This document shows positions 1 through 64,000 of a stretch of DNA of 64,000 bases, in pieces. Under the pieces are notes generated by a model. The model was given only the letters and a program-made list of their open reading frames with translations. It had not been told where the DNA came from and did not search any database. Source of the stretch: a virus (lineage: Duplodnaviria > Heunggongvirae > Uroviricota > Caudoviricetes); the IMG/VR virus record IMGVR_UViG_3300042922_001018. The stretch is one strand, 5' to 3'. The first letter of the stretch is position 1, and each line of letters opens with the position of its first letter. Position numbers and translations under genes: made by a program.

Positions 1-107
1 CGGCAGTCCGTCCGGTCCGAGGAGAATCTCGTACAGGTCCGAGAAGACGAGTAGCGTTCTGGTCACATCACTGAGCCTACCTCGTAGGTGTCCCGGAGAT
101 GAACGCG

Positions 108-434
108 CTATGCGGTCTCTGCGCCCAGCCCTGCTGTACGGGCAGCGTACAAAGTGACGGCGGTACCTGTCTCTTCGTCGAAGTCGCCAGCTCCGAAAGC
201 AGCGAGGATTTCACTCAGAGGCTTCCAGGTCGTGTCGAGGTTAGGGTCCAGGTCAGCTCGCGGCGCAGGCGCTAGCGCGATGAGGGAGCCGTCCGGCTCG
301 ATGTCCTCATTGAGTTCTGTCCCGGTGGCGTACCGGAAGACGATGGAGACCTCCGCCGCGCTATCGACGATGGGCAGCACGTTGGCCGTCAGGAACACAT
401 ATTCGTCGTCAGAGACGATGAGCAAACGGCTCAC
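108..434 (-). CDS. hypothetical protein (108 aa)
   Basis: Minus-strand ORF co-directional with neighbours; acidic; no recognisable motif. Confidence 0.4.
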   Translation of the reverse strand: MSRLLIVSDDEYVFLTANVLPIVDSAAEVSIVFRYATGTELNEDIEPDGSLIALAPAPRADLDPNLDTTWKPLSEILAAFGAGDFDEETGTAVTLYAARTAGLGAETA

Positions 435-561
435 AGGAACGACCTCACGTAGGTGATGGGAAGCTCGCCACGAAGCTCCTCAGACGGACGCCTAGGCTCT
501 GTCCGGAGCCAGTCGAAGAAGTTCTTGAAGTAACGCATCCCATCAGTATACCAGCCGGAAG

Positions 562-984
562 TCAGTAGCCTGCGGCCCGCAGGCGCTCCCCCAGCATCCG
601 AACTCCAGTGCTCGGGTAGCAGACACCGAAGCGGTGCACAGCCTCCTCACTGCTGGCCAGCTCCCGGATGTCTGAAACGCCCATGTCGTACTTGATTTCG
701 TCGATAATCTGTTCCACGGCCACATCGCCAAGCGGCTCGATGTAATCCCAGATGACGACACTCGCCGTTCCGAGAGTATCCGTGGGGAGCTTCATGTGCG
801 GGGGTAGCTCTTCCAGCCCGAGCAACGCCCAGACTGCGCTGGCGAGGACGACCGCGTCAGAGATGGTGCCACCGTGGTAGTTCACCATCTCGTAGAGGAA
901 AGACGCGGCATTCTTCTGGTCCAGAGTGTCCGGAGTCAGCGGCGTAAGAATGACAGCGGTCACCTGTTCCTGAAGCGAGACCAT
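562..984 (-). CDS. hypothetical protein (140 aa)
   Basis: ORF 7 nt downstream of the yqeY-like gene on the same strand; protein-like composition. Confidence 0.45.
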   Translation of the reverse strand: MVSLQEQVTAVILTPLTPDTLDQKNAASFLYEMVNYHGGTISDAVVLASAVWALLGLEELPPHMKLPTDTLGTASVVIWDYIEPLGDVAVEQIIDEIKYDMGVSDIRELASSEEAVHRFGVCYPSTGVRMLGERLRAAGY

Positions 985-990
985 GTTCCG

Positions 991-1446
991 TTAGCCCGCG
1001 AGCGCGGCCTTCACCAAGTCGCTGACCTTCTTGCCGTCGGCGGTGGGCGCAGCCGCCTTCACGACCTTCATCACGGCGCCCATCTCACGCATCGTCGTTG
1101 CCTTGACGGCTTCTACCGCTCGTCCGACCAAAGCCTCCAGCTCTGCATCGTTGGGCGGCGCGGGGAGGTACTCGTCGATGACAGCAGCCTCAGCCAGGAC
1201 GCGCTCGATGTGCTCGGTTGGAGCGCCCTTCTCGATGTAGTCTTCGGCGGCGCCACGGCGCTGCCGGGCCTCGGACACGAAAACCTGCATGACCTGAGTG
1301 TCGGAGAGAGACGTAACCGCGCCCTTGCCGTCCTTCTCGACGGCTTCAACGGCCGCGAGAAGCATACGGTTCACCGACAGGCGGAGCTTGTCCCCCGCCT
1401 TCAGCGCCGCAGTGATGTTCGTACGTACGGTGTCCTTCAGAGTCAT
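991..1446 (-). CDS. GatB/YqeY domain protein
   Basis: 151 aa; colinear with YqeY family: MTLKD..AALKAGDK.RLS..RMLLAAV......LSD..V..V....ARQRR.AAEDY...G......ERVLAEAAVIDEYLP..ELEALV..AV......MGAVMK.V......ADGK.VS.LVK. Confidence 0.8.
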   Translation of the reverse strand: MTLKDTVRTNITAALKAGDKLRLSVNRMLLAAVEAVEKDGKGAVTSLSDTQVMQVFVSEARQRRGAAEDYIEKGAPTEHIERVLAEAAVIDEYLPAPPNDAELEALVGRAVEAVKATTMREMGAVMKVVKAAAPTADGKKVSDLVKAALAG

Positions 1447-1450
1447 GCTT

Positions 1451-1657
1451 CTACCCTACCAGACCACGGGTTCCACCGTCAACTCGCGGAAACGCCTCTA
1501 CCGCGTACTCAACAGGGATACCTTCGCGCCATAGACCGGCGATAGCAGCGGCACCGAAGCCGTTGATGAACAGGGTAAGCGAGTAGTCCGGGTCCACGTC
1601 CCGGAGAGCCGACATCGGACCCGTCGCCGGATACGTGCTCGGGTCATACAGGTCCAT
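1451..1657 (-). CDS. mini-ORF consisting of one copy of the array C-terminal motif (REGIPVEYAVEAF)
   Basis: 68 aa; carries the G-I-P-V-E-Y-A motif that ends the large paralogue family; possible gene fragment or stand-alone module. Confidence 0.4.
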   Translation of the reverse strand: MDLYDPSTYPATGPMSALRDVDPDYSLTLFINGFGAAAIAGLWREGIPVEYAVEAFPRVDGGTRGLVG

Positions 1658-1688
1658 GCCCCGAGGGTACCGCGTCGCGCGCCGTCCG

Positions 1689-2378
1689 TCAAGCTACGGC
1701 GTATTCGACCGGAATCCTGTTCTGCCACAGCGAGATGATGCGCTTCGGCTTCATGCCGTAGTCACGCGGCCCGCGGGCGGCGTTTCCTGCCAGCGCCAAC
1801 GCATAATACGGGGGAACCCCAGCGGTGTGCAGAGCCGCTAGGTCATCGACAGAGCAGACGATACCCTTCGTGTCCCTCACGTACTCTGGAGGAACGCCGA
1901 GCGCGTGCATCTGCCCCACGTCCTGCTTCGACCATTCGCCACGACCGTGGGAGGAAGACATGCTGTTGTTCGCCGCCGCTACCAGCTCGGCGGGAATCCC
2001 TGCGGCATAGTAGTCGGCGGCGCGCATGATGTCATGCCACTCGTGGGCGCAGCGCCGGTATGCGACACGATGCAGGTAGCTGCCGGGAACTTTCAGCATG
2101 CGCTGGATTTCCTCAGGGAACGGAAGCCCGTAAGAATCGCTCTGGATGTGCGCAGCCACCATGTACGCGAAGAGCACCATGTCTGATGTGTCTATGACAG
2201 CGACCGTGCGTCGCGACTGATGGAGCGTCGCGCGGAATCGGGAATCGGAGAGACTCTCAGAACAGAGGTCGGTGACCAGCATGAGGAAGTCGGCGTTGGT
2301 CATCATGCGGGCACCAGTGCCAGGTCCGGGAGGTACGCTCTGACCAGCTTCTCCGCATCCGCTGTCACAGTCTTCCAC
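1689..2378 (-). CDS. G[VI]PxEY[AL]-motif family protein (229 aa)
   Basis: Contains GIPAELVAAA, GVPPEYVRDT, GVPPYYALALAG and a C-terminal RIPVEYAVA. Confidence 0.6.
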   Translation of the reverse strand: MEDCDSGCGEAGQSVPPGPGTGARMMTNADFLMLVTDLCSESLSDSRFRATLHQSRRTVAVIDTSDMVLFAYMVAAHIQSDSYGLPFPEEIQRMLKVPGSYLHRVAYRRCAHEWHDIMRAADYYAAGIPAELVAAANNSMSSSHGRGEWSKQDVGQMHALGVPPEYVRDTKGIVCSVDDLAALHTAGVPPYYALALAGNAARGPRDYGMKPKRIISLWQNRIPVEYAVA

Positions 2379-2704
2379 GAGTCGCAGAAGATGAACCCGT
2401 ATGTGCCCACATCATCGAGAGAGTCCTGAAGATTCTCGCGGGCCATCGGGTACAGCACGCCACCGAACTTCGTGAACTCGTCGAATACCTCATCTGGCGT
2501 TCGCAACCCGCGGATGTCGAGAACCGTGTCGTCATCCACCTTGACGACGACATGACACCAGTACCGCTCGTTCGGGTCTACACCGTTTTCGTCCGCGTAA
2601 CCAACGCCCAGCATCGGCAGGCCCGTCAGCTCGCTCACTGCAATCGCGAGCGCCCAGCAATCACCTTCGGTGTAGTGAACCAGCTTGCGCGTCGAGAACA
2701 GCAT
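2303..2704 (-). CDS. hypothetical protein (~134 aa, start trimmed)
   Basis: Track ORF 2303-3052 has an Arg/Ser-rich N-terminus (overlap artefact); internal ATG at 2704 gives MLFSTRKLVHYTEGDCWALAIAV... Confidence 0.45.
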   Translation of the reverse strand: MLFSTRKLVHYTEGDCWALAIAVSELTGLPMLGVGYADENGVDPNERYWCHVVVKVDDDTVLDIRGLRTPDEVFDEFTKFGGVLYPMARENLQDSLDDVGTYGFIFCDSWKTVTADAEKLVRAYLPDLALVPA

Positions 2705-2723
2705 GCGACGAGCGTAGCAGAGG

Positions 2724-3059
2724 TCAGCGAGCCTTCGCAAGAAGAGCCGCCTTGGAACGCGCCGCTCGGAGCAACTGCTCGTGCTCGCGCTTCCGCTCCT
2801 CGAACTCGATAGCCGCCTTCTGGAGCGCGAGGTTGACGGACACTGCGTCCACTTCCACATCACCAGAAAGCTGGACCTCGGTGTAGTTCTGGTTGACCGG
2901 CTCCCACCACAGGAACCCGCCCAGCCGTCGCTCTGTGACGATGTACACCGACGACGGTGACGCGACCGTCCTACGGTTTTCGCTGTCTCCCACTTCGACA
3001 GAGTGGCGGAGATGCAGCCGCGTCTTCTGGTCAGAGAGCGGTGGGTGGACAATGTTCAC
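2724..3059 (-). CDS. hypothetical protein (~111 aa, GTG start overlapping upstream stop)
   Basis: Track ORF 2724-3293 N-terminus is junk; GTG at 3059 overlaps the TGA of gene 3056-3361 (GTGTGA); C-terminus coiled-coil-like ...EFEERKREHEQLLRAARSKAALLAKAR. Confidence 0.4.
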   Translation of the reverse strand: MNIVHPPLSDQKTRLHLRHSVEVGDSENRRTVASPSSVYIVTERRLGGFLWWEPVNQNYTEVQLSGDVEVDAVSVNLALQKAAIEFEERKREHEQLLRAARSKAALLAKAR

Positions 3060-3361
3060 ACGAAGCCTGCCTGCGAAACTTCGGCCCGCCCCTTGCGCCG
3101 AGCGAAGTAGTTGGCCGCGACGGAGTCGATAGCTGCCTGAAGGCCAGCTTCCCCCTGACCCTCGCGCCAGTAGTCCACGCGAAAGACGGGGTACTCGGAG
3201 GACATGTAGTCCTCGGTGAACTCCCAGAAAAGGAACTTCGCCCGGCGTGCGACGCTGACCTTGAAGGTCAGGCCGCGGGGAGGCTCGGGCCATTCGTCAG
3301 GCTCATACTGCTTGACGCGGATGAAGTCTCCGCCTTCGAGTTCCGGAATCTGAAGTGCCAT
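3056..3361 (-). CDS. hypothetical protein (101 aa)
   Basis: First gene downstream of the iteron-bearing noncoding region; Trp/Tyr-rich. Confidence 0.5.
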   Translation of the reverse strand: MALQIPELEGGDFIRVKQYEPDEWPEPPRGLTFKVSVARRAKFLFWEFTEDYMSSEYPVFRVDYWREGQGEAGLQAAIDSVAANYFARRKGRAEVSQAGFV

Positions 3362-4063
3362 GCGCTGAGTCTACCACAGAGCCTCCGACATGGTTCAGAG
3401 CGCGGATGCATCCGCGGGGAACACCCCTATGTAAGAGCACCTTGTTCATTGCAACATAAAGACCGGTTTGTGTATGACCCGTACTGCAACCGGGACGCAG
3501 GACACATCCCCTATCTATCTATCAATTTTGACTCTCTATCAAGAGTAAGTAGTAGTAGGGAGAGGGCTTTCTTCCCCGTATTTCCGCGGTTTCTGCCCGG
3601 TATCGACAGGGGAGTTCGCTCCCAGCTTTCTCTCAGACTTCTGTGTCCGGCTGGGACGCACTTGGGACACGGCTCAGATAAAGCCCAGGTCGCAAGCGGA
3701 AAATCCGGGACACAGGCCTGGGGAGGGCGTTTTCAACTTCTGACCTGGGCTTTTTAGTTGTTGGACTCAGTCCAACAACCCGTAGGTGCGTCCCGACGTA
3801 TTTTCTGGACTGAGTCCAACAACGTTTCTGGACTCAGTCCAACAATGTCTACGGTTCTTGGACGCAGTCCAACAACTCCGATTTACTTCTTGGACGCAGT
3901 CCAACAAGTCGAGGCTCGGACGCACGTATCCGATGGGCTTGGCGTCATCACTAAGACCATCTGGACGAATCATGGCCTCTGGGATGGGCTATGAGAGTGG
4001 TCTCAGCCCGCACCGGAGACTGATTACGCGCCCCATCATCGACGATGCGGACGGCGTGACCTA
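3362..4063. promoter_or_regulatory. ~700 bp noncoding control region (AT-rich tract, palindromes, iterons); candidate origin/operator/promoter
   Basis: Only large noncoding gap in the minus-strand train; AT-rich 3470-3560 (tctatctatctatcaattttgactctctatcaagagtaagtagtag) in a 66% GC background; perfect 16-bp palindrome CGCGGATGCATCCGCG 3401-3416; 12-bp inverted repeat AAAGCCCAGGTC/GACCTGGGCTTT; five iterons 3757-3908. Confidence 0.55.
3757..3908. repeat. Array of 5 iteron-like repeats, core TGGAC[TG][CG]AGTCCAACAA[CGT]
   Basis: Copies at 3757-3779 (perfect 23-bp palindrome GTTGTTGGACTCAGTCCAACAAC), 3805-3823, 3826-3846, 3855-3876, 3887-3908; each holds the 13-bp palindrome TGGACNCAGTCCA; centre-to-centre spacings ~45/22/30/32 bp, roughly integral helical turns. 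Confidence 0.85.
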
Positions 4064-4711
4064 CTAGAACTCGCTGCCGACGAAGGTCGTGTCGTTCTCG
4101 TAACGTGCAGCGTTCGCCAAGTCTTCCTCGGTCTGCTCGACGCCACCCGTGTTGATGAGACGGAAGATTTCTGCCTCTTCGCCGACGGTCTTGACGTTCG
4201 CTTCCAGAGTCGAGAACGGACGATTGCTCCAGTGGCGCTGGCCGATGATGGATAGACCGCTGTACGCGACTTCCGGCTCCTCCGAGTCCGGCTCTTCCAG
4301 GAAGCGGTCCTCGAACCAGTGGCGCGGGACGGTGAACTCGTCTTTCTCCCAAGCGCGCAGGGTCTCGATGCGCTGCTTGCCGTCCACGACTGCATACGCC
4401 TTTTGAAGGTGGTAGCCGCGCTTGTTGATGACGACCGAACCGGTGGGCAGGCCCATCAGCATGGAACGGACAAGAGCCTGGCGACGCTCAACGTCCCAGA
4501 CCGAGCCGCGCTGGTACGGGGTCTCCAGGTCGAACTGGTCGCCACCATCACGCTCCATGGTGTAGTGCTGAACGGTGTGGTTGTACGCCTGAAGCGAGAG
4601 ACGTGGCAGCGGCGCCGGGCGCGTCGGCAGCTTGACCTCAGGGGATGCGCCGGTCTTCTCAGCGAACTTGCCGTCGGTCTTGCGGGGGTGGTCGGTCTCG
4701 TCGAAGCTCAT
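4064..4711 (-). CDS. N-terminal-leader family protein with DUF262/ParB-like (GmrS-like) nuclease-fold domain
   Basis: MSFDETDHPRKTDGKFAEKTGASPEVKLP leader; then YQRGSVW...VVDGKQRIETL, resembling the DGQQR motif of the DUF262/ParB-Srx fold; SD GGAG 4 nt upstream. Confidence 0.65.
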   Translation of the reverse strand: MSFDETDHPRKTDGKFAEKTGASPEVKLPTRPAPLPRLSLQAYNHTVQHYTMERDGGDQFDLETPYQRGSVWDVERRQALVRSMLMGLPTGSVVINKRGYHLQKAYAVVDGKQRIETLRAWEKDEFTVPRHWFEDRFLEEPDSEEPEVAYSGLSIIGQRHWSNRPFSTLEANVKTVGEEAEIFRLINTGGVEQTEEDLANAARYENDTTFVGSEF

Positions 4712-4719
4712 GCTCCGAC

Positions 4720-4728
4720 TGTAGGCGG
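4720..4728 (-). promoter_or_regulatory. CCGCCTACA element (minus strand) 8 nt upstream of ATG of gene 4064-4711
   Basis: tgcaCCGCCTACAGTcggagcATG; TACAGT fits a -10 hexamer TANNNT 6 nt before the start codon. Confidence 0.45.
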
Positions 4729-4747
4729 TGCAGCGCGGTACCGCAAC

Positions 4748-5077
4748 CTACATTTCGGTTTCGGACAACTCATGGGTGGTGATGGAGACGACAGGCGTAG
4801 TGTGCCGCGTCGTCCCTTCACCCGCGCTGAGGGGTTCCAGCGTCAGGATGAGTGGCAAGCCGACCCGGATGACATCGAACGAATCCGGAGACTTCACGCC
4901 GTGGAGCGTGACGATACGAACCCACTCGTCGTCGCAGCGCATCTCCATGAACCCGAACCCGCCATCGGCAGCAGCGCTGGGAGGGGAAGGGTTCAGACGC
5001 CGGACACGTGACAGGTCCGGCAGGAACTCGTAGATGGCGCCGGAGGCAGTCGTTGCCCGCGTCACCGTGATGTTCAC
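4748..5077 (-). CDS. hypothetical protein (109 aa), paralogue of 5074-5292
   Basis: N-terminus TVTRATTASGAIYEFLPDLSRVRR vs TLVKTRDGAQYEFTADKLHVRD in the next gene. Confidence 0.45.
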   Translation of the reverse strand: MNITVTRATTASGAIYEFLPDLSRVRRLNPSPPSAAADGGFGFMEMRCDDEWVRIVTLHGVKSPDSFDVIRVGLPLILTLEPLSAGEGTTRHTTPVVSITTHELSETEM

Positions 5078-5292
5078 GTCAGGTCCAGGATGTCAGTCAC
5101 ATTGCTCGTGTAGAAGGCTCCTCCGCCTTCGAGCACCTGGAACATACTGAAGCCCAGTTCAATGGAAGCGGGCGCTACCAGTTCGCTCCACGTCTTCTCT
5201 GACGCGTCGCGGACGTGGAGCTTGTCGGCGGTGAACTCGTACTGCGCACCATCGCGCGTCTTCACCAGGGTTGTCGGAGTCATGAGGGTCAT
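5074..5292 (-). CDS. hypothetical protein (72 aa), paralogue of 4748-5077
   Basis: ATGA overlap with neighbours; shared N-terminal motif. Confidence 0.45.
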   Translation of the reverse strand: MTLMTPTTLVKTRDGAQYEFTADKLHVRDASEKTWSELVAPASIELGFSMFQVLEGGGAFYTSNVTDILDLT

Positions 5293-5957
5293 GGTACCAC
5301 GGTTTCCTTCAGATAGTCAGGAGGGATTTCGTCCCTCCACCCTTGTAGGATGATGTCGATAGGCGCGAGGAACTCGTGGTGCGCGGAGTTGTCAAGGTCG
5401 AGTCCGTAGGACTGCGGCAACATGAACTGGCGCATGTACTCGGGGTCCACGCCCGCATCGTACACGCGGCAGTAGTCTTCCTCTTCGAAGAAGGGAACGC
5501 GCGCTGCGTACTCGGCCGGGATGCCACGGGCATAGACCCGGCTCAGCATGAAAGGCGTCGCGAATCGGTTCGTACCAACCAGGCGGAGCATGTAAGAGAC
5601 GGGAACGTCGCGCATGCCCCACCAGTTTCCCTGTGCGTCTACCACTCCGCGCAGGTTCGGGTTCTTCTCCAGACAGAGCCGCAGAAAGGCGAAGTGCAGG
5701 ATGCTGTCAGCGTCCGCACCGACATGCTCGGCGTGCCGCATCAGGTTCTCGAAGTCGGCCGGACCGCTTATGGATGTCACATGGCGTTGGACGGGGATGG
5801 GTGTGCCCTCGGCGAAGTGCCGTGCGTATTCCCACCTGTTCTCGGTCAGAATGTCGAAGAACTGGAGCACGTGGCCAGGTCCGCTGAACACGCTAGCCGC
5901 GTATTCGCGGACCTCTGGGTTCGTTCCCCAGCCGCCGTGCATTGCCAGACCGAACAT
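5289..5957 (-). CDS. G[VI]PxEY[AL]-motif family protein (222 aa)
   Basis: Contains RGIPAEYAARV and AGVDPEYMRQF. Confidence 0.55.
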   Translation of the reverse strand: MFGLAMHGGWGTNPEVREYAASVFSGPGHVLQFFDILTENRWEYARHFAEGTPIPVQRHVTSISGPADFENLMRHAEHVGADADSILHFAFLRLCLEKNPNLRGVVDAQGNWWGMRDVPVSYMLRLVGTNRFATPFMLSRVYARGIPAEYAARVPFFEEEDYCRVYDAGVDPEYMRQFMLPQSYGLDLDNSAHHEFLAPIDIILQGWRDEIPPDYLKETVVP

Positions 5958-6592
5958 CAGAGGTTCTTCTTCTCCAGAATCACGGCGTAGTCGGCGATGA
6001 GCAGGCGTTCCAGTTCGTCTACGAAGCTCATCGGGTCTTCTCGGTAGTCCGGGTCACTGGTGACGACATCCAGGAATTCGTCGCGAGTAACCACACGCGC
6101 CTCGCTGACGCCCGAACCGTACCTCCGGTAGTCCTCGGACACCTCTGCGAAACTCGTGAGTCCTGTGGCGTCCAGGACGGTGTGTGGGCCAGCTAGAACG
6201 GCCGCGTGGCCGCTCCATTCGCCATCCGCTTCCACATCGCGGCTGGTGAAGAGAACCAGCGGCAGGCCCGTACGGTCGTGAAGAGCGAGGGCGAGGAGCG
6301 TGCAGGCACCATGACGGAACAAGCTGATGGCTTCAGCGTCCAGCTCGCCGTATGTGACAGTCGCGCTCTGGGAGCCGATGTAGATGTCGAACTCTTTCAC
6401 GAAACGGCTGCTCGACTCGTACAGCTCATCGAGGCTCAGTTCCGGGTTCGCTTCAGCGACCCGTTCGAAGATGAGAGTGTGAAGAGCCGAGTTGCTCGGA
6501 AGTGTGCGCCAGTCCATGCGTCTATGGTACGCCGCAGCGCCCGGTGTGTCAACTATGCGGTCAGGTACTCGATGGCGATGCCCTGCTCCCAT
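5957..6592 (-). CDS. hypothetical protein (start uncertain)
   Basis: ORF with 1-nt overlap to the downstream gene; N-terminal ~25 aa Arg/His-rich, real start may be the internal Met (MDWRTLPSN). Confidence 0.4.
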   Translation of the reverse strand: MGAGHRHRVPDRIVDTPGAAAYHRRMDWRTLPSNSALHTLIFERVAEANPELSLDELYESSSRFVKEFDIYIGSQSATVTYGELDAEAISLFRHGACTLLALALHDRTGLPLVLFTSRDVEADGEWSGHAAVLAGPHTVLDATGLTSFAEVSEDYRRYGSGVSEARVVTRDEFLDVVTSDPDYREDPMSFVDELERLLIADYAVILEKKNL

Positions 6593-7332
6593 CCGGAGAC
6601 AATCGCCTCCACGGGTACCGAAGCGTTCCCGGCGGCGACGGCGTACTCAGCCGACACGCCAGCTTCGAACAGCGTGGGTATATCGGATGGGGTTACCCAC
6701 GGCGGATTCTCGTCGCGGGCGAACGCGTTGGCGTAGGTCCACGGGACACCGTTGTGGAAGAGCATGACGATGTCCGCTTCGATGTACCGCCTGCCATTCG
6801 TCGGTCCCCACCCTGCTTTTGCGCGAGCGGTCATGTCTACGACACCGTTCGTGATGTTCCGCGCGAAGTCGGCTGAGACACCCTGCGCATCGAACCGGAC
6901 CGCTCGGCGGAGAACGCGAGGGTCCACAGGGAGATTGGCGAACGCTTCTTCGAGGAATGGGAGGGAAGCGTGCTTGACCTTGGTCCACCCGCCGTCGTTC
7001 TCACCCGGCGTGTATTCGGGGTCGAACTGGAACCCGGCTTGTAGGTACGCGAAGACCGGCAGTTCCTCCCGCTGCACACGACTAGCGTACGCATCGGAGA
7101 AGGCGTCGCGGACGAGCTTCGTCTGAGGCATCCAACCCGCGGGGGTCGCCATCGGAAGTCCGGCGATGTATTCGGCGAACCCGTCCCGGCGCCCGCCGGA
7201 GAGTCGATGGATGCGGTCGAGGTAGGCGATGAACGAGCTGTAGTCATCGAACAGTCGTCTGACCGTCTTGCCTTCTTGGGTGTTCTTCAGGTGCCAACGG
7301 TCAAGGAGCTGTTCAAGGTCGTGGTCACTCAT
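6553..7332 (-). CDS. G[VI]PxEY[AL]-motif family protein (~259 aa, start trimmed)
   Basis: Track start 7458 overlaps the upstream gene by 134 nt; ATG at 7332 (MSDHDLEQLL) overlaps the upstream TGA (ATGAGTGA); C-terminus AGVSAEYAVAAG...GIAIEYLTA. Confidence 0.55.
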   Translation of the reverse strand: MSDHDLEQLLDRWHLKNTQEGKTVRRLFDDYSSFIAYLDRIHRLSGGRRDGFAEYIAGLPMATPAGWMPQTKLVRDAFSDAYASRVQREELPVFAYLQAGFQFDPEYTPGENDGGWTKVKHASLPFLEEAFANLPVDPRVLRRAVRFDAQGVSADFARNITNGVVDMTARAKAGWGPTNGRRYIEADIVMLFHNGVPWTYANAFARDENPPWVTPSDIPTLFEAGVSAEYAVAAGNASVPVEAIVSGWEQGIAIEYLTA

Positions 7333-8314
7333 GGTCACTCTCCACGGTTGCTGCAAGATACTCGATAGGTACACCGTCTCGCCAAGCATAGAGCACGTCC
7401 CGCCCGGCCAGGTTGATTCCTGCCGCTGCTCGGGCGTAGTCGAGCGAGACTCCCGCATGCCACATAGCGCACACCTCCACAGCCGAGGACATCAGCGAAT
7501 CAACTTCTGGGAAGGAGTGGCTGTTCTCCCATCGAAGCCCGGCCGCATAGGCGAGGGGCACCCCCTGGTGGTAGAGCATCACAACGTTCTGCCGTGTGTA
7601 GGAACCACAGGAGGGCGCGAACTCCATGTCGTCGGTGTCCCCTGGCCACCCGAGACCGGTTCGGAACCCATACAGAATATGAGCCAGTCCGCCGGGAATC
7701 GCACTGGCGTAGGAAGCGGGGACACCGTGCTCCGCGTAGAAAATAGCCGCGGTCAGCATCTCTGTCAAGAAGTCTTCGTCCTGCGCAGCGCACTCTTCGA
7801 GGTAACGGATGTCGGTCGCAAGTGTCTGTCGCCACAGCGCTCGGTCCTCCGTCGGCGCCGAACCCCGTTCCGCCAGTTCGGCCGAGAAGAGGGCGAAATG
7901 CCGAAGTTGGTCGCGTGTGACTCCGAGGTTGCAAGCCAATGTCAGAAGAGCATCTGCGTCGGCGACAAGAGGGCTGTGGTCGTCTTCGCGAGCGAAGAAC
8001 GCCCGGCACTTCTCCCGGAGCCAGTCGTCGCCCGCGCCCGTGTTTCCAGCAGGCTCCGGCAGTCGGAGGGTTCTCAGGAGATTCTCGAAGCGGCCGTCGA
8101 ACAGCTCGATGAACACAGGTCGATACCGCCGGGCGAACCCGTAGTGCTCGAATATCTTCTCCTGCTCCGGGTCAATGGAGAGTCGCGAGGTACTCAACGG
8201 GCACTCCCTTCTGGAAGCCGTCAAGAGCGTCGTGCACGGGAATGCCGAGAGCGGTGCATGCCCGCACATATTCAATAGCGGCGGGGTCGCTGAGCATCGA
8301 GAGGAGGAACTCAA
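7325..8314 (-). CDS. G[VI]PxEY[AL]-motif family protein (329 aa)
   Basis: Four motif copies: HGVPASYASAI, QGVPLAYAAGL, AGVSLDYARAA, DGVPIEYLAATV. Confidence 0.6.
   Translation of the reverse strand: MSSSSRCSATPPLLNMCGHAPLSAFPCTTLLTASRRECPLSTSRLSIDPEQEKIFEHYGFARRYRPVFIELFDGRFENLLRTLRLPEPAGNTGAGDDWLREKCRAFFAREDDHSPLVADADALLTLACNLGVTRDQLRHFALFSAELAERGSAPTEDRALWRQTLATDIRYLEECAAQDEDFLTEMLTAAIFYAEHGVPASYASAIPGGLAHILYGFRTGLGWPGDTDDMEFAPSCGSYTRQNVVMLYHQGVPLAYAAGLRWENSHSFPEVDSLMSSAVEVCAMWHAGVSLDYARAAAGINLAGRDVLYAWRDGVPIEYLAATVESDHE
8172..8297 (-). CDS. mini-ORF (41 aa), C-terminal motif module only (LGIPVHDALDGFQKGVPVEYLATLH)
   Basis: Track ORF 8172-8720 is Ser/Thr/Pro-rich junk except the last 41 aa; ATG at 8297; no obvious SD, low confidence. 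Confidence 0.3.
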   Translation of the reverse strand: MLSDPAAIEYVRACTALGIPVHDALDGFQKGVPVEYLATLH

Positions 8315-8355
8315 CGTTCGGTTCGTCCGAGGTCTCGTTACGTCTCGGTCGAGGG

Positions 8356-9171
8356 TTATACGAAGGCTGCGTACTCAATGGGAATCCCTTCGCGCCAAAC
8401 ATCCAGAATCCGATACGGATAGATGTGCTGCTTGATACAGCCGGTGACATACTCGATGGGCACTCCCGCCCGGTAGATGTCCACCACTGACTGCGAGGAC
8501 AGCGAGAACGTGCGTTCTGCCAGTCGAAGGTCTCTGGCGTACGCTGCGGGGATACCTTCGCGCTGGAGATGTTCGAGCTGGGAAATGCTGTACAGCATCG
8601 TGAAGACACCATGCTCCGAGTCGTCGGCTGCATCATGCAGGTAGTCGGCGGGGAACCGGAGGGCAGCCATCTTGTTGATGTAGGCGAGAATGTGAAGGTT
8701 GATACCCCGGTATCCGGCAAGCGCAGTGTCGAAGTAGTCGAGCGACCCCTCCTTCATCTTCTTCCACTCATCAGTGCTGTTGATGTAGTGGTAGTTGTCC
8801 ATCGCAGTGGACCGAATTCCCGGCGCCTTCATCGTCTCTAGGCACGCGGCAATGTAGAAGCTGTAGGGCCGCAGCTCGCTGCGTTGCACTACGAGGCTTG
8901 CTGCTACTCGGAGAACGGCCTGCATCTCGGTCTGGACCTTCCTCAGTTGAGAGTCCCGGACGATGCTCCAGTAGTCGTCGTGGTTCCGCGGGATGAACAC
9001 GCGCTTGTCAATCCCCGCTCGGAAGAGCACGAGGTTCACGAAATCTTCGAAGTTGGAAGCACTCCGGAAGAGTCTACGCGCCGCCCGGCCTTCGTCGGAG
9101 TTCATGCCGACGCCCCAGGAGCGCAATGCGACTGCAAGGTCCGGGTCACAATGATGGCGGGTGGCTGACAC
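8356..9171 (-). CDS. G[VI]PxEY[AL]-motif family protein (start 9171 GTG or 9105 ATG)
   Basis: C-terminus REGIPAAYARDL, RAGVPIEYVTGC, REGIPIEYAAFV. Confidence 0.55.
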   Translation of the reverse strand: MSATRHHCDPDLAVALRSWGVGMNSDEGRAARRLFRSASNFEDFVNLVLFRAGIDKRVFIPRNHDDYWSIVRDSQLRKVQTEMQAVLRVAASLVVQRSELRPYSFYIAACLETMKAPGIRSTAMDNYHYINSTDEWKKMKEGSLDYFDTALAGYRGINLHILAYINKMAALRFPADYLHDAADDSEHGVFTMLYSISQLEHLQREGIPAAYARDLRLAERTFSLSSQSVVDIYRAGVPIEYVTGCIKQHIYPYRILDVWREGIPIEYAAFV

Positions 9172-9199
9172 CCTCCCAGGTTATCAGCCACCCGCCATC
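9153..9199 (-). terminator. Intercistronic stem-loop (16-bp perfect inverted repeat, 15-nt loop)
   Basis: GATGGCGGGTGGCTGA...TCAGCCACCCGCCATC between the stop of gene 9232-10629 and the start region of 8356-9171; weak T-tract, so could be an attenuator or processing site rather than a terminator. Confidence 0.35.
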
Positions 9200-9231
9200 G
9201 GTGTCAAGCGTCAGCGACCGACGCGGTTGCG

Positions 9232-10629
9232 TCAGCGACCGATGCGGAACTCGACGTTCTTGTCGTGCCGGACGCCTGTGGTCGGCCAGCCGATGCCTTC
9301 GATTTCCAGCGTGTTCGGTCCGACCTGGGTAATCTTCAGGTCGTTCGAGCCAGGGTCGCTGTGGATGGGCGAGCTGCCGCGGTAGTTGGCGTTCAGCGCG
9401 GAGATGTCCACCTGAATCTTCCACGAGGTGAAGAACTTCGCTTCGGGAGCACTGACACGGTAGTTCGCGCTCCACGTCCACTCGCCCGGCTGCTGGCTGA
9501 GCTTCTCCACCGTTACGTTGCTGGTGACGGGCGGCTTCGGCGTGTTGTAGTTGCAGATACGCAGCGTCCGCTCCTGGCCGTTCGTCAGGGTCGAGAAGTT
9601 GTTCCACTCGTTGTGGTTCTGGCCGACAACCTTGATTTTGCCGTTCTGGAACTCGCCATCGAAACCGTAACCCCAGGTCGGGAACTGGTAGTCGCCCTTG
9701 TTGAAGCCGCTGTTGAACGGTGCGGTTGCCGCGTTCATGGTGAGGTACCAGTTGTTCACGTTGCCGCCCGTGCCGCGTACGGTCACATCCACGCACACCT
9801 GGAAGGCGGACATCTGGTTCCAGACGACGCTCTTGATTTCGTAGGCGCCGGGTCCAGCCTCGAAAGCGGGAACGACAGCTTCGACGGGCGGGGCGGAGCC
9901 AGTCGGGTTCGGCGACGGGGACACGGGCTGCGAAGGGACAGGTGCCGGAACGTTCGGCTCTTCCGGGAGCGGCGTGGTCGCGGCGGGGGCGTCCGGCGGG
10001 TAGACCTCGGGGTCCAGACCCCAGAGTGCGTCAACCCACTGCCATGCCATCTGGTATTCGTTCACACCGGCCGGGAAGCGGAGGGTGCTGCCGCCGCTTG
10101 TGGTCGTGGCGGAGCCACCTACGCCGTTGGACGCGAGAGCCTGGACGCTGCCCTTCGGTCGGATTTCGAAGTCGTCCCGGATGTCGCCGATTTCCACTTC
10201 GATGGTCTCAGTCGAGAGCGAGGTGCGGACATAATGGGCGCCGGAAGCGCTTTCGATGAGAGCGGCCCATCCGGCGGGGGAGGAGCGGATGACGAGGTTC
10301 ACACCGTCACTCGGAACGAAGCCAATAGGCTCGATGGAGAGCGCGTTGTTCTTCTTGTCGCTGAGTACCTTCTCGCCCCACGCGAGCGGGAGGAAGGTAT
10401 CGTTCTGGGTCAACGCGGCGGCTTGGGAGACAGCAACGCGGTCAAGGTCGGCCTTGGCGTTCAAGTTCTGGGCGTTGGCGATGAACCCGGCCACGGCGAA
10501 GGTACCGCCGACAAGCAGGATGAGCGTGATGGCGATACCCGAGATAATGAGGATAGGGTCGCCCGCACCTCGTTCATGTTGGGCAGCGCGCAGTGCGCGA
10601 ATCAAGCGAGAGAGCATTCCATAATCCAT
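9232..10629 (-). CDS. TadE/pseudopilin-like N-terminal signal-anchor protein with large variable ectodomain (465 aa)
   Basis: N-terminus ...HERGAGDPILIISGIAITLILLVGGTFAVAGFIANAQNLNAKADLDRVAV (charged-ERG-[AS]-x-x-[DE] then ~22 hydrophobic residues); Gly/Ser/Thr/Asn-rich C-terminal region. Confidence 0.65.
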   Translation of the reverse strand: MDYGMLSRLIRALRAAQHERGAGDPILIISGIAITLILLVGGTFAVAGFIANAQNLNAKADLDRVAVSQAAALTQNDTFLPLAWGEKVLSDKKNNALSIEPIGFVPSDGVNLVIRSSPAGWAALIESASGAHYVRTSLSTETIEVEIGDIRDDFEIRPKGSVQALASNGVGGSATTTSGGSTLRFPAGVNEYQMAWQWVDALWGLDPEVYPPDAPAATTPLPEEPNVPAPVPSQPVSPSPNPTGSAPPVEAVVPAFEAGPGAYEIKSVVWNQMSAFQVCVDVTVRGTGGNVNNWYLTMNAATAPFNSGFNKGDYQFPTWGYGFDGEFQNGKIKVVGQNHNEWNNFSTLTNGQERTLRICNYNTPKPPVTSNVTVEKLSQQPGEWTWSANYRVSAPEAKFFTSWKIQVDISALNANYRGSSPIHSDPGSNDLKITQVGPNTLEIEGIGWPTTGVRHDKNVEFRIGR

Positions 10630-10740
10630 TCAGTTCTCACCCTAGGATACCGGAGTCCATCCAAAAGGATGAATACGCGGTACTGAGTATGTACTGACTA
10701 GTAGGCTGCGACTAGCGGAATGCTCTCTCGCCCGGTGGTT

Positions 10741-12084
10741 TCAATTAAGCGACACCAGGATGTCCACCGTTTCCCCGTTCCGGATGAGCTTGTCTCCTGT
10801 GCACGGCGTGTACACATAGTGGTGGAAACCAGTGTAGGCGCCTCCGGTAAACCGCTCCAAGCGCGCGCCCGCAGTCTCGACCGTGACTGCGCTTTGCGAA
10901 CCGGTGTACCCGTTAAACAGTGGAGCCAGGTCAACACCCGCGGCGAGAGGGCAGATGGGAACCTGAGAAGTCGTCGTCACAGTGATAGTGGCGCGGCGGC
11001 TCGTTGGCGTGCTGGTGGGGTCGAAGGTAACGGTGTGCGAGACGCTAGGGTTATTGTTGTTGTCCGTGAGGCGCTGCATGTCGGCGGCGCAGACACGGAA
11101 GTCCCGTGTCTCGCCGGGGGCGAGACCAGGCCCGGTGATGACGGCCGCTGGCCGGTTGAAGCCGCTGTAGGTCACCATCTCCCAGTCGGTGATGGAATAG
11201 TCCGGCGAGACACTCAGCGGTCCCGCGAATGTCATCGGCTTGTACAGCGTGGCGTCCCCACCGCTGTCTACGACCATGCGGAGCTGAGCGTTGGCCCCGG
11301 TGCCTGTGACCGTGATGGTGCCGCAAGCCTCCATGTCGGTTGCCGAACCCCATACCTGCCAGTGAATCTCGTCGATGACGTAGTTCGAGCCATCAGCGGG
11401 GAAGAAGGGAGCGGAATACCCCTTACGGTTCCGGGGGTCCGCGGCGCCGCCGTTAGCCTGCGTCAGAACGAAGTCGTGGCGCAGGGCGGGGCGCAGGCGG
11501 TTGGTCGTGGCTTCTACCCATCGCTCGGCCATCAGTTCTTCGTTGATACCCTCAGGGTATCGAACTGTTGTGTCGCCACCAACATTTGTCGCGCTGGCAC
11601 CCGTAGCCAAGATGGTACCGTCCAGTGCGGGCATGACATAGTCGTCTACGCGGTCAAGGTCAACCTCGACGGTTGCAGAAGACGAAGATGTGCGGAGGAA
11701 GTGACTTCCGGAGGCAGACTCGACGACGGCTGCCCAACCGCTTGGGCTGGTTCGCACGACGATGGACGCGCCTTCGCTCGGGACGAATCCCAGGGAAGAC
11801 TCAGCAAGACTGTGGTCAATCTGCTCGGGGTGGATGGCTGGTCCGACAGCCAGCGGTAGGAACGAGTCCTGCGACCCGAGGGCTGCGGCCTCTGCGGTGG
11901 CAACACGGTCAAGGTCGCTTTTCGCATTCGTGTTCTGTGCGTTGCCGATGAAACCGGAAACCGCGAAGGTTCCTCCGACGATGAGGATGAGGGTAATCGC
12001 GATACCGGCGATAATCAGGATGGGGTCTGTAGCTCCGCGTTCTGCAACGAACGCGCGCCGGTCTGCAAGAGTACGAGTGCGCAT
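10741..12084 (-). CDS. TadE/pseudopilin-like N-terminal signal-anchor protein, paralogue (447 aa)
   Basis: ERGATDPILIIAGIAITLILIVGGTFAVSGFIGNAQNTNAKSDLDRVATA; same family as 9232-10629 and the four genes at 33831-38543. Confidence 0.65.
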   Translation of the reverse strand: MRTRTLADRRAFVAERGATDPILIIAGIAITLILIVGGTFAVSGFIGNAQNTNAKSDLDRVATAEAAALGSQDSFLPLAVGPAIHPEQIDHSLAESSLGFVPSEGASIVVRTSPSGWAAVVESASGSHFLRTSSSSATVEVDLDRVDDYVMPALDGTILATGASATNVGGDTTVRYPEGINEELMAERWVEATTNRLRPALRHDFVLTQANGGAADPRNRKGYSAPFFPADGSNYVIDEIHWQVWGSATDMEACGTITVTGTGANAQLRMVVDSGGDATLYKPMTFAGPLSVSPDYSITDWEMVTYSGFNRPAAVITGPGLAPGETRDFRVCAADMQRLTDNNNNPSVSHTVTFDPTSTPTSRRATITVTTTSQVPICPLAAGVDLAPLFNGYTGSQSAVTVETAGARLERFTGGAYTGFHHYVYTPCTGDKLIRNGETVDILVSLN

Positions 12085-12158
12085 ACCTCTATGGTAGCGG
12101 GGAAGCTAAGACACTTAGCCTACTAATTACCGAGGAAACTACTTAGGCCCACACTGAT

Positions 12159-12446
12159 TTAGGCGCCCAGCGGCACGATAGCGCATTCCTTGACGGGCGG
12201 CGTGTGGAGGCAACTCTTGTCAAAGACGATGGTGTCGCCCTTAGCCTCCGACTCCTGCCACATCCGGACGTAAAGGGTGTGCGGGCCGCACATGGTTTCG
12301 CTGCCGATTCCGCACGGGCACTTCAGCAGGGAGACGGCCGGAATCTCGCAGCCGGAGAACGAGCAGTCCACTCGCCCTTCCAGGTCATCGAGTTCCCGCA
12401 GGAGGTTCGGGTCGATGTCAACGTCATCGAGGACGGCACTGGACAT
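12159..12446 (-). CDS. Cys-rich small protein (95 aa), possible zinc-binding
   Basis: CSFSGCEIP...LKCPCGIGSETMCGPH...SCLH. Confidence 0.45.
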   Translation of the reverse strand: MSSAVLDDVDIDPNLLRELDDLEGRVDCSFSGCEIPAVSLLKCPCGIGSETMCGPHTLYVRMWQESEAKGDTIVFDKSCLHTPPVKECAIVPLGA

Positions 12447-12847
12447 CAGGCCACCAGCCCGTCGATGATGGCCCGAGCGTACTCGGCGTAGTAGTCCTCG
12501 TTGCCTTCGTACGCGGTCGGTTCCGGGTCGATTTCGCAGAGGCGTTTCGCGACGGCGGCGATGGCGGCTTCGCTGAGCGTCTCGCCAGCGATAGCGCGGG
12601 CCAGATACGTCTTCAGAACGAGACGCGGGTCGATGGTGTCCATGTCCCCAAGGCTACCACCGACTGTCAGGTGTGTCAATGCTCTACAGCACAAGGGTTC
12701 TCCTTGACGCGCATCGCCGATTCTGGTACCGTATCCGACATGGCTACCTCTCTGATTGACGGCGATTTCCAGACCGCGGTCGCGAACCTCGACAAGGCAC
12801 GTTCCGCGCTGTACGATGCAGGGTTCGAGAACATCGGCCCGCTTCAC
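12446..12847 (-). CDS. hypothetical protein (start uncertain; possibly only the last ~65 aa from MDTIDPRLV)
   Basis: ORF; N-terminal part unusual in composition. Confidence 0.35.
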   Translation of the reverse strand: MKRADVLEPCIVQRGTCLVEVRDRGLEIAVNQRGSHVGYGTRIGDARQGEPLCCRALTHLTVGGSLGDMDTIDPRLVLKTYLARAIAGETLSEAAIAAVAKRLCEIDPEPTAYEGNEDYYAEYARAIIDGLVA

Positions 12848-13144
12848 GCCGCGCTCGTCGCCGCCATGAGTGACGTGATGAACTTCATCCCGAACATCGT
12901 CACCGCCGTGGACATCTGGTACGAGGATGAGGAGGGCGCCGCCGAGTACCCCGGCTTCGAGGAGACGGGCATTGCCTATGAGGCCGCGGCAGCCGCCTCA
13001 TACATCGAGTTCCTGAACCTTCGCAACAGCCTCGACCGAGTCATGTCGTACGCGCACTACTACAACGAGTTCAGCAACTCGCTCAGCGACCTGACGACCT
13101 TCTGCGAGGGTTACGACTCCGACCGAGGAACTATCGTTCTGTGA
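12740..13144 (+). CDS. hypothetical protein (plus strand, ~134 aa)
   Basis: ATG 12740 (MATSLIDGDF...) inside track ORF 12671-13144; forms a 2-gene plus-strand insert with the GNAT gene. Confidence 0.45.
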   Translation: MATSLIDGDFQTAVANLDKARSALYDAGFENIGPLHAALVAAMSDVMNFIPNIVTAVDIWYEDEEGAAEYPGFEETGIAYEAAAAASYIEFLNLRNSLDRVMSYAHYYNEFSNSLSDLTTFCEGYDSDRGTIVL

Positions 13145-13542
13145 GCGAACCTATCTTGAAGCGTACCGATGAGGCGACCGGCGCCTGGGTGTCCGGCCGT
13201 CTGCTCGTCGGTGCGTTCACGGATGAGCATGCTGACGAGGCGTACTATTCGGACTTCGCGCCGTACGCGGACATCGTTTCCACCCGTGATGAGGAGCGTG
13301 TGCTGTTCGTTGCGGGCGTCTATGTCCCGACGGAGCATCGCGGACAAAGGCTCGGCCTGCGGCTTCTCGACGAACTAACCGAGGAGCTGGAAGCCGACAG
13401 AGATGTCCTGGTGGCACAAGAATTCGAGACGCCGTCCGCCTGGGTGCACCCCGCTCGTCTGGAGCTGTACTACTTCAACGCCGGGTTCCGACGCATCGGA
13501 TGGACGATGGAGCGGTGCCCGCTGATGCAGCGGGTTCACTGA
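13141..13542 (+). CDS. GNAT family N-acetyltransferase
   Basis: Motif A VYVPTEHRGQRLGLRLLDEL (R/Q-x-x-G-x-G/A); 133 aa. Confidence 0.6.
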   Translation: MSEPILKRTDEATGAWVSGRLLVGAFTDEHADEAYYSDFAPYADIVSTRDEERVLFVAGVYVPTEHRGQRLGLRLLDELTEELEADRDVLVAQEFETPSAWVHPARLELYYFNAGFRRIGWTMERCPLMQRVH

Positions 13543-14078
13543 CGCCAGGCGGAAATCTCGCGGGCAGCTTTCGCGGTCTTGCTCTCGATGGTGCCGATGT
13601 CGTAGCTACGTCGTTCGAAGCGGACGTTCTCTGAGTCGCCCAGGTCGTACCACACGTCTTCGTTGTCGAGCTGGACCGAGCGACCATCGGTCGCAGTGAC
13701 GTTCCCGGCGGTGTTCTCGTCGCCGACGTACACCGCGATGTCTTCCCCTTCGAGAGATGCGACGTAGCGGCGTGCGAACACATCGCCGGAGTGCTCTGGG
13801 GTGGTGTTCAAGGCGCAGTGCAGAGTGTCGCAGTCGCTACCGGAGTAGCCTTCGAGACCGGGCTGCCCCATGCCTACGTGGTAGTCGGCGATGTCCTCGA
13901 TGAAGTCCTGGTCGAGGTCATCGAGGAGATTGCCGAGCGCGATGGGGGTCGTCATCTTCTGCGCGCGGAGAGCCTCAATCATGGAGCTGTGGCTCAGGCG
14001 GACTTCGGGAACAGTGCCAGTCTTCTCAGCGAACTGTCCCGACTCATCACGCGGATGCTCCGACGGGTTGAAGCTCAT
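13536..14078 (-). CDS. N-terminal-leader family protein (variable C-terminal domain)
   Basis: MSFNPSEHPRDESGQFAEKTGTVPEVRLSH; ATG 14078 lies 2 nt after the upstream TGA (translational coupling); track GTG 14087 is alternative. Confidence 0.6.
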   Translation of the reverse strand: MSFNPSEHPRDESGQFAEKTGTVPEVRLSHSSMIEALRAQKMTTPIALGNLLDDLDQDFIEDIADYHVGMGQPGLEGYSGSDCDTLHCALNTTPEHSGDVFARRYVASLEGEDIAVYVGDENTAGNVTATDGRSVQLDNEDVWYDLGDSENVRFERRSYDIGTIESKTAKAAREISAWRQ

Positions 14079-14080
14079 GG

Positions 14081-14884
14081 TCACCACCGGTCCATTTCAG
14101 TGTTGCTCTCAACGACATCGACTCGGCCGTCCATGTAGTCGATGCGAGTGATACTTCCGCCGGAGGAGATGCGGTTGATAACGCCGGGTGCTCCGCCTTC
14201 AGTCGGTCGGACCACTTCGCCTTCCTTCAGCGAGGAGGCAGGCTCGGTGACCTGCTCGCGGTTGCGCACGGCGAACTGTGCGTACGCATCGTACAGTTCA
14301 CGTTCTTCGCCTGCCTCGTCGGAGGAGTACAGACCGGAGAGTGCGACCTCGTTGAACTCAGCGTCCTGGCCGAGGAACGGCAGCTTGGCGATAGCGGTAC
14401 GGACCGCGGCGCCCGCCGTCATGGGTTCCGCGGATGAAGACAGCCCGACGAAACGCCCGCGGTTGGCCCCGTAGAAACCGCCACGGGCGAGAAGCATCTC
14501 GTGTCGGTAGAGGCCGTCGGGCTGCCGAACGACAGACTTGACGACACCGACGATTCCCTGGTTCTCAACGAGCTTCTCGAAGTCCTCCGCACCCGGCGGG
14601 CGGAAAGTGTTGAGCGGACGCCCGGCGCCGACAGCGTTGCTGTCCGCGAGAGCATCCCACGCCCGCATACGGCGTCCGGCGACATCCTCACTCTGGAGCA
14701 TCCGCGCGACCTGTACCTGCGAGTAGCCGTTCAGACCGATTTCGTCGGACAGCGGTGGCCAGTGCTTCGAGAAGGTGCGCTCGGGGAAGTCCATCCTTTC
14801 GAGCACGACATCGGAAGAAAGACCGACCTTTTCGGCGAACTTGCCGTCGGTGGTGCGGGGGTGCTGCGCAGAGTCGAAAGTCAT
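14081..14884 (-). CDS. N-terminal-leader family protein (267 aa)
   Basis: MTFDSAQHPRTTDGKFAEKVGLSSDVVLE; preceded by caCCGCCTACAaccgggcATG. Confidence 0.65.
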   Translation of the reverse strand: MTFDSAQHPRTTDGKFAEKVGLSSDVVLERMDFPERTFSKHWPPLSDEIGLNGYSQVQVARMLQSEDVAGRRMRAWDALADSNAVGAGRPLNTFRPPGAEDFEKLVENQGIVGVVKSVVRQPDGLYRHEMLLARGGFYGANRGRFVGLSSSAEPMTAGAAVRTAIAKLPFLGQDAEFNEVALSGLYSSDEAGEERELYDAYAQFAVRNREQVTEPASSLKEGEVVRPTEGGAPGVINRISSGGSITRIDYMDGRVDVVESNTEMDRW

Positions 14885-15519
14885 GCCCGGTTGTAGGCGG
14901 TGTGCAGACGGGTGTAGAGCGTTTCCGCATCATCCTGCCCTACCCACACGTTCGAACCGTCAGGGTAGACCATCCTGAAGCGGCGTCCCCCGCCTGTCCT
15001 GAACTCTTCTCCGATACGACCGTTCGGGTCTCCGCCTCGGAGAGCTTCATGCAGCTCTTCATGGAGTTCATGGGCCTCGGTGGCGCTCAGCTCGCGGGCC
15101 TTGGAACGTGCGGTGCTGACGCGGATGTTTCCTGCGGCATCTGCGGCCTCGTGCGCTTCACAGATAGCGACAAGTTCTCTGGCGGTTGCGGCTGCGGCTC
15201 GCGCCTGCTCTCGACTGCCGGGGGTGGAGAACAATCGGCGCGCCTTAGCCTCGTGCGCTTCAGCGATGGCGGTGTAGCGTGAGCAACGTTCTCCATGCGA
15301 GCGCGCCCCGCGATAGGCATTCCGTAGCTCATCGAGCTGGGAAGTTCCTGCGCGCTGGATTCGATACTCCAGTTCGCTCTCTGCAAGGCGCTCGCGAAGA
15401 GAGTTGGGGAAAGTGGGGACACCCGCGGGTGTGGACAAGGTTACCTCCGGTGCGAGACCTTCCTTGAAGCCGAAGCGACCGTCCTGCTCGCGGCTTACCA
15501 GTGTCTCATCAAAAGCCAT
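14881..15519 (-). CDS. N-terminal-leader family protein, degenerate leader (212 aa)
   Basis: MAFDETLVSREQDGRFGFKEGLAPEVTLSTP; preceded by tcCGCCTACAcccgattATG. Confidence 0.6.
   Translation of the reverse strand: MAFDETLVSREQDGRFGFKEGLAPEVTLSTPAGVPTFPNSLRERLAESELEYRIQRAGTSQLDELRNAYRGARSHGERCSRYTAIAEAHEAKARRLFSTPGSREQARAAAATARELVAICEAHEAADAAGNIRVSTARSKARELSATEAHELHEELHEALRGGDPNGRIGEEFRTGGGRRFRMVYPDGSNVWVGQDDAETLYTRLHTAYNRA
14892..14900 (-). promoter_or_regulatory. CCGCCTACA element upstream of gene 14081-14884 (lies inside the 3' end of gene 14881-15519)
   Basis: ctgcacaCCGCCTACAaccgggcATG. Confidence 0.4.
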
Positions 15520-15526
15520 AATCGGG

Positions 15527-15535
15527 TGTAGGCGG
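15527..15535 (-). promoter_or_regulatory. CCGCCTACA element 7 nt upstream of ATG of gene 14881-15519
   Basis: Noncoding position between 15519 and 15545. Confidence 0.45.
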
Positions 15536-15544
15536 AGAGGACGT

Positions 15545-16324
15545 TCAGTCCAGGTAGTCGAACGGTGCGGCCGTGTACATGATGGCCGCGTACTCGCGCG
15601 TCAGCCCCGCTTCAGCGTATGCCTGGATGTCGTCTTCCAGCACGCTGTTCCGGGCAAGTTCGATTCCGAGCAAGTAGTCGTTCTCCACGCCAGTCCACTC
15701 GGCGATAGCGGCGAGGTACGTGTCCACTTCGGCGCCGACGGCGATGCCTTCCAGGCTCAGAACTTCGTCGAGGACACGGCGTCCGAACTCGTCCCGTGAC
15801 GAAGTCGAAATGAGGTAGCTCTCAACATGGTACCCCTGCGCCATGTCGCACACCGCACCGAGGTACGAGATGTCTTCACCATCGGTGAATGCTTCGGGTT
15901 CGGCAGGGAAGGCGTTCGCTCCAACCCGCTCGCAGAGCAGCTTCTCGTACTGTGGCGCAATCAGCCACATGTTTTCTGCGGCCGACTTTCCAGTTGCGTC
16001 CGCAAGTCTGATGGCGAAGTCGGTCTTAGCCTTGCGCGGCAGCAGCCAACCATGGATGTGCTTCACCTCCGCAGCGATGGCTTCCAGCACATCCGCATGC
16101 TGGACGTACGCTCGCGCACACGTCTCCGGCGAGACGACGGCGACCTTAGTCGGTGTCAGGCCGAACAAGTCGCGGTAGACTCCGGCGGAGAAACGCTGAG
16201 CGGCCTCAGGAGCAAGTAACTCCAGTGCGCTCTGCATGTCATCCCTCCGCGGCATCGCTGACGCGAAGGTGTTCGGGTCGAAAGGCATGATGCTAGCGTA
16301 CGCCGCGAAGCCGCACTGTGTCAA
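15545..16324 (-). CDS. Array subfamily B protein (259 aa)
   Basis: C-terminus EAGLTREYAAIMYTAAPFDYLD; last gene of the long paralogue operon. Confidence 0.6.
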   Translation of the reverse strand: MTQCGFAAYASIMPFDPNTFASAMPRRDDMQSALELLAPEAAQRFSAGVYRDLFGLTPTKVAVVSPETCARAYVQHADVLEAIAAEVKHIHGWLLPRKAKTDFAIRLADATGKSAAENMWLIAPQYEKLLCERVGANAFPAEPEAFTDGEDISYLGAVCDMAQGYHVESYLISTSSRDEFGRRVLDEVLSLEGIAVGAEVDTYLAAIAEWTGVENDYLLGIELARNSVLEDDIQAYAEAGLTREYAAIMYTAAPFDYLD

Positions 16325-17127
16325 GCAGAGACTTCGAGGAGGTACTCTAGCGGTACACCGTTCTTCGAGGCTTCGCTGATGGCCTCCGGGTCTGTCAGAC
16401 CCGCAGCCAGCGCAGCGACGGCGTACGGGGCGGGGACGCCAGTAATCAGACAGTCGAGCAGTAGACCGGCTGACTGCGGGTCTGACGCGTTACGAATGTG
16501 CTGCGGGTTGCATCCTGCTTTCAGCAGTGCGTACGCCTGCGGATGACCGAGGAAGTTCGAGCACAGCGTGTCGCGGGCTTCGCGCTCCGTCCATGACGCT
16601 CGCGGCGCGAGGAGGCCGAGATGCTTCCCGTCGGTCACAGACTTCAAGCCTTCGACGACGGAGGTTTCAATCGGTCCGATAATCAGCATGTTCAGGAGTG
16701 TCTGGGCGCCAGCAGGTCCAACCGAATCAGCGAGCGCAGAGTTGACGCCGTACACGAGGTGGAGCGGGTTCACTCTGCGCTCGGACGCGAGTTTCTCGAT
16801 GGTTTTCGCAGCGAGGTCGCGGTTCGAGTTCAGCGCCCAGTCATCTCGGAAATCCGCTCGCCCGGCATGGGCTAGCATCACCGGTCGAATCCAGGTGTCC
16901 ATCACCTTGAAGATGTGCTCGAACGTCTCCGGGTCTTCGTGGAACCGTGCGATGATGGCGCGGGCCGCACGCTCCGGCAGCTTGGTCCCACCCGGCTCCT
17001 GGAGAACATCCCGGTTCCAAGCCCAGTAGGCTCCAATACCGGTGAAGATGTACGGCAGCCGAGGTTCAATCTGTGCGAGCATAGCCGGGTTGGCGACTAG
17101 GTACACGCCTGCGTCGTAGTGGGTCAT
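16321..17127 (-). CDS. Array subfamily B protein (268 aa)
   Basis: ITGVPAPYAVAALAAGLTDPEAISEASKNGVPLEYLLEVSA; ATGA overlap. Confidence 0.6.
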   Translation of the reverse strand: MTHYDAGVYLVANPAMLAQIEPRLPYIFTGIGAYWAWNRDVLQEPGGTKLPERAARAIIARFHEDPETFEHIFKVMDTWIRPVMLAHAGRADFRDDWALNSNRDLAAKTIEKLASERRVNPLHLVYGVNSALADSVGPAGAQTLLNMLIIGPIETSVVEGLKSVTDGKHLGLLAPRASWTEREARDTLCSNFLGHPQAYALLKAGCNPQHIRNASDPQSAGLLLDCLITGVPAPYAVAALAAGLTDPEAISEASKNGVPLEYLLEVSA

Positions 17128-17131
17128 GGCG

Positions 17132-17986
17132 TCAATCCTTCACAATGCCGAGGGAGACGTACGCGTACTCCAGCGGAAGCCCGTCCTGGGAACAACGTAC
17201 GACATCGTCTACAGACATCCCGCGTGCGAGAGCTGCCGAAGCGTAAGGAGCATCCACGCCGCGAACGATGGCGTTCATCAGCTCGCGCTCACCGCCGATT
17301 CGGCTGGCCAGCGTGGTCAGGGCTTCTGTAGAGCACCCGGCTCGGAGGAGTTCGTAGCCGTAGTCCAACCTCGTGACCGTACGGCACAGTGAGTCGAACA
17401 CGTCCTTGTACCGCGCGCTGTCGAAGAGGAGGTTGCTCGGAACATCCGGTAGTGTCCCGTCGGAGGTCATTGACACGACCTTCTCCAGAATGTCCGGCTC
17501 CATCTTCATGAGGGAGCAGCCGAGGATGATGGACTCCGCTGTGTGCGGCGCCGTCGCCGATGCGAGGAACGGGGTCAGGCCGTAAAGGAGAGAGGCGAGA
17601 GGCATGTCTGCTCGGCGGGCTTCCGCACGGATAGCTTCCACGGGGTGTGGGTGCGCCAGCACTCGCTCGAAGATTTCCGGGTGTGCGACATACTGCCTGC
17701 TGATGGCCCGACCGATAGCCACGTCGAGGTGGCCCGTGTGAGCGTCGTTTCCGTCTGCTCTCGTCGAGAACGCCCCCGCCAATGCGGGTGACGTTTGGAA
17801 GAGGGTCAAGAAATGACCACGGACGATACGCTTCACAGGTCTAGCGTAGCTGTCGGAGCGGAACGTGTCAAGCTTGCGCCGTGCGTGACGGTGTAGACTG
17901 ACAGCATGAGCTACCGTACCGAAGAGCGCTTCGTCGGCGGGCTGGTTGCCGAGAAGCTTGCGGAGCTGCAAGAGCGCTACACTCAC
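17132..17986 (-). CDS. Array subfamily B protein (start 17986 ATG or 17836 GTG)
   Basis: RGVDAPYASAALARGMSVDDVVRCSQDGLPLEYAYV; alignment with paralogues favours the later GTG start (KRIVRGHFLTLF...). Confidence 0.55.
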   Translation of the reverse strand: MSVALLQLRKLLGNQPADEALFGTVAHAVSLHRHARRKLDTFRSDSYARPVKRIVRGHFLTLFQTSPALAGAFSTRADGNDAHTGHLDVAIGRAISRQYVAHPEIFERVLAHPHPVEAIRAEARRADMPLASLLYGLTPFLASATAPHTAESIILGCSLMKMEPDILEKVVSMTSDGTLPDVPSNLLFDSARYKDVFDSLCRTVTRLDYGYELLRAGCSTEALTTLASRIGGERELMNAIVRGVDAPYASAALARGMSVDDVVRCSQDGLPLEYAYVSLGIVKD

Positions 17987-18451
17987 GCTACGCAGTGTGC
18001 GGTGGACGAAGTCCCAGAAGCGTACGGTGGCATCGTCGAGACGTTGGTCTCGATGGTCGGCTTGTTCCCCGAGTGGCTGCGCCGCGGTGTCGAAGAAGAA
18101 GCTAAGCGTCGGACGTTCACGACGACGTGGAACATCACGGGCGAAGTGGACTCGCCTGAAGGTGCGCTCCTGTACCTTTACGCCGCGCTGTATGAACTCC
18201 GAGGCTACGCGACAGGCACGTGGTACATCCGCGATGTTGATGCGTGGCAGAAGCAGATTGAGCGCGTCTTCGAGGAGCCGGTCCGCGAAGCGGTGTCCTG
18301 GTGTTCAGCTCCCGGACTGAGCAACGGTGAGCAGGTACTCGACGGGGACTCCCGCAGCGTACGCGTCTATCACGATGGCCGCGCTGTCTGCTCCGCCAGC
18401 GAACGCTGCTACTGCGAAGGGAACTGGGACGGCTCGTGCAATGGTCTCTGA
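17906..18451 (+). CDS. hypothetical protein on the opposite strand inside the array (uncertain)
   Basis: High GC3 and protein-like composition for the first ~130 codons; the 3' 146 nt are antisense to the conserved C-terminus of gene 18305-19102. Confidence 0.3.
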   Translation: MSYRTEERFVGGLVAEKLAELQERYTHATQCAVDEVPEAYGGIVETLVSMVGLFPEWLRRGVEEEAKRRTFTTTWNITGEVDSPEGALLYLYAALYELRGYATGTWYIRDVDAWQKQIERVFEEPVREAVSWCSAPGLSNGEQVLDGDSRSVRVYHDGRAVCSASERCYCEGNWDGSCNGL

Positions 18452-19102
18452 GAGCGCTTGACCGCTGCTGACTGCGCTGTTCGGGTGCTTGTTCAGCGCG
18501 ACGACCTGCTCCATTGAGCATCCGGCACGGAGTATGTCATAGCCATCAGTTCGGTGCGTCAGCATTATCGCCCAGGCTCTACGGACGGCAAGTTCATCCG
18601 TTTCCATGAACCCTGGTGCGCGGAGGTGTTCCTGCCGGTTCCATCGCCGCAGCTCATCCAGGACATGTGTCTCTATGGAACCCAGTGCGAGAAGACCGCC
18701 GAGAGTCTCCCGGCTCGTGTACGTGATGCGGGACGCGACGTGCTCTGAAGCGTCGTACATCAACGTCGGGAAGGGCACTCCCAGCCGGATGGACTCACGT
18801 CGGATGACGCTCAGCGGGAAGGCATGGGAGAGCGCCTGCTCGAACAGCTCAGGACGCTGCTCCGATGACCGAATGATGCGCTCTGCGATAAACGTATCGA
18901 GTGCGGGTTGGGTGCTTGTCCATGAGCGGCCCTCCCCTGTCCCGTTGCGGAGAGCCTCAGGTATCCCGTCGATGAGCTGTGCATGTCGCCCAGGGTTGGT
19001 GTTCTGCTGAGGCGCCCGGCCGAAAGCGTCAGCCAGTCGAGAGTCATGCCTGTCGAGCACAGCGCCGTAACCGTGGAAGAAGACGTGCTCCTGGTCGAAC
19101 AC
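18305..19102 (-). CDS. Array subfamily B protein (265 aa)
   Basis: ARAVPVPFAVAAFAGGADSAAIVIDAYAAGVPVEYLLTVA. Confidence 0.6.
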   Translation of the reverse strand: MFDQEHVFFHGYGAVLDRHDSRLADAFGRAPQQNTNPGRHAQLIDGIPEALRNGTGEGRSWTSTQPALDTFIAERIIRSSEQRPELFEQALSHAFPLSVIRRESIRLGVPFPTLMYDASEHVASRITYTSRETLGGLLALGSIETHVLDELRRWNRQEHLRAPGFMETDELAVRRAWAIMLTHRTDGYDILRAGCSMEQVVALNKHPNSAVSSGQALSETIARAVPVPFAVAAFAGGADSAAIVIDAYAAGVPVEYLLTVAQSGS

Positions 19103-19830
19103 TACATCATCACCGCAGCGAGGTATTCCGGCGCGAGACCTGCGCGATAGGCGTCAGCAATGACACTAGGGTCGAAGACGCCCACGGACTTCATCACTTC
19201 AGCCGCGTAGACCGTCGTCGCGCCCAGTGCCGCAGCTTCAAGAGCTACTTCGGGGCGGACATCGCCGGACTTCAAGTCGGCCGCGTGGACACCACTGAGA
19301 AGGAGCGCGTATGTACCGCTGCTGCGACCGACGTAGTGCGCGCAGAACGCTTCGCGGGTTTCGTAGCTGCTCCAGTCGGGCTTCACGGAATGCAAGGTGG
19401 CGCGGAGGAGAAGCTTTTTGCCTTCGCTCTCGACGAGAGTGTCCAGGACGCTTCGCTCGATGTCGCCGAGAAGAAGCGCGATGAGCATAGCGTGGGGTCC
19501 GTCGAGGATGCACGTGTCCACGATGTCAGCGCTCAGGCCGTAGAGGAACGCCGCCGGGTGCGCGTACCCAGCGCGCCGGGCTTCGCGCTGAAGGGCTTGA
19601 ATCGGAACCTTCGAGCGGCAGATGCGTGCGAACGCCTCCGGGTGGACTTCTTTAGCCTGGCGGACGATGGCGTGCGCCATTGCCACGCCTGTGCTATCCA
19701 CGTTCGAGTGGGTGTTCGACCCGATGAGACTCTCCGGGCCGGGCTTCGCCCACGGGGTTTCCTTGCCGAAGAGGACAGCGAGACGGGGACTGTAAGCATC
19801 CAAGATGGCGTAGTCGGCAGCCCAAATCAT
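19102..19830 (-). CDS. Array subfamily B protein (~242 aa, start trimmed to MIWAADYAIL)
   Basis: Track N-terminus (94 aa Arg/Pro-rich) is an overlap artefact; ATG 19830 gives ATGA overlap with the upstream stop; C-terminus LGATTVYAAEV...RAGLAPEYLAAV. Confidence 0.55.
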   Translation of the reverse strand: MIWAADYAILDAYSPRLAVLFGKETPWAKPGPESLIGSNTHSNVDSTGVAMAHAIVRQAKEVHPEAFARICRSKVPIQALQREARRAGYAHPAAFLYGLSADIVDTCILDGPHAMLIALLLGDIERSVLDTLVESEGKKLLLRATLHSVKPDWSSYETREAFCAHYVGRSSGTYALLLSGVHAADLKSGDVRPEVALEAAALGATTVYAAEVMKSVGVFDPSVIADAYRAGLAPEYLAAVMM

Positions 19831-20519
19831 GAGGATGCTCCCACGTATTCGATGGGCACGCCGTCGCGTGACCCTGCCGCGACGATACGCGGGTCGAACT
19901 GGCTGTGCATGCTGTACACATTCAATGCGTACGAGGGGTGCGCGCCGAGCGCGATGCTTGCCCAGACCACGTCGTCGAGGGTACCTGCCCCGCGGAGAGA
20001 GTCGATGTCGGCCCCGGCGAGGAAGAGCGCGTACGCGTGGCTGGTCCCCAGAAGACGAGTCATCAGACGGTTCCGGATGCTGTACTCGGCGAAAGGGTCT
20101 CCGACATACCACTCCGCGAGAGAACGTTCGAGGAAGTGCGGCCCTTTCTCCCGCAGCAGACCGATGACTTCCGGTTCAACGGAACCCATCGTGATGATGC
20201 CGTAGAGGACGCGGCAGTCCGATGCGGCGCCGACAGCTTCGGCCACATACTGCGGGATGCCGTAGGCGAATGTGTAGAAGGGAAGGCCGAGGCTCATGGC
20301 CTCCTTGCGAAGCCCATCCGAGTCGTTCCCGTAGTCGCGCATCGCACGCTCGAACTGCTCGGGGTAGAGAGCGTGCTGCTGGATGAGACGTTCGGCGATA
20401 CCCACGCGAGCCGCCGTGTCCATCGCGGTGTCCACGTTGTAGACATCCTGACCGTACGCGAGAGCGAGCGGCCTGGAGACGGCAGCCAATGTGCCGTAGT
20501 CGCCGAAGTGGAAGTTCAC
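19827..20519 (-). CDS. Array subfamily B protein (230 aa)
   Basis: LGAHPSYALNVY...RDGVPIEYVGA. Confidence 0.6.
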   Translation of the reverse strand: MNFHFGDYGTLAAVSRPLALAYGQDVYNVDTAMDTAARVGIAERLIQQHALYPEQFERAMRDYGNDSDGLRKEAMSLGLPFYTFAYGIPQYVAEAVGAASDCRVLYGIITMGSVEPEVIGLLREKGPHFLERSLAEWYVGDPFAEYSIRNRLMTRLLGTSHAYALFLAGADIDSLRGAGTLDDVVWASIALGAHPSYALNVYSMHSQFDPRIVAAGSRDGVPIEYVGASS

Positions 20520-21211
20520 TGTCCGCCTTCTGTCAGCTCGGGAAGATACTCAGCCGGAATGCCCTCCCGATAGTACATGAGGGCAGCATCCGGGTCAAGG
20601 CCTAGGCGCAGTGCGGCGACCGCATAGTCGGGATGCACACCTAGGACGGTGCAAGCCGCGAGGTGCTCCGGATGCACAGCGAAGAGGTGACGATGTGTGA
20701 CTCCGGCACGTAGCATCGGATAGGCAAGAGCGTGCCCGATGATACGTGAGCAGAGTAGCGAGCGGGCTTCGAACTCCGTCGGTACCCTCGCGTACGTCCC
20801 CTCTGTGAAAATGACCGCAGACATTGGCCCGTCGTCATCGACTAACCCTTCTCGCAGGGTGGTGAGGATGTGCTCGTCGATATCGCCGAGCTGGCAGACG
20901 AACATCAGCTCTGCCATGTCGCCGATGAGGAAGGAGTCCGCGACATGCTTCGGCATACCGTACATCAGAGTGTAGACATGCTCGCCGTTCGCTGCGGCCC
21001 TTGCCGCGAGTCCTTCCAGGACATCGCTGCTCTCGAAGGCGCACTCGAAGTCAGCTTTCCTCTCGACATACCGTGAAGCGACCCGCTGTGCGACGTAGAT
21101 TTTCACGAAGGACGGCAAAGAGGGGTGTATCCCGTCCAGCGGCAGCATCGACGCGAGTCGTTCAGAGGCCGCGGTCAAGGTCTGCCGGTCGCCGCTCCAG
21201 AGGCTCGTCAT
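20516..21211 (-). CDS. Array subfamily B protein (231 aa)
   Basis: LGVHPDYAVAALRLGLDPDAALMYYREGIPAEYLPEL. Confidence 0.6.
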   Translation of the reverse strand: MTSLWSGDRQTLTAASERLASMLPLDGIHPSLPSFVKIYVAQRVASRYVERKADFECAFESSDVLEGLAARAAANGEHVYTLMYGMPKHVADSFLIGDMAELMFVCQLGDIDEHILTTLREGLVDDDGPMSAVIFTEGTYARVPTEFEARSLLCSRIIGHALAYPMLRAGVTHRHLFAVHPEHLAACTVLGVHPDYAVAALRLGLDPDAALMYYREGIPAEYLPELTEGGQ

Positions 21212-21879
21212 AGCGCCACCGAAACGTATTCCGGAGCGATACCGCTGTGGTAGGCGTCGGCGATGATGTGAGGGTCGATGTCGCGCTGTAGGAGTGCGCT
21301 CGCGTATCCCGGCGGGACTCCGAGGACCATGCAGGAAGTCAATGCGCCACTGTGCCGCTCTAGCATGATGTCTTCGAGAGTAGCTCCGCCGCGCATCATC
21401 GCATACGCGAACGGGGTGCCCATGACGTATTGCGCGAGGACGGACCGCGCCGCGTAGGCCGATGGCACACCCGTGAACTTACCCAGCCCGAACTTGTTCG
21501 GACCGAGCGGCTGCTTCTCGTTGCGGAGAACAAGCTGCGCCAGGACGTGTCGCTCCATGTCCCCGATTTGGATGACGCACATGAGCTGCTCGGGCGTCTG
21601 GATGTCTACCGCGTCGATGACGTACTGCGGGATACCGTAGACGAGCGTGTAGAGGTGAATCTCCTGCTCTTCGGCCGCAGTCTCTAGCGCGAGTGTCCAG
21701 CGCTCCTTGGCGAGCGCCGCATCGAAGACCTCCCGATACTTCCCGTACTGCTCGATGATGCGCTTCGCGATGTGGCGATGTATCCAGTCACCGCCGTAAT
21801 CGGTGGGTACGCCTAGCGTATCCGCGAGTACCTGGGCCGCGGGTTGCAGGGTCTTGGCATCGCCGTGCCAGAGCCTCAC
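21208..21879 (-). CDS. Array subfamily B protein (223 aa)
   Basis: LGVPPGYASALLQRDIDPHIIADAYHSGIAPEYVSVAL. Confidence 0.6.
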   Translation of the reverse strand: MRLWHGDAKTLQPAAQVLADTLGVPTDYGGDWIHRHIAKRIIEQYGKYREVFDAALAKERWTLALETAAEEQEIHLYTLVYGIPQYVIDAVDIQTPEQLMCVIQIGDMERHVLAQLVLRNEKQPLGPNKFGLGKFTGVPSAYAARSVLAQYVMGTPFAYAMMRGGATLEDIMLERHSGALTSCMVLGVPPGYASALLQRDIDPHIIADAYHSGIAPEYVSVAL

Positions 21880-22544
21880 TTCATCTCCATCAGGTACTCA
21901 ACGGGCACGCCCTCGCGGTACGCTTTGGCTACCAGCGGCGGGTCGATGTTGCCCTTCGTCTGGGCCGCGTACGCGGGGGACGCGCCGAGGATGATGCTGT
22001 CGATGACCTTCTGCGAATCCTTGTAGTCCGTCGCGGGGCGTATGCCCATCTGAAGCAGCGCATACGCGGAGTCGGCGCCGAGGAACGCAGAGCAGAAGTG
22101 CGCTCGGAGCGCGTACGCATCCGTCCACATCGCATCTCTGAACATCCCGGCGGCGAGAGGCTCGTAGTCGTTCTCTTCGCGCAGCATCTCCAGGACTTCG
22201 GGTTCGAACTCACCCGCCTTGATGAGCCACATCAGCTCATGCGGGGCTTTCACCTCGAAGGCGTCTGCCATAGCGCTCGGGACACCGTACGCCAGCTCGT
22301 AGAGGTGGATGCCCTGCTCTTTCGCAGCCTGGCGGAGGATGACTTCTTCCGGGAGCGACGAAGCCATCGCCGCATCGAAAACAGCCGTGTGTCTCCGATA
22401 CTGTTGCACGAGCTGGGCGGCAATGGGACCGCTGTAGATGGCGACGGCCCGCTGATGGTTCCCGAAGACTTCGGCGAACCGGTCCGAGATAGTCGAGAGA
22501 ATCTGGTCATTGCCCTTGAAGAAGAGCGGAAGGTTCTCAGGCAC
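21876..22544 (-). CDS. Array subfamily B protein (start GTG 22544 or ATG 22583)
   Basis: LGASPAYAAQTKGNIDPPLVAKAYREGVPVEYLMEMK. Confidence 0.55.
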   Translation of the reverse strand: MPENLPLFFKGNDQILSTISDRFAEVFGNHQRAVAIYSGPIAAQLVQQYRRHTAVFDAAMASSLPEEVILRQAAKEQGIHLYELAYGVPSAMADAFEVKAPHELMWLIKAGEFEPEVLEMLREENDYEPLAAGMFRDAMWTDAYALRAHFCSAFLGADSAYALLQMGIRPATDYKDSQKVIDSIILGASPAYAAQTKGNIDPPLVAKAYREGVPVEYLMEMK

Positions 22545-22773
22545 CGGCTGCCGCCCTGAAGTATTCGTTCGGTACGCCATCATGCTCGGAGATGTACACC
22601 TCGGTCGCCTCCCAGCGACGCTGCATGCCCGCCGCCGGACCAGTACCCGCCTCGTCCGACCAGCGGTTCAGCATGCGCCCGTCCGGAAGCTGTGCGATGC
22701 TCCAACCGTCGTAGACGCCGGGCAGCTCGATGAGGACTGCGGCTTCTGAGAACTGTTCGGACGATACGGCCAT
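22537..22773 (-). CDS. mini-ORF (78 aa) ending in DGVPNEYFRAAAGA
   Basis: Third short ORF carrying only one copy of the family motif; Trp-rich. Confidence 0.35.
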   Translation of the reverse strand: MAVSSEQFSEAAVLIELPGVYDGWSIAQLPDGRMLNRWSDEAGTGPAAGMQRRWEATEVYISEHDGVPNEYFRAAAGA

Positions 22774-22782
22774 GCGCTCAGT

Positions 22783-23607
22783 CTACGCGGCGGCGGACTG
22801 CTCTGTCAAGGCGAGAACGTATTCCAGGCTGATACCACTCGCCGCGTACTCGCGTACCTCAGACAGCGACACACCAGCGGTGGCTAGTTGAATCGCGGTG
22901 AGGACCGACTGGCGCGAACGGCCGAGCCAACGGTGAACCGTTTCGCGGTACGCGCCGCTGTCGGCGTAGTCGTCCTCCCACGATGGCCCGCCCAATCCGC
23001 CGTGGAGCCAGACGGTCGTCGCTTCCTGCTCGGTGTACTTCGCACGAGAGGAGCCGTTGATGGCGTACGCCAAGGCGAGACGTAGGAACTCGTCCACGGA
23101 GTCAGCCTTGACGAGAGCCGCGCGCGTGTTGAAAGTCCCGTCTCCGAGCGCGATAGCTTGCGACATGGCTTGAACTTGCTGGCTCGTTGTTGCCAGAGTG
23201 GTGCTAGGGGCCATAGCCGAAGGCGTGCGACGTGCGATGAAGGTCTCGAACGCGGGTGCGATATCAGTGCACACCGCAGCCCGGCTCTTCCTCGTCTTCT
23301 CAGAAGCGAGACGAATCGTCGTGTGCCGCGCCTCGTCCTCGTCATACGAATACTGTTGAGGTGCGTCGAATACAGCGGAGGCTGCCCACTCCAGCGCGGT
23401 GCCGTACTTCACATACGCTCGCGCCCAATCGACGGCTTCCGCCGGGTCCGGACGACGACCAGACGGCGGTTCGGCCGGACAGATGCGAACGTAGTCGCCT
23501 GAATCGAACCGACGCGACGCGCCCTTGTCGATGGCGGAAAGCTCTCGTTGCATGTCCGCTACCCACGGGATGTGCCGCAGGATAGTGTCGGCGCCGATGG
23601 AGAGCAT
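22783..23607 (-). CDS. Array subfamily C protein (start trimmed to MLSIGADTILRH)
   Basis: C-terminus AGVSLSEVREYAASGISLEYVLALTE; shares LRH[IV]P..A.MQ...A.D...RF..GEYR and WARAY motifs with 23639, 24427 and 54276. Confidence 0.5.
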   Translation of the reverse strand: MLSIGADTILRHIPWVADMQRELSAIDKGASRRFDSGDYVRICPAEPPSGRRPDPAEAVDWARAYVKYGTALEWAASAVFDAPQQYSYDEDEARHTTIRLASEKTRKSRAAVCTDIAPAFETFIARRTPSAMAPSTTLATTSQQVQAMSQAIALGDGTFNTRAALVKADSVDEFLRLALAYAINGSSRAKYTEQEATTVWLHGGLGGPSWEDDYADSGAYRETVHRWLGRSRQSVLTAIQLATAGVSLSEVREYAASGISLEYVLALTEQSAAA

Positions 23608-23638
23608 GGCGCCAGCGTATCGGGGAAACGGTCCGAGG

Positions 23639-24430
23639 TCAAGCGGATGGGGAATCCACCAGCGTGAGGGCATACTCCAGCTCGATGCCTGCCTCTCCGA
23701 ACTTCTTGACATCATCGAGAGGCACGTTCACGTCAGCCAGCTTCAAGGCCATGAGCATCGACTCGCGGCTCTCGCCGAACCATTCGAAGACCGCAGACTG
23801 ATAGCTGTCAACATCTTCACGAACGGTGAGCCATGCGTCAGTGTCTATCTGCGGGAACAATACGCTGGTCAGAGCGTAGAACAAGAACTCGTCCACGTTA
23901 GCCGACCGACGGAGAACGGCGATGCTCTGGAAGCGCATGTTGGAAGTCAAGTCCATGGCTCGCTCCATGAGCGCAACCTCAGAGTCCGTCTTCGCGAGCT
24001 GGGCGAGGAGCGGCATCTGGCCGGGGAAACGCCGTTCCATGAAGTCTTCGAAAGTGGGAATGATGCCGGTGCACACTCCGGCGCGCGACAGACCCGCGTG
24101 ACGTGCGGCCATCCCGAGCGCAGTGTGCTGGGCGTCGTAACCCGTGCGCGTGGGTACCGCGTAGGCTTCGCGCGCGCCATACTCCAGAACGTCCTGGTTC
24201 ACAATGTACGCTCGTGCCCAATCCGCGACCTCACCCTTCTGGCCGTATCCCTGGGCTACGGACGGGAACACCCGCCGGTACTCACCGTCGCTGAACCGCC
24301 CGAACGCTTCCAGGTCAACTGCCTGAAGACCGCTCTGCATCTGTGCGTACGACGGCACATGCCGTAGCAGAGTGTGAGGCGAAATGGTGACCATGACGCT
24401 AGTGTAGACGCGGGCAGCCCTTCCAGTCAA
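23639..24430 (-). CDS. Array subfamily C protein
   Basis: ...VNVPLDDVKKFGEAGIELEYALTLV. Confidence 0.5.
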   Translation of the reverse strand: MTGRAARVYTSVMVTISPHTLLRHVPSYAQMQSGLQAVDLEAFGRFSDGEYRRVFPSVAQGYGQKGEVADWARAYIVNQDVLEYGAREAYAVPTRTGYDAQHTALGMAARHAGLSRAGVCTGIIPTFEDFMERRFPGQMPLLAQLAKTDSEVALMERAMDLTSNMRFQSIAVLRRSANVDEFLFYALTSVLFPQIDTDAWLTVREDVDSYQSAVFEWFGESRESMLMALKLADVNVPLDDVKKFGEAGIELEYALTLVDSPSA

Positions 24431-25227
24431 GCGGTGACCGCAAGGACGTACTCCAGCGCCAGACCCTCGCGGTGGTACTCCGCGACCTGCTTGCGCGTCA
24501 CACCCATCTTCACGAGGCCCAGAGCAACTTCCCAGTCGGCGCGGCCGAGCCAGAGCTGCACCGCGTCGTGGTAGCTGTACCCATCCACCTCTTCCTGCTC
24601 AGTGCAATACAGGAGGAAGGTGAGAGTCTCACCGAAGTAGTGGCCGAGGCTCACAGCTTCGCAGACCGCGGTCCCATGATTGTAGACCCGAGTTCCTCGG
24701 AGGAGATTCGCCGCAAGATGGTACTGGTTCAGGAGGGCAATCTCTGCGGCCTCTGTTACAAGGCTCGCGTTCATGGGCGCGTCAGTACGGCCCAGTACGG
24801 TGAGGTACTTCTCGAAGATGGGAGAGATGTCTGTGGCAACGGCCGCTTCCGAAATCTGAGCTAGCCCTGCGGCGTACGAGAGGGTCTCGCCTGCGCTCTG
24901 CTCCGATAGTGGCGAGACGGAACTCAGCTTCTTGCCGAAGAAAAGCGTCGTTGACGCGGCCTTCTCCAGATGAGGCGCGTGCGCCAGGTACCCCCGTGCC
25001 CAGCTTGCGCTGCGGGCGGGATGTGTCCAGTAGTTCTCGTCAGGCCGGAAGTGCTCTCGATACTCGCCCCGCTCGAAACGGCCTGCGGCTTCTGGGTCCA
25101 GCCCGAGGAGCGCTTCGTGCATGCTGGAGTAGTTCGGCCGTGTACGAGCCAGCCCAGATTCGAGCTGGCTCGTCATGCCAACTCGCGAAGCATCAAGGCG
25201 TATTCCGGAGCGAGACCGTTGCGCCAT
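24427..25227 (-). CDS. Array subfamily C protein (start possibly 25176)
   Basis: ...MGVTRKQVAEYHREGLALEYVLAVTA. Confidence 0.5.
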   Translation of the reverse strand: MAQRSRSGIRLDASRVGMTSQLESGLARTRPNYSSMHEALLGLDPEAAGRFERGEYREHFRPDENYWTHPARSASWARGYLAHAPHLEKAASTTLFFGKKLSSVSPLSEQSAGETLSYAAGLAQISEAAVATDISPIFEKYLTVLGRTDAPMNASLVTEAAEIALLNQYHLAANLLRGTRVYNHGTAVCEAVSLGHYFGETLTFLLYCTEQEEVDGYSYHDAVQLWLGRADWEVALGLVKMGVTRKQVAEYHREGLALEYVLAVTA

Positions 25228-25667
25228 GCCGCGATGATGTCGTTCACCGGTATTGGTGTTCCGTTCGCTTCCGGGTGGTACGCGCGGAGGTAGTCGAGGG
25301 GAACACCCGCCTTGTAGAGTTTCCGCGCGCTCCGCAGCATCTCTTCCTGCTTTGCGATGCGGGCGTCACCGTCTCTCTTCCAGATGTGAGAGTAACGCCC
25401 GAAGAACTCACGGACCCAGTCCACGGTGTCTTCCTCAGCCGGGTCGGCGCCGAGCATGTATGGGAAGCGTAGGAGAACGCCGACGGGCGGGCGCTCAGGG
25501 CGGTACGGGTACCGTTCGCCTTCGAGGCTCACCTGGAAGATGGCAACGAAGAATCGGTCGAATACCGCGTAGTCGTTGTGGAAGCTGCGCTCGATGATGG
25601 TGTACTGCTTCGCCGAGAGACCGCTGAGCTGGTGCTGGATGAAATCGCGGAGCTTCTGGTCAGCCAT
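25173..25667 (-). CDS. Array subfamily A protein (164 aa)
   Basis: SFHNDYAVFDRF...AGVPLDYLRAYHPEANGTPIPVNDIIAAWRNGLAPEYALML. Confidence 0.6.
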   Translation of the reverse strand: MADQKLRDFIQHQLSGLSAKQYTIIERSFHNDYAVFDRFFVAIFQVSLEGERYPYRPERPPVGVLLRFPYMLGADPAEEDTVDWVREFFGRYSHIWKRDGDARIAKQEEMLRSARKLYKAGVPLDYLRAYHPEANGTPIPVNDIIAAWRNGLAPEYALMLRELA

Positions 25668-26187
25668 GCCCGTTCCTCAGGATGAGTGCGTATTCGACCG
25701 GGATACCCGCATTCCAGTAGCTCAGGATTTCGTCCACGGGAATGGCGGTCCGCGCTTCGGTGGGGTGGAATGCGCGAAGGTAGTGGAGGGGCACGCCGCC
25801 GTCGGCGAGGTGTTGCGCTTCGCTCAGGATGCGCGCAACCGGCGGACGGGGTTTCCCGAAGACGTGGGAGTACCTGTCAAGGAACTCGGTAGCCCATTCC
25901 CGAGCTTCGGCTTCGCGCGGTGACCGGCCGAAGACCACCGGAGCGTGAAGGAGGAACGCTGCACTCCATCGGTGACGCGGCTGCGGCCCGAACTTGGTGG
26001 CGGTCTCTTCGCGAGTCTGCCAGAACGGCCAGTCAGTGATGTCGATTTCCGTGACCGCCTTACTGAAGTCAGCAAGAACATCGAGGTCATGCTCGAAACT
26101 GGCCGCGATAGCCGCCTGGCGCTCGTCTGAGACGCCCAGACCACTCAGGTAGTAGTCCACGACGACTTCGATGGTTTCGGCCGTCAC
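25660..26187 (-). CDS. Array subfamily A protein (175 aa)
   Basis: SFEHDLDVLADF...GGVPLHYLRAFHPTEARTAIPVDEILSYWNAGIPVEYALIL. Confidence 0.6.
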   Translation of the reverse strand: MTAETIEVVVDYYLSGLGVSDERQAAIAASFEHDLDVLADFSKAVTEIDITDWPFWQTREETATKFGPQPRHRWSAAFLLHAPVVFGRSPREAEAREWATEFLDRYSHVFGKPRPPVARILSEAQHLADGGVPLHYLRAFHPTEARTAIPVDEILSYWNAGIPVEYALILRNGHG

Positions 26188-26687
26188 AGGGCGCTCCTAG
26201 CGGTCAGAAGGTACTCTACAGAGACGCCAGAGACCCACAACTCGCGCAGCTCCGCAACGTTCGTGATGCCAGCCCGCATCAGAGACTCGATGAACGTGCC
26301 GGAGACACGCTCTTCTATGAAGGTACGAGCTTGTCGCCGCGAAAGCAGCGCCTCAGACCCACGCAGTTCCCAGCCGTTCGTCGTCAAGCGACCCCACGCG
26401 GCTGCGTCCGGGGCAGACGCTCGCTGTCGCAGCATGAGAGGCGTCGCGATGATGCGGCCCACTCCGTCTGGAACGAATGTCGGAGCGGAATCCTTCCACA
26501 TCTCAGCGACCGTATCCGAACCGGTCACAGCAGTCAGGTACGAGTTCACGAGGTCTGGCTTGCCGTTGAAGCTTTCACGGATGTCCCGGACTTCTGTCGG
26601 TGTGGGCCGAAGCCCACGCTTCAGCCCCTTGCTGGGACTCCACGCCCAACGGCGTACATAGTCCTCGAAGGAGAGAAGCTCGGTCAC
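26184..26687 (-). CDS. Array family protein, divergent (167 aa)
   Basis: RAGITNVAELRELWVSGVSVEYLLTARSAL. Confidence 0.5.
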   Translation of the reverse strand: MTELLSFEDYVRRWAWSPSKGLKRGLRPTPTEVRDIRESFNGKPDLVNSYLTAVTGSDTVAEMWKDSAPTFVPDGVGRIIATPLMLRQRASAPDAAAWGRLTTNGWELRGSEALLSRRQARTFIEERVSGTFIESLMRAGITNVAELRELWVSGVSVEYLLTARSAL

Positions 26688-26718
26688 CTCATCAGACTAC
26701 AGCAGCGGCGGTCCTGAG

Positions 26719-27429
26719 TCAAGGTGTGTACGCGGCAGGAAGAACCACGCGCCACTGCAAGCTACCCTCGACCATGGTGAAGCCTTCAGCCTCGAACAGC
26801 TTCACCATGCCAGGCAGATGGGCCGCACCCCAGTACAGAACGTGGGCGGGTGCGCTGGAGAACATCACGCTGCTCACAGCGTATTCGTTCCGGCGGTGCA
26901 GAATGTTCTTGGACAAGTCGCCGCCGATGAAGAGGCTGAGGAACCCCGGCATGACGGGCAGTAGGCGAAGCATCGCGAGAACCGTGTCCGGAGACGACTT
27001 CAAGATGTCGAGGTCCATGCGCCCGAGCTTCTCCAGGCGCCGGACGGTACGCGGCTTTAGAGCGCGGGCGATGTCGAGAGCCGACATATCTACCGGAATC
27101 CAGCGGGCATCCGCAGCAGCGAAAGCGTCTTTCTGGTACACGAGGCCAGTGGTCTCAGCGAGCAGCTTGCTCACGTCGCCCAGGGTAGTGATGGTGTTCA
27201 GGCGCGCCTGCTCCTCGGCGGTCACCTTCTCGGAGACCGGGCGGACGCCTTCCAGGTGAATGGTCCGGCCTTCGGCTTCCCACCGCCTCAACATGGCGAT
27301 GTCATGGTCCCAGGAATCCTGCGTAGCGACATGCTGGACGGCGACGAGCGTTACCGTATGCCCGTACGAGTTCCGGAGGAGGACCGTGCCCATCTCCGAA
27401 CCGCGCGCGGTTCGACGAGTGTACTTCAT
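26719..27429 (-). CDS. Possible TraB/GumN (TIKI)-like family protein inserted in the array
   Basis: 236 aa; C-terminal LYWGAAHLPGMVKLFEAEGFTMVEG resembles the GumN [AV]GAAHL.G motif; weak assignment. Confidence 0.4.
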   Translation of the reverse strand: MKYTRRTARGSEMGTVLLRNSYGHTVTLVAVQHVATQDSWDHDIAMLRRWEAEGRTIHLEGVRPVSEKVTAEEQARLNTITTLGDVSKLLAETTGLVYQKDAFAAADARWIPVDMSALDIARALKPRTVRRLEKLGRMDLDILKSSPDTVLAMLRLLPVMPGFLSLFIGGDLSKNILHRRNEYAVSSVMFSSAPAHVLYWGAAHLPGMVKLFEAEGFTMVEGSLQWRVVLPAAYTP

Positions 27430-28019
27430 GCGTCCAAGACTAGCATGCCCTCCGCGAGGAGCGTCTGAGCGTATTCGTAGGCGATTCCCGTGCGATGCAA
27501 CGCGATGACTTCGTCGATGCTCTTCATCGTCATCGTGGGGCGATAGAACAGGGCGGCAAACTCAGGGGGTACTCCGCCTCGGTGGAAACGGCGAGCGGCG
27601 ATGACCGGACGAGACTTCAGGACGTATTCGCTGCGTTCACCAGCCTTGCCGAAGGGGAGAAAGAGCCGCGCCCAGATGGCCGCTTCTGGCTCCCGAGGGT
27701 CAAGACGAAGCATGAGCGGGAGCATCAGTGCGTCGTAGACTCGGCCGATTTGGCGAGTCGTACTTTCGGGGATGTAATGGTTTCGCTCGGACATGTGCAG
27801 CCAGGTGAGGCCCGATACGTCGGCGGTGGCGTATGCGTTCAGGTAGCCGTGCAGAACGTCGATGTCGTCATGGAAGCTGGCGTACAGCGCTGCGCGCTTT
27901 CTTCCCGGCGCGAGCGCATGCTCTGAGACCCAGAAGTCGATGAACGCGCGCAGCGCTTCTTTCGGGTCATCGGGCCGCTTCATGTCAAAACCGTACCACT
28001 TTCGGTACGGTTTTGACAA
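27426..28019 (-). CDS. Array subfamily A protein (197 aa)
   Basis: ASFHDDIDVLHGYL...DPREPEAAIWARLFLP...RGGVPPEFAALF...TGIAYEYAQTLL. Confidence 0.6.
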   Translation of the reverse strand: MSKPYRKWYGFDMKRPDDPKEALRAFIDFWVSEHALAPGRKRAALYASFHDDIDVLHGYLNAYATADVSGLTWLHMSERNHYIPESTTRQIGRVYDALMLPLMLRLDPREPEAAIWARLFLPFGKAGERSEYVLKSRPVIAARRFHRGGVPPEFAALFYRPTMTMKSIDEVIALHRTGIAYEYAQTLLAEGMLVLDA

Positions 28020-28020
28020 G

Positions 28021-28557
28021 TCACCAGCTCTCGCTGAGCGCGATGCGCACGTACTCGGGCGCGAGTCCCTCGTGGTATGCAGAGATGATGAGGCGCTGCG
28101 TTGGACCTTTCATCCCCCGCACGTAGTACGTGGCAGCGTACGCCGCAGGCACTCCAGCTCGATGGAAGCGTCGCGCTGCGATGACCGCTTGGGACTTCAC
28201 GGAACAGTCGGCGTATTCGTCCGTCGGGAGGAATAGGCGTGCCCACTCCGCCACCTCGTCTTCACGCGGGTCAAGGCCCAGCATCGAGGGGAGCATGATG
28301 GCTTCGGCGAGACGGCCGACCTGAGCAGTGACGGCACGCGAAGGATGCGGCATAACGCGTCCCGGCTCGAACCGTTGCCAGAGCAGCTCGCGTACGTCTA
28401 CTCCGACGTATCGGGCTAGGTAGCCGTAGAGGACTTCAACATCATGATGGAAGCTCGCACGGATGCGGTGGCGCTTCTCCGAAGCTGTCATGCTGTACCC
28501 GAGCCAATAGTCGGTCAACATGCGCAGCATCACTGAATGCTGCCGCGCTGTGTCCAT
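28021..28557 (-). CDS. Array subfamily A protein (178 aa)
   Basis: ASFHHDVEVLYGYL...DPREDEVAEWARLFLP...RAGVPAAYAATY...EGLAPEYVRIAL. Confidence 0.6.
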   Translation of the reverse strand: MDTARQHSVMLRMLTDYWLGYSMTASEKRHRIRASFHHDVEVLYGYLARYVGVDVRELLWQRFEPGRVMPHPSRAVTAQVGRLAEAIMLPSMLGLDPREDEVAEWARLFLPTDEYADCSVKSQAVIAARRFHRAGVPAAYAATYYVRGMKGPTQRLIISAYHEGLAPEYVRIALSESW

Positions 28558-28589
28558 GACAGAATCATCTCATTTCTGAGTCGTTTTTG

Positions 28590-29105
28590 TCAACCCGGAT
28601 AGATGGCGAGCCGAGCGTACTCCAGTGGCGTTCCCTCTTCGTACGCGGTAACCACAGCGTCTACGGGGATGTACGCGTGAAGCTGCGGCGGGTCGAACGC
28701 CTGGAAGTAGGAGAGGGGAACGCCGCTGTTGATAGCGTGCCGCACGGCATCAGAGGACCGGAATCTGGTCACTTCGTCGAAGCCGCCTCGCGCCGTCTGC
28801 GCGACACGGGAGGTGGCGAACTTCGCCCATTCGGCGGTCTCAGGGTCTCGCGGGTCCATCTTGTAGTCGTCAGGGAACGTCAGCGTTTCGACACGGTCCG
28901 CGATGAGGTCAGCGTCACGGATTTCCGGGATGTCGTTGTCCCACTCGATGTAGACGAAGGGGACTTCCTGCTCCCCGAACACTCGTCGCAGGTAGGTAAT
29001 GAGCGTCTCGTATTCACCGTAGAGCGTGAGGAGGGCGTCCTTCCGCTGAGGTACCCACGCTCCGAGAATCTCCTCCAGCGTATTGTCGATGCCTGAGCGG
29101 CTCAC
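28590..29105 (-). CDS. Array subfamily A protein (GTG start overlapping upstream stop, GTGA)
   Basis: DPRDPETAEWAKFA...SGVPLSYFQAFDPPQLHAYIPVDAVVTAYEEGTPLEYARLAI. Confidence 0.55.
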   Translation of the reverse strand: MSRSGIDNTLEEILGAWVPQRKDALLTLYGEYETLITYLRRVFGEQEVPFVYIEWDNDIPEIRDADLIADRVETLTFPDDYKMDPRDPETAEWAKFATSRVAQTARGGFDEVTRFRSSDAVRHAINSGVPLSYFQAFDPPQLHAYIPVDAVVTAYEEGTPLEYARLAIYPG

Positions 29106-29596
29106 AGCACGACGCTCAGGTAATCGGCGGGGACACCTTCGCGCCATCCTGCGATGACATCAGTGGTCGGGTACTCACCCCACGGCGCCGTGACGCTGTT
29201 CGCATAGCTCAGCGGTACGCCCGCATCGAGCAGCAGGAACATGTCGTCCGTATCCGGGAACCGCGGGAACGTCCGATACTTGCCGGTCTCCTCGTCGAAG
29301 ATGACCCGCTCGGCAGCAAACACAGCCCAAGCCGCGGTCTCTGCGTCACGCGGGTCCATCCCGCTGCGCACCGGGAAAAGGACGACATCCCCAGGAGTCG
29401 GCTGGTCGATTCCGTGGTTGCCGGTGAGCGCTTGGTCCGCCCAGTCGCCGTAGACGCGCGAGAAGTAGTCCTTGAACACCAGGGCGTCATGGTGGAAGGC
29501 TTCGAGTGTGCTCCACACGCTGACTCGGGGAACATGCTTCTCGACCAGCTCTCGCAGGTCGGTCTTATCGTCTATCAAGTCCAGTAGCTTCGTCAT
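29102..29596 (-). CDS. Array subfamily A protein (start trimmed to MTKLLDLIDD)
   Basis: EAFHHDALVFKDYF...GMDPRDAETAAWAVFA...AGVPLSYANSV...EGVPADYLSVVL. Confidence 0.55.
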   Translation of the reverse strand: MTKLLDLIDDKTDLRELVEKHVPRVSVWSTLEAFHHDALVFKDYFSRVYGDWADQALTGNHGIDQPTPGDVVLFPVRSGMDPRDAETAAWAVFAAERVIFDEETGKYRTFPRFPDTDDMFLLLDAGVPLSYANSVTAPWGEYPTTDVIAGWREGVPADYLSVVL

Positions 29597-30114
29597 GCTG
29601 ACCCTCCGTAGATGATTTCCTGCGCATACTCGACCGCCAGACCCTCTGCGTGTGCCTGGAAGATGCGCTCCAAGGGAAGCTTCTCGCCCCAGTAGGTAAC
29701 GTCGAGAGCCTTCACGTAAGCGAGTGAGACACCGCGCTCGCAGAGCTGCCGCGTGTTCCAGGCGGGAGCGTCGAAACGGCTGAGCGGCATGTAAGCATCC
29801 GGATGTATCTCGATGCTGCGGTGAATAGCGAACGCCGCCCACTCGCCGGTCTCTGGAGACCTGGGGTCCAGACCGCTGAGGAACGGGAATGTGAGGGCTT
29901 CCGGAAGGTCACCGATGGTGGCGAGAATCGCATCTGCCGAGTCGAAGCCGTCCATGACGAGTTTCGTGTTCTTCCCGTAGATGAGAGTCAGGTACTCGCG
30001 CAGCACGTCGAGGTCGTCATGGAAAGACTCCACGTAGGACGCCGTGCTGTTGTCCTTGACCCACCGGCCGATGATGTTGGTCACGGCGCTCGCGTGCTCG
30101 CCCCGTCGGCTCAT
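29593..30114 (-). CDS. Array subfamily A protein (173 aa)
   Basis: ESFHDDLDVLREYL...GLDPRSPETGEWAAFA...RGVSLAYVKAL...EGLAVEYAQEII. Confidence 0.6.
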   Translation of the reverse strand: MSRRGEHASAVTNIIGRWVKDNSTASYVESFHDDLDVLREYLTLIYGKNTKLVMDGFDSADAILATIGDLPEALTFPFLSGLDPRSPETGEWAAFAIHRSIEIHPDAYMPLSRFDAPAWNTRQLCERGVSLAYVKALDVTYWGEKLPLERIFQAHAEGLAVEYAQEIIYGGSA

Positions 30115-30665
30115 GTGCTCACTCCGTAGATAGCTTCGCGCGCGTACTCGACAGGGATGTCAGAGTTCCAGGCGTCGATGATGGCGTCCAATGGGAACAG
30201 GGGCGTCGGACCACAGTCGAGTGCTTTCAGGTAATCGAACGGGATGTCCGCAAGGCGAATACGTCGGTAGGCTTCGGCCGGGTCGCCGAACCGGCCCACG
30301 AACTGAATCTCGGGGTCCGGGAACACCGTATCCCAGCGGTGGCAGAGGAAGTGCGCCCATTCGCTTGTGGAAGGGTCACGCGGGTCCAACCCCGTGAGGG
30401 CAGGGAGCATCAAAGCTTCGCGGATGTCGGCGATGTAACGAGCGGGCTGCTTCTGAACGTCCGTATCGCAGTCCATGACGGCGTACGCCTGGCTGCCGTA
30501 GAGACCGAGGAGGTATCGGCGGAGCACCCAGTAGTCGCGGTCGTAGGTATCCAGGTGAGGTTCGATGTCCACGTCGGTAAGCCAGTGAGACAGCACCTCA
30601 AACAACTGCGCCTCGTTCGTCTCACCGGGGAGACGGGTCTCGGTGCGGAAGCCCTTATCGCTCAC
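30111..30665 (-). CDS. Array subfamily A protein (GTG start, GTGA overlap)
   Basis: GLDPRDPSTSEWAHFL...ADIPFDYLKALDCGPTPLFPLDAIIDAWNSDIPVEYAREAI. Confidence 0.55.
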   Translation of the reverse strand: MSDKGFRTETRLPGETNEAQLFEVLSHWLTDVDIEPHLDTYDRDYWVLRRYLLGLYGSQAYAVMDCDTDVQKQPARYIADIREALMLPALTGLDPRDPSTSEWAHFLCHRWDTVFPDPEIQFVGRFGDPAEAYRRIRLADIPFDYLKALDCGPTPLFPLDAIIDAWNSDIPVEYAREAIYGVST

Positions 30666-31240
30666 GGCTTCGCTCCGTACAGAAGCTCGCGCGCGTACTC
30701 CACGGCGATACCCGACTGGTACAGAGGGATGATGCGTCCGACCGGCATCTTCTTCCGCCACGAGTCGGTATCCAGCGCAAGGGCGTACTCCAGGGGAACA
30801 CCGGCCTTATAGAGCTGGACGACCTCCCCTTGCTCCGCACGCTGACGGTACTCGTAGGTGCCACCCGCGTGGTGCGGTACGAAAGCCTTCGCCCACCGGA
30901 CCGTCTCCGGGTCGCTCGGGTCCATGCCCATCCGTGAGGGGAATGCGAGTAGCGACGGCATGTCTTCCATAAGGGCGGCGCCCATCGGCTTGCCGTGTCG
31001 GTCCCAGATGGCTTGGTGAATGTTCCAGCCGGAGTGAGCAACGAGGTACGCGTCCAACGTGTCCGCATCCTTGAAGCTCGCGATGATGTCGTCGAACTCC
31101 GACGGGAACACTACCCCGGAGACGAGGGGAGGGTTTTGAGCCGCGTCCGCCTTCGGAGTGCACCAGAACTCGACGAGGTCGGAGACGCGCCGGTTAGCAG
31201 GCGGCGCCTCGCCCGGCATGAGGCGACGCGAGAATGGCAT
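30662..31240 (-). CDS. Array subfamily A protein (192 aa)
   Basis: GMDPSDPETVRWAKAF...AGVPLEYALALDTDSWRKKMPVGRIIPLYQSGIAVEYAREL. Confidence 0.6.
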   Translation of the reverse strand: MPFSRRLMPGEAPPANRRVSDLVEFWCTPKADAAQNPPLVSGVVFPSEFDDIIASFKDADTLDAYLVAHSGWNIHQAIWDRHGKPMGAALMEDMPSLLAFPSRMGMDPSDPETVRWAKAFVPHHAGGTYEYRQRAEQGEVVQLYKAGVPLEYALALDTDSWRKKMPVGRIIPLYQSGIAVEYARELLYGAKP

Positions 31241-31272
31241 ATCGCCATCGTACCCCGATGTCTATGCCGGTG

Positions 31273-31464
31273 TCAACCGCCGTTCAGCGCGTTGACGACG
31301 AACCCGATGAGGAGCACGACGCCGAACACTCCGAGTACGACGTACTGGATGCGGTTTGCGAGCAGGAACCGCTGGAAAGTCTTCTTCTGCGCTTCCTCTG
31401 TGACAGCGCGAGTATACTCGGTCGGTTCGGTGGAGTGGGGGTCGAAGTCCGCGGGGCGTTCCAT
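31273..31464 (-). CDS. small membrane protein (63 aa)
   Basis: C-terminal TM YVVLGVFGVVLLIGFVVNAL; divergent from the SPFH gene. Confidence 0.35.
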   Translation of the reverse strand: MERPADFDPHSTEPTEYTRAVTEEAQKKTFQRFLLANRIQYVVLGVFGVVLLIGFVVNALNGG

Positions 31465-31513
31465 CTCTACATCCTACCGGATGGTTTCGGGAAACATGCG
31501 ATAGACTGCCACC

Positions 31514-32500
31514 ATGACAGAAGAGACAGCTCCCGCAGTAGTGGTCATCGACCGCTCCGCCCGCCGCACCGAAGTCGAAGCGAAGGTTCGGGTCGCCGAG
31601 AAGTCGGCTCCGACTGTCGGCCAGGGGCCGACCATCATCGTGCTCATCCTCGCCTCGCTGGCGGGACTCTTCTCCATCTTCAAGGTGGGAGAGGGTATCG
31701 TCACCTCGTTCATCGCCTCGCAGACCTACGGCGCGGTGGCGCCGAGCCAGTCGTACTGGTGGTGGCTGGTCGTGTCCGTCGTCGCCTTTATTCTGCTCGG
31801 GTTCGTGAACTTCCAGCACCCGAACTCCGCCCGTGTGTTCACCCTCTTCGGCAACTACATCGGCACGGTCTCGAAGACCGGCCTCTACATGGTCCCTGTC
31901 CCTTTCCTCGCGAGCACCGCCCTCAGCCTGGCACAAGCAAACTTCGAGAGCGCCTCGCTGAAAATCAACGACAAGCGCGGCAACCCGCTTTCCGTCTCGG
32001 CCATCGTCGTCTATCGAGTGAACAACCCCGCGCAGGCCATCTTCAGCGTCGCGAACTACACCTCCTACCTCGCCACCCAGGTGGAGGCCGCGCTTCGTCA
32101 GGCTGTCGCTCAGCACCCGTACTCGTCGGCGAAGGAGGGCGAGTCTTCGCTCCTGCTGAACAGCGACGAAATCAACGACCAGCTCACGGCCGAAATCGCT
32201 GAGGCTGTGGTCGTCGCCGGAATCGAAATCGTCGAGGCCCGTATCAACAACCTCGCCTACAGTGTGGAGATTGCCCAGGCCATGCTCCAGGTTCAGGCGG
32301 CTGAGGCTATCCTCGAAGCCCGTGAAGTTCTCGTGGAAGGCAGCGTCGGCATCGTCGAGAAGGCGGTCGAGCGCCTGGAGGCGGGAACCGACGGGCACAA
32401 GCCCACCGTCTTCAACGATGAGCAGCGCGTGAAGCTGACGACCAACCTGCTGACAGTCCTCGTGGGCGAGCGCTCGGCTCAGCCGGTCATCGAACTGTAA
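31514..32500 (+). CDS. SPFH/band-7 (stomatin/prohibitin/flotillin-like) membrane protein
   Basis: 328 aa; N-terminal TMs then an SPFH-like core (...KINDKRGNPLSVSAIVVYRV...) and C-terminal Ala/Glu-rich coiled coil; the only plus-strand gene interrupting the array. Confidence 0.75.
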   Translation: MTEETAPAVVVIDRSARRTEVEAKVRVAEKSAPTVGQGPTIIVLILASLAGLFSIFKVGEGIVTSFIASQTYGAVAPSQSYWWWLVVSVVAFILLGFVNFQHPNSARVFTLFGNYIGTVSKTGLYMVPVPFLASTALSLAQANFESASLKINDKRGNPLSVSAIVVYRVNNPAQAIFSVANYTSYLATQVEAALRQAVAQHPYSSAKEGESSLLLNSDEINDQLTAEIAEAVVVAGIEIVEARINNLAYSVEIAQAMLQVQAAEAILEAREVLVEGSVGIVEKAVERLEAGTDGHKPTVFNDEQRVKLTTNLLTVLVGERSAQPVIEL

Positions 32501-32504
32501 GCCG

Positions 32505-32551
32505 AAACGAGAATGCCCCGACCGCATCGCGTGGTCGGGGCATTCTCGTTT
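32505..32551. terminator. Bidirectional rho-independent terminator (19-bp perfect stem, 9-nt loop, flanking A/T tracts)
   Basis: AAACGAGAATGCCCCGACC-gcatcgcgt-GGTCGGGGCATTCTCGTTT, 5 nt after the SPFH stop. Confidence 0.75.
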
Positions 32552-32553
32552 CG

Positions 32554-32694
32554 TTAGACGGTACCGGTTGGATAGACGGTCGCCTGGCCGTGGTCCAGGA
32601 CGATGACTGTCACGCTCTCGGAGAACGGGGCGCTCTGCGCTCGGAGTTCGGCGCCGACCGTCTCGGTCGGGCGTTCATGCTGAGAATCTTCCAT
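32554..32694 (-). CDS. possible small ORF (46 aa)
   Basis: MEDSQHERPTETVGAELRAQSAPFSESVTVIVLDHGQATVYPTGTV; not in the supplied track; weak. Confidence 0.2.
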   Translation of the reverse strand: MEDSQHERPTETVGAELRAQSAPFSESVTVIVLDHGQATVYPTGTV

Positions 32695-32721
32695 AGCCCT
32701 ACGCTAGCGCGGAGCAGTTCG

Positions 32722-33300
32722 TTACGCAAGCGCCCAGGCGTATTCGGGAGTGACGCCCTGCTGATACAGGTCGCGGACTGTCACTGCCGGGTATCTAGCG
32801 TCGGGACCAGGGTCGAGCGCGCGAAGGTAATCTAGGGGCACTCCCGCCTCTCGCAGCCACCGAAGTTCGACGAATGAGACACGCGGGCTGTAGTTCGGGG
32901 AGTGTCGCCCGTCTCGGTTCGGGAGCAGCCTGGGCGCGAAGAACGTCGCCCACCCTCGCGCCTCGTCCGGCTCCATTCCCACGGCTGCGGGGAACTGGAT
33001 GAGCGTCGGAATGTCGTCACGGAGGTCATTGACCATCCAGTACGATTTGAGGCTGGCAGGCGGGTCGTAGAGCGATACGAGAGAGTGCTTGTGGACGCGT
33101 CCGTCGGTCACGTCGGAGAGGAAGGAGAGGATGCTCGCGAGGTCATGGTCGAAGCTCTCCTTGACCAGTTCTTCGGTCTCCTCGACTGTCTGACCTACGG
33201 TGAGCCAGGAACGGCCAAGCCAGGTAGAGACGAAATCGTCAAGCAGCGGGTCGAGGTGCTGTTGCAGCTTCGTCCGCCGGTTGTGATTCCGCTTCGGCAA
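32722..33300 (-). CDS. Array subfamily A protein (192 aa), first member of the array
   Basis: ESFDHDLASILSFL...GMEPDEARGWATFF...EAGVPLDYLRALDPGPDARYPAVTVRDLYQQGVTPEYAWALA. Confidence 0.6.
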   Translation of the reverse strand: MPKRNHNRRTKLQQHLDPLLDDFVSTWLGRSWLTVGQTVEETEELVKESFDHDLASILSFLSDVTDGRVHKHSLVSLYDPPASLKSYWMVNDLRDDIPTLIQFPAAVGMEPDEARGWATFFAPRLLPNRDGRHSPNYSPRVSFVELRWLREAGVPLDYLRALDPGPDARYPAVTVRDLYQQGVTPEYAWALA

Positions 33301-33303
33301 TCG

Positions 33304-33771
33304 TCAGACAGCTTCCACGAGGGACTGGCCGTCGGCCGTGACCTGCACGCGCCCACCGGGGACGGTGATGACGATGGTGTTGTCCGCGAACTTCTCGACC
33401 TGCGGCTCGTAGCCCAGGCCTTCCAGGTGCGCGACGAAGGCCGACACGCTCGCGTCACGGTCGGTCATGTTCAGGGCGGTGTAGATGGCGTGACCGGATT
33501 CCTGCGCGTGCCACGGGGAGAGGGCGCGAAACTCCGGCGTAGCCGTCTCGACGATGCCTTCGCTGACCCAAGCGCCGCTGCGTGCGTCGTAGCGGAAGTG
33601 CTCACGCTTGCTCGTCCACCACTCGCTCGTGTTCTGTCCGAACTCTTCGAGGACGGACACCCAGGCCTGCGTGAACGAGTCCGCGAAGTGGACGACCTTG
33701 TCGCCGACCTTCAGGCCAGCGTACTGAGCGGGACGAAGCCCCTCGGCGGGGAAGACAGTGAGAGCGGTCAT
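33304..33771 (-). CDS. hypothetical protein (155 aa)
   Basis: ORF between the anchored-protein tandem and the array; Trp-rich. Confidence 0.5.
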   Translation of the reverse strand: MTALTVFPAEGLRPAQYAGLKVGDKVVHFADSFTQAWVSVLEEFGQNTSEWWTSKREHFRYDARSGAWVSEGIVETATPEFRALSPWHAQESGHAIYTALNMTDRDASVSAFVAHLEGLGYEPQVEKFADNTIVITVPGGRVQVTADGQSLVEAV

Positions 33772-33830
33772 GGTCGAATCCTTTGGTCAGGTGCGACCAG
33801 AGTATCAGGGCATGACCAGACGTGCAAGTC

Positions 33831-35036
33831 TTACGAGTAGATTTCCTGGAGGTCTTCAGCTACCTGCGCCCAGGTGATGCCGGAAGGAAGAACGAAACCG
33901 GAAGGCTGGTTCCCTGCATACCACGCGGAGCCACCCGTTGCCGGACGGGTGCGCATGACGGACGCCGAGTTGTCCGCCGGACCGACCCACGCATACTGGA
34001 CGGAAGGGTCCGAGGTCGTGGAGGAACCTGAGAAGAACGAGGCGTTCTCGCCCAGCTCGTAGGAAAGGTTCGTGACACGAGCGATGTCGTCGCCTGCGGC
34101 GAACCGCGCGCCTACCGTAACAAGCTGAGGGACATGAAGCTGATTGAAGTCGGTGAGCGTCTGGCGTGGCGTCAGCGTCACAGTGCGCTCAACACGCTGC
34201 CATCCAGATTCTCCGGTGAAGGTGAAGTTGTTCTGGTACGTGGTGCCGTTGGCGCCGTTGATGGGAAGCTCGACCCGCATTGTGGTACCCGCGAGCTGGG
34301 CGGGGAGCCAGATGTCCATGCCGAATGTGACCGTCTGCGACGTGGTCGCTGGGAGCGTGAGGACCGTGCCGCCGTTACCGCCGAGACGTGTTCGGAACGC
34401 CTGCGAAGAGCCATCAGATGAGGCCACTCGCAGCGACCCAGCATTCTCACCGTTCGGCCCAGCACCCGCCTCGAAGACGACGTTCGAGCTGTACCCGCCA
34501 GGGTTCTGGACGTAGTACGTGAGGCCACCCGGCGCCGCATTCGGGTTCGGAAGAAGGTTGCGGCGGGACTCCGCCCACGCACCATACGAGGAGGAACCGT
34601 TGAAGCCGGAAATCTCGAAGATGTCGCCACCTTCAGAACTCCGCGCGTAGACAGCGCCGCTGGCGCTCTTCGTTACAGCAACCCACCCCGCACCGGAAGA
34701 GCGTACGATGGTATTGGTTCCTTCGGACGGCGTGAACCCGATGGCTGCGTCCTGCAACTCAGTGTCCTGCGTGCCGACGTTCGGACCGTAGGACATCGTT
34801 CCGTAGCCGTCGTTCTGCACCATGTACGCGGCTTGCGCGGTCGCGATACGGTCGAGGTCACCCTTCGCGTTGAGGTTGTGTGCGTTCGAGATGAAGCCGG
34901 AGATGGCGAAGGAACCGCCCACGAGCAGGATGAGCGTGATAGCGATGCCCGCGATGATGAGAATGGGGTCAGTTGCGCCGCGCTCCTCGCGCAAACGCGC
35001 GATTTCGGCCTTGCGGGCCTTCAGCCGCTCCATCAT
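33831..35036 (-). CDS. TadE/pseudopilin-like signal-anchor protein, cassette 4 of 4 (401 aa)
   Basis: MMERLKARKAEIARLREERGATDPILIIAGIAITLILLVGGSFAISGFISNAHNLNAKGDLDRIATAQAAY...; conserved C-terminus LPSGITWAQVAEDLQEIYS. Confidence 0.65.
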   Translation of the reverse strand: MMERLKARKAEIARLREERGATDPILIIAGIAITLILLVGGSFAISGFISNAHNLNAKGDLDRIATAQAAYMVQNDGYGTMSYGPNVGTQDTELQDAAIGFTPSEGTNTIVRSSGAGWVAVTKSASGAVYARSSEGGDIFEISGFNGSSSYGAWAESRRNLLPNPNAAPGGLTYYVQNPGGYSSNVVFEAGAGPNGENAGSLRVASSDGSSQAFRTRLGGNGGTVLTLPATTSQTVTFGMDIWLPAQLAGTTMRVELPINGANGTTYQNNFTFTGESGWQRVERTVTLTPRQTLTDFNQLHVPQLVTVGARFAAGDDIARVTNLSYELGENASFFSGSSTTSDPSVQYAWVGPADNSASVMRTRPATGGSAWYAGNQPSGFVLPSGITWAQVAEDLQEIYS

Positions 35037-36235
35037 GAGTTCACATCCCGGAGGTCAGCGGAGACATCATCCCAGGAGATACCGGCGGGGAGGTTCAGGT
35101 CAGCGGGCTTCGCCGAAGGCAGCCACACCTGTCCGGCGCCGGGCAGAAGCGACCGCGTCTCGCGGACAGATGTCGAGCTGTTCTCCGCTCCAGTCCAGCG
35201 TGAACGCTCCGTGGCGGAGCCAGTGCTCGAACCGTCCATGTAAGCACCCTGAGTGCCTTCGAACAGACCCACGGAGTCCCACTTGATGCGGCTGGGCGAA
35301 CCTGCGGTGTCGCCGCCGTACAGGCGAATGGTGTTGTAACCGGTGAAGGCCGCAGGCGTAGTGAACGCGCCAGTGAGGGTGCGCGTGCCTGCCGTGTTCA
35401 CGCCCTGGAAGAGTCCGACCTGCGTGCCATTGAGGTGGACGAAGAGGGAGACCTTCTGTTCCAGACCGGTGGTAGCGCCTGCGGCGATAGAAGTGAACGG
35501 AGCGTCGAGCGTGTACGTGGCCGTGATGGTGTATGTCGTGGAAGGCTTCAGGGAGTTCGCTCCGGTGCCACCACGACCGCCTTCGACGGAACTGATGATG
35601 TCGGCGTATGCGTCTGTATTGGCGTCGGCAGTACGCGTCAAGGCCAGCGAGTAATCGCCGGAGGCTGCCCCCGCAGCCACTCGTGCGCCGGTCACGCGGT
35701 TGTAGCTGACGCCGCTGAGGTCGTTCTCGAAGGAAGGGTTCCGGATGAGGTTACGACGAGTCTCGGTCCACGCGGTGTAACCGTCCGGGTCCGGCCCCAT
35801 TTCGCCGTTCATCTCGAACGTCTTGGCGCTCTCCGATGTGCGAACGAAGACCTTGCCGGAGGCCGACTTCGTAGCCGCTACCCAGCCGTCAGCAGAAGTG
35901 CGGACGACCGTGGAGTTCCCGGCCGTCGGGGTGAAACCGATGGCTGAGTTCTGAAGCTCCGTATTCTGGGCCGCGACATTCGGACCGACGGCGAGCGCAC
36001 CGTACCGGTCGTTGGACGCGAGATACGCGGCCTGGGCGGTCGCGACACGGTCGAGGTCACCCTTCGCGTTCAGGTCATTCGCGTTCGCGATGAAACCGCT
36101 GATGGCGAAGGAACCACCGACGAGCAGGATGAGTGTGATTGCGATACCCGCGATGATGAGGATGGGGTCGGTCGCACCGCGCTCCTCGCGCAGGCGCGCG
36201 ATTTCGGCCTTACGGGCTTTGAGTCGTTCAAGCAT
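35033..36235 (-). CDS. TadE/pseudopilin-like signal-anchor protein, cassette 3 of 4 (400 aa)
   Basis: Near-identical first ~120 aa; C-terminus LPAGISWDDVSADLRDVNS; ATGA overlap with the upstream gene. Confidence 0.65.
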   Translation of the reverse strand: MLERLKARKAEIARLREERGATDPILIIAGIAITLILLVGGSFAISGFIANANDLNAKGDLDRVATAQAAYLASNDRYGALAVGPNVAAQNTELQNSAIGFTPTAGNSTVVRTSADGWVAATKSASGKVFVRTSESAKTFEMNGEMGPDPDGYTAWTETRRNLIRNPSFENDLSGVSYNRVTGARVAAGAASGDYSLALTRTADANTDAYADIISSVEGGRGGTGANSLKPSTTYTITATYTLDAPFTSIAAGATTGLEQKVSLFVHLNGTQVGLFQGVNTAGTRTLTGAFTTPAAFTGYNTIRLYGGDTAGSPSRIKWDSVGLFEGTQGAYMDGSSTGSATERSRWTGAENSSTSVRETRSLLPGAGQVWLPSAKPADLNLPAGISWDDVSADLRDVNS

Positions 36236-37377
36236 TACTGCACCTCCGCTGCGTCAGCGCCCACCTGTTGCCAGGTGATACCCGCGGGGAGCGTGAAGCC
36301 CGCTGGCTGATTCGCGATGATAGGACGGACGCTCTTGATAGAAGCGGAGTTGTTGACCGTTCCGGCCCAGGAGTAGACCGCGTCCGCTGTAGCGGGCGTA
36401 GACCCACTGAAGAAGTCGCGAGACGGGTCGTAGTCGCCGGGGTACAGGTCGATGGAAGAGATGTCCATGAACCAACCGGGAGTCTTGGAAGACGGCGTGG
36501 TGACGATACGTGCGTCGGAACCGCTCGCGGCATCACGGACGAATGTCGTCCATACCCGGACGGTCGTGCCAGCGGCAAGAGACCATGCCGATGAGTTCGA
36601 TGATGCTACGAGTGTCGAATCCCCGACCGTGCCGGAGAACCCCATCTGAGACATGTTCGTGGCGCCGGAGACTCGCACATCGTAGGCGATGGTGTAGCGC
36701 TCCCCGACAGGAGCCGCGGAGATGAGGGGACCAGTGTTACCCGAGCCGCTGCTCGCGACGGCGGTCCATGTAGCGCGGACTGCCGACCCACTCGGCGCCC
36801 ACGGCGCGGCGACAACCGACCGCTCATAGACGTTCCCAGCGTTACCTGCCCATCCACCGAAGGAGCTGCCGAGCGTAGCGTTCGAGTTCGGGAAAAGGTT
36901 CCGTGTGGCTTCGGCCGGTTCGCCGTACTGCGGATTGGACGAATCTGCTCCCAGCTTGAAGATTGTGCTGGAGGAGGACGAGCGGAGGAACACGTCGCCG
37001 GAGGCGCTCTTCGTCACGGCTGTCCATCCGCTTGGCGAAGTGCGCACCTTTACGTTGTTGCCCGCAGTCGGCGTGAACCCGATGGCCGCGTCAGCAAGCT
37101 CCGTGTTCTGAGTCGCAACATCAGGACCGACCGACAAGTTGCCGTAGCGGTCGTTGGTCGCGAGGAACGCGGCCTGGGCGGTAGCGATGCGGTCGAGGTC
37201 GCCCTTGGCGTTCAGGTCATTCGCGTTCGCGATGAAACCGGAGATAGCGAAGGAACCGCCAACGAGCAAGATGAGGGTAATCGCGATACCCGCGATGATG
37301 AGGATGGGGTCGGTGGCACCGCGCTCCTCGCGCAGGCGTGTGATTTCGGCCTTACGAGCCTTCAGTCGTTCAAGCAT
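36235..37377 (-). CDS. TadE/pseudopilin-like signal-anchor protein, cassette 2 of 4 (380 aa)
   Basis: SD GGAGG 7 nt upstream; TAATG overlap with the upstream gene; C-terminus LPAGITWQQVGADAAEVQ. Confidence 0.65.
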   Translation of the reverse strand: MLERLKARKAEITRLREERGATDPILIIAGIAITLILLVGGSFAISGFIANANDLNAKGDLDRIATAQAAFLATNDRYGNLSVGPDVATQNTELADAAIGFTPTAGNNVKVRTSPSGWTAVTKSASGDVFLRSSSSSTIFKLGADSSNPQYGEPAEATRNLFPNSNATLGSSFGGWAGNAGNVYERSVVAAPWAPSGSAVRATWTAVASSGSGNTGPLISAAPVGERYTIAYDVRVSGATNMSQMGFSGTVGDSTLVASSNSSAWSLAAGTTVRVWTTFVRDAASGSDARIVTTPSSKTPGWFMDISSIDLYPGDYDPSRDFFSGSTPATADAVYSWAGTVNNSASIKSVRPIIANQPAGFTLPAGITWQQVGADAAEVQ

Positions 37378-38543
37378 TACTGTACCTCCGCGGCATCAGT
37401 TCCTACCTGCTCCCAGGAGATGCCAGAAGGAAGCGAGACACCAGTCGGCATGTTCGCGATGATGGGACGGATGCTCTTGATGGAAGCCGAGCTGTTCGCG
37501 GGGCCAGCCCAGCCATAGTCGGTGCTGACCGTGTCGGCAGAAGCGCCGCTGAAGAAAGTACGTCCCGCCTGGTAGTCGCCCGCGTAAAGGTCGAAGTCAG
37601 AAGACTCGATGGACTGTCCCGAGATGACTCCGGTCAGGCCGCTGTGGAGGCGCATCGAGCTGACGGCAAGCGCAGCAGGAGTCCCGGTGGCCGTGAAGGT
37701 GACGTAGACCACGGTAGGCGTGTTCGCGGGGACAGCGCGGCTTCCGCTGCGCTCATGCACGGTAACTGTCATGCCCGTACCGGTCTGGTCGATGCTCGGC
37801 TGGTTCAGGTTGAAGGCGCGAGTCGAGAAGACCTTGAAGGCGAGAGTCATCTTCTCACCGAGAACGTAGCTGCCGCCCAGGTACGGCGTGGGTCCACCGA
37901 AGGTCGCGCCCACAGTCGTGTACGTCGCTCGAAGAGCGCGGCCGTTCGTGCTCCATGACACAGCCGGGTTGGACGTGGTGACGGTGGACGCGTTCGCCCA
38001 GTAGTTCATGTCCGTGGAGGTGGCAGCGTCCGGGTTGCGGTACAGGTTCCGGGTGTCTTCCTGAGCTGCACCGTACTGCGGGTTGTCGGCGTCAGTACCG
38101 AGCTGGTGAACCTGGGTGGACTGAGAGGTGCGGAGGAAGATGTCCCCAGAGGCGCTCTTCGTGACAGCCGTCCAGCCGCTCGGCGAGGTGCGGACCTTGA
38201 TGCTGTTGCCTGCGGTCGGCGTGAACCCAATCGCCGACTCTGCCAGCTCGTTCGATGCGCCGGAAACATTCGGACCGATGGCCAGGTTGCCGTACCGGTC
38301 GTTCGCTGCGAGGAACGCAGCCTGCGCCGTGGCGACTCGGTCGAGGTCACCCTTCGCGTTGAGGTTGTTCGCGTTCGCGATGAAGCCGGAGATGGCGAAA
38401 GAACCACCCACGAGCAGGATGAGGGTAATCGCGATACCCGCGATGATGAGGATGGGGTCGGTGGCACCGCGCTCTTCGCGGAGGCGGGTGATTTCCGCCT
38501 TCTTAGCTTTCAGGCGCGCAAGCATGGGGAGAGGCCGTGACAT
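37377..38543 (-). CDS. TadE/pseudopilin-like signal-anchor protein, cassette 1 of 4 (start 38543 or 38525)
   Basis: MSRPLPMLARLKAKKAEITRLREERGATDPILIIAGIAITLILLVGGSFAISGF...; C-terminus LPSGISWEQVGTDAAEVQ. Confidence 0.65.
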   Translation of the reverse strand: MSRPLPMLARLKAKKAEITRLREERGATDPILIIAGIAITLILLVGGSFAISGFIANANNLNAKGDLDRVATAQAAFLAANDRYGNLAIGPNVSGASNELAESAIGFTPTAGNSIKVRTSPSGWTAVTKSASGDIFLRTSQSTQVHQLGTDADNPQYGAAQEDTRNLYRNPDAATSTDMNYWANASTVTTSNPAVSWSTNGRALRATYTTVGATFGGPTPYLGGSYVLGEKMTLAFKVFSTRAFNLNQPSIDQTGTGMTVTVHERSGSRAVPANTPTVVYVTFTATGTPAALAVSSMRLHSGLTGVISGQSIESSDFDLYAGDYQAGRTFFSGASADTVSTDYGWAGPANSSASIKSIRPIIANMPTGVSLPSGISWEQVGTDAAEVQ

Positions 38544-38547
38544 GGTT

Positions 38548-38587
38548 CCAGTGTATCGTGCGATATACGGATGAATGGATACACTGG
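38548..38587. promoter_or_regulatory. 10-bp inverted repeat CCAGTGTATC-N20-GATACACTGG in the divergent intergenic region, with a nested near-palindrome ATCGTGCGAT
   Basis: Lies 5 bp from the start of gene 37377-38543 and ~110 bp upstream of plus-strand gene 38697; candidate operator. Confidence 0.4.
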
Positions 38588-38696
38588 TTAGGAAACGTCC
38601 GCCGAGAGGCTACGAAACTCGCGCGAGTTCCTTTATCGCCCGGCGCTCGTGAACCGGGCGTCCAGCGAAATCTCCCTGCTCGGCTAGACTCGCCTG

Positions 38697-39299
38697 GTGC
38701 CCAATACCGTAACTGCCGATGAGATTCTGAAGGCCATCCGTTTCCGCCACAACAAGGCTGCCATCGTCAGCGAAGTGGTTGTCACCGATGAGTTCGAGAT
38801 GGCGATTGCTCGGCGATACTGGGCGGACCGCCACCCTCGGTACACCGCGCGTGAGCTGGCGCGCTATGCCGAGAAAGGCGAGGTCGTTGCGGACTTCGTC
38901 CCGGAAGGCTGGGTGATGAACGACTCGAAGCTCATCCGGCGTATCGACGGACTGATGCTGGAAGGCGGCAAGTACACGGCCATCGAAATCAAGGTGAGCC
39001 GCGCCGACTTCAAGCGGGACACGGAAGAGAAGCGCCGGATGTGGCGTAGCATTACGCATCGCTTCGTCTACGCTGTGCCGAAAGGTCTCGTGGACCCGAG
39101 TGAACTCCCGCCGTACGCGGGTCTGTGGGAGTATGACCCGACGGCGCACTACAGCTCGCAGATTGCCAGTGCGAAACGTGCAGCGACGAACAAGCAGTGT
39201 GAGCCGATGCCGCAGCAAGTCGTCACCGCGATGTTCTACCGGAGCGCCCGCGCTGAACAGGCCAAGGTCGGCCGCGCGCGTCGTACTCGCACTCGTTAA
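38697..39299 (+). CDS. PD-(D/E)xK family nuclease (200 aa)
   Basis: RIDGLMLEG...TAIEIKVSRADFKRD matches the D...E.K catalytic signature of the restriction-endonuclease-like fold; basic C-terminal tail. Confidence 0.5.
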   Translation: MPNTVTADEILKAIRFRHNKAAIVSEVVVTDEFEMAIARRYWADRHPRYTARELARYAEKGEVVADFVPEGWVMNDSKLIRRIDGLMLEGGKYTAIEIKVSRADFKRDTEEKRRMWRSITHRFVYAVPKGLVDPSELPPYAGLWEYDPTAHYSSQIASAKRAATNKQCEPMPQQVVTAMFYRSARAEQAKVGRARRTRTR

Positions 39300-39571
39300 T
39301 CGGCGCTCCAGCTCGGCGCGACTACCGTGATGCCGTCGTCTTCTCGAACGTCTAAGGTCAACGTCTCGGGGTAATCTTCGCGTCCACCGTCCAACATCAC
39401 GGTGAACTGTAGCTCTTCACCGGGGTTCGCAGAAAGCTTGTCGTAGAACAGGGTGAAATCGCCGAGGGGAACGTCGAGGGTCAGCGGGACGTAGTCAGCA
39501 TTCGTCGCGGTGAACTCGAACACACCATCCGCCGACCAGGCTGGCGCCGAGAACAACCAGCCGTGTGTCAT
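39296..39571 (-). CDS. hypothetical protein (91 aa)
   Basis: ORF convergent with the nuclease gene; acidic. Confidence 0.4.
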   Translation of the reverse strand: MTHGWLFSAPAWSADGVFEFTATNADYVPLTLDVPLGDFTLFYDKLSANPGEELQFTVMLDGGREDYPETLTLDVREDDGITVVAPSWSAD

Positions 39572-39680
39572 ACGCTGAGTCTATCAGCGTGGTTGCATCG
39601 AACCCGGCGTCCATGTACACTGGAGATGTCAGCAAGGCACGCGACTCGCTCCGGCTGAGTCCTTCGAAAGGTTTCCCATC

Positions 39681-39845
39681 ATGTTCAGCACTGCTACCAA
39701 GTTCCGGCCCACGGCCAACCCGGCGTGGAGCCACGCCATGCACGAAAAGGGCCGGTCCAACTGCACGCAGCCTCACGACACGCGTCCGGGCCGTCAGCGT
39801 TCGCGTCAGGATGCGAAGCGAGCCGCCATCCGCGGCGGCTGGTGA
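39681..39845 (+). CDS. possible small basic protein (54 aa)
   Basis: MFSTATKFRPTANPAWSHAMHEKGRSNCTQPHDTRPGRQRSRQDAKRAAIRGGW; SD GAAAGG ~10 nt upstream; high GC3; not in the track (<60 aa). Confidence 0.3.
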   Translation: MFSTATKFRPTANPAWSHAMHEKGRSNCTQPHDTRPGRQRSRQDAKRAAIRGGW

Positions 39846-39848
39846 CAC

Positions 39849-40172
39849 TCAACCCTGGATGTGGACGACGATGTCCGCTTTGAATCCGGCGCCGTCCAAG
39901 ACGGTGAGCCGGATACGTGAAGTCTTCCGGTAGCGCTCCGGCTCGCGGCCGAGAGTGAACTCGATGATGACGGACTCTCCAGGGTTCGTCTGGAGAGGAG
40001 TGAGAGCACTCGCCGTCACGCCGTACCGTTCCTGATACGGAACGTGGTAAAGACTCGGCGGGTTCATGAGGAACACTGCCGGGCCACGACTGATGTTCTT
40101 GACCGTGAGCCGTACCGCTCGTCCTTCGCGCTCAACAGCGGCAACTTCCCACAACTTCGTCATGCTCTGCAT
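39849..40172 (-). CDS. hypothetical protein (start trimmed to MQSMTKLWEV)
   Basis: Track N-terminus is Ala/Ser-rich; internal ATG at 40172 or 40163. Confidence 0.4.
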   Translation of the reverse strand: MQSMTKLWEVAAVEREGRAVRLTVKNISRGPAVFLMNPPSLYHVPYQERYGVTASALTPLQTNPGESVIIEFTLGREPERYRKTSRIRLTVLDGAGFKADIVVHIQG

Positions 40173-40247
40173 CCTATCACGGGTGTCCAGGCCAGTAGGG
40201 TGTGACACGCCGCCGTACAAGGTGCACGGTGCTGGTAAGCTCAGAGC

Positions 40248-41064
40248 CATGAAGAAGACCCTTCGAATCTGCGCTACCTCTGTCGTCGCGGCGGCGCTCA
40301 TGCTCACGGCATCGGGCTGTTCTGTGGACGGCGCCAGCGCCAAGTACGAAGCCGCCCTCGAAGAGAACACGGTAGATTACAACAGCGTATCCAGCGGCGA
40401 GTTGAACGTCGGAGGCGAGACGCTCACCGTGGACATCTCCGAGCTGACCAAGAGCAACATCGAGGGCACTCTGGATGCAACCGCAGACAGCGAAGGGCTG
40501 ACGGTCTACGTCACGTACGAGCCGTCCCCGGACACGATGCTGACCTACCTCACGCCGCTGGCGCCGGATGACCGTGAGGCCATCATCCATTCAGTCGAAC
40601 GGTTCAGTGCGTATGAGGGCAGTATCGAGTCGTTCACGGCTATCTTCGCGCCGACGGCCGTCAGTGACGACGAGGACGCGGTTGCCGGTGAGTTCGACTC
40701 GGCATCGCTCCGTTACGTCCTGGCGAACACGACGCCAGCTTCCGAAGCGGAGATGTTCGTTCACGGTTCTGTCAAGCAGGCGGTTTCATACGATGTGACG
40801 ACTGAGTGGAAGAACACGAGCTATGTCGCGAACGGCGCTGACCTGAAGGTGCCGGTTACGGAGCAGGAGGTCGCCTGCAACGTCGTCGCGGGTCTCGCGC
40901 TCCAGGAGAAGTACGGTGCTCAGTACACTCGCGGCACCGTCCTCGCCTTCGGGCCGGAGAATATGCTGGACTCGGGTTACGACACCGCGTTGAACGTGGA
41001 GTCGGACAGCCCGAAGCCGGAGTCGCTTGACCTTCCCTGCGACCTCGACGTGACCTGGGGCTAG
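40248..41064 (+). CDS. lipoprotein (271 aa)
   Basis: MKKTLRICATSVVAAALMLTASGC, signal peptide plus lipobox; ATG 40248 inside track ORF 40066-41064. Confidence 0.6.
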
Positions 41065-42461
41065 TCCCCGACGACCGTCTCCAGCACATCGGCGATGTAC
41101 GCGTCTGAGTCCATCGCGTAGCTGACGTTACGGACCATCAGATTGTCGATGAAGAACACGCTCGTCCGGAACTCGACAGTAGCCTCGGCATCCACGAACG
41201 AGTCCACACCGTTGCCGCTATAGACATCGACCTTCTCACAGAGGACACCATCATCCTGCGCGACGCAAGGAACGCCTGAAGCGTCCAGTTCTGCGACCGC
41301 TTCGCGAACCGCGTCGGGGCTGAGAGATGCAACGTTGGTGAAAACGTGCCCGGTGTCACTGCCGCCGCCCGCATCTGTCCAGACGCATGACACCCACTCA
41401 CGGCTACCGTACGGCTCGGGGAAGAAACTCTCGGGCGAGAAGACCCAATTCTCCGCGTTGTCGCCGCGAATGGCCGGGTCGGCGCTGCTTGCCTCCGTCA
41501 GGTAGTTCGCCAGCTCCCCACGGTAGCTGCCCTCCGTCAACTCGCCGCACGTCATCGGAACGTCTCGCTTCTGGCCGAAGGTGAGCCGCGGCGGGGCTTC
41601 CCAGGTCGCCATCCATTCCGCTAGCTCCTCGCGGCCCGTCTCGGCATCCGAGAAGTACGAGTTGTGCGGGCCACCGTTGAACGCGATGCCAGGCAGCCAC
41701 GCGGGGCCGGGTGCGCAGAAGTTGTCTCCGTCGATGCAGTAAGCGAAAGTGTCCGCCTCGGCGTACACGGCCTCAGTGGGAAGCGTTCGGTCGTCCTGTG
41801 TGAAAGAGGTCATCCCAGCCCAGTAGTTGAAGATGCCGTTGTGGTCTGCGCCAGACCCACGGACAACGTCATGCTGAGTCTGCGTCAGGTCGCCGATGAC
41901 CATGACCTTCCCGAAGAAATCAGGAATCAGGTCGTACGCGATACGCGATGCTACCGCGCCCTGACTGAACCCGAAGATACCGTACTCGGCGGATGCGCAC
42001 CCCGACTGGGCTTCCGCACCGCGGTCAGTTGCCAGCTTACGCGCAGTAGCCGCGGCACCTCGCGCACCCGAGTCGTAGATGTGCCAGAGCGCTCGCGAGA
42101 CGTGCCCACCTTTCACCATGCCATCGAGATAGCCGCCCGCAACGCCCTCTAGGGGACTGATTGCTTCGTAACCCAGGTCGGGACTCATCGCCGTGACCTT
42201 CGTTCGGGTCACGAGCGCTTCGTCTTCCTCAATGACCTCCGTAGCGCGGGCGAGAATCTCGCCTTCCCACCCATCGGAAAGCTCGGATTTCTCTACCTGT
42301 GCTTCCCCGCTCCCCCGGAGGAAGTAGAGGCTGTACGCCGCGCAGTCGCCTACGAGAACTTCAGGTACTTCGGGAGCTGTGCTCGCCGTAGCAGGCGACG
42401 CCGCGACAACCGAGACGGCCAGCGAGACGGCCGCAACCGCTGCCAGAGTAAACCGCTTCAT
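41061..42461 (-). CDS. secreted serine esterase, cutinase/alpha-beta-hydrolase-like (466 aa)
   Basis: Signal peptide MKRFTLAAVAAVSLAVSVVAASPATA; nucleophile-elbow GFSQGA (G-x-S-x-G, cutinase/PE-PPE-like). Confidence 0.55.
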   Translation of the reverse strand: MKRFTLAAVAAVSLAVSVVAASPATASTAPEVPEVLVGDCAAYSLYFLRGSGEAQVEKSELSDGWEGEILARATEVIEEDEALVTRTKVTAMSPDLGYEAISPLEGVAGGYLDGMVKGGHVSRALWHIYDSGARGAAATARKLATDRGAEAQSGCASAEYGIFGFSQGAVASRIAYDLIPDFFGKVMVIGDLTQTQHDVVRGSGADHNGIFNYWAGMTSFTQDDRTLPTEAVYAEADTFAYCIDGDNFCAPGPAWLPGIAFNGGPHNSYFSDAETGREELAEWMATWEAPPRLTFGQKRDVPMTCGELTEGSYRGELANYLTEASSADPAIRGDNAENWVFSPESFFPEPYGSREWVSCVWTDAGGGSDTGHVFTNVASLSPDAVREAVAELDASGVPCVAQDDGVLCEKVDVYSGNGVDSFVDAEATVEFRTSVFFIDNLMVRNVSYAMDSDAYIADVLETVVGD

Positions 42462-43270
42462 TTCTTGTCCCGCTTCCGACGAATGAGTACGGCTGCCGTG
42501 ATGATGCCGCCCACGACCAGGAGCGAGCCGACTGCGGCGAAGATGATGACTAAGCCGTCGGGCGGCGCCGTCACGGTCAAGGGCAGCTCCGTTGCGGAGC
42601 CATCAGTTGCGACCAGCAGGACGGCGTAGTCACCGGACTCGATGTCCGCGGGCAAGGATAGCGACCATGTACCGTCTCCCGTGAATGGACCGAACTCGCC
42701 CATGCTCTCAGCCGACGACCATGGGTCGGCGCTTGCGGGGACAATCATGACCAGCAGGCTAGCGTCTACGGCCAGAGGCCCAGAGACTGTTACCTCTTCC
42801 CCTGGCGATGCGGACTCCGGGGCCAGCGAGTACCCCTCGGCGATACGCGCGCCGTCCTCAGGCGAGGAAGGCGGTCCGAGAACTTCAACCCCAGGGATGA
42901 CGGTCTCGGCTGTCGTCTCAGCGATGCGGCCGAACCCGTCTTCTACCTGGAGGCGGACGGGGTACGTACCTGCTTCCTCGAAGCGATGCTCACCGATACC
43001 GGTGTCGTTCTCTTCGTCCCACACGCCGTCCGCGTCGTAGTCGAAACGGTAGGTCATGTCCACCGGGTAGCCGTGGTTACTGCACATCCCGCTGAACAGT
43101 GTGGGCAATGAGGCCGGGGCTTCAACGACATCGAGCACGGCGTTCATCGTCTCGGACTTGTACGCAGCCGGGTCGATACAGGACTCGTCCTCCGCCGCGG
43201 CGTTAGCAGCAGACGGGAACAGGAGAGAGCCGATGAGCGCGAGCGCGGCGACAGCAGGGAGAGCCTTCAC
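42458..43270 (-). CDS. surface protein with PKD-like domain and C-terminal TM anchor (270 aa)
   Basis: Signal peptide ...PSAANAA; YDADGVWDEENDTGIGEHRFEEAGTYPVRLQVEDGFG (PKD-like); C-terminal LVIIFAAVGSLLVVGGIITAAVLIRRKRDKK. Confidence 0.55.
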   Translation of the reverse strand: MKALPAVAALALIGSLLFPSAANAAAEDESCIDPAAYKSETMNAVLDVVEAPASLPTLFSGMCSNHGYPVDMTYRFDYDADGVWDEENDTGIGEHRFEEAGTYPVRLQVEDGFGRIAETTAETVIPGVEVLGPPSSPEDGARIAEGYSLAPESASPGEEVTVSGPLAVDASLLVMIVPASADPWSSAESMGEFGPFTGDGTWSLSLPADIESGDYAVLLVATDGSATELPLTVTAPPDGLVIIFAAVGSLLVVGGIITAAVLIRRKRDKK

Positions 43271-43282
43271 GTGTCCAGCGTA

Positions 43283-43996
43283 TCAGGTACACACAGGTCG
43301 CGCAAGGGCAGCGGTCCACCGTCTGTGCTTCAACCGGAACATAGGTTCGTACCGTTCATCCTCCAGCGGCGACGCGAACTCGCCGATACTGCGGGGTAGA
43401 CAATCGTAACGCCCGAGCGGGTTCCCATCGTCCGGTAGCTTGTCGCGGTATCCGGCCTTCGTGATGAGGTCGTCTTCCTCTTTCGTGATGACCGCGAATC
43501 GTGGACCGGTGTGAGCATCGCGAAGGTGATGGAGCATGGCTGCACCATCCGGTATCTCCCCGTCCCGGTAGGCGGTGAAGAGCCGGTCTACGATGAGCCT
43601 CTGCGGCATGACGTGTTCGAGGCGGAGCCGGTGGCTGATGTTCTCCCCCGTGAGCAACAACTCGCGCGCATCCGGCGACCAGGGCAAGCCCGCTGCGAAC
43701 TGACCGGAGCCACCATGCTTCGGGCCTGGTAGCCGGGGATGCTGCCAGTCCTCAGCAATCTGATGACGGGCTGTCTTCTTCAGAACACCACGCGCAGCCC
43801 GGCGTTCCCAGACTACGAGGTACTCGAACAAGTCCTCTGCGTCCTGGCCATCGACCGGAAGTTCGATGAGCTGCTGTGCCTGAGGGTCCGTCCAATGAGC
43901 AGGCGCTTCCACGAGCGACAGCTCCGGCGCGGACCCCACCTTCTCTGCGAAGCGCCCCTCCGTATCACGGCGGACATCGGTCTCGGAAAAGGTCAT
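43283..43996 (-). CDS. N-terminal-leader family protein (237 aa)
   Basis: MTFSETDVRRDTEGRFAEKVGSAPELSLVE; internal echo of the leader HPRLPGPKHGGSGQFAAG. Confidence 0.6.
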   Translation of the reverse strand: MTFSETDVRRDTEGRFAEKVGSAPELSLVEAPAHWTDPQAQQLIELPVDGQDAEDLFEYLVVWERRAARGVLKKTARHQIAEDWQHPRLPGPKHGGSGQFAAGLPWSPDARELLLTGENISHRLRLEHVMPQRLIVDRLFTAYRDGEIPDGAAMLHHLRDAHTGPRFAVITKEEDDLITKAGYRDKLPDDGNPLGRYDCLPRSIGEFASPLEDERYEPMFRLKHRRWTAALARPVCT

Positions 43997-44031
43997 GGCC
44001 CCTGGTAGGCGGTCTACCAGGGGCCATGACC
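43991..44031 (-). terminator. 18-bp perfect hairpin (5-nt loop) plus T-tract immediately after res; the stem includes the CCGCCTACC element and start codon of gene 43283-43996
   Basis: GGTCATGGCCCCTGGTAG-gcggt-CTACCAGGGGCCATGACC; on the minus strand followed by TTTTCC, which encodes codons 3-4 (F-S) of the leader. Confidence 0.5.
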
Positions 44032-44037
44032 TATGAA

Positions 44038-46662
44038 TCAGTCTGCGAGACCCTCGGCGCGCAGCCAGTCATCAAACTGAGTCTCGACCCCGTGTTCGTC
44101 TACGACCTTGATAACGCCGAGCGGCTGCCGCTTCGCGTCCGTCACACCGAACATGTTCACGATTGCGCCGTGGACGTGGACATCAGACCGTCCCGACTGC
44201 TCCTGGACGAACTGTGCCAGAGCCTTCGCCTTCGCAGAGATTTCTTCCGGCTGTTCACGGTGCCATGTGTACGACTTCGTCTCGACGATGGCGAAGTGGA
44301 TACCGTCCTCCTTCTCGAAGTACAGGAACCAGTCCGGGTAGAAGAGATGGATGCGAGCACCGAGCTGGTACGGGATGGCCAACGATTCGAGACCACGGCC
44401 TTCGGACTTGAAGTATGCCACAAGAGGAGCGTCCATATCCTCGACGATTCGGCCAACAACGTCAGGGAAATGCCCCTCCTTCTTGCTGTCGAGAGCTGCC
44501 TTGCTGGGGCGTTTGGCGTAGAGGTATAGCCCACCGCCGACCTCGGCGTCACCGTCAACGCGGTGAGTCTCAGGAACCTGCCAGTCCTCAGCGGCCTCAG
44601 GTGCAAACCACTCAGCAGGAAGCTCGCGCTTCCCCACGGGGGAAGCCATGCCCGCTGCCCAGATATGGTTCAATCGGTCTCCGTTGTTGCGAGTAGCGGA
44701 GACGAGAGCGTAGATGCGCTCATCCTCCCAGCCGAAATTTTCGGCCAGCCCGGAAATGGCCGACATCAGTGACTTCCGTGAACGGGACGCATTCAGCTTG
44801 TTGGCGAGCAGGACAAAGGTAACGACGGCTGCTGCGTCCACAGTGTAGTTGGGCTTCAGGCCCGCGATTTCGACACGTTCGATGTTCGCCGCAGCGCTAT
44901 CAGCGCCGTCGCGAAGTTCCCCGACCATGGCGTACTCATTACGCTCGAACGCCAGGTCGAAACCGAGCGCGACCATGAGGTCTCCAAGGTCCGAATAGTC
45001 CTGGAAGGCGTTCGGGAGGACGCGCTTGATTCCAGCGTTGAAGATGCGGCGAGCCTTCGTCGCATTGACATCGTTCTGGCTCTGGCGCTTGTGGTAGAAG
45101 TTTGGGAACCGCAGCGGGCGAATCCTCTCGAAGATGCCGCCTTCCTTGCGATGCGCCGTAGCCGGGAATACGTCGATAGCCTCCTGAATGGCGCCGCCGC
45201 TCTTCTTGATGGCATCAGCAACCAGCTCGCTGGCGGAGAAGACGTAGGCCGCGTTCAGGGATGCATCCTTGTAGTGCCGAAGCTCCGGCATACGTGTTGC
45301 TCGACCGATGACCTGGAGCGCGAACGACCGGCTCTGCACGTTGCGCAGAAGCGCGAGGGTGGATAGCCGGGGTGCGTCGTATCCGACAGCCACTGCCTGC
45401 TTAAAAATGAGCACCTTCGAGGGGTTGGAGTGGTCCTTGAAGACGTTCTCTCCAGCCTCATCGAGGAGGTTCTCTTTCCGGGTCGCAGTCCAGATTGAAA
45501 CCCGCCCGTTCTCCACAGTCCAGCCGAACAGCTTGTCCAACACGAGGAGGGTGTTCTCCAGAGCGGGTTCGGCCTTCCCCAGCTTCGCAAAAGCCCGCTC
45601 GTTCTTTGCCTCGACTTCGAGAGCGTTCTCCTTGACGAGACCGTTCGCGTCGATGACATTGCGGCTGTCAGGGAGCTGGATTCCGGCAGCGAGGTTCAGC
45701 TCGATTCCGGGCACTTCCGCTTCGAGCGAAGCCTGGAGCTGGTTCAACCACCGAATCGACGCGTAGATGTACACGGCGTTGTTGTGCTCGTTCGCTGCCT
45801 CCAGACCCTCGCGGTCCTCATCGGACATCTCTGCGAGAAGCGCGTTGTACTCCGCCGCACATGCGTCGAGTTCGAGATTGACGTATGTGGTATCTACGAT
45901 GATACCTTCCGAACGGACGTGCTCGCGCGGAACATCAAACCAGAAGCGCTGTTCCGGCGCGAGGCTCTTCTCCTTGCCATGAGGGGTTGCCGTTACAGCA
46001 ATCTGGACATCAGGGGCAATCGACTCGATGTACGCCTTCTGATTGGCTACGCCATCCAGGTGAATGTGCGCTTCGTCAATGATGGCAACGATACGGTAGC
46101 CGCGAGCGCGTGTGTTCCGGAGGATGGAGGCCAGGGTCACACCCCGCTCGCCCTCTGCGATAAGGTCATTCCCCTCCTTATTGATAGAGGACCAGTTGAG
46201 CAGGAGGACGGTCTCAGCGTCGAGGCCGTCCGGGTATCGCAAGACCTCCTTGCCGACGATGAGGTCTCGGCCGATGCCAAGGCCGTACCGTCGAAATGCA
46301 GACTCAGCCTGAATGTGGAGGGTGTTCGGGGCGATAACGACATAGACGACCCCCTTGAACGGAGCCTTGTCATTGTCTTGGCCGGTCTTCTCGATGGTAT
46401 TGCGGACATCTTCGCTCGTCTCGTCGATGAGCGCTGCCAGCATCGCCGTCTTACCCGAGCCGGTCGGCGCCGAGATGAGAAGCTTCGCGAAGTCATACTC
46501 GCCGAGCTTGGCCGGGGGCATCCCTGGCTTCGCATACGTCCAGGTAAGGATGTTTCCCTGGCAGATAGCCGACTTCACGCCGTTGACCAGCTTGCGCTGG
46601 TACCCGTAGAGGGGAATCATGAGGCTCATTATGCTCCAGAGTTTGAGATGGCTGCCCGCCAC
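44038..46662 (-). CDS. res: Type III restriction enzyme Res subunit (SF2 DEAH helicase-nuclease, 874 aa)
   Basis: Walker A LISAPTGSGKT; motif II IIDEAH; motif III VTATP; motif VI QVIGRATR; directly downstream of and overlapping the mod gene. Confidence 0.8.
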   Translation of the reverse strand: MAGSHLKLWSIMSLMIPLYGYQRKLVNGVKSAICQGNILTWTYAKPGMPPAKLGEYDFAKLLISAPTGSGKTAMLAALIDETSEDVRNTIEKTGQDNDKAPFKGVVYVVIAPNTLHIQAESAFRRYGLGIGRDLIVGKEVLRYPDGLDAETVLLLNWSSINKEGNDLIAEGERGVTLASILRNTRARGYRIVAIIDEAHIHLDGVANQKAYIESIAPDVQIAVTATPHGKEKSLAPEQRFWFDVPREHVRSEGIIVDTTYVNLELDACAAEYNALLAEMSDEDREGLEAANEHNNAVYIYASIRWLNQLQASLEAEVPGIELNLAAGIQLPDSRNVIDANGLVKENALEVEAKNERAFAKLGKAEPALENTLLVLDKLFGWTVENGRVSIWTATRKENLLDEAGENVFKDHSNPSKVLIFKQAVAVGYDAPRLSTLALLRNVQSRSFALQVIGRATRMPELRHYKDASLNAAYVFSASELVADAIKKSGGAIQEAIDVFPATAHRKEGGIFERIRPLRFPNFYHKRQSQNDVNATKARRIFNAGIKRVLPNAFQDYSDLGDLMVALGFDLAFERNEYAMVGELRDGADSAAANIERVEIAGLKPNYTVDAAAVVTFVLLANKLNASRSRKSLMSAISGLAENFGWEDERIYALVSATRNNGDRLNHIWAAGMASPVGKRELPAEWFAPEAAEDWQVPETHRVDGDAEVGGGLYLYAKRPSKAALDSKKEGHFPDVVGRIVEDMDAPLVAYFKSEGRGLESLAIPYQLGARIHLFYPDWFLYFEKEDGIHFAIVETKSYTWHREQPEEISAKAKALAQFVQEQSGRSDVHVHGAIVNMFGVTDAKRQPLGVIKVVDEHGVETQFDDWLRAEGLAD

Positions 46663-48512
46663 TCTCCCACCAGCTTAGCAGCCAGTGGGTCGTTCGTGCA
46701 AATCAAGCCCAAACGCTCCTCCCAGTCGTAGGCTGTGTCGTCTTCAGAGACCACTACAGCGCTCGAAACATCGCCGAGCGACGAGATAGCCACTCTGAGG
46801 CTCTCGAAGACATCTTCGTCGTCATCGAGAGCCTCAGAGTCATGTGCGACGATGACAGCACGTGAGTCGTGCGAAACCGCCAGGCTGAACTCAGCAGTTT
46901 CCAGAACTGGCACTGCGTTGTGGGCGATGAGAGCTGCCGCGAAGAGATAGGGGCGAAGCTCGCGGTACAGCTCAGCGTCCTTCTTCGGCTCTGTGCCCTT
47001 GCCGTAGACTGCACCATCTACGTTGTACTTCACGACCTCGCGCTTACGAGAGGGAAGCAGGCCCATCTCGAAGACCTGGAGACCCTGGCCGAGTGACGGG
47101 TGAGGCTTGCCATCAGCCCAGTCCTCCCCAGTCAAGACGCGGCGCAAACGCTCACGGGTGATGTCCTGCGCGATGTTGACGGCCCGAGCGCGCTGCTTAT
47201 CGGTCGTGGCGGCGGACGGGCCAGCCTCGGATGCCAAACCGGCGTCCGTCACGAGGATAGCCTGCCGAGTGCCACCGTCCTCGGTATTCAGCTCGGCTAC
47301 AGCCTGGCCGGTCGTCCCGGAGCCAGCGAAGAAATCGAGCACGATGTCATCCTCAGCGGTAGCGATGCGCACGAGGTGCTTGATGAGTTCGACCGGCTTC
47401 GGGAACGAGAACTTGTCAGACCCGAGTACGACTTTGAGGTTCCCCTTCCCAGTCTGCGACCGCCCGAACCGCTCGTCGGTGAGCAACGTGCGAGGCTGCT
47501 GCGCGTCTTTTTCGTAGTTCTTGGTATAGACCTTGCCATCCTTGAAAACGAGGTCGTCCTTGTACGCTGCAACGTTCGCCTGACTCCAGCGCCAGCATAC
47601 CTTTTGTCCCGGTACTCGGATTTCGGGGAGGTATGTCTCACCATCCGGACCGACAATAGGAAAATCGAGAGTGGGCGCGTAGCGGAGACTGGTCTTGTCT
47701 AGACGAATGAGCGTGTAGTTCCCATTTTCGTCCTGAAGAGGGTAGCTCTCTCCTGCCACAGCCACGGAATCGAGGTAGAATGTCGGCTTGACGAGCGGGG
47801 AGGCTCCGAAAGTGAGGACGTACTCGTGGTCGGTCGTGATGCCGTGAGCATCGTTACCGCCGCCCGCCTTCTTCTTCCAAATCTGGTTCGCGACGAAGGC
47901 ATCCTCGCCGAAGATGGCGTCCATCAGGAGCCAGAGGTGCCTCAGCTCGCTATCGTCGATGTGGACGTAGATGATGCCGTCCTTCTGGAGAAGACGCTTG
48001 GCGGCGATGAGGCGTGCGGCCATGAGCGTGAGCCAGAACGAGTGCGAGAAGCGGTCGCGGAACGTCATCTCGTCGCTGTTGCTGACGTAAGGCGGGTCAA
48101 TAAGTACCAGCTTCACGCTGCCCTTGTGCGTCGCGGCGAGAGCCACGAGGGCCAGCAGGTTGTCGCCCTGGATGAGTGAGTGAGCAACTCCGCCGTCGGG
48201 AGTTACCACATCAGCGTCCGGGATGCGCTTGAAGAACGGGAGGTGGGTCCGCAGCTCGCTTGCGAAGTGGTCCTCCTCGGGAACCCAGCGCAGCCCCAAT
48301 GCCTGAGACTGCTTCTCCGCGTCGTCGAGAAGTACGCCGATACGGCCGACATTCTCAATCACCTTGCGCGTGATGTCAGAGTCGCGGGTCAGCGAATCAC
48401 GGTCCACGCTGTTCTGGATGTCTACGGCGAGGGCGCGGAGGTCTGAGTAGATGGTCACCAGAGGACTATACCACGAAACTGGCGAGGTGTAAAACACCAA
48501 AGGGCTTGACAT
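46629..48512 (-). CDS. mod: Type III R-M Mod subunit, beta-class N6-adenine (or N4-cytosine) DNA methyltransferase (~627 aa, start trimmed)
   Basis: Motif IV LIDPPYVSN followed by motif I DFFAGSGTTGQA (beta order); track ORF extends to 49037 but its first ~175 aa are antisense to the LRV genes; ATG 48512 (MSSPLVFYTSPV). Confidence 0.8.
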   Translation of the reverse strand: MSSPLVFYTSPVSWYSPLVTIYSDLRALAVDIQNSVDRDSLTRDSDITRKVIENVGRIGVLLDDAEKQSQALGLRWVPEEDHFASELRTHLPFFKRIPDADVVTPDGGVAHSLIQGDNLLALVALAATHKGSVKLVLIDPPYVSNSDEMTFRDRFSHSFWLTLMAARLIAAKRLLQKDGIIYVHIDDSELRHLWLLMDAIFGEDAFVANQIWKKKAGGGNDAHGITTDHEYVLTFGASPLVKPTFYLDSVAVAGESYPLQDENGNYTLIRLDKTSLRYAPTLDFPIVGPDGETYLPEIRVPGQKVCWRWSQANVAAYKDDLVFKDGKVYTKNYEKDAQQPRTLLTDERFGRSQTGKGNLKVVLGSDKFSFPKPVELIKHLVRIATAEDDIVLDFFAGSGTTGQAVAELNTEDGGTRQAILVTDAGLASEAGPSAATTDKQRARAVNIAQDITRERLRRVLTGEDWADGKPHPSLGQGLQVFEMGLLPSRKREVVKYNVDGAVYGKGTEPKKDAELYRELRPYLFAAALIAHNAVPVLETAEFSLAVSHDSRAVIVAHDSEALDDDEDVFESLRVAISSLGDVSSAVVVSEDDTAYDWEERLGLICTNDPLAAKLVGEWRAAISNSGA

Positions 48513-48525
48513 CTCGGTCCCAGCA

Positions 48526-48535
48526 CGCCTACAGT
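48526..48535 (+). promoter_or_regulatory. CGCCTACAGT element (plus strand) upstream of the LRV-repeat operon, divergent from mod
   Basis: cagcaCGCCTACAGTaagaATG...gaaaggacacctcATG; TACAGT fits -10 TANNNT. Confidence 0.4.
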
Positions 48536-48539
48536 AAGA

Positions 48540-48986
48540 ATGTCGAAAGGACACCTCATGAACAAGCTTTCCCTCGCTTCCGCGAAGAACCTCACGCCCA
48601 TCCAGGTCGGCCACCTCGCCGCCGATGAGAACCCCGAGGTCCGCCAGGCTCTCGCCACCAACCCGAGCACGACCCCCGCCATCCTCTCCTACCTCGCCGA
48701 AGACGCGGACCGGAACGTTCGCATCGCGGTCCTCCGCAACGCTCGCACCCCGTTCAACGTTCGAGTCGCGGCCGTCGAATCCGGCGACCTCGAAGCGGCT
48801 ACCGTCGCCTACAACAAGGCGTCGGACTACCAGAAGGCCCAGCTCCAGCCGCGCCTCGTGCAGAACGATGACGAGACCCTCACCGACTTCGTGAGCCGGG
48901 TGCGCGGCGACGCCCGCCGCCGGGCGTTCGAGAAGATGGGTGCGGCCCTCGGAGCGGAAGACGCCGAACTCGTCGAGACGTGGTGA
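48540..48986 (+). CDS. LRV/HEAT-like repeat protein 1 (start 48540 or 48558)
   Basis: Repeats of the type AADENPEVRQALATNPSTTPAILSYLAEDADRNVRIAVLRNARTP (leucine-rich-repeat-variant / PBS-lyase HEAT-like); SD GAAAGGA before ATG 48558. Confidence 0.6.
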   Translation: MSKGHLMNKLSLASAKNLTPIQVGHLAADENPEVRQALATNPSTTPAILSYLAEDADRNVRIAVLRNARTPFNVRVAAVESGDLEAATVAYNKASDYQKAQLQPRLVQNDDETLTDFVSRVRGDARRRAFEKMGAALGAEDAELVETW

Positions 48987-49432
48987 GCCGGATGGAGGCA
49001 AACGCAGTGCGCCTCCGGAACGCAGCGGACCCCGCAACTGCGGTGACGCGCCTCCGTGAGTACGCTGGTGATGCCTTGCCGCGGGTACGAGCGGCAGTGG
49101 CTCGGAACGCTTCTACACCGCTCGCGCTCCTCATGGAACTCATCGCTGACGACCAGCTCGGCGTGGCGATGGCAGCGATGGAGAACCCGGCCGTCCCCTA
49201 CGAAGTGCGCCGCGCCGTCATCGAGACCGCCAAGGACACGAACCTGATGATGGCTGCCACCCGCAGCGAGGACGGAGCGGAGTCGCAGGTTCTACGGAAG
49301 CTCGCTGACTCCATCCGGTCTGCACGACGGAAACGTGGGCCTGAGTCGAAGCATGACATTCGGCGCCGGGCGCTGGACAAGATGGGTGCCGCCCTCGGAG
49401 CGGAAGACGCCGACCTCATCGAGGCATGGTGA
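48980..49432 (+). CDS. LRV/HEAT-like repeat protein 2 (150 aa)
   Basis: ...DALPRVRAAVARNASTPLALLMELIADDQLGVAMAAMENPAVPYEV...; the C-terminal 18 aa DKMGAALGAEDADLIEAW duplicate the end of protein 1. Confidence 0.55.
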   Translation: MVSRMEANAVRLRNAADPATAVTRLREYAGDALPRVRAAVARNASTPLALLMELIADDQLGVAMAAMENPAVPYEVRRAVIETAKDTNLMMAATRSEDGAESQVLRKLADSIRSARRKRGPESKHDIRRRALDKMGAALGAEDADLIEAW

Positions 49433-49433
49433 G

Positions 49434-50384
49434 ATGTCTCGGGTAGAGGCCATCAAGCGCCGCAGGACGGCGGAACGCAGCGAAGACGACACGGTGCTCC
49501 GCACGCTCGCCGATGATGAAAGCCCCATCGTGCGCTCCGGCGTGGCCCGGAACGAGAGGACTCCCGGTGACGTACTCACCCGCCTCGCTCTGGACCGAAG
49601 CCGACCAGTCGTGTTCGCGGCGCTGGGGAACCCCAGCCTGCCGGTGACCGTTCGGTACACATTCGCGCAGAAGACGCTTGACCCGGAGTACGCGAGCGCC
49701 GCGGAGGCGGGAGCGCCAGAAGTTCACCGCGCTGCGCTGCACGCGCTCATCGTCGAGCGCAAGGCTGACTTCAGAGCTGCGAACCAGACGCAGTCCCAGA
49801 AGCAGAAGCGCCTGACGGCTGAGCTGGCGCTTGCCAAAGACCCGGCGCTGACGCCCGAGCAGCTCAACCAGCTCGCGCTGTCAGCGAGCACACCCGTGCG
49901 AGTCGCTGTAGCCAGAAACCCGCAGACGCCTGAGTACGCGCTGTACCGGCTCGTTTCCGACCCTGACCGACTTGTCCGCAACAGCGTCTCTATCAACCCC
50001 AGCATCCCGTTAGCGATGCGACGGCGTATCGTCTCAACGGAGAGCGATGTGAACATCGTCGGCCAGCTCATCGCCACCTCCCCGGAGAAGCACCGAGAGG
50101 AACTGGCCGCGTTGGCCCGGAAGTCTCCTCATGAAATCGTCCGCTCGTTCTGGGCTGCACGGGCCGCGAAGCAGAAGAAGGAGACCGCGGTCCAGCGTAA
50201 AGCCGCGGCTGCCGCGAAGCAGTGCCCCACCCCTTCGAAGAAGAAATACCCCACCGAAAGCATCGCGCTCGGTAAGAGCGGGTGGGCATCGAAAGTGTTC
50301 GAGGGCAAGCCGGTGGGAGTCTACCCTTGCCGGTGCGGTTCATGGCACATGACGACGAAAGTCAAGAAGCCGAAACGGACTTGA
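49434..50384 (+). CDS. LRV/HEAT-like repeat protein 3 with Lys-rich tail and Cys-x2-Cys/Cys-x-Cys..H zinc-ribbon-like C-terminus (316 aa)
   Basis: DDESPIVRSGVARNERTP..., NPQTPEYALYRLVSDPDRLVRNSVSINPSIP; C-terminus KQCPTPSKKKYP...YPCRCGSWHMTTK; ATG 49434 with SD GAGG. Confidence 0.55.
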   Translation: MSRVEAIKRRRTAERSEDDTVLRTLADDESPIVRSGVARNERTPGDVLTRLALDRSRPVVFAALGNPSLPVTVRYTFAQKTLDPEYASAAEAGAPEVHRAALHALIVERKADFRAANQTQSQKQKRLTAELALAKDPALTPEQLNQLALSASTPVRVAVARNPQTPEYALYRLVSDPDRLVRNSVSINPSIPLAMRRRIVSTESDVNIVGQLIATSPEKHREELAALARKSPHEIVRSFWAARAAKQKKETAVQRKAAAAAKQCPTPSKKKYPTESIALGKSGWASKVFEGKPVGVYPCRCGSWHMTTKVKKPKRT

Positions 50385-50409
50385 CACGCGGCGGAGCCGT
50401 CGGTAATGT
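50381..50409 (+). promoter_or_regulatory. Sigma70-like promoter TTGACA-N17-TAATGT, 7 nt before ATG 50417 (leaderless-type)
   Basis: The TTGACA overlaps the TGA stop of gene 49434-50384. Confidence 0.45.
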
Positions 50410-50416
50410 TGTCCTC

Positions 50417-50704
50417 ATGAGCACGGACATCAACCCCGCAGAGACCATCGACCAGGCCATCAACGCGCTGCCTTTCGTGCGCCGTGGCCACGACGACCGG
50501 GCCGCGTACGACGAAGCGTACGACACTCTCGTGGAGCAGTTCAAGGATGCCCTCTACGCAGAGAGCGGCGAGGGACTCACCCCCGCCCAGGCGGAGCACA
50601 TCTACCAGTTCGCCTACCGCGAAGGCCACGCCTCCGGCTGGTACGACATCCGGAACCAGTACATCGACCTCGCGGACTTCGCCCGCACCATCCTCGCTTC
50701 CTGA
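50417..50704 (+). CDS. hypothetical protein (95 aa); leaderless homologue of the C-terminal domain of gene 63476-63946
   Basis: PAQAEHIYQFAYREGHASGWYDIRNQYIDLADFARTI vs EQHAKLFDRAWEQGHSSGYYSVESEYEDLAEFVETF. Confidence 0.5.
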   Translation: MSTDINPAETIDQAINALPFVRRGHDDRAAYDEAYDTLVEQFKDALYAESGEGLTPAQAEHIYQFAYREGHASGWYDIRNQYIDLADFARTILAS

Positions 50705-50714
50705 CCATCGACAA

Positions 50715-50756
50715 GCGGCCCCAGCCATCCACGGCTGGGGCCGCTTGTGGTTTCTG
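50715..50756 (+). terminator. Rho-independent terminator (12-bp perfect stem GCGGCCCCAGCC, 6-nt loop, T-rich tail)
   Basis: GCGGCCCCAGCC-atccac-GGCTGGGGCCGC-TTGTGGTTTCTG, 10 nt after the stop of gene 50417-50704. Confidence 0.65.
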
Positions 50757-50779
50757 CCGGTCTCCGATACGCTGACATC

Positions 50780-51085
50780 ATGGACATCCTCGAATACCTC
50801 GCCAGTTGCCTCGAAGAGGCCGCGCTCCAGGCCTCCGACGGCAGCCGCCCGTTCACTGGCAACGAGGCTACCGCCATCGCGGAGAGCCTGCTGGCCGACG
50901 AGAAGCTGACCTTCCGCAAGCGCGCGTGGGGCATCATGAGTATCGACGGCCAGGTGTACCTTCACAAGGCGGTCCAGCAGGCTGCCGCAGCAGCCGGACG
51001 GACACTGAGCCTGGATGACGTGAAGGGCATCACCGGGTTCCTCCTGTGGTACGGGGAGAACCTCGGCATCATCTACGTGCCCTGA
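50780..51085 (+). CDS. hypothetical protein (start 50780 ATG or 50747 GTG)
   Basis: MDILEYLASCLEEAALQ... Confidence 0.4.
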   Translation: MDILEYLASCLEEAALQASDGSRPFTGNEATAIAESLLADEKLTFRKRAWGIMSIDGQVYLHKAVQQAAAAAGRTLSLDDVKGITGFLLWYGENLGIIYVP

Positions 51086-51124
51086 CAGGTTGCGCCGACG
51101 GCGATAGCGCGGTACCATGGGGTC

Positions 51125-51325
51125 ATGGCACGTTACGCTGACATCAAGCCGGGGCGCCGAGTCCACGTCCTTCACCTGACCGACAAGGGGTTCCAGGCGA
51201 AGGAGTTCACCGTGCTCAGCAAGGACTCGAAGCGTGTACTTCTCGAAGACCTGAACGGTGAGCGTGTGCCGCTGAAGCGCGCCATCGTCGAGACCTCCAA
51301 GGTCCAGCTCGTCGCGGAAGTGTGA
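51125..51325 (+). CDS. hypothetical small protein (66 aa)
   Basis: Lys/Val-rich. Confidence 0.4.
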   Translation: MARYADIKPGRRVHVLHLTDKGFQAKEFTVLSKDSKRVLLEDLNGERVPLKRAIVETSKVQLVAEV

Positions 51326-51552
51326 GCGTGTCCAAGAACGTTGTGCGTATCCGCCGTCGCGTCATCGACGAGGACTACGGCTACTACGTCTTGGTGACGC
51401 TTATTCGCGGGCGTATCTTCAAGCGGACACTCGCGAAGCGCACACGATATGTGCCCATCGAAGGGGACGCTCGCGAAGCTCTGACCCTCGCCTTTCAGGA
51501 GGCTGCGGGCTTCGCCGAAGAGCTGCGACGGTTAGCGACCATGTACCGGTAA
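51322..51552 (+). CDS. hypothetical small protein (76 aa)
   Basis: ATGA overlap with the upstream gene. Confidence 0.4.
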   Translation: MSVSKNVVRIRRRVIDEDYGYYVLVTLIRGRIFKRTLAKRTRYVPIEGDAREALTLAFQEAAGFAEELRRLATMYR

Positions 51553-51573
51553 GCCACCGTGTAGGCTAGGTGC

Positions 51574-51909
51574 ATGAAGACGCCTGCGGATAGCGCCATC
51601 GCGCAGCTTGCGACCATGACGGTGGTGCCCATGGACCCGACGAAGTTTCAGAAGCGGTACAAGGGGCTGTGGAAAGACTTCGAGCGAGCGCTTCGCAGCG
51701 ACTACGGCCGCGGCATCAGCCGTACTCTCCATGGCGCCATCTACTCGTTCTCTCACGAGAAGGGCTACGACAGCTTCGAGAAGGTCGAGTCGGAGTACAT
51801 CGCGAACATCGAAGTCGCATTGCTCGGCGCAGAATCGTTCGAAGGGCACCGGCTCCAGGACGTTCCCGAAGTCATGCGACTGCTGAACGAACGCCACAAG
51901 TCTTCCTAG
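51574..51909 (+). CDS. hypothetical protein (111 aa)
   Basis: ORF, same strand as neighbours. Confidence 0.45.
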   Translation: MKTPADSAIAQLATMTVVPMDPTKFQKRYKGLWKDFERALRSDYGRGISRTLHGAIYSFSHEKGYDSFEKVESEYIANIEVALLGAESFEGHRLQDVPEVMRLLNERHKSS

Positions 51910-51948
51910 CGCTGCGGTACGAGAACCGCCGGGTGGTACACTCGGTGT

Positions 51949-52278
51949 ATGACCACCCCGGCGGGGATTGCTACCGCCGCTCTAGGGCAGGGCGGCGTTA
52001 GTGAAGAGCGCATCCTAGAGACTTTCGAGGAGAACCTGCGCGTTTTCTACGCTGGCGGGATGGCCCTCTCCCTTCATGGCCCTGTTCTTCACTCCGCCTA
52101 TCTGTACGCCTACGATGAGAACAATCTCTTCCAGGTGCAGGAGAACTACATCCGTCTCGTTGCTGTTGCGCGGGAGGCGCTCGGCGAGCGTCGGTTCATC
52201 CGGCCCGCAAGGAACAGCGTACGCGTATTCGTCCGTGCCGCTCGAAAGACCCTCGGCCCATGGCCGGTGACGCTGTGA
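51949..52278 (+). CDS. hypothetical protein (109 aa)
   Basis: ORF. Confidence 0.45.
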   Translation: MTTPAGIATAALGQGGVSEERILETFEENLRVFYAGGMALSLHGPVLHSAYLYAYDENNLFQVQENYIRLVAVAREALGERRFIRPARNSVRVFVRAARKTLGPWPVTL

Positions 52279-52289
52279 TGCTTGCTGGT

Positions 52290-52298
52290 CCGCCTACA
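52290..52298 (+). promoter_or_regulatory. CCGCCTACA element 7 nt upstream of ATG 52306
   Basis: ggtCCGCCTACAcgagggcATG, in the 27-nt intergenic gap. Confidence 0.45.
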
Positions 52299-52305
52299 CG
52301 AGGGC

Positions 52306-52833
52306 ATGACTTTCAACCCCTCCGACCATCCGCGCGAAGCCAGCGGCCAGTTCACTGAGAAGGCGGGCGAGGCGCCCGAAATCACGCTCGAACGCGTCAA
52401 GGAAGTTCTCAGCACGCCCGACTCTCGCGGTGGCCGCTACGGCTCGTTCGGAGGGCACCCTGTCTACATCCCCGGTGCGCCTCGCGTGCACGCAGACCTC
52501 GACGAGCTACGGAAAGGCGTGGACCGAGCCACGTGGTCGTTCGTTGAGCAAGCGCTTCAGAACACGCGGAACACCTTCCGCGAAGACGAAGCGGAGTTCC
52601 TCCACAGTCTGACGAAGAGCGCCCGTGACAACACGTACTACGCAGAGCGACTGAACGGTGTCATCGACAAGTACATCAGCGGTCTGAAAGGCAAGCACAT
52701 CCGCGTCACGGACGACGAAGATGACGACACCTACACCATGCGTATCGAAGACACGCGGCCCGGCGGCGAAGTCCTTATCGGCGGTCGGTGGGAGAAGCTG
52801 AACAGTCAGCACGAGTGGGGTATCATCGGGTGA
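52306..52833 (+). CDS. N-terminal-leader family protein (175 aa)
   Basis: MTFNPSDHPREASGQFTEKAGEAPEITLE; the track's TTG start at 52282 is an upstream extension. Confidence 0.6.
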   Translation: MTFNPSDHPREASGQFTEKAGEAPEITLERVKEVLSTPDSRGGRYGSFGGHPVYIPGAPRVHADLDELRKGVDRATWSFVEQALQNTRNTFREDEAEFLHSLTKSARDNTYYAERLNGVIDKYISGLKGKHIRVTDDEDDDTYTMRIEDTRPGGEVLIGGRWEKLNSQHEWGIIG

Positions 52834-53027
52834 TGAGCTTGTCATCCCACGAACACGACCCCGAGCCGTACCTTCTCGTCATGCCGGACGGCTCGTACAC
52901 GTGGTCTCGCTACCGCACCGCTGAAGTTCCCGGCCGGAGCACCGTTCTGCGGCCTCGCTTCGAATACTGCCAGGACCAGGAGCACTACTCCGCGGCTCGA
53001 TTGGACATCGCGGCTTCAATACTGTAA
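52833..53027 (+). CDS. hypothetical small protein (64 aa)
   Basis: TGATG overlap; MSLSSHEHDPEPYLLVMPDGSYTWSRY... Confidence 0.4.
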   Translation: MSLSSHEHDPEPYLLVMPDGSYTWSRYRTAEVPGRSTVLRPRFEYCQDQEHYSAARLDIAASIL

Positions 53028-53063
53028 GGTGAGCAGTCCTGGGGGCAGGATTGGGTAATCATC

Positions 53064-53792
53064 ATGCAGTATGCTGCAAAAACGCTGGCCGTCTTGTTGG
53101 CGACCGTTCTTCTGACGGGTTGCGCCACGACAGTTGAAGTCGCATCGCCGACAGTCACCGCGACGGCGAAGCCTTCTCCGGAACCGTCGCGGACAGCCAC
53201 ACCCACACCAGCCCCGGAGGTCGTGACCCCGCCTCCGGCGCCGGTGGCAGTCGGCGAGAACCTCACTGGACACCCGACCACCGACATTCAGAAAGCGCTT
53301 GGCGCTGCGGAGAACGGTGTCCTCGATGCGGAGACGACACGTCTGCTCAAAGAGTGGCAGTCATCTCACGGACTCGAACCGGATGGAGTCTTCGGACCTC
53401 GCTCCGCGTCCGTCATGTTCCCGCCGCCGGGTTACGAGGAGTGCATCAACCGCGTGGACCCTGCGCGGACAGCCCCGTGGGTCATCGGCCCGGCGCCGCA
53501 CTACGGGATGGTCGAAGACCTGGGTGGCGGCGCGATGAACGTCACGCTCGGCACCCACGTGCCCGAAGACCTTCGGTGCAGTGTGGTCGTCCACGAGTGG
53601 ATTCACATTCTGCAAATCCGGCAGATGGGAGGCCTGCGGCGCACCATGGACATCGTCGGCGGGCGCGGCGAGATGGAAGCCATCGCTGATTGTGGCGCTC
53701 TCGTGCTCGGTGCGACCTGGACCAACTACGGGTGCAACACAGACGGTCAGCGCGACTACGCAGCTCGGCTGCTCGCTGGTGAACGCTGGTAG
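53064..53792 (+). CDS. lipoprotein with PG_binding_1-like domain and HExxH metallopeptidase motif
   Basis: Lipobox LLTGC; TTRLLKEWQSSHGLEPDGVFGPRS (peptidoglycan-binding-like); VVHEWIHILQ (HExxH). Confidence 0.55.
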   Translation: MQYAAKTLAVLLATVLLTGCATTVEVASPTVTATAKPSPEPSRTATPTPAPEVVTPPPAPVAVGENLTGHPTTDIQKALGAAENGVLDAETTRLLKEWQSSHGLEPDGVFGPRSASVMFPPPGYEECINRVDPARTAPWVIGPAPHYGMVEDLGGGAMNVTLGTHVPEDLRCSVVVHEWIHILQIRQMGGLRRTMDIVGGRGEMEAIADCGALVLGATWTNYGCNTDGQRDYAARLLAGERW

Positions 53793-53793
53793 G

Positions 53794-54279
53794 TCAGTTG
53801 ACCCAGACCTGAGTCTCCTGGAGGTAGATTTGGCCTGTGCGGAGCCGTCGGCCGACACGGAGAGACAGCGGGTAGCTGCCCGTCATGACAAGCGCACCGT
53901 CCGGGTCTTCGTCAAGGAGGCGGCTCACGAGGTCGCTGACACGCACGGAGCCGTAGACGGAACGGGGGCGGTTTGCGATGTACTCATGTTTCGGCAGGAT
54001 GGTCAACCCGGTCTCGGGGTTCCAGGAGCCACCGGTTGCGGTCCAGACGTGCTCAATAGTGCCCGGCAAGAACTTCTGCCGTGCCACGTCTGAGGCATCC
54101 CACTGACCGACGCTGAGCTGCCAGACCGGCTGCGAACCCTCCACCATGGGGTTGTCCTGCTGGTACCAGAGCTGCGCGCGCTCATCCGGCGCATGACCCA
54201 GCAGCGCAAGGATGAGTTCGCGGACGGTGACCGACTTCGCTTCAAGCATGGGGCCATCGTACGCGCGACCGCACGTCAT
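53794..54279 (-). CDS. hypothetical protein (161 aa)
   Basis: Converges on the previous gene with a 1-nt gap. Confidence 0.45.
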   Translation of the reverse strand: MTCGRAYDGPMLEAKSVTVRELILALLGHAPDERAQLWYQQDNPMVEGSQPVWQLSVGQWDASDVARQKFLPGTIEHVWTATGGSWNPETGLTILPKHEYIANRPRSVYGSVRVSDLVSRLLDEDPDGALVMTGSYPLSLRVGRRLRTGQIYLQETQVWVN

Positions 54280-54989
54280 GTCAAGGCGAGCGCGTACTCC
54301 AAAGCGATGCCTTGTTCAGCGAACTGCTCTAAAGTCCCGATGGTGTAGCGTGCGTGCAGCATGGCTGCGTCTTCGGCGCGAGCGCCGGGCGACATTGCGC
54401 GGGCTGCCTGCATGAACCGCGACGCCATCCTTGGGCTGCCGGGGATGCGCAACGCCTCGAACAGCAAAGTATCGAAGTCGTCTGCCCGTTTCCAAACGGC
54501 CGGAGCCACGATGAGGTCCATGACTCGGGAGGTCTCAACGCCCGATGAGTTCAACGAGACGAACGCCGATTCGAGGCGGTCCAGGCGGTCGCCTTCAGTC
54601 AGGAAAGACAGACCCGGCCCGAAGGTGCACAGCCCATCGAACAGCGAGATGATGCGGAACTCGTCGTCGTCGCTCATCCCGACGAGCATGTTCGCGGGTG
54701 ACGGGTACGTCTGACCGGCGAACAGGCGACCGGTCTGGACGTTGTTCATCACACGGGTGAGCTGGTTCGCGCTCTCGGCGGCTTGGTCCAGCTCAGTCTT
54801 GTTCGCGAGGTACGCCTTCGCCCAGTACGGCGCGTACATGTCCGAGTTCGAGTATCGCGCTTCGGGAAGGAAGTGCCGGAGGTAGGACGCAGCGCTGCCG
54901 CGCTCCGATTCAGGGAGCGCGGCAGCGAGGGCGTCACGAGTCGGGGCGGAACCGGCGACCGTGGCGAGGTCGAAGCTGACGATAGGCAC
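54276..54989 (-). CDS. Array subfamily C-like protein, distant copy (237 aa)
   Basis: ...YWAKAYLANKTELDQAAE...EQFAEQGIALEYALALT; related to 22783/23639/24427. Confidence 0.5.
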   Translation of the reverse strand: MPIVSFDLATVAGSAPTRDALAAALPESERGSAASYLRHFLPEARYSNSDMYAPYWAKAYLANKTELDQAAESANQLTRVMNNVQTGRLFAGQTYPSPANMLVGMSDDDEFRIISLFDGLCTFGPGLSFLTEGDRLDRLESAFVSLNSSGVETSRVMDLIVAPAVWKRADDFDTLLFEALRIPGSPRMASRFMQAARAMSPGARAEDAAMLHARYTIGTLEQFAEQGIALEYALALT

Positions 54990-55008
54990 GTCGTCAGCTT
55001 ACAGGATG

Positions 55009-55536
55009 TCAGGCGGAAGCGCCACCCATGCTCGGCTGGAACGCCGGGCGCTCGGAGGCGGGGACCGGGGCGGCGACGGGAGCCGGGGCTTCCGAGAGCG
55101 TGCCGTCCTCGTTCCGGAAGGGCAGTCGCTTCCCGCTCGCGATGAGTTCTTCGAGCGCGGCCGTGGTGTTGTTCGGGATGATGCACGCGAACCGGTTGAA
55201 GGCACGTACGTTGTCCCGGAAGTCTTCGAGCTTCCCGACGTTGTTCAGCTCAGCGACCACACGTGCAGCGTGGAAAGCGTCAGCCCGGTCGAAATACTCC
55301 GCGGCGATGAGGATGGCTGTCGCGAACCGGTCGTTCTCAGGAATGTCGTACGCCGGAGCGGGCGAGAACTCCTGAAGGTCGAGGATGAGTCGGCCGAGAA
55401 CCTCTCCGCGAGGCTTGGCCTTGTCCTTGACAAGAGCGCGAACGACAGCTCGCGCAGTCTGCTGCTTGATGTCCGCGTTCTTCGTCTCGTCATCGACAAG
55501 AGCCTTCGCGGCCTTCTCCCAAAGTTCGTCTGTCAT
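55009..55536 (-). CDS. hypothetical protein (175 aa)
   Basis: Helical, Ala/Lys-rich. Confidence 0.45.
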   Translation of the reverse strand: MTDELWEKAAKALVDDETKNADIKQQTARAVVRALVKDKAKPRGEVLGRLILDLQEFSPAPAYDIPENDRFATAILIAAEYFDRADAFHAARVVAELNNVGKLEDFRDNVRAFNRFACIIPNNTTAALEELIASGKRLPFRNEDGTLSEAPAPVAAPVPASERPAFQPSMGGASA

Positions 55537-55541
55537 GTCGG

Positions 55542-56150
55542 TTAGCCTACCACGCGAACCGCTTCAGACCGACGGATAAGCGAGGGTGGGTCAAGGAGCC
55601 GAGCTGCTTCCCGATTCATCCGGTCCGCGCGGCTCTCCATGTCTTTCACGCGCGCGGCGCGCTGCGTCGTCAGGCGGACAGGTGTGTAGTCCGGGCCGGA
55701 GTGGATGGTTCGCCAGACCTCATGACGCAACTCGACTGCGTCATGTACGAGCTGCGCAGCCACCCAGTCTGCCGTATCCGTAGCATCCTCACTCCGGTAC
55801 ATGTTGCTCAGCAGGTAGGCTTCGCGTGTGTAATCCTTCGTGGCGTTTCTCAGACGTTCCCGAGCGCCGCTGCGAGCAGCGTAGAAGAACGCGATGCCCG
55901 CGAGCGGGCCGACGAAAATCGAGCCAAGCAGCGCAAGGCCTGCCCATCCTCCGTTGTTGGGGGAGACGAGAGATGCCATCAGCACCACCGTCGCGATTTC
56001 TACAGTGAACCCGAGAACGAATGCTGCTTTCACGAAGAGTCCCAGCTTACGCTCATACTTCGCGTCGGCGGATTTCACGATGTCGGTAGCACCGGGCTTG
56101 ACAGCGTGCAGAGAGACCGTCCCGTAGTCTGTTGGCAGATTCAGCAGCAT
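55542..56150 (-). CDS. membrane protein (2 TM), paralogue of 56610-57164
   Basis: MLLNLPTDYGTVSLHAVKPG vs MLLDLPTPSGFVVMHAVEPG; two TM helices. Confidence 0.5.
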   Translation of the reverse strand: MLLNLPTDYGTVSLHAVKPGATDIVKSADAKYERKLGLFVKAAFVLGFTVEIATVVLMASLVSPNNGGWAGLALLGSIFVGPLAGIAFFYAARSGARERLRNATKDYTREAYLLSNMYRSEDATDTADWVAAQLVHDAVELRHEVWRTIHSGPDYTPVRLTTQRAARVKDMESRADRMNREAARLLDPPSLIRRSEAVRVVG

Positions 56151-56187
56151 GCCGCCATCCTACCACCAGTTGAGATGAGAAGCTCAA

Positions 56188-56613
56188 TCAGTCGTGAGGA
56201 GCGTAAACCTGGAGGAACTGCGGGGTTCCCGAACCGTCAAGCTGGACGGTTCCCCGTACCGTCTGGTCGTCCAACGTCACGAAATCGGCTTCACGGCCGA
56301 GACGGATTTCACGGGTAGGGATGACCCGGTAGCGAAGGAACACTTCGTCCTGGAGTCGCTCCGTGAGGCGGGCCACAAGCCGTGCGTCGTACATGTCCCG
56401 CTTGGTGGCCGAACGGAGCGCGAGCAGCGCGAGGATGGCGGATGCGGCGAACATCCCGACAGCGTAGACAGACACCACGACCATGAACACAGCGCCGATG
56501 AACGCGCCGAAGGTCGCTACGAGGAGCGTCCCGGCCCCAAGCTGGAGACTGACGAAACGGACACGCTCATCCTCGGTGAGAAGAGACCGGAGGGTGAGAA
56601 GCTCAGGAGTCAT
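56188..56613 (-). CDS. membrane protein, possible bacterial PH (bPH_2/YdbS-like) domain
   Basis: Two N-terminal TMs then ~80-aa beta-rich domain RYRVIPTREIRLGREADFVTLDDQTVRGTV. Confidence 0.4.
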   Translation of the reverse strand: MTPELLTLRSLLTEDERVRFVSLQLGAGTLLVATFGAFIGAVFMVVVSVYAVGMFAASAILALLALRSATKRDMYDARLVARLTERLQDEVFLRYRVIPTREIRLGREADFVTLDDQTVRGTVQLDGSGTPQFLQVYAPHD

Positions 56614-57164
56614 CGGGCGAGCGCTTCCTCTGTGAGAACGAGACGTTCCGCTTCCTCACCCAGAGCGTCCGCGTGGTCATGCATCGCTTCCCGCTCAGTT
56701 TCGGGGATGGAGCCTTCCATCTCATCGGCACGGTCTTCGAGGTCCATGGCTTCCTTGTACAGGTTCGCGGCTGCCCAGTGCTCCTGGTCCGTGCTGTCCG
56801 GCCGCACGCCGCTTCGGAACGGCGTCGCGATGCAGACGTGCCCAGCGATGGCCTCTCCGAACTTCCGGCGAGCAGCGGTCTCCTGACGCTGGAGGAAAGC
56901 GAATCCGCAGAAGATGATGAGGAACGCGGGGATGATGGAGAAGACAACGACGGCGCCCGTCTCATGCCCGGCGCCCACTGCAAGGAGGCCACTTGCGGAG
57001 GAGATGACTCCGGCGGCGACGAACCAGCCGATTGTCCCCCAGCGCTTCGCCGTAGCAGTACGCTTCTCGAACTCATCTGCACGCGTTCGGACATACTCGA
57101 CGCTGCCCGGTTCGACGGCATGCATGACCACGAAACCGGATGGAGTGGGAAGGTCCAGAAGCAT
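56610..57164 (-). CDS. membrane protein (2 TM), paralogue of 55542-56150
   Basis: Shared N-terminus and topology. Confidence 0.5.
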   Translation of the reverse strand: MLLDLPTPSGFVVMHAVEPGSVEYVRTRADEFEKRTATAKRWGTIGWFVAAGVISSASGLLAVGAGHETGAVVVFSIIPAFLIIFCGFAFLQRQETAARRKFGEAIAGHVCIATPFRSGVRPDSTDQEHWAAANLYKEAMDLEDRADEMEGSIPETEREAMHDHADALGEEAERLVLTEEALAR

Positions 57165-57229
57165 GGGTTCACCCTACCATACGGGGAGACGCCCCACCCG
57201 GAGCCAGGTGGGGCGTCTCATGGAGAAGG

Positions 57230-57730
57230 TCAGTTCGGGAAGATGACGTACTTGTACGCCGCGCCCTCCGGCAGGTTAGCCGGGTCCGACTCAATCATGA
57301 TGTTGTACTCGGTCTTGGCCGCGGCGACCATCACGTCGCCACCCGAGATGATGAAGCCGTTCGCCTCGAAGACCGGGATGAGATTCATCACGTCTTCAGG
57401 GGTGCCGGAGAACGCGATTTCCATGCCACCGTCAACGGGAGCGTAGGTCTCGACGAGCGCGTTGTCACCGTAGACCGGGATGCCCGCCGGGAAGTCGGCG
57501 GGCAGGTTCGACATGCCATCGCCCGAGATGGAGATGGCCGGGTCCATCGCGGCGGGGTCCGTGGCGCCAGGGTCGGTCGTGCCGCCGACTTCACCCGTGT
57601 CGGTGGGCATGGTTTCGGGCTGGGTGACCCCCGGTTCGGTGGCGGCGGGTTCCTCGGCTGCGGGAGTGCAACCAGCGAAAAGCAGGGCGGCGGCAAGAGC
57701 CGCGGGTGCGATGAGAAGTTTCTTGTTCAT
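57230..57730 (-). CDS. small lipoprotein (166 aa)
   Basis: MNKKLLIAPAALAAALLFAGC lipobox. Confidence 0.55.
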   Translation of the reverse strand: MNKKLLIAPAALAAALLFAGCTPAAEEPAATEPGVTQPETMPTDTGEVGGTTDPGATDPAAMDPAISISGDGMSNLPADFPAGIPVYGDNALVETYAPVDGGMEIAFSGTPEDVMNLIPVFEANGFIISGGDVMVAAAKTEYNIMIESDPANLPEGAAYKYVIFPN

Positions 57731-57774
57731 GGGTCTATCCTACACCTGTTCGGCCCGCGATGAGGACGGACCAG

Positions 57775-58236
57775 TCAGCGCTTCACGATGACGGCGGTGT
57801 AGCCAGCACCCGACGGGTCGCCCGTCACCGGGTAGAACGCGACGCGGTAGTTCTCATTCTCAGCGTAGTGGACCTCGCCTTCCGTGGGTACCACGTACCC
57901 GACTTCTTCGAGACCCGCTACAGCCGTTTTCGGGTCGGCGCTGACTTCCCAACCGTCGGTCTCCATCGCGGAGAGCACACGTTCAGGTACGTCCGCAATG
58001 TCACCCTTGAACAGGACCGTGTACCCGATGTCGGTCTTCTCATAGGTCTCCGGAAGGATGTTCTCAGTGATGAGCGGCACCTCGACGGGGAGGTCAAGCC
58101 CTTCGGCCGGGTTCGGTGCGACCGTCTCTGCCGGAGCCGTCGGCGCCATCTCGGTTTCGGTCGGCGCCGTGCAGCCCGTGAGGGCAAGGCCCGCGGCCAG
58201 GATGAGGGCGGGTACGAGAAGAAGCTTCTTGGTCAT
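57775..58236 (-). CDS. small lipoprotein (153 aa), paralogue of 57230-57730
   Basis: MTKKLLLVPALILAAGLALTGC lipobox. Confidence 0.55.
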   Translation of the reverse strand: MTKKLLLVPALILAAGLALTGCTAPTETEMAPTAPAETVAPNPAEGLDLPVEVPLITENILPETYEKTDIGYTVLFKGDIADVPERVLSAMETDGWEVSADPKTAVAGLEEVGYVVPTEGEVHYAENENYRVAFYPVTGDPSGAGYTAVIVKR

Positions 58237-58252
58237 GATGCCATCATACCAG

Positions 58253-59341
58253 TCACGCTAGCTGACGGAACTGCGTCGTCATCGGGCAAGAGAACGGGTC
58301 GCTGTCCCGCAGGCCAACACGGTTGAGGTACTTCATCACGATGTTGTACGACTCGAACAGACCCGTCTCGACATACGAAATGTTGTGCTCTGCGCAGAAC
58401 TCTCGGACGATTGCCTGCGCCTTCCGGAGACTCGGTCGCGGCATCGACGGGAAGAGGTGATGCTCAATCTGATAGTTCAGGCCACCCATGAGGTTGTCCA
58501 CCAGCCAGTTCGAGCGGATGTCGCGTGAGGTGAGAACCTGACGACGCAGGTAGTCCACCTTCAAGTCCTTCGGGATGATGGGCATGCCCTTGTGGTTCGG
58601 AGCGAACGCGCCGCCCATGAACAGGCCAGTGACCGCCATCTGGATGAGCACGAACCCGACGGCGATGAACGGGTTGAATAGGAACAGCAACGCAGCGAGC
58701 GGGACGAAGATGCGAAGGGCGATGAGACCCAGTTCCAGCCAGCGGCTGTCCAGCTTGGCGCTCTTCGAGAGCAAGCTCCGCACAGAGTTCGCCAGCAAGT
58801 CGAACATGGTGAACAGCAGAAGGAACGGGAACAGGTAGCCCTGGTGGCGGGTGAGGAAACCCATCACAGGGCCGCGCGCCTTCGCGTCGTAGTCATCCGA
58901 CGTGAACGCGAGGACAGGGATAGTGATGTCCGGGTCTCGGCCGACAGTGTTCGGGTTCGCATGGTGCAGGCTGTGCTTCTTCTTGTCCCACCAGCCGTAC
59001 GAAAGTCCCACGAACAGGTTCGCGGTGATGAGAGCGAACCACTTGTTCGCCTTGTTCGAGTTGAAGACCTGCTTGTGCGCGGACTCGTGCGCGAGGAACC
59101 CGTACTGCGCCGTGAGGATGCCGATGACCGGCGCGAGCAGTAGCGCCCAGGGCGTACCGGCGAGAAGGAGCACTCCCGCCCACGTGATGAGCGAGAGAAC
59201 GGTCACGCCGATGAACTTCCGCATGTAGAACGGGACGTTCTTCTTCAGCAGACCAGCGTCGCGGATACGAGTGGACAGGTCGGCGTAGATACTCTTGACG
59301 CGTTCGGTATCCGCGGTCGGGCGAGTTGAGATGATGGTCAT
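58253..59341 (-). CDS. membrane fatty-acid desaturase
   Basis: Three His boxes HESAH, HSLHH, QIEHH; multiple TMs; 362 aa. Confidence 0.8.
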   Translation of the reverse strand: MTIISTRPTADTERVKSIYADLSTRIRDAGLLKKNVPFYMRKFIGVTVLSLITWAGVLLLAGTPWALLLAPVIGILTAQYGFLAHESAHKQVFNSNKANKWFALITANLFVGLSYGWWDKKKHSLHHANPNTVGRDPDITIPVLAFTSDDYDAKARGPVMGFLTRHQGYLFPFLLLFTMFDLLANSVRSLLSKSAKLDSRWLELGLIALRIFVPLAALLFLFNPFIAVGFVLIQMAVTGLFMGGAFAPNHKGMPIIPKDLKVDYLRRQVLTSRDIRSNWLVDNLMGGLNYQIEHHLFPSMPRPSLRKAQAIVREFCAEHNISYVETGLFESYNIVMKYLNRVGLRDSDPFSCPMTTQFRQLA

Positions 59342-59463
59342 GCAGAAAGGCTCCAGGTCGTGCGACGCACGAGGGGTGCCGCTGTCCTCAGTCTAGCGTA
59401 CGAGCTTCATGTATGTCGGCATCAACATGTGACAACGGTCTACGAAGGTGGTAGACTGGCGCC

Positions 59464-59910
59464 ATGACGAACACGACGACTCCGCTCACGTTCTCGCTCG
59501 ATGCCATCATCTCCCACCCGGAGAACAAGACCGCCTGGGGCTGGGAGCTGGAGAATGCGTGGGGCATCGTCGGTCTCCCGCGTACGACTGACGGGGAGAA
59601 GCCCGCGGATGGTGAGTACGTCACTCCCTGGACCATCGACTTCAGCTCCACCGTCACCATCGAGTTTGACGAGGAGCGCGGAGAAGTCACGCTCTCCGTC
59701 ACCCACCTGGATGAGTCTGTGGAGGACGAGAGCGACGATGAGCGCTGGCGTTGCCTCGGCGGCAGCCTCGCGCTGTACACCGGCAGCAATGCTCTCCCCG
59801 AGAAGGGTGACGAGCTGTTCTTCTTCGGGAAGGCGGAGTGGCTCGCGGTGAAGAGCTTCGTGCACCAGGGTACGGTCTTCTACGCCGCGCTATCCGGCTA
59901 CGAGGACTGA
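59464..59910 (+). CDS. hypothetical protein (148 aa)
   Basis: ORF, acidic. Confidence 0.45.
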   Translation: MTNTTTPLTFSLDAIISHPENKTAWGWELENAWGIVGLPRTTDGEKPADGEYVTPWTIDFSSTVTIEFDEERGEVTLSVTHLDESVEDESDDERWRCLGGSLALYTGSNALPEKGDELFFFGKAEWLAVKSFVHQGTVFYAALSGYED

Positions 59911-59914
59911 CACC

Positions 59915-60244
59915 ATGACTACCGCCATCCAGGAAGCGCAGGCCCGCGCTGAGTATCTGCTCACCGACTCAACGAGTCTAATGGGAACGATGGCGCAGCG
60001 GTTCGCCGAAGAGTTCGCCGCCAACCCTGACGACCAGAAGGCGCACGCCCGAGCGGCCCGCACCGAGCAGATGTACAGGGCGGCTTGCTACCTTCGACTG
60101 AGACGGGACGCTATCCTGGACATCACGACGCAGGCCGAGGCGACAGCGCTCCGTGCGACCTTCGACTACGAGGACACGGAGACGCTCGACCTCATCTGGC
60201 GAGGATACGTCCACGAAGCGTTCTCCAAGCTCCCCGTCGCCTGA
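59915..60244 (+). CDS. hypothetical protein (109 aa)
   Basis: ORF. Confidence 0.45.
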   Translation: MTTAIQEAQARAEYLLTDSTSLMGTMAQRFAEEFAANPDDQKAHARAARTEQMYRAACYLRLRRDAILDITTQAEATALRATFDYEDTETLDLIWRGYVHEAFSKLPVA

Positions 60245-60291
60245 CGACTCTACCGCTTGCGTGGTGAAGTCTGCCCGTGTACACTGGGGAC

Positions 60292-60711
60292 ATGACTTTC
60301 AACGAAGCAGAAACCGCACGCGACACCGAGGGTAAGTTCGCCCCGAAGACCGGCGCTGCCGCAGAGGTCGCGCTCGACGACGACGAGGTGGCGTTCTACC
60401 GGCGCGAGGTAGCGGAATCGTTCGAGCGCGGCATCATCACCCTCACCGACATGGTTGAGACCGCCAAGGAGCGTACCGCCCACCCTACGCGCCTCATCGG
60501 CAAGCGCGACGGCCTGGTCAAGGTCTGGGAGCGCCAGGGCGACCGCATCCAGAACGCGAAGAGCCTGCATGATGTCGCCGCCATCATCGGCTTCATCCGC
60601 CTGGAATCGCCCTCGGAGCCGGACGCCGCCGAAGGCGAGAAGGAAGGCGAAGAACTCGCCATCAGCTACCTGCGTGGTCTCGCGCGTCACCTTCCTGACG
60701 ACGGGAAGTGA
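60292..60711 (+). CDS. N-terminal-leader family protein, degenerate leader (139 aa)
   Basis: MTFNEAETARDTEGKFAPKTGAAAEVALDDDE; the track's GTG 60277 is an upstream extension. Confidence 0.55.
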   Translation: MTFNEAETARDTEGKFAPKTGAAAEVALDDDEVAFYRREVAESFERGIITLTDMVETAKERTAHPTRLIGKRDGLVKVWERQGDRIQNAKSLHDVAAIIGFIRLESPSEPDAAEGEKEGEELAISYLRGLARHLPDDGK

Positions 60712-60766
60712 GACAACGAGAAGCGGCCCACCTCAACGCGAGGTGGGCCGCTTCTCTGTGGGCGGG

Positions 60767-61036
60767 TCAGCTCGCGGCGTTCGCCTTCTCGATGACGAGG
60801 TCGGCTGCCGTCTGTGCGAGGTCAACGGCCTTCTGAAGCTGGATGGCAAGAGAAGCCCCGATGATGCGGTCCGAGATGGACTGCGCGAGGTCAGCGGCCT
60901 GCTGGACAGACTCGCCGAGGGTGGACGCGGACGGCGCTGGCGCGGGGGTTGCCGCCATCGCGGGCGAAGCGCCACCGAGCGTAAGAACGCCCGCGACGAG
61001 GAGGGAGGCGGGGACGAGTGCAAGCTTCTTGTTCAT
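60767..61036 (-). CDS. small secreted protein (~89 aa)
   Basis: MNKKLALVPASLLVAGVLTLGGASPAMA signal peptide; Ala/Gln-rich helical. Confidence 0.45.
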   Translation of the reverse strand: MNKKLALVPASLLVAGVLTLGGASPAMAATPAPAPSASTLGESVQQAADLAQSISDRIIGASLAIQLQKAVDLAQTAADLVIEKANAAS

Positions 61037-61046
61037 GTTCAGCAGT

Positions 61047-61631
61047 CTACACGGAGGTATCCGGATAGGCGGCGGCGTAGGCCGCGAACCGTGGTCCGCC
61101 ACGCATGAGCTGGTCGTGGAGATGACCGAAGTCCACGGAGAGACCGCGCGCGTGAATCTCCGACACGATGCGCTCAGCGGTCCACCGCTCCGAACGCATG
61201 ATGTTGTCGTAGTCGTCGTAGTCCTGGCTGGCTGCGCGGTCGTGGAGGGCGTTGACCTTGTGGCAGACGGCGTCTTCCTCCGCGTAGACGAGACCCCACT
61301 CCTTGTCCTCTACCGGCTCCAGCAGACGAGGGATGACCGCGAGGTCAACCAGAATCGGGAACTCCCCAAGCTCGACGCTGAGGCGGCGCCAGGTCTCACC
61401 GCGGCTCACCTCGAACACGAGAGCGCCCATGCCACGCAGCAAGGTCATCAGCTCCAGCGTCGCCTCGTCGAGCTTCCCGTCCTCCAGCGTGTTGGCCGCG
61501 AAGTCGAGGTCTACATGCGGCCGGTTGACGAGACCATGCGCTCGGAGCGCGAACCCGCCGTTGAGAGCGAAACCGTACGGGTTCAGGGTCTTACCTGCGG
61601 TGAGCGCGAGCGTCTGGAACTCGGTGAACAT
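61047..61631 (-). CDS. nucleotidyltransferase, AbiEii/DUF1814-like (194 aa)
   Basis: GGFALRAHGLVNRPHVDLDF (GG.AL..G..R.T.DLD polymerase-beta-like NTase motif); no obvious AbiEi partner. Confidence 0.5.
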   Translation of the reverse strand: MFTEFQTLALTAGKTLNPYGFALNGGFALRAHGLVNRPHVDLDFAANTLEDGKLDEATLELMTLLRGMGALVFEVSRGETWRRLSVELGEFPILVDLAVIPRLLEPVEDKEWGLVYAEEDAVCHKVNALHDRAASQDYDDYDNIMRSERWTAERIVSEIHARGLSVDFGHLHDQLMRGGPRFAAYAAAYPDTSV

Positions 61632-61667
61632 GTCCCGAGTCTAACATGCGCCGGAGCCGAATCACCG

Positions 61668-61988
61668 TCAGGGCGTGAGACGAGCGATGAGCGACTTCTC
61701 GGACTGCATTTCGGTGATGAACTCGTCAAGCCCGTTGACCCTCCCCTCAAAGGACACGGAGTAGACTTTGCGCGCCGTGTACGGGTCGGTGTAGCTGCGG
61801 TCCTGACCGGTAATGCCCTGCTCGGCGAGGAACGCAAGAACGCGGGTGACCTCGCGGAGGTTCTTCAGGTCCGGTGTGAAGCGCTCACGTGGTGCGGGAC
61901 TCCAGGAGGCAATGAACCAGACGACCGTGAGAACGGCGGCAATAACGACTCCGGTAAGGAAGAACTGCTGGATGGCTTCGCTGGTCAT
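61668..61988 (-). CDS. small membrane protein (106 aa)
   Basis: N-terminal TM LTGVVIAAVLTVVWFIASW. Confidence 0.4.
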   Translation of the reverse strand: MTSEAIQQFFLTGVVIAAVLTVVWFIASWSPAPRERFTPDLKNLREVTRVLAFLAEQGITGQDRSYTDPYTARKVYSVSFEGRVNGLDEFITEMQSEKSLIARLTP

Positions 61989-62028
61989 GACATCATGCTA
62001 ACGCCATCCGGCTGCGAGTGTCAACTCG

Positions 62029-62301
62029 TCAGAGGTACTTCTCGTACCGCTCTTGGAACTCGGCCGGGAGCTGCTCGATGAGCGGTCGCGCCATCTCGCG
62101 GAGCTTAGCGTCCACGCGGGTTCCGATGGCCTCACCGTTGATGAACATGTTGGTGTCCGGCTGGAACTCTCTGACGCACTCGTCGATGAAATCCTGACCG
62201 TACTCCGGCTGGATGAGAAGCTCGATGATGGCGAAGTTCACGGCGTGCAAGGAAGCCTGCTCGTGAGTCGCGAGTTCGGTCGGCGTTGCGGTCATGGGCA
62301 C
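62029..62301 (-). CDS. hypothetical protein (90 aa)
   Basis: ORF. Confidence 0.4.
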   Translation of the reverse strand: MPMTATPTELATHEQASLHAVNFAIIELLIQPEYGQDFIDECVREFQPDTNMFINGEAIGTRVDAKLREMARPLIEQLPAEFQERYEKYL

Positions 62302-62372
62302 ACTCTACCACGCGGCGAGATGACTGGTCAACTGAGTTGACGGCGCCGTGACGTCTGCGCTACGCTATCTCC

Positions 62373-62552
62373 ATGCTCACGACGAACGTCCCGCTGGCCC
62401 GCGCACACGGGGTCATCTACTCGTACGACGAGGAGACCTGCGACATCTCGCTGCCCGATGGCTCCGCCGGTCTCCGGCTTCGAGGACTGTTCAACGGCGA
62501 GACGTTCGACTTCCCGAAGGGCGAGGTCGTCATCGTCTCGATGACTCCCTGA
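62373..62552 (+). CDS. possible small protein (59 aa)
   Basis: MLTTNVPLARAHGVIYSYDEETCDISLPDGSAGLRLRGLFNGETFDFPKGEVVIVSMTP; very high GC3; not in the track. Confidence 0.35.
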   Translation: MLTTNVPLARAHGVIYSYDEETCDISLPDGSAGLRLRGLFNGETFDFPKGEVVIVSMTP

Positions 62553-62574
62553 AAACGCGTGGTAGGCTCGAACC

Positions 62575-63132
62575 ATGTCTGAACCGACCCACGAAATCGT
62601 CATCGGCGTCTACCAGGACTCTTTCGTCCGTGGCATCCGATGCCTGCACACGGAGCGCGGAGAGGTCTGTGCGCCGGACGCAGAGACGCAGGCACACCCG
62701 GACTTCGCAGAGACCGTCTACGAACTCTGCTGGAATCCCGAGCAGCCGACTGCGGGTCAGTGCTTCTGGGAGGACTACTTCTTCGGGATGAGTGACTTCT
62801 ACGCGGACAACGGGGACGCCCCCGAGTCGCTGACACTCTTCACGACGCCGGTCACCGTCGTCACCGAGCACCCGCTCGTCGTCCGAGAAGACCCCAACGG
62901 GAAGTCCACCTTCGCCATCCGGGGCGAGAACGGTGACCACATCGGGATGGAGCTGGACGGCAAGTACATCTCCGACATCGAACTTCCGCTGGAGTTCCTG
63001 GTCGTTCACCCGGTCATCTGGACCGTGGAACAGGTCCAGGAAATCCTCTGGACGACCGAAGGCGAGAAGCGGACTCTCCACCCCGGCGATACTCAGTGGG
63101 ACAAGTACGCCGCTCTGGTCACGACTGCGTAG
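62575..63132 (+). CDS. hypothetical protein (185 aa)
   Basis: Protein-like ORF, Trp/Cys-containing. Confidence 0.5.
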   Translation: MSEPTHEIVIGVYQDSFVRGIRCLHTERGEVCAPDAETQAHPDFAETVYELCWNPEQPTAGQCFWEDYFFGMSDFYADNGDAPESLTLFTTPVTVVTEHPLVVREDPNGKSTFAIRGENGDHIGMELDGKYISDIELPLEFLVVHPVIWTVEQVQEILWTTEGEKRTLHPGDTQWDKYAALVTTA

Positions 63133-63135
63133 CGG

Positions 63136-63417
63136 TCAGTACCGCGGCTCGAACATCTCGTCATCGTCGTAGATGCGCCAGCCATCCTCTGAGCTGGTTA
63201 CACGTCGCTCATGCCTGCGGCGGCGTGGTTCAGCGACTAGCGCCGGTTCGACCTCCGGTGAGAAACGCGCGCTGCCGAGGAGTCGCTCGACTACCTGAAC
63301 GTCATGCGCCATCGCGATGAGCGGATTGTCCCAGATGGGAGCCGGGTTCGCGGGAGTCACAACACGGCCATCAGCCAGGCGGTACGGTCTCGGCGCTGTC
63401 ATCCCCATGGACTTCAT
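63136..63417 (-). CDS. hypothetical protein (~93 aa, start trimmed to MKSMGMTAPRPYR)
   Basis: Track N-terminus (74 aa) is Arg/Ser/Cys-rich junk. Confidence 0.4.
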   Translation of the reverse strand: MKSMGMTAPRPYRLADGRVVTPANPAPIWDNPLIAMAHDVQVVERLLGSARFSPEVEPALVAEPRRRRHERRVTSSEDGWRIYDDDEMFEPRY

Positions 63418-63441
63418 CGTACCAGTCTGGTAGCGTTGTAT

Positions 63442-63450
63442 CCGCCTACA
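63442..63450 (+). promoter_or_regulatory. CCGCCTACA element 25 nt upstream of ATG 63476 (with SD AGAAAGG)
   Basis: tatCCGCCTACAgccgattactacagaaaggctacccATG. Confidence 0.4.
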
Positions 63451-63475
63451 GCCGATTACTACAGAAAGGCTACCC

Positions 63476-63946
63476 ATGACTACGTTCGACGAGACCGAAC
63501 ATCCTCGTGCCACCGACGGCAAGTTCGCTGAGAAGACCGGCTCCGAGCCGGAGGTCGGCCTGCCGCAGGCGAAGCGCCTCACGGCCGAAGAGTTGGCTGG
63601 CCTGTCCGACGAGGAGCGTCGCGCCGTCGCGCAGCACAACTTCGACTTCTTCCAGGCTCAGGGCGGCACCATCCACCAATCCGCCCAGGATGCGAACAAC
63701 GCCGCTATCTACCCGCGCACGAAGGAGGAGAAGCAGTATTGGCTCGCTCACCGGAAGTACGAGGGAGACGTGAAGAAGGTGTTCGGTGAGGCGCTCCGCG
63801 AAGCGTACGTCTTCAGCGACATCACCGACGAGCAGCACGCGAAGCTCTTCGACCGCGCGTGGGAGCAGGGTCACTCTTCCGGTTACTACTCCGTCGAGAG
63901 CGAGTACGAAGACCTCGCCGAGTTCGTGGAGACGTTCCGCAACTGA
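63476..63946 (+). CDS. N-terminal-leader family protein, best-conserved leader (156 aa)
   Basis: MTTFDETEHPRATDGKFAEKTGSEPEVGLPQ; C-terminal domain homologous to leaderless gene 50417-50704. Confidence 0.6.
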   Translation: MTTFDETEHPRATDGKFAEKTGSEPEVGLPQAKRLTAEELAGLSDEERRAVAQHNFDFFQAQGGTIHQSAQDANNAAIYPRTKEEKQYWLAHRKYEGDVKKVFGEALREAYVFSDITDEQHAKLFDRAWEQGHSSGYYSVESEYEDLAEFVETFRN

Positions 63947-64000
63947 CGACTGACCGAAGGCCGTGGCTCCGACTGGGGTCACGGCCTTCGTCGTACGGTA

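Follow-up and report, generated by a model that had tools for sequence, protein, structure and literature searches.

The question raised by this locus is which function is carried by the 702 bp at positions 3362-4063, the largest gap between called genes in the stretch of 64,000 nucleotides analysed here (the window). An earlier note on the same DNA had described this island as the only long noncoding stretch in 38 kb of one-strand coding and had proposed for it a replication origin or an operator cluster. The gap is indeed the largest, but the strand is not unbroken: most window genes are read from the minus strand, and the run is interrupted at about 12.7-13.5 kb by two genes of the opposite orientation. 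The background GC content was measured as about 62%, to be compared with the 66% given before.

The whole window is identical to a segment of the 450,372-bp JGI metagenome contig 3300042934 Ga0456364_0000048, of which about 70 kb was read; the statements made below on the genes and sites of the element refer to this part. The identical sequence also occurs in sample SRR35185192, and a related island-bearing contig in SRR25400337. Almost all window genes are devoid of Pfam or PHROG matches, tandem paralog families fill much of the region 9-38 kb, and no tRNA or tmRNA was found in the window. No phage matches were obtained. The closest database relatives and the few informative proteins lead to large plasmids of the Microbacteriaceae, Curtobacterium replicons between 545 and 607 kb in size, to which the element is only distantly related. 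It is probably a plasmid-like actinobacterial element of around 450 kb with a Micrococcales-type host, probably one of the Microbacteriaceae. Comparison of the island with phage and plasmid collections by megablast and blastn returned zero matches. When IMG/VR was scanned with the repeat, the pattern of the conserved AT-rich block and the two flanking proteins, the outcome was either nothing or isolated, scattered matches attributable to chance, and a scan of genomes with the AT-block pattern gave nothing.

The island is bordered by a DUF262 gene and by the gene termed here orf101. The features of the region, in the order in which they are met when the minus strand is read, are the following:

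4064..4711, minus strand: upstream flanking gene, coding for a 215-aa DUF262/GmrSD_N protein of ParB/Srx fold; last gene of the upstream operon.
3926..4063, minus strand: window-specific spacer of 138 bp, at the position of the T1 hairpin of relatives; no similarity in the sequences compared.
3887..3907, unstranded: P1 repeat R5, TTCTTGGACGCAGTCCAACAA, 1 mismatch to the palindrome consensus.
3855..3875, unstranded: P1 repeat R4, TTCTTGGACGCAGTCCAACAA, 1 mismatch to the palindrome consensus.
3825..3845, unstranded: P1 repeat R3, TTTCTGGACTCAGTCCAACAA, 2 mismatches to the palindrome consensus.
3802..3822, unstranded: P1 repeat R2, TTTCTGGACTGAGTCCAACAA, 2 mismatches to the palindrome consensus.
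3757..3779, unstranded: P1 repeat R1, perfect 23-bp palindrome GTTGTTGGACTCAGTCCAACAAC.
3680..3755, unstranded: long hairpin T2, with an A-run before it and a T-run after it; terminator-like in both directions.
3640..3672, unstranded: P2 box cluster, second motif family (CTG[CT]GTCCCG / CGGGAC[GA]CAG).
3610..3629, unstranded: conserved block reading GTCTGAGAGAAAGCTGGGAG on the coding strand, with hardly any variation among 5 sequences.
3507..3562, unstranded: AT-rich conserved block, coding strand CCCTACTACTACTTACTC...AATTGATAGATAGATAGGGG; its halves are complementary with 1-nt bulges.
3401..3427, unstranded: pair of neighbouring short palindromes, CGCGGATGCATCCGCG (3401-3416) and GGGGAACACCCC (3416-3427), lying roughly 40-66 nt ahead of the orf101 start.
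3359..3376, minus strand: predicted leaderless promoter of orf101, with extended -10 TGgTAGACT (3376..3368), 6 nt, and ATG (3361..3359), the presumed transcription start.
3056..3361, minus strand: downstream flanking gene orf101, predicted first gene of the next transcription unit; an orphan protein composed of four beta strands plus a single long helix.

The five repeat copies reported by the earlier note are present (3758-3778, 3802-3822, 3825-3845, 3855-3875 and 3887-3907), and they share as consensus the 21-bp palindrome TTGTTGGAC-N3-GTCCAACAA. Like the other three features listed in the earlier note, they are far beyond chance; the P1 pattern gave 11 matches counting both strands versus 0.36 expected, a number reached in 0 of 100 shuffles. 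R1 is the perfect 23-bp palindrome that had been described, and is the best-conserved copy in all the relatives (0-1 mismatch), while R2-R5 retain the core TGGAC-N3-GTCCA plus one perfect 9-nt arm. The start-to-start distances of 44, 23, 30 and 32 bp correspond to 4.2, 2.2, 2.9 and 3.0 helical turns. Spacings of about 2-4 turns were thus correctly seen, but the copies spread over about 140 degrees around the helix, so that the phasing is only approximate. The recommended search for further copies disclosed beyond the island, in the 64 kb of the window, a single match with 3 mismatches at 18003. Across the island alignment, no conserved -10 was found on either strand beside any P1 copy, and some 400 bp separate the array from the closest conserved promoter. 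On the plus strand, a -10-like hexamer, TACGGT, occurs 4 nt after R3, and is not kept in the relatives.

The sequence of the repeat was also found outside the element. An exact scan for TTGTTGGACNNNGTCCAACAA in one genome per species (185,579 species) yielded 27 loci. Thirteen of them correspond to a dispersed REP-like element, an unrelated use of the palindrome, in Brevundimonas and in one Proteobacteria MAG, where it is the core of a dispersed repeat on 10 contigs. Nine actinobacterial genomes carry the palindrome, each in single copy, and in six of these nine the site is directly upstream of lipB (LplA-B_cat) with 18/18 matches: four Cellulomonas, one Microbacterium and one Curtobacterium. 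At these loci, 3-17 nt separate the end of the palindrome from a -10-like hexamer or from the start codon, a placement which, judged by position, is that of a predicted repressor operator over the -35 and the spacer. Microbacterium has the site in the interval that separates lipB from a divergently oriented TetR gene; Frigoribacterium has it 22 nt upstream of a homologous TetR gene (43% identity); and the orthologous place of Curtobacterium contains a degenerate copy, TTTCTGTACTGAGTCCAAGAT. The sequence of R1 is identical to the exact chromosomal sites at the lipB and TetR promoters.

The regulator encoded next to those sites has the domains TetR_N+TetR_C_14, and is named in some sources as an 'acyl-CoA-like ligand-binding transcription factor'. 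Members of this family are widespread on the chromosomes of Frigoribacterium, Frondihabitans and Curtobacterium. No such regulator was found in the window and related loci, either by tblastn or by profile HMM at E<=10, with the positive controls being found, nor among the Microbacteriaceae plasmids in PLSDB. The complete 567-kb plasmid pCPAA3 contains neither a TetR_C_14 regulator nor a P1-like site. We infer that a TetR dimer occupies the array, and the host is its most likely source, as the part of the element that was read (about 70 of 450 kb) encodes none. The choice of TetR as the binder derives from gene adjacency in two genera and from the degenerate site in a third. Another family could also read the palindrome, since a distant MAG of the Actinomycetota carries it ahead of a MarR-GNAT gene.

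Concerning known operators, the actinobacterial TetR-family regulator BioQ has as operator a palindrome of 5-N3-5 type, TGAAC-N3-GTTCA. The island repeats share this dyad architecture in their core TGGAC-N3-GTCCA, extended to 21 bp, and the identical single chromosomal sites overlap the lipB -35 and spacer and adjoin a TetR gene. The dyad symmetry expected for a TetR operator, over about 15-21 bp, is displayed by all five copies, perfect in R1 and with 1-2 mismatches in R2-R5, and the same sequence occurs at promoters beside a TetR gene (six genomes with the site at lipB; Microbacterium and Frigoribacterium for the regulator gene). On the other hand, the island differs from operators of BioQ type in being part of a mobile element and in carrying a series of five copies, none of them on a conserved promoter, with terminators on both sides and no cognate regulator gene in reach. 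In particular, the overlap of the site with the promoter that it would control is lacking in the island, where no conserved -10 is near.

The conservation of the island was studied in related contigs reached through DUF262 homologs. An island occurs at the same position in four of them: L082 (from the 394,845-bp contig ENA ERZ27275912 k141_7139624), L087, L088 (a partial contig, with its architecture compared as far as it extends) and L090. Their DUF262 proteins are 76-79% identical to that of the window; between contigs, the island DNA is 62-69% identical and the DUF262 genes 73-79%. The islands share long invariant blocks. From the DUF262 stop codon, the order of elements in the relatives is the T1 hairpin, the P1 palindromes, the long hairpin, the P2 boxes, CTACTACTACYTACTC...AATTGATAGATAG, the small palindromes and the promoter. 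The number of P1 copies varies from 2 to 5 with the spacing kept (31/32, 30, 23 and 44 bp). One related contig ends 49 nt into the island.

Three more distant relatives (L085, L086 and L089, with DUF262 proteins 62-64% identical) retain the neighbouring genes without the island. In them, an unrelated gene of about 100 aa follows DUF262 after 12-21 nt, and the gene order downstream differs. As these relatives keep the neighbours without the island, it is, on the contigs compared, a lineage-specific module and not a core feature of the element family; and, as the island-less DUF262 is followed so closely by another gene, its presence coincides with an operon break. The possibility that the island derives from a decayed gene was discarded, as the orfX of about 100 aa of the island-less relatives has no tblastn similarity to it. 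A conserved small ORF within the island was also discarded: every reading frame is broken by the copy-number changes and by indels.

The DUF262 gene precedes the island in all five island-bearing contigs. Its protein matches Pfam GmrSD_N with E=7e-16, and its AlphaFold model (pLDDT 86.5) gave as best Foldseek matches the N-terminal domains of ParB/Noc, with E about 2e-3 and TM 0.36-0.40; no recognisable HTH was found in it. At the other side, orf101 had been considered a candidate DNA-binding protein, which was dropped as its fold gives no support.

The start of orf101 bears the only conserved promoter of sigma-70 type detected in the island. It reads TGGTAGACT-CAGCGC-ATG (3376..3359), i.e. 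TGGTAGACT-N6-ATG, with the extended -10 placed 6 nt before the ATG and no Shine-Dalgarno sequence before this ATG. The arrangement is kept in all four full-length islands, with the common form GTGGTAnnCT-N6-ATG, and its -10 is the sole TANNNT, on either strand, that is aligned across these four. The motif TGNTANNNT-N5-7-ATG/GTG has 25 matches in the window, at least 12 of which end exactly on predicted start codons. An extended -10 with a leaderless start is a standard actinobacterial promoter arrangement. A scanner for the sigma-70 consensus, which is blind to this leaderless type, returned no promoter, and the promoter was located by pattern search. Because this leaderless promoter is directly at its start, orf101 is, as judged from the motif, predicted to open a new transcription unit.

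Terminator-like hairpins are found at both sides of the array. In the relatives, the T1 hairpins are directly 3′ of the DUF262 stop codon, and they are non-homologous and very strong: in L082, L090, L087 and L088, dG ranges from -38 to -55 kcal/mol, with z between -3.6 and -11.8. The fold of the window-specific spacer that takes their position (3926..4063) is weak, with z -1.9. T2, in contrast, is common to the islands. The 12-bp inverted repeat of the earlier note is real, and belongs to its arms, AAAGCCCAGGTC (3680-3691) and GACCTGGGCTTTTT (3742-3755), which extend to imperfect 40-nt arms. The base of the stem, CCCAGGTC/GACCTGGG, is kept in 5/5 sequences with one compensatory exchange of G-C to C-G, T-rich tails are present on both strands in 5/5 sequences, and a conserved internal box, CTGTGTCCCGGATTTT, is contained in the hairpin. 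With a GC-rich stem and a T-run, T2 displays the traits of an intrinsic terminator; it was missed by a simple terminator scanner because its loop is longer than 8 nt.

Between T2 and orf101, the dense conservation involves other motifs. The P2 cluster of 3640..3672 is represented in the relatives by a tight palindrome, CTGCGTCCCG-N-CGGGACGCAG, and more boxes of this GC-rich family occur at 3913-3925, 3784-3795, 3706-3714 and 3484-3506. In the islands, the family is found at about eight places. The AT-rich segment that had been pointed out is genuine: the GC content over 3500-3574 is 0.38-0.40, and no other 60-mer of the window has a GC content as low as the one that it contains at 3511 (0.37). 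This block is about 200 bp from the array, with a terminator and about 130 bp in between. The 16-bp perfect palindrome noticed earlier, CGCGGATGCATCCGCG, was also found at 3401-3416; among the small palindromes, GGGG..CCCC is kept in 4/4 sequences and CGCGG..CCGCG in 3/4. The P2 boxes and the AT-rich imperfect hairpin suggest a second binding protein.

The analysis establishes that the repeat equals the chromosomal sites in sequence, that the promoter motif and the hairpins are present, and in which relatives the island is kept or absent; the occupancy and the role of the array are inferred. It can be said, with about an even chance of being right, that the island is a conserved control module, consisting of a terminator-insulated array of host-type TetR operators plus a promoter, and probably not a replication origin. 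The island would split the long co-directional run of genes into two transcription units. Reading the minus strand, a terminator-like region would close the DUF262 operon; there would follow the five 21-bp dyad-symmetric sites, as putative operators for a TetR-family dimer, and, after the array, the long two-way intrinsic terminator T2; then, beyond some 300 bp of densely conserved DNA with the P2 boxes and the AT-richest spot, transcription would restart at orf101 from its leaderless extended -10 promoter. Since the array is promoterless, bracketed by terminators and about 400 bp from the sole conserved promoter, it does not seem to be a classical operator overlapping a promoter. The bound array could rather act as a ligand-sensitive roadblock or insulator against read-through, and/or as a sink for the host repressor. 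With respect to the earlier alternative of an origin or an operator cluster, it is the operator cluster that is supported, sharpened by the chromosomal identity to an operator of the host TetR/lipB type, while no positive sign of an origin was obtained.

Further points run against the operator-array reading. The usual place of action of TetR proteins is a promoter, and an array without one is out of the ordinary; and some 300 bp of strongly conserved DNA, with the P2 boxes and the AT-rich block, fall outside its account. As to the sink, the E. coli datA locus, which titrates DnaA, is comparable as a promoterless cluster of binding sites that plausibly holds a regulator. The island differs from datA in being on a mobile element and in having as putative target a metabolic repressor of TetR type, and titration is in this case hypothetical.

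A first alternative is the origin of replication of the element: P1 and/or P2 would bind an initiator, the AT-rich block would unwind, and the terminators would shield the complex, as in the lambda origin or in iteron plasmids. The resemblance includes 4-5 dyad-containing repeats about 2-4 turns apart, an AT-rich tract and further palindromes, and the same reading would accommodate the presence of two repeated motif families that resemble binding sites, the location of the most AT-rich 60-mer of the 64 kb, the largest non-coding gap, the terminator-like hairpins at either side of the array and the dense conservation of the architecture. However, DnaA boxes (TTRTCCACA) are absent from 3362-4063 at <=1 mismatch, as the earlier note had remarked, and are not enriched in the window; no gene for a Rep protein, a helicase loader, a primase or a partition function was recognised within about 10 kb, and initiator and DNA-binding genes were likewise missing nearby. 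The AT-rich block is, moreover, cut off from the array by the terminator and the intervening DNA; the repeat has the sequence of a predicted chromosomal repressor operator and not of a known iteron; and the three syntenic relatives without the island keep all the neighbouring conserved genes. The direction of the genes does not change at the island, and the cumulative GC skew that had been recommended as a check, run within the window, makes no switch there: only a local dip was seen, with the same sign at both sides from -6 kb to +39 kb. This is a weak test of low power, as the related 567-kb plasmid pCPAA3 gave an almost monotonic cumulative skew that tracks gene orientation. Considering both sides, we regard an origin as unlikely. 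A site for maintenance, either a partition centromere or a multimer-resolution site using the host transcription factor as architectural protein, or a parS/sopC-like array served by the ParB-fold gene, is in our estimation less probable still. In its favour, the palindrome array is directly downstream of a gene of ParB/Srx fold, it is promoterless and insulated from transcription, its copy number varies (2-5) with the spacing kept, and its sites are of a host transcription-factor type. Against it, a scan of about 60 window proteins recognised neither a ParA, ParM or TubZ type nor a recombinase; an HTH is not recognisable in the DUF262 protein, whose gene persists in relatives that have no island; and visual inspection of the alignment showed no dif-like Xer core. 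The layout of a type I centromere, with adjacent parA-parB and a ParB containing an HTH, was not found, no ParA family being present in the upstream genes. ColE1 cer uses host ArgR, and pSC101 psi uses ArcA, as architectural proteins, and PepA is a further host protein used in this way. Like these, the island is a plasmid-borne non-coding cis site, of the order of 200-500 bp, with sites for a transcription factor of the host and not for a protein of the plasmid; unlike these, it has no recognised Xer core or recombinase, and it has five sites instead of one. With F sopC and P1 parS, it shares an array of palindromic repeats directly after a ParB-fold gene, but it differs from them in having no ParA, in the DUF262 protein without recognisable HTH, and in the occurrence of this gene without the array in relatives.

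According to a further reading, the complementary boxes, with the palindromes as hairpins, would form a large structured non-coding RNA or a signal in single-stranded DNA, for example for priming or as an ssDNA promoter; this is about as improbable as a maintenance site. The minus-strand fold of 3660-3930 has z -8.4, the consensus fold closes a multi-hairpin domain of about 290 nt, and the conservation is dense. In the promoter-proximal 200 nt, double changes occur in 7 of 45 pairs with 95.6% of the cells paired, which was reached in 0 of 500 shuffles, and this coding-strand covariation leaves room for a role as RNA or single-stranded DNA. However, these figures come from 4-5 sequences, whose alignment also supplied the structure that was tested; for the array, for T2 and for the middle part, covariation contributes nothing to the fold or counts against it; and the changes in one arm of a palindrome are mostly uncompensated in the other arm. 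Rfam 15 gave no match at gathering score, only noise at E<=10, with a best score of 19 bits versus a cut-off of 98. The only conserved sigma-70-type promoter is the leaderless one at the very end, and strong terminator-like hairpins stand upstream of the array in relatives. A type III toxin-antitoxin system with a ToxI-like repeat was also considered and rejected, as the spacing of the repeats is irregular (44, 23, 30 and 32 bp) and the next gene is about 320 bp past the terminator with its own promoter. Least probable of all, to the point of being hardly credible, is a dispersed REP- or MITE-like mobile repeat without local function, the counter-case which the earlier note had itself named. 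It would agree with the use of the same 21-bp palindrome as the core of the dispersed repeats of the Proteobacteria MAG (10 contigs) and Brevundimonas, and with the breaking of four short-read assemblies at or inside the island. Yet no scatter was seen in the 64 kb, in the flanks of the relatives or in pCPAA3: beyond the island there is just the 3-mismatch match at 18003, with none in the related loci outside their islands, and IMG/VR gave only single scattered matches. In addition, the actinobacterial site is single-copy at orthologous promoters, and the position and architecture of the island are constant in five contigs.

Returning to the operator array, a wider hypothesis can be proposed, which we consider doubtful though somewhat less so than an origin. 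According to it, uncultured actinobacterial elements of 400-450 kb would carry an insulated promoterless array for the host TetR of acyl-CoA type, which would act either as a sink de-repressing the lipB regulon or as a host-factor-dependent switch coupling a cis function (replication, maintenance or read-through) to the lipid/lipoate state of the host, while a protein encoded by the element would bind to the P2 boxes and to the AT-rich hairpin.

What is unusual in the island is the presence, on a giant mobile element, of a promoterless and insulated array of predicted host operator sites. A literature search found descriptions neither of the element family nor of a TetR-lipB operator, and the chromosomal sites point to a regulatory link between TetR and lipB in Micrococcales which is so far undescribed. 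If the island were merely an operon boundary with borrowed sites, it would be ordinary regulatory DNA. If, on the contrary, the array captures a metabolic repressor of the host, it would provide a clear example from nature of a mobile element that uses repeated promoterless host operator sites, going beyond the single host-factor sites of cer and psi and the LexA boxes of phages. The 21-bp site, together with the candidate chromosomal regulator, would then provide an experimental handle on giant actinobacterial elements whose genes are nearly all orphans.

Four independent short-read assemblies stop at or inside the non-coding island (3362-4063), the contigs ending 345 nt (L083), 29 nt (L084), 441 nt (L088) and 49 nt (L121) into it. 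These breaks are likely due to the repeats, to strain-level differences in copy number or to low coverage of the AT-rich part, but they may also mark a physical end or a rearrangement point. Downstream of the DUF262 gene, the gene order is shuffled among relatives, as seen when window positions 1689-3361 are compared with 6660-8200 of the island-less contigs L085, L086 and L089, and with the island-containing contig L090. After DUF262, orf101 comes first in the window and in the related contigs L082 and L087, and third in the island-less relatives, while in L090 it is not found at this position; orfX, a gene of approximately 100 aa, is confined to the relatives that lack the island. The region downstream of DUF262 looks like a recombination hot spot.

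Concerning the AT-rich part of the island, its conserved halves CCCTACTACTAC and GATAGATAGATAGGGG (3507-3562) are mutually complementary, interrupted by single-base bulges at regular intervals. In addition, the (TAC)3 block of this segment shows complementarity to the GTGGTA that lies some 185 nt away, in the -10 region of orf101. The promoter at 39586, TGATAGACTCAGCGTATG, is near-identical to that of orf101. Genes of this element seem as a rule to be transcribed without a leader, from extended -10 promoters, because the motif TGNTANNNT-N5-7-ATG falls exactly at many predicted start codons of the window, as at 1461, 2719, 39586, 51934, 55552, 56165, 57179, 58251, 59449, 61646 and 62560.

The minus strand between 9232 and 38543 consists largely of tandem arrays of paralogous orphan genes, none of whose four families matched Pfam. 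The arrays, and some of the few identifiable genes of the window, are as follows.

Paralog families and recognizable genes of the window
33831-38543 (four genes), 9232-10629 and 10741-12084, minus: Family A, 380-465 aa, 41-73% identity
16321-22583, minus: Family B, eight members, 230-336 aa
25173-33300, minus: Family C, about eleven members, 165-246 aa
15545-16324 and 22783-25227, minus: Family D
13141-13542: GNAT, weak match
44038-49037: ResIII helicase (874 aa) adjoining an N6/N4 DNA methyltransferase (802 aa)
58253-59341: fatty-acid desaturase
61047-61631: AbiEii-type toxin

In Curtobacterium pusillum plasmid pCPAA3 (567,298 bp; L122-L133), the cumulative GC skew climbs near-monotonically around the entire circle, from a minimum at about 35 kb to a maximum at about 530 kb, with no return to zero. 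Either almost all of its genes lie on one strand or its replication is not symmetric and bidirectional.

The 21-bp palindrome repeated in the island also occurs in other settings. In alphaproteobacterial-type genomes it forms the middle of a dispersed REP-like element, flanked by gaccgaaatcgg...cagatttcggtc, in the Proteobacteria MAG JAEYTA01 (loci L092, L095, L097, L099, L106-L108, L111 and L115) and in Brevundimonas (L094, L101 and L112); the use of the sequence there is unrelated to that in the island. In an uncultured Actinomycetota MAG (L114, 5315-5335), the identical palindrome lies just 5′ of the start codon of a gene whose 318-aa product belongs to the MarR family, and the C-terminal half of this protein looks like an acetyltransferase; therefore, a different regulator family may read the same site.

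In Micrococcales, the palindrome is a putative operator common to lipB and a TetR_N+TetR_C_14 regulator, at the following loci.

Putative TetR-lipB operator loci
L116, 5742-6710: Microbacterium sp. AK009
L113, 1915-2550: Frigoribacterium faeni
L117, 4034-4054: Curtobacterium

In Frigoribacterium and Curtobacterium, the regulator gene and an SBP_bac_5 ABC-transporter operon point in opposite directions from a divergent arrangement, and in Curtobacterium lipA follows lipB. This TetR_N+TetR_C_14/lipB link in Micrococcales is apparently an undescribed one, and a literature search found no paper on it.

Follow-up and report, generated by a model that had tools for sequence, protein, structure and literature searches.

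A shared N-terminal leader on unrelated proteins of a giant Micrococcales plasmid: a possible escort tag with the core of a phage polyvalent-protein motif

Introduction

The capsid-targeting sequence of T4 and the cargo-loading peptides of encapsulins direct cargo into a container. Protein substrates of T4SS, for example ArdC, the TraC1 primase, VirE2 and the Dot/Icm effectors, are recognised by coupling proteins, and the translocation signals known so far are usually C-terminal or internal, not N-terminal. Two other groups are the polyvalent proteins of phages and conjugative elements (Iyer, Burroughs, Anand, de Souza, and Aravind 2017, PMC5512222) and the MuF-fused polymorphic toxins and head-packaged effectors (Jamet 2017, PMC5576092; Zhang 2012, PMC3482391). 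Here we describe a leader peptide common to eight unrelated proteins in a 64,000-nucleotide stretch of DNA (the window). The core of this leader is the inter-domain motif of phage polyvalent proteins, and therefore the closest known kind is that of polyvalent or escort effectors.

Results

The Leader and the Eight Genes

A preliminary description of the window had claimed eight ORFs with a common leader. Translation confirmed all eight at the coordinates and on the strands given below, each starting with the leader, whose consensus is M-[TS]-F-[DN]-E-x-x-(HP)R-x-x-x-G-[KQR]-F-x-E-K-x-G-x-x-P-E-[VIL]-x-L. It is about 28 residues long, with F3, R10, G14, F16, K19, G21, and L28 invariant in 8/8; strict HPR-x3-G-x-F is found in five leaders and the HP position is degenerate in the other three. 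The genes, with the E value at which each leader was recovered when held out, are as follows.

4064..4711, minus strand: gene 1, 215 aa; leader (codons 1-30) at 4622-4711, joined by a PTRPAP linker to the cargo, DUF262/GmrSD_N (ParB-like); E 1.2e-18
13536..14078, minus strand: gene 2, 180 aa; leader at 13989-14078; cargo of no known family, with homologues bearing the same leader (P0016, P0059); E 9.4e-15
14081..14884, minus strand: gene 3, 267 aa; leader at 14795-14884; homologue P0093; E 4.9e-12
14881..15519, minus strand: gene 4, 212 aa; degenerate leader (VSR for HPR) at 15430-15519; His/Glu/Ala-rich cargo; E 2.1e-8
43283..43996, minus strand: gene 5, 237 aa; VRR-variant leader at 43907-43996; homologue P0118; E 1.6e-12
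52306..52833, plus strand: gene 6, 175 aa; leader at 52306-52395; homologue P0042; E 7.7e-14
60292..60711, plus strand: gene 7, 139 aa; TAR-variant leader at 60292-60381; identical to P0037, on a 450,372-bp JGI contig; E 5.2e-12
63476..63946, plus strand: gene 8, 156 aa; leader at 63476-63568, with one additional Thr behind Met; cargo matching phrog_10980; E 7e-16

Genes 2-4 (13536-15519) form a three-gene tandem array, of which gene 2 is the first, promoter-distal member, and the stop of gene 4 overlaps the start of gene 3 (14881-14884).

The similarity was significant on a profile test. The HMM of the other seven recovered each held-out leader (E = 1.2e-18 to 2.1e-8) among 2020 six-frame ORFs from the window and both 10-kb flanks. 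The best non-leader ORF in this set had E > 1, and the copy number in it is therefore exactly eight. A degenerate DNA pattern matched five sites, against 0.00 expected from 100 dinucleotide-preserving shuffles. The leader-coding DNA is merely 44-76% identical among the eight genes and the invariant residues are encoded by differing synonymous codons; conservation is therefore at the protein level and does not reflect a recent DNA duplication. As had been supposed, the leader could not be assigned to a known family: no entry in Pfam, NCBIfam, PHROGs, or PDB covers it and we found no paper describing it. It is an acidic coil that lacks both a hydrophobic core and a WXG or LXG helix and, being acidic, is unlikely to ride directly on DNA.

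Cargo Domains and Modularity

The diversity of the cargoes was borne out by cutting off the first 32 residues, after which every pairwise BLASTP between them gave E > 0.4. The DUF262/ParB-like domain proposed earlier for 4064-4711 was correct (GmrSD_N, E 7e-16). In the AF2 model of this protein the cargo had a pLDDT of 88-98 and the leader, at about 61, was a coil unpacked against it. The DUF262 cargo occurs in other genomes without leader, with the same leader, or with variant leaders, and leaderless homologues of the gene 1 cargo begin at LPRLSLQSYNHT. In the window there is also a leaderless relative of the gene 8 cargo:

50417..50704, plus strand: leaderless paralogue (two-member BLASTP family, E < 1e-4)

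Its N-terminus is MSTDINPAET, in which the motif is absent. Since this paralogue exists, the leader is a separable add-on; it is real and modular.

The recognisable cargoes were few and their domains were GmrSD_N/DUF262/ParB-like, ArdC-N, MPTase-PolyVal, SprT-like, Fic, Arr-type ART, and Peptidase_M78. This set is the same as the vocabulary of polyvalent proteins, and such domains are named among the escort and anti-restriction domains in PMC5512222. The repertoire is large in related metagenome loci, where 398 kb contained about 200 tagged ORFs in 65 cargo clusters, with same-strand arrays of 2-7 tagged genes being frequent. The leader itself differs by plasmid lineage, reading HPR-GQAANA-GQF in a Microbacterium MAG and RDVGG..NDTRFGEHKR in Curtobacterium.

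The Core Motif in Polyvalent Proteins

A search with the leader profile matched 616 cluster representatives out of 1.84e9. Two classes were distinguished: small proteins with the leader at residues 1-30, covering at least 55-65 cargo families, and proteins of 420-4660 aa in which the core, [FW]-D-E-x-x-H-P-R-x-x-x-G-[KRQ]-F, recurs internally between domains, typically in 3-6 copies and at most in 9. Such large proteins accounted for 64 of the best 150 of the 616 matches. The internal core had the consensus [FW]-D-E-[SA]-x-H-P-R-D-x-x-G-[KRQ]-F (225 copies), and the median module length was 251 aa in the polyvalent proteins versus 218 aa for stand-alone tagged proteins. The position of the motifs is exactly between domains, with Gly/Ser-rich linkers behind them. 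In P0001, for instance, ART-PolyVal (249-403) is bracketed by motifs at 214 and 420, and in P0019 Fic, Pyr_redox, and Zeta are each between or behind motifs. The census of Pfam domains in motif-bearing proteins gave MuF (6), ADPrib_exo_Tox (6), ART-PolyVal (5), and NUDIX (4), in addition to Portal_Mu and Peptidase_S78_2. With this content (MuF, portal, ART, NUDIX, Zeta, Fic) the large proteins are phage polyvalent proteins. The leader is not isolated, its core recurring between the domains of polyvalent proteins, a kind not named in the preliminary description.

Real phages do have motif-bearing proteins adjoining the portal gene. In the isolates GodonK (gp67) and Sixama (gp73) the motif is in a large protein just behind that gene, and in isolated phages it is also found within MuF, ART, or protease fusions.

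The Element

The window is part of a 450-kb contig whose relatives are circular giant plasmids, 0.4-0.6 Mb in size, from Curtobacterium and other Micrococcales. In PLSDB, proteins of the window had matches only in three giant Curtobacterium plasmids of 0.55-0.61 Mb. Complete plasmids from isolates of Curtobacterium, Pseudarthrobacter, Arthrobacter, and Glaciihabitans also have the leader. Among the genes of the giant relatives are those for RepA/ParA, M23 hydrolases, a TcpA-like FtsK coupling protein, a VirB4-like ATPase, and a Tad-type pilus. RepA, ParA, an A24 prepilin peptidase, T2SS-F, pilus ATPases, two FtsK/SpoIIIE proteins, and M23 are common to pCPAA3 and a 149-kb Glaciihabitans plasmid; in a comparison covering pCPAA3 and the leader-array loci, the VirB4-like AAA_10 ATPase was also encoded by pCPAA3 and by the loci L074 and L056. 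The best PDB match of the 1509-aa FtsK protein was 6o1z, “DNA translocase coupling protein” (E 4e-14), and no EccC or EssC chain was above threshold.

On the Glaciihabitans plasmid all the tagged genes, at least 10, lie in 92.5-119 kb and are interleaved with the transfer-gene cluster. The metagenome leader arrays adjoin the VirB4-like gene in L074 and L056, and FtsK and M23 genes are in the array loci. In the window the tagged genes are dispersed, and no coupling-protein or VirB4 gene was found in the 84 kb made up of the window and both 10-kb flanks. MOB-suite typed all leader-bearing plasmids as non-mobilizable. A giant plasmid of the conjugative type is the most likely identity of the element, rather than a phage or an eCIS locus. 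Other features of the window are relevant here:

46629-49037, minus strand: N6/N4 DNA methylase (Pfam)
44038-46662, minus strand: ResIII helicase (Pfam)
33831..38543, minus strand: four of six Tad/Flp-like prepilin paralogues, N-terminus ...ERG/ATDPILIIAGIAITL
9232-10629: fifth prepilin paralogue
10741-12084: sixth prepilin paralogue

The methylase and the helicase, two genes here (44038..49037), form the dyad typical of polyvalent-protein loci, as described in PMC5512222, and gene 5 is directly downstream of the helicase. The prepilin paralogues are candidate parts of a transfer or secretion apparatus; in pCPAA3 their homologues are beside the prepilin peptidase, T2SS-F, pilus ATPases, and FtsK.

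Discussion

Considering that one peptide is common to eight unrelated proteins and that its core stands between polyvalent domains, it is probably an address label of proteins travelling with mobile DNA. We tentatively favor the reading that the leader tags unbundled anti-defence effectors for escort or translocation. The eight genes would be single-domain effectors of a giant plasmid of Micrococcales (Actinomycetota), and most tagged effectors would aid survival and establishment of the incoming DNA, anti-restriction and host-modifying functions included. Each bears a flexible N-terminal peptide with the core [FW]-[DN]-E-x-x-(HP)R-x-x-x-G-[KRQ]-[FW], the same motif that precedes each domain in the large phage proteins; in the plasmid lineage the polyvalent protein may have been unbundled into dozens of genes, a motif copy being kept at each N-terminus. 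We infer that the DNA-transfer machine of the element recognises the leader and that the effector enters the recipient together with the DNA. The most plausible receptor on the plasmid would be the TcpA-like FtsK/SpoIIIE coupling protein, partnered by the VirB4-like ATPase, and its phage counterpart would be the portal/MuF end of the head. The preliminary reading is retained in part, namely, the modular, uncatalogued leader and, presumably, a dedicated recognition step; its T4-type and eCIS analogies are not, and the reading as classical polymorphic toxins is weakened. It should be set against the escort tag that one motif for capsids and conjugation channels needs different receptors or a non-loading function.

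It is unlikely, though not far-fetched, that the element is a huge phage or phage-plasmid in which the leader is a capsid-targeting peptide that docks cargo to portal, MuF, or scaffold in the prohead. Its subsequent removal by a prohead protease might take place at the conserved [AS]-P-E/[VI]-x-L, as with the T4 capsid-targeting sequence; this end of the leader resembles the protease sites [SAG]-x-E and [LI]-x-E of phiKZ and T4. Large motif-bearing proteins are fused to, or beside, MuF, portal, and prohead protease. The giant plasmids have a phage-like gene set (DnaE, RNR, ThyX, RtcB, NAMPT, and homing endonucleases), such content being strong among the neighbours (DnaE, phrog_405 at E 3.5e-253), with an array of 35 tRNAs on pCPAA3, in which a distant TerL homologue was reported (PMC8929003); taking into account this set and the TerL homologue, a capsid could still be the delivery vehicle. 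However, no TerL, portal, capsid, or MuF was detected by tblastn in pCPAA3, the window, or the leader-array loci, a weak test since the queries came only from SPP1, GodonK, and Sixama. Neither the 450-kb contig nor its relatives are in IMG/VR, the relatives occur in cultured isolates as stable circular plasmids with RepA/ParA, and the annotation of the 149-kb Glaciihabitans plasmid, which has tagged genes, shows no phage-like module. With plasmid-type relatives, which have a coupling protein, VirB4-like ATPase, and Tad-pilus genes and no detectable head genes, the analogies to T4 capsid targeting and to eCIS payload leaders suggested at first are thus unsupported for this element.

Rather improbable is a role after entry, the motif being a docking peptide and not a loading signal, which would bind a single conserved host factor, or else a shared partner or regulator, and so co-localise or co-control many effector domains. 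One shared intracellular target explains two unrelated delivery contexts, phage heads and plasmids, more easily than two receptors do; the motif is a flexible linear peptide repeated ahead of every polyvalent-protein domain, and the leader weakly resembles the rRNA-contacting hairpin of ribosomal protein S16, R-x-x-D-G-K-[FY]-x-E-K-x-G. Nevertheless, the S16 match is not significant (E 0.85), and the variation of the leader among plasmid lineages fits a co-evolving receptor encoded by the element better than a conserved host protein.

We hold it quite improbable that the motif is a processing site or domain boundary at which an MPTase, a SprT-like, or a host enzyme cuts polyvalent proteins, the leader being a removable propeptide in the stand-alone ones. 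Its position exactly between domains with Gly/Ser-rich linkers behind, the zincin peptidases among the cargoes (MPTase-PolyVal, SprT-like, M78), and the processing of polyvalent proteins proposed in PMC5512222 agree with this. But a pure cleavage site has no reason to persist, with seven invariant positions, at the very start of hundreds of proteins with a single domain, and an acidic coil of 28 residues is improbable as inhibitor of unrelated folds; besides, processing and targeting can coexist.

Classical polymorphic toxins for interbacterial competition, with the leader as trafficking domain for T7SS, Sec, or eCIS export, are very improbable: the conserved N-terminus with hypervariable C-termini, the tandem arrays, and the Rhs protein and FtsK-family ATPases of the Glaciihabitans plasmid recall them, but the tagged genes are back to back with no immunity-sized genes between (window 13536-15519; metagenome arrays), the leader lacks a hydrophobic core or WXG or LXG helix, no eCIS or T6SS families are among the best 25 of 53 Pfam families of neighbouring genes, a conjugative coupling protein, not EccC/EssC, is the match of the large FtsK protein, and the recognisable cargoes are anti-restriction or host-modifying, not typical nuclease/deaminase toxins.

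Compared with known systems, the leader resembles the T4 IPI-III/Alt capsid-targeting sequence and the encapsulin peptides in being a short terminal peptide on unrelated cargo; it differs in that there is no sequence similarity, and neither a capsid gene nor one for an encapsulin shell was detected. As in MuF-fused toxins, a conserved delivery module is combined with variable effector domains, and large motif-bearing proteins often contain MuF or come after the portal gene; unlike in MuF systems, the window proteins lack a MuF domain, the element yielded no head genes, and the motif is absent from SPP1 gp7, the MuF archetype. With T4SS substrates the tagged proteins share the coupling protein and VirB4-like ATPase encoded by relatives of the element, ArdC-N among the cargoes, and a large effector repertoire under one signal, although the candidate signal is N-terminal and strongly conserved in sequence, not C-terminal or internal. 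Unlike in polyvalent proteins, each domain here has its own small gene, dozens per element, and the core motif, of which there is no mention in PMC5512222, is at the very N-terminus and extended by E-K-x-G-x-x-P-E-[VI]-x-L. Like them, the tagged proteins have the core motif and the domain vocabulary (ParB-like/DUF262, ArdC-N, MPTase, ART, Fic), are encoded by a mobile element with a methylase-helicase dyad in the locus, and have as predicted role delivery alongside the invading DNA.

Conservation of the Leader

The eight tagged proteins of the window (139-267 aa, with at most one Pfam domain each) do open, when their ORFs are translated, with the leader reported in the preliminary description. 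Their alignment gave the pattern M-[TS]-F-[DN]-x-x-x-(HP)R-x-x-x-G-[KQR]-F-x-x-K-x-G-x-x-[PAS]-[ED]-[VIL]-x-L, in which F3, R10, G14, F16, K19, G21, and L28 were invariant in all eight sequences; His-Pro was absent from three of them, with VSR, VRR, or TAR in its place. The profile built from the eight leaders recovered exactly those eight in the six-frame translation of the window and its two 10-kb flanks (2020 ORFs; next match at E > 1), and with leave-one-out profiles every omitted leader was found, with E values from 1e-18 to 2e-8. This significant recovery discards the low-complexity artefact that the preliminary description had kept in view. No similarity was detected between any pair of the proteins past residue 32 (all BLASTP E > 0.4), and the identity of the leader-coding DNA was just 44-76%, with synonymous differences at invariant residues. 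Considering these two results together with the leave-one-out recovery, it is the peptide that is conserved; an RNA-level or DNA-repeat origin is ruled out by the nucleotide identity and the synonymous changes.

The leader (MTTFDETEHPRATDGKFAEKTGSEPEV) has a net negative charge and no hydrophobic stretch, and the hydrophobic core and basic N-region of Sec or Tat signal peptides are absent from it. It fits no family of Pfam, PHROGs, or NCBIfam, where the sole firm cargo assignment in the window was GmrSD_N/DUF262 in 4064-4711. A word-indexed search with the leader profile gave no match, and 20 kb of the window compared by megablast with phage and plasmid sequences gave none either. In a profile search of PDB sequences the sole match was the beta-hairpin of ribosomal protein S16 (E 0.85, nonsignificant), where the core R-x-x-D-G-K-F-x-E-K-x-G of leader residues 8-21 lies against the conserved hairpin TDARRKRDGKYIEKIG (PDB 4zer_1p and other S16 chains). 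This likeness is probably due to chance, and DNA or RNA binding through an S16-like hairpin was set aside on account of the E value and the acidic character of the peptide. Full-text searches for HPRxxxG-type strings, and papers on polyvalent proteins, MuF toxins, and polymorphic toxins, yielded no description of the motif.

Small Tagged Proteins and Polyvalent Proteins

When 1.84 billion cluster representatives were searched exhaustively with HMMER, 616 matches at E ≤ 1e-3 were obtained. Of the best 150, about 85 are small (65-350 aa) and have the complete leader as their residues 1-30, and just 5 of these 85 had a Pfam domain; their cargoes and the eight of the window, 93 sequences altogether, fell into 55 BLASTP clusters. 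The other 64 of these 150 were proteins of 420-4660 aa with internal copies of the core, typically 3-6 and at most 9. From 225 core copies the consensus [FW]-D-E-[SA]-x-H-P-R-D-x-x-G-[KRQ]-F-[TAG]-x-[KG]-G-G was obtained, followed by a Gly/Ser-rich linker. The recognisable domains of the large proteins are bracketed by the motifs, whose median distance from one another (251 aa) is close to the median length of the stand-alone tagged proteins (218 aa).

The large motif-bearing proteins are phage polyvalent proteins, a class of large multidomain proteins of phages and mobile elements. The domains found in the 43 that were scanned included Phage_Mu_F (6), ADPrib_exo_Tox (6), ART-PolyVal (5), and NUDIX (4), as well as GNAT, 2'-5' RNA ligase, Portal_Mu, Peptidase_S78_2, Zeta toxin, topoisomerase IB, and PFIN. 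In sequenced phages the motif occurs in the large protein encoded right after the portal gene (gp67 of GodonK and gp73 of Sixama, both Gordonia phages), and it was also seen in a mycobacteriophage ADP-ribosyltransferase, in Gordonia RNA-ligase/head-protease fusions, in a Helicobacter HI1409 (MuF) protein, and in a Faecalibacterium portal. SPP1 gp7, the archetype of MuF, does not have it, so the motif does not belong to the MuF domain as such.

With a degenerate DNA pattern for the leader, 70 metagenome loci were obtained, 398 kb in all. About 200 ORFs in them are tagged, of which 151 are full-length, and there are 65 cargo clusters. The tagged ORFs commonly form arrays of 2-7 abutting same-strand genes, and no multimotif ORF was present in the 398 kb. 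The recognisable cargo domains were GmrSD_N, SprT-like, MPTase-PolyVal, ArdC-N, Fic, Arr-type ART, Peptidase_M78, zinc ribbons, and HTH, a vocabulary that polyvalent proteins also use (PMC5512222).

The leader is separable from its cargo, on three grounds. Homologues of the DUF262 cargo occur without a leader (starting ...LPRLSLQSYNHT), with the window leader, or with lineage-specific variants; a paralogue of the 63476-63946 cargo, encoded at 50417-50704, lacks the leader; and in an AlphaFold2 model from a 73-sequence alignment the DUF262 domain had a pLDDT of 88-98, while residues 1-30 were coil (pLDDT about 61) and unpacked against it.

Leader variants were found in related elements. In a contig of a Microbacterium sp. 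MAG (JAFKIK010000006.1, 9419-18472; locus L109), 8 of 18 consecutive genes carry M-[ST]-x-F-[DN]-E-[ST]-L-HPR-GQAANA-GQF-x-x-K-x-ND-AP-x-x-x-L, and the Fic protein of this contig starts ...GGTPAGGEFARR... The loop of this variant (HPR-GQAANA-GQF) is three residues longer, and thus the spacing from Arg to G-x-F can differ among lineages. The leaders of Curtobacterium citreum and of the giant Curtobacterium plasmid pCPAA3, on which about 20 tagged genes were found, read ...R-[DN]-V-GG-x-x-ND-T-R-F-G-E-H-K-R-x-x-x-V-T-L or ...AR-E-x-AR-x-x-DGKFGEQHRP... Common to all variants are the Arg, a G-x-F a few residues on, then a basic residue and, some ten residues beyond, [VIL]-x-L. Drift of this kind between lineages, in a tag that is otherwise invariant, would be expected under coevolution with an element-encoded receptor.

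Nature of the Element

The window is part of a JGI contig of 450,372 bp (3300042934, Ga0456364_0000048), to which contigs of other samples are almost identical. Few genes have a Pfam match, and among those that do are an adjacent DNA methylase and ResIII helicase, SPFH, fatty-acid desaturase, YqeY, dUTPase, signal peptidase, Fic, and an NAD-dependent ligase; no tRNA genes were present in the window.

Features of the window element
44038-46662, minus strand: ResIII helicase, 874 aa, adjoining the methylase (Pfam)
46629-49037, minus strand: N6/N4 DNA methylase, 802 aa (Pfam)
9232-10629, 10741-12084, 33831-35036, 35033-36235, 36235-37377, and 37377-38543, minus strand: six prepilin-like paralogues, 380-465 aa, N-terminus ...ERG|ATDPILIIAGIAITLIL...

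A leader-tagged gene stands immediately downstream of the methylase-helicase pair, which in Curtobacterium citreum and the Microbacterium MAG is one fused protein of about 1600 aa. With the methylase as query only distant relatives were obtained in genome contigs, and with the helicase none in IMG/VR; tblastn of the helicase against phages and plasmids added nothing informative. The six paralogues look like proteins with a class-III (Tad/Flp-type) prepilin signal and then a large variable domain. Their homologues in pCPAA3 are located at 75.9-80.5 kb, between pilus ATPases, T2SS-F, A24 peptidase, and FtsK.

By tblastn the leader was found on complete circular plasmids of cultured Micrococcales.

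Plasmids bearing the leader
Curtobacterium pS16 (NZ_CP126255.1): 545,759 bp
Curtobacterium pCPAA3: 567,298 bp
Third Curtobacterium plasmid: 607,661 bp
Pseudarthrobacter plasmid: 417,721 bp
Arthrobacter plasmid: 400,603 bp
Glaciihabitans plasmid: 148,839 bp

Window proteins without the leader (prepilin-like and repeat-family members) match three giant Curtobacterium plasmids in PLSDB, the sole other match being a cutinase-family gene of a Rhodococcus plasmid. The Glaciihabitans plasmid, with its RepA, ParA, sugar-catabolism genes, and IS elements, is an ordinary one. All of its tagged genes, at least 10, are on the same strand between 92.5 and 119 kb, and interspersed among them are the genes for an A24 prepilin peptidase, a T2SS-F protein, two T2SS/T4P/T4SS ATPases, an FtsK/SpoIIIE protein, an LRR surface protein, and an RNA ligase. 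In pCPAA3, homologues of RepA, ParA, the prepilin peptidase, T2SS-F, the ATPases, both FtsK/SpoIIIE proteins, and M23 are present, as is one of the VirB4-like AAA_10 ATPase, encoded just upstream of the leader arrays in two related loci (L074 and L056). For the 1509-aa FtsK/SpoIIIE protein the best PDB matches (6o1z, E 4e-14) bear the name "DNA translocase coupling protein" and are TcpA of the Clostridium pCW3 conjugation system; neither the VirB4-like protein nor the FtsK protein of 569 aa matched any PDB sequence. Neither a coupling protein nor a VirB4-family ATPase was seen in the 84 kb of the window contig covered; both are present in the relatives.

Genes next to leader arrays have very strong PHROG scores and encode DnaE, RNR, ThyX, RtcB, NAMPT, SSB, and homing endonucleases. 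A huge-phage identity, first suggested by such genes, was dropped after the PLSDB matches and the shared RepA/ParA/TcpA-like/VirB4-like backbone. Taking into account these matches, the leader on complete plasmids, the content of the Glaciihabitans plasmid, and the backbone homologues of pCPAA3, the element is best described as a member of a giant-plasmid family with a Gram-positive conjugation-type apparatus. In pCPAA3 (CP018784.1, loci L114-L125) all 35 tRNA genes form one array at 252-266 kb, and pS16 has matching locus-tag gaps beside dnaE, RtcB, RNA ligase, Thg1, DHFR, and tmk; the giant plasmids therefore combine a jumbo-phage-like gene set with RepA/ParA and conjugation genes.

It was also observed that matches in 1-20,400 of CP018784.1 recur in 546,900-567,298 (4981/551883, 9499/556401, 14118/561021). 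Since the offset is constant, at about 546,902 bp, the deposited circle probably has an untrimmed overlap of about 20.4 kb and a true size near 546.9 kb, like pS16.

Other features of the window were recorded. At least 25 genes (1689-2378, 5289-9171, 15545-33300, and 54276-54989, minus strand) end in one to three copies of G-[VI]-P-x-E-Y-[AL], the last about 10-15 residues before the C-terminus; 22 belong to one BLASTP family and 4 to another, and none of the seven scanned had a Pfam match. The repeat could serve as a signal or anchor at the C-terminus of a paralogue family that has expanded hugely. Lipoprotein-like or signal-peptide N-termini (such as ...LLFAGCTP, ...LALTGCTAP, ...LLTGCATT) are encoded at 53064-53792 (plus) and 57230-57730, 57775-58236, and 60767-61036 (minus), and two further signal-peptide proteins, one with PKD domains, at 41061-43270; these N-termini suggest a surface-exposed set. 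The 412-aa ORF at 60843-62081 (plus) is probably not a gene, given its Arg/Val/Gly-rich low complexity and its overlap with the well-formed minus-strand genes 61047-61631 and 61668-61988.

Possible Role of the Leader

We tentatively favour, with a little less than even confidence, an escort or translocation tag. The tag would be recognised by a transfer machine, whose natural receptor in the plasmid family would be the TcpA-like coupling protein and, in phages, the portal or MuF end of the head. This proposal is based on a flexible, separable, and strongly constrained N-terminal module that marks many unrelated effector-type domains of mobile elements; on the same core ahead of every module in proteins argued by others to travel with DNA; and on plasmid tagged genes inside or beside the transfer gene cluster. 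Against it, T4SS signals are normally C-terminal, one motif would have to serve two machines, the tagged genes of the window are dispersed, and MOB-suite typed the plasmids as nonmobilizable.

Unlikely, by comparison, is a capsid-targeting peptide of a phage-plasmid. The single array of 35 tRNA genes and a distant TerL homologue mentioned for pCPAA3 (PMC8929003) speak for a phage-plasmid nature, whereas tblastn with a few queries, the terminase, portal, capsid, and MuF proteins of SPP1, GodonK, and Sixama, gave no match in the element (84 kb of the 450-kb contig covered) or in pCPAA3. It is rather improbable that the leader is a post-entry docking peptide for a common partner, and we give still less credit to a processing site or propeptide. 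Classical polymorphic toxins, the analogy drawn in the preliminary description, are very improbable: there are no immunity genes between the tagged genes, no known trafficking domain, and no hydrophobic or WXG-type signal.

The escort-tag reading has a wider form, speculative and on the doubtful side, in which [FW]-D-E-x-x-H-P-R-x-x-x-G-x-[FW] would be a general, previously unnamed escort tag for proteins that leave the cell along with mobile DNA, shared by phage heads and Gram-positive conjugation channels. In the giant plasmids of Micrococcales the polyvalent protein would have been split up into separately tagged effectors, about 20 to more than 50 in number and most of unknown fold. If this were true, the repertoire would be a catalogue of new anti-defence and host-takeover proteins, whose shared sequence would allow them to be recognised in any genome. 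A short sequence-defined tag would make the choice of polyvalent or escort proteins for packaging or transfer testable, with cultured carriers in Curtobacterium (pS16, pCPAA3) and Glaciihabitans (INWT7 plasmid). As a search handle it already pulls several hundred small proteins of at least 55-65 cargo families, more than 85% without a Pfam domain, whose association makes them candidates for effectors that counter restriction or defence or modify the host. The tag further points to poorly studied actinobacterial plasmids of 0.4-0.6 Mb, in which plasmid replication and conjugation genes coexist with jumbo-phage-like replication, nucleotide-metabolism, and tRNA genes.

Comparison with Known Systems

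Polyvalent proteins have two to 15 effector domains per polypeptide (Iyer et al. 2017, PMC5512222), whereas the eight window proteins have at most one Pfam domain each; as the defining multidomain feature is missing, they are not filed in that class. Shared with it are the domain vocabulary (GmrSD_N, ArdC-N, MPTase-PolyVal, SprT, Fic, ART), the mobile-element context, here a plasmid with a methylase-helicase pair in the window, and the interdomain motif [FW]DExxHPRxxxG[KRQ]F, a feature defined here and not in Iyer et al. 2017. Functionally, the tagged set looks like an unbundled polyvalent protein.

In polymorphic toxin systems a cognate immunity gene lies immediately downstream of each toxin, whereas tagged genes abut or overlap (14081-14884 and 14881-15519; arrays); and instead of a known N-terminal trafficking domain (signal peptide, WXG/LXG, PAAR, MuF) there is an acidic leader of predicted coil. 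Sheath, tube, and baseplate families of eCIS/PVC were absent from the Pfam matches listed for the window and from the best 25 of 53 families in the neighbour census. A coupling protein and a VirB4-family ATPase, which a T4SS effector or escort protein would call for in its element, are encoded by the relatives (TcpA-like FtsK, 6o1z, E 4e-14; VirB4-like AAA_10 in L074, L056, and pCPAA3), but neither was seen in the 84 kb covered here. In sequence, position, or genomic context, the tag departs from T4 capsid-targeting sequences, from eCIS leaders and T7SS substrates, and from known T4SS signals. The literature searched appears to hold no description of the tag, of its two architectures, or of its expansion in the giant plasmids of Micrococcales, while the kind to which they belong is a known one, that of signal-tagged effector repertoires and escort proteins of mobile DNA.
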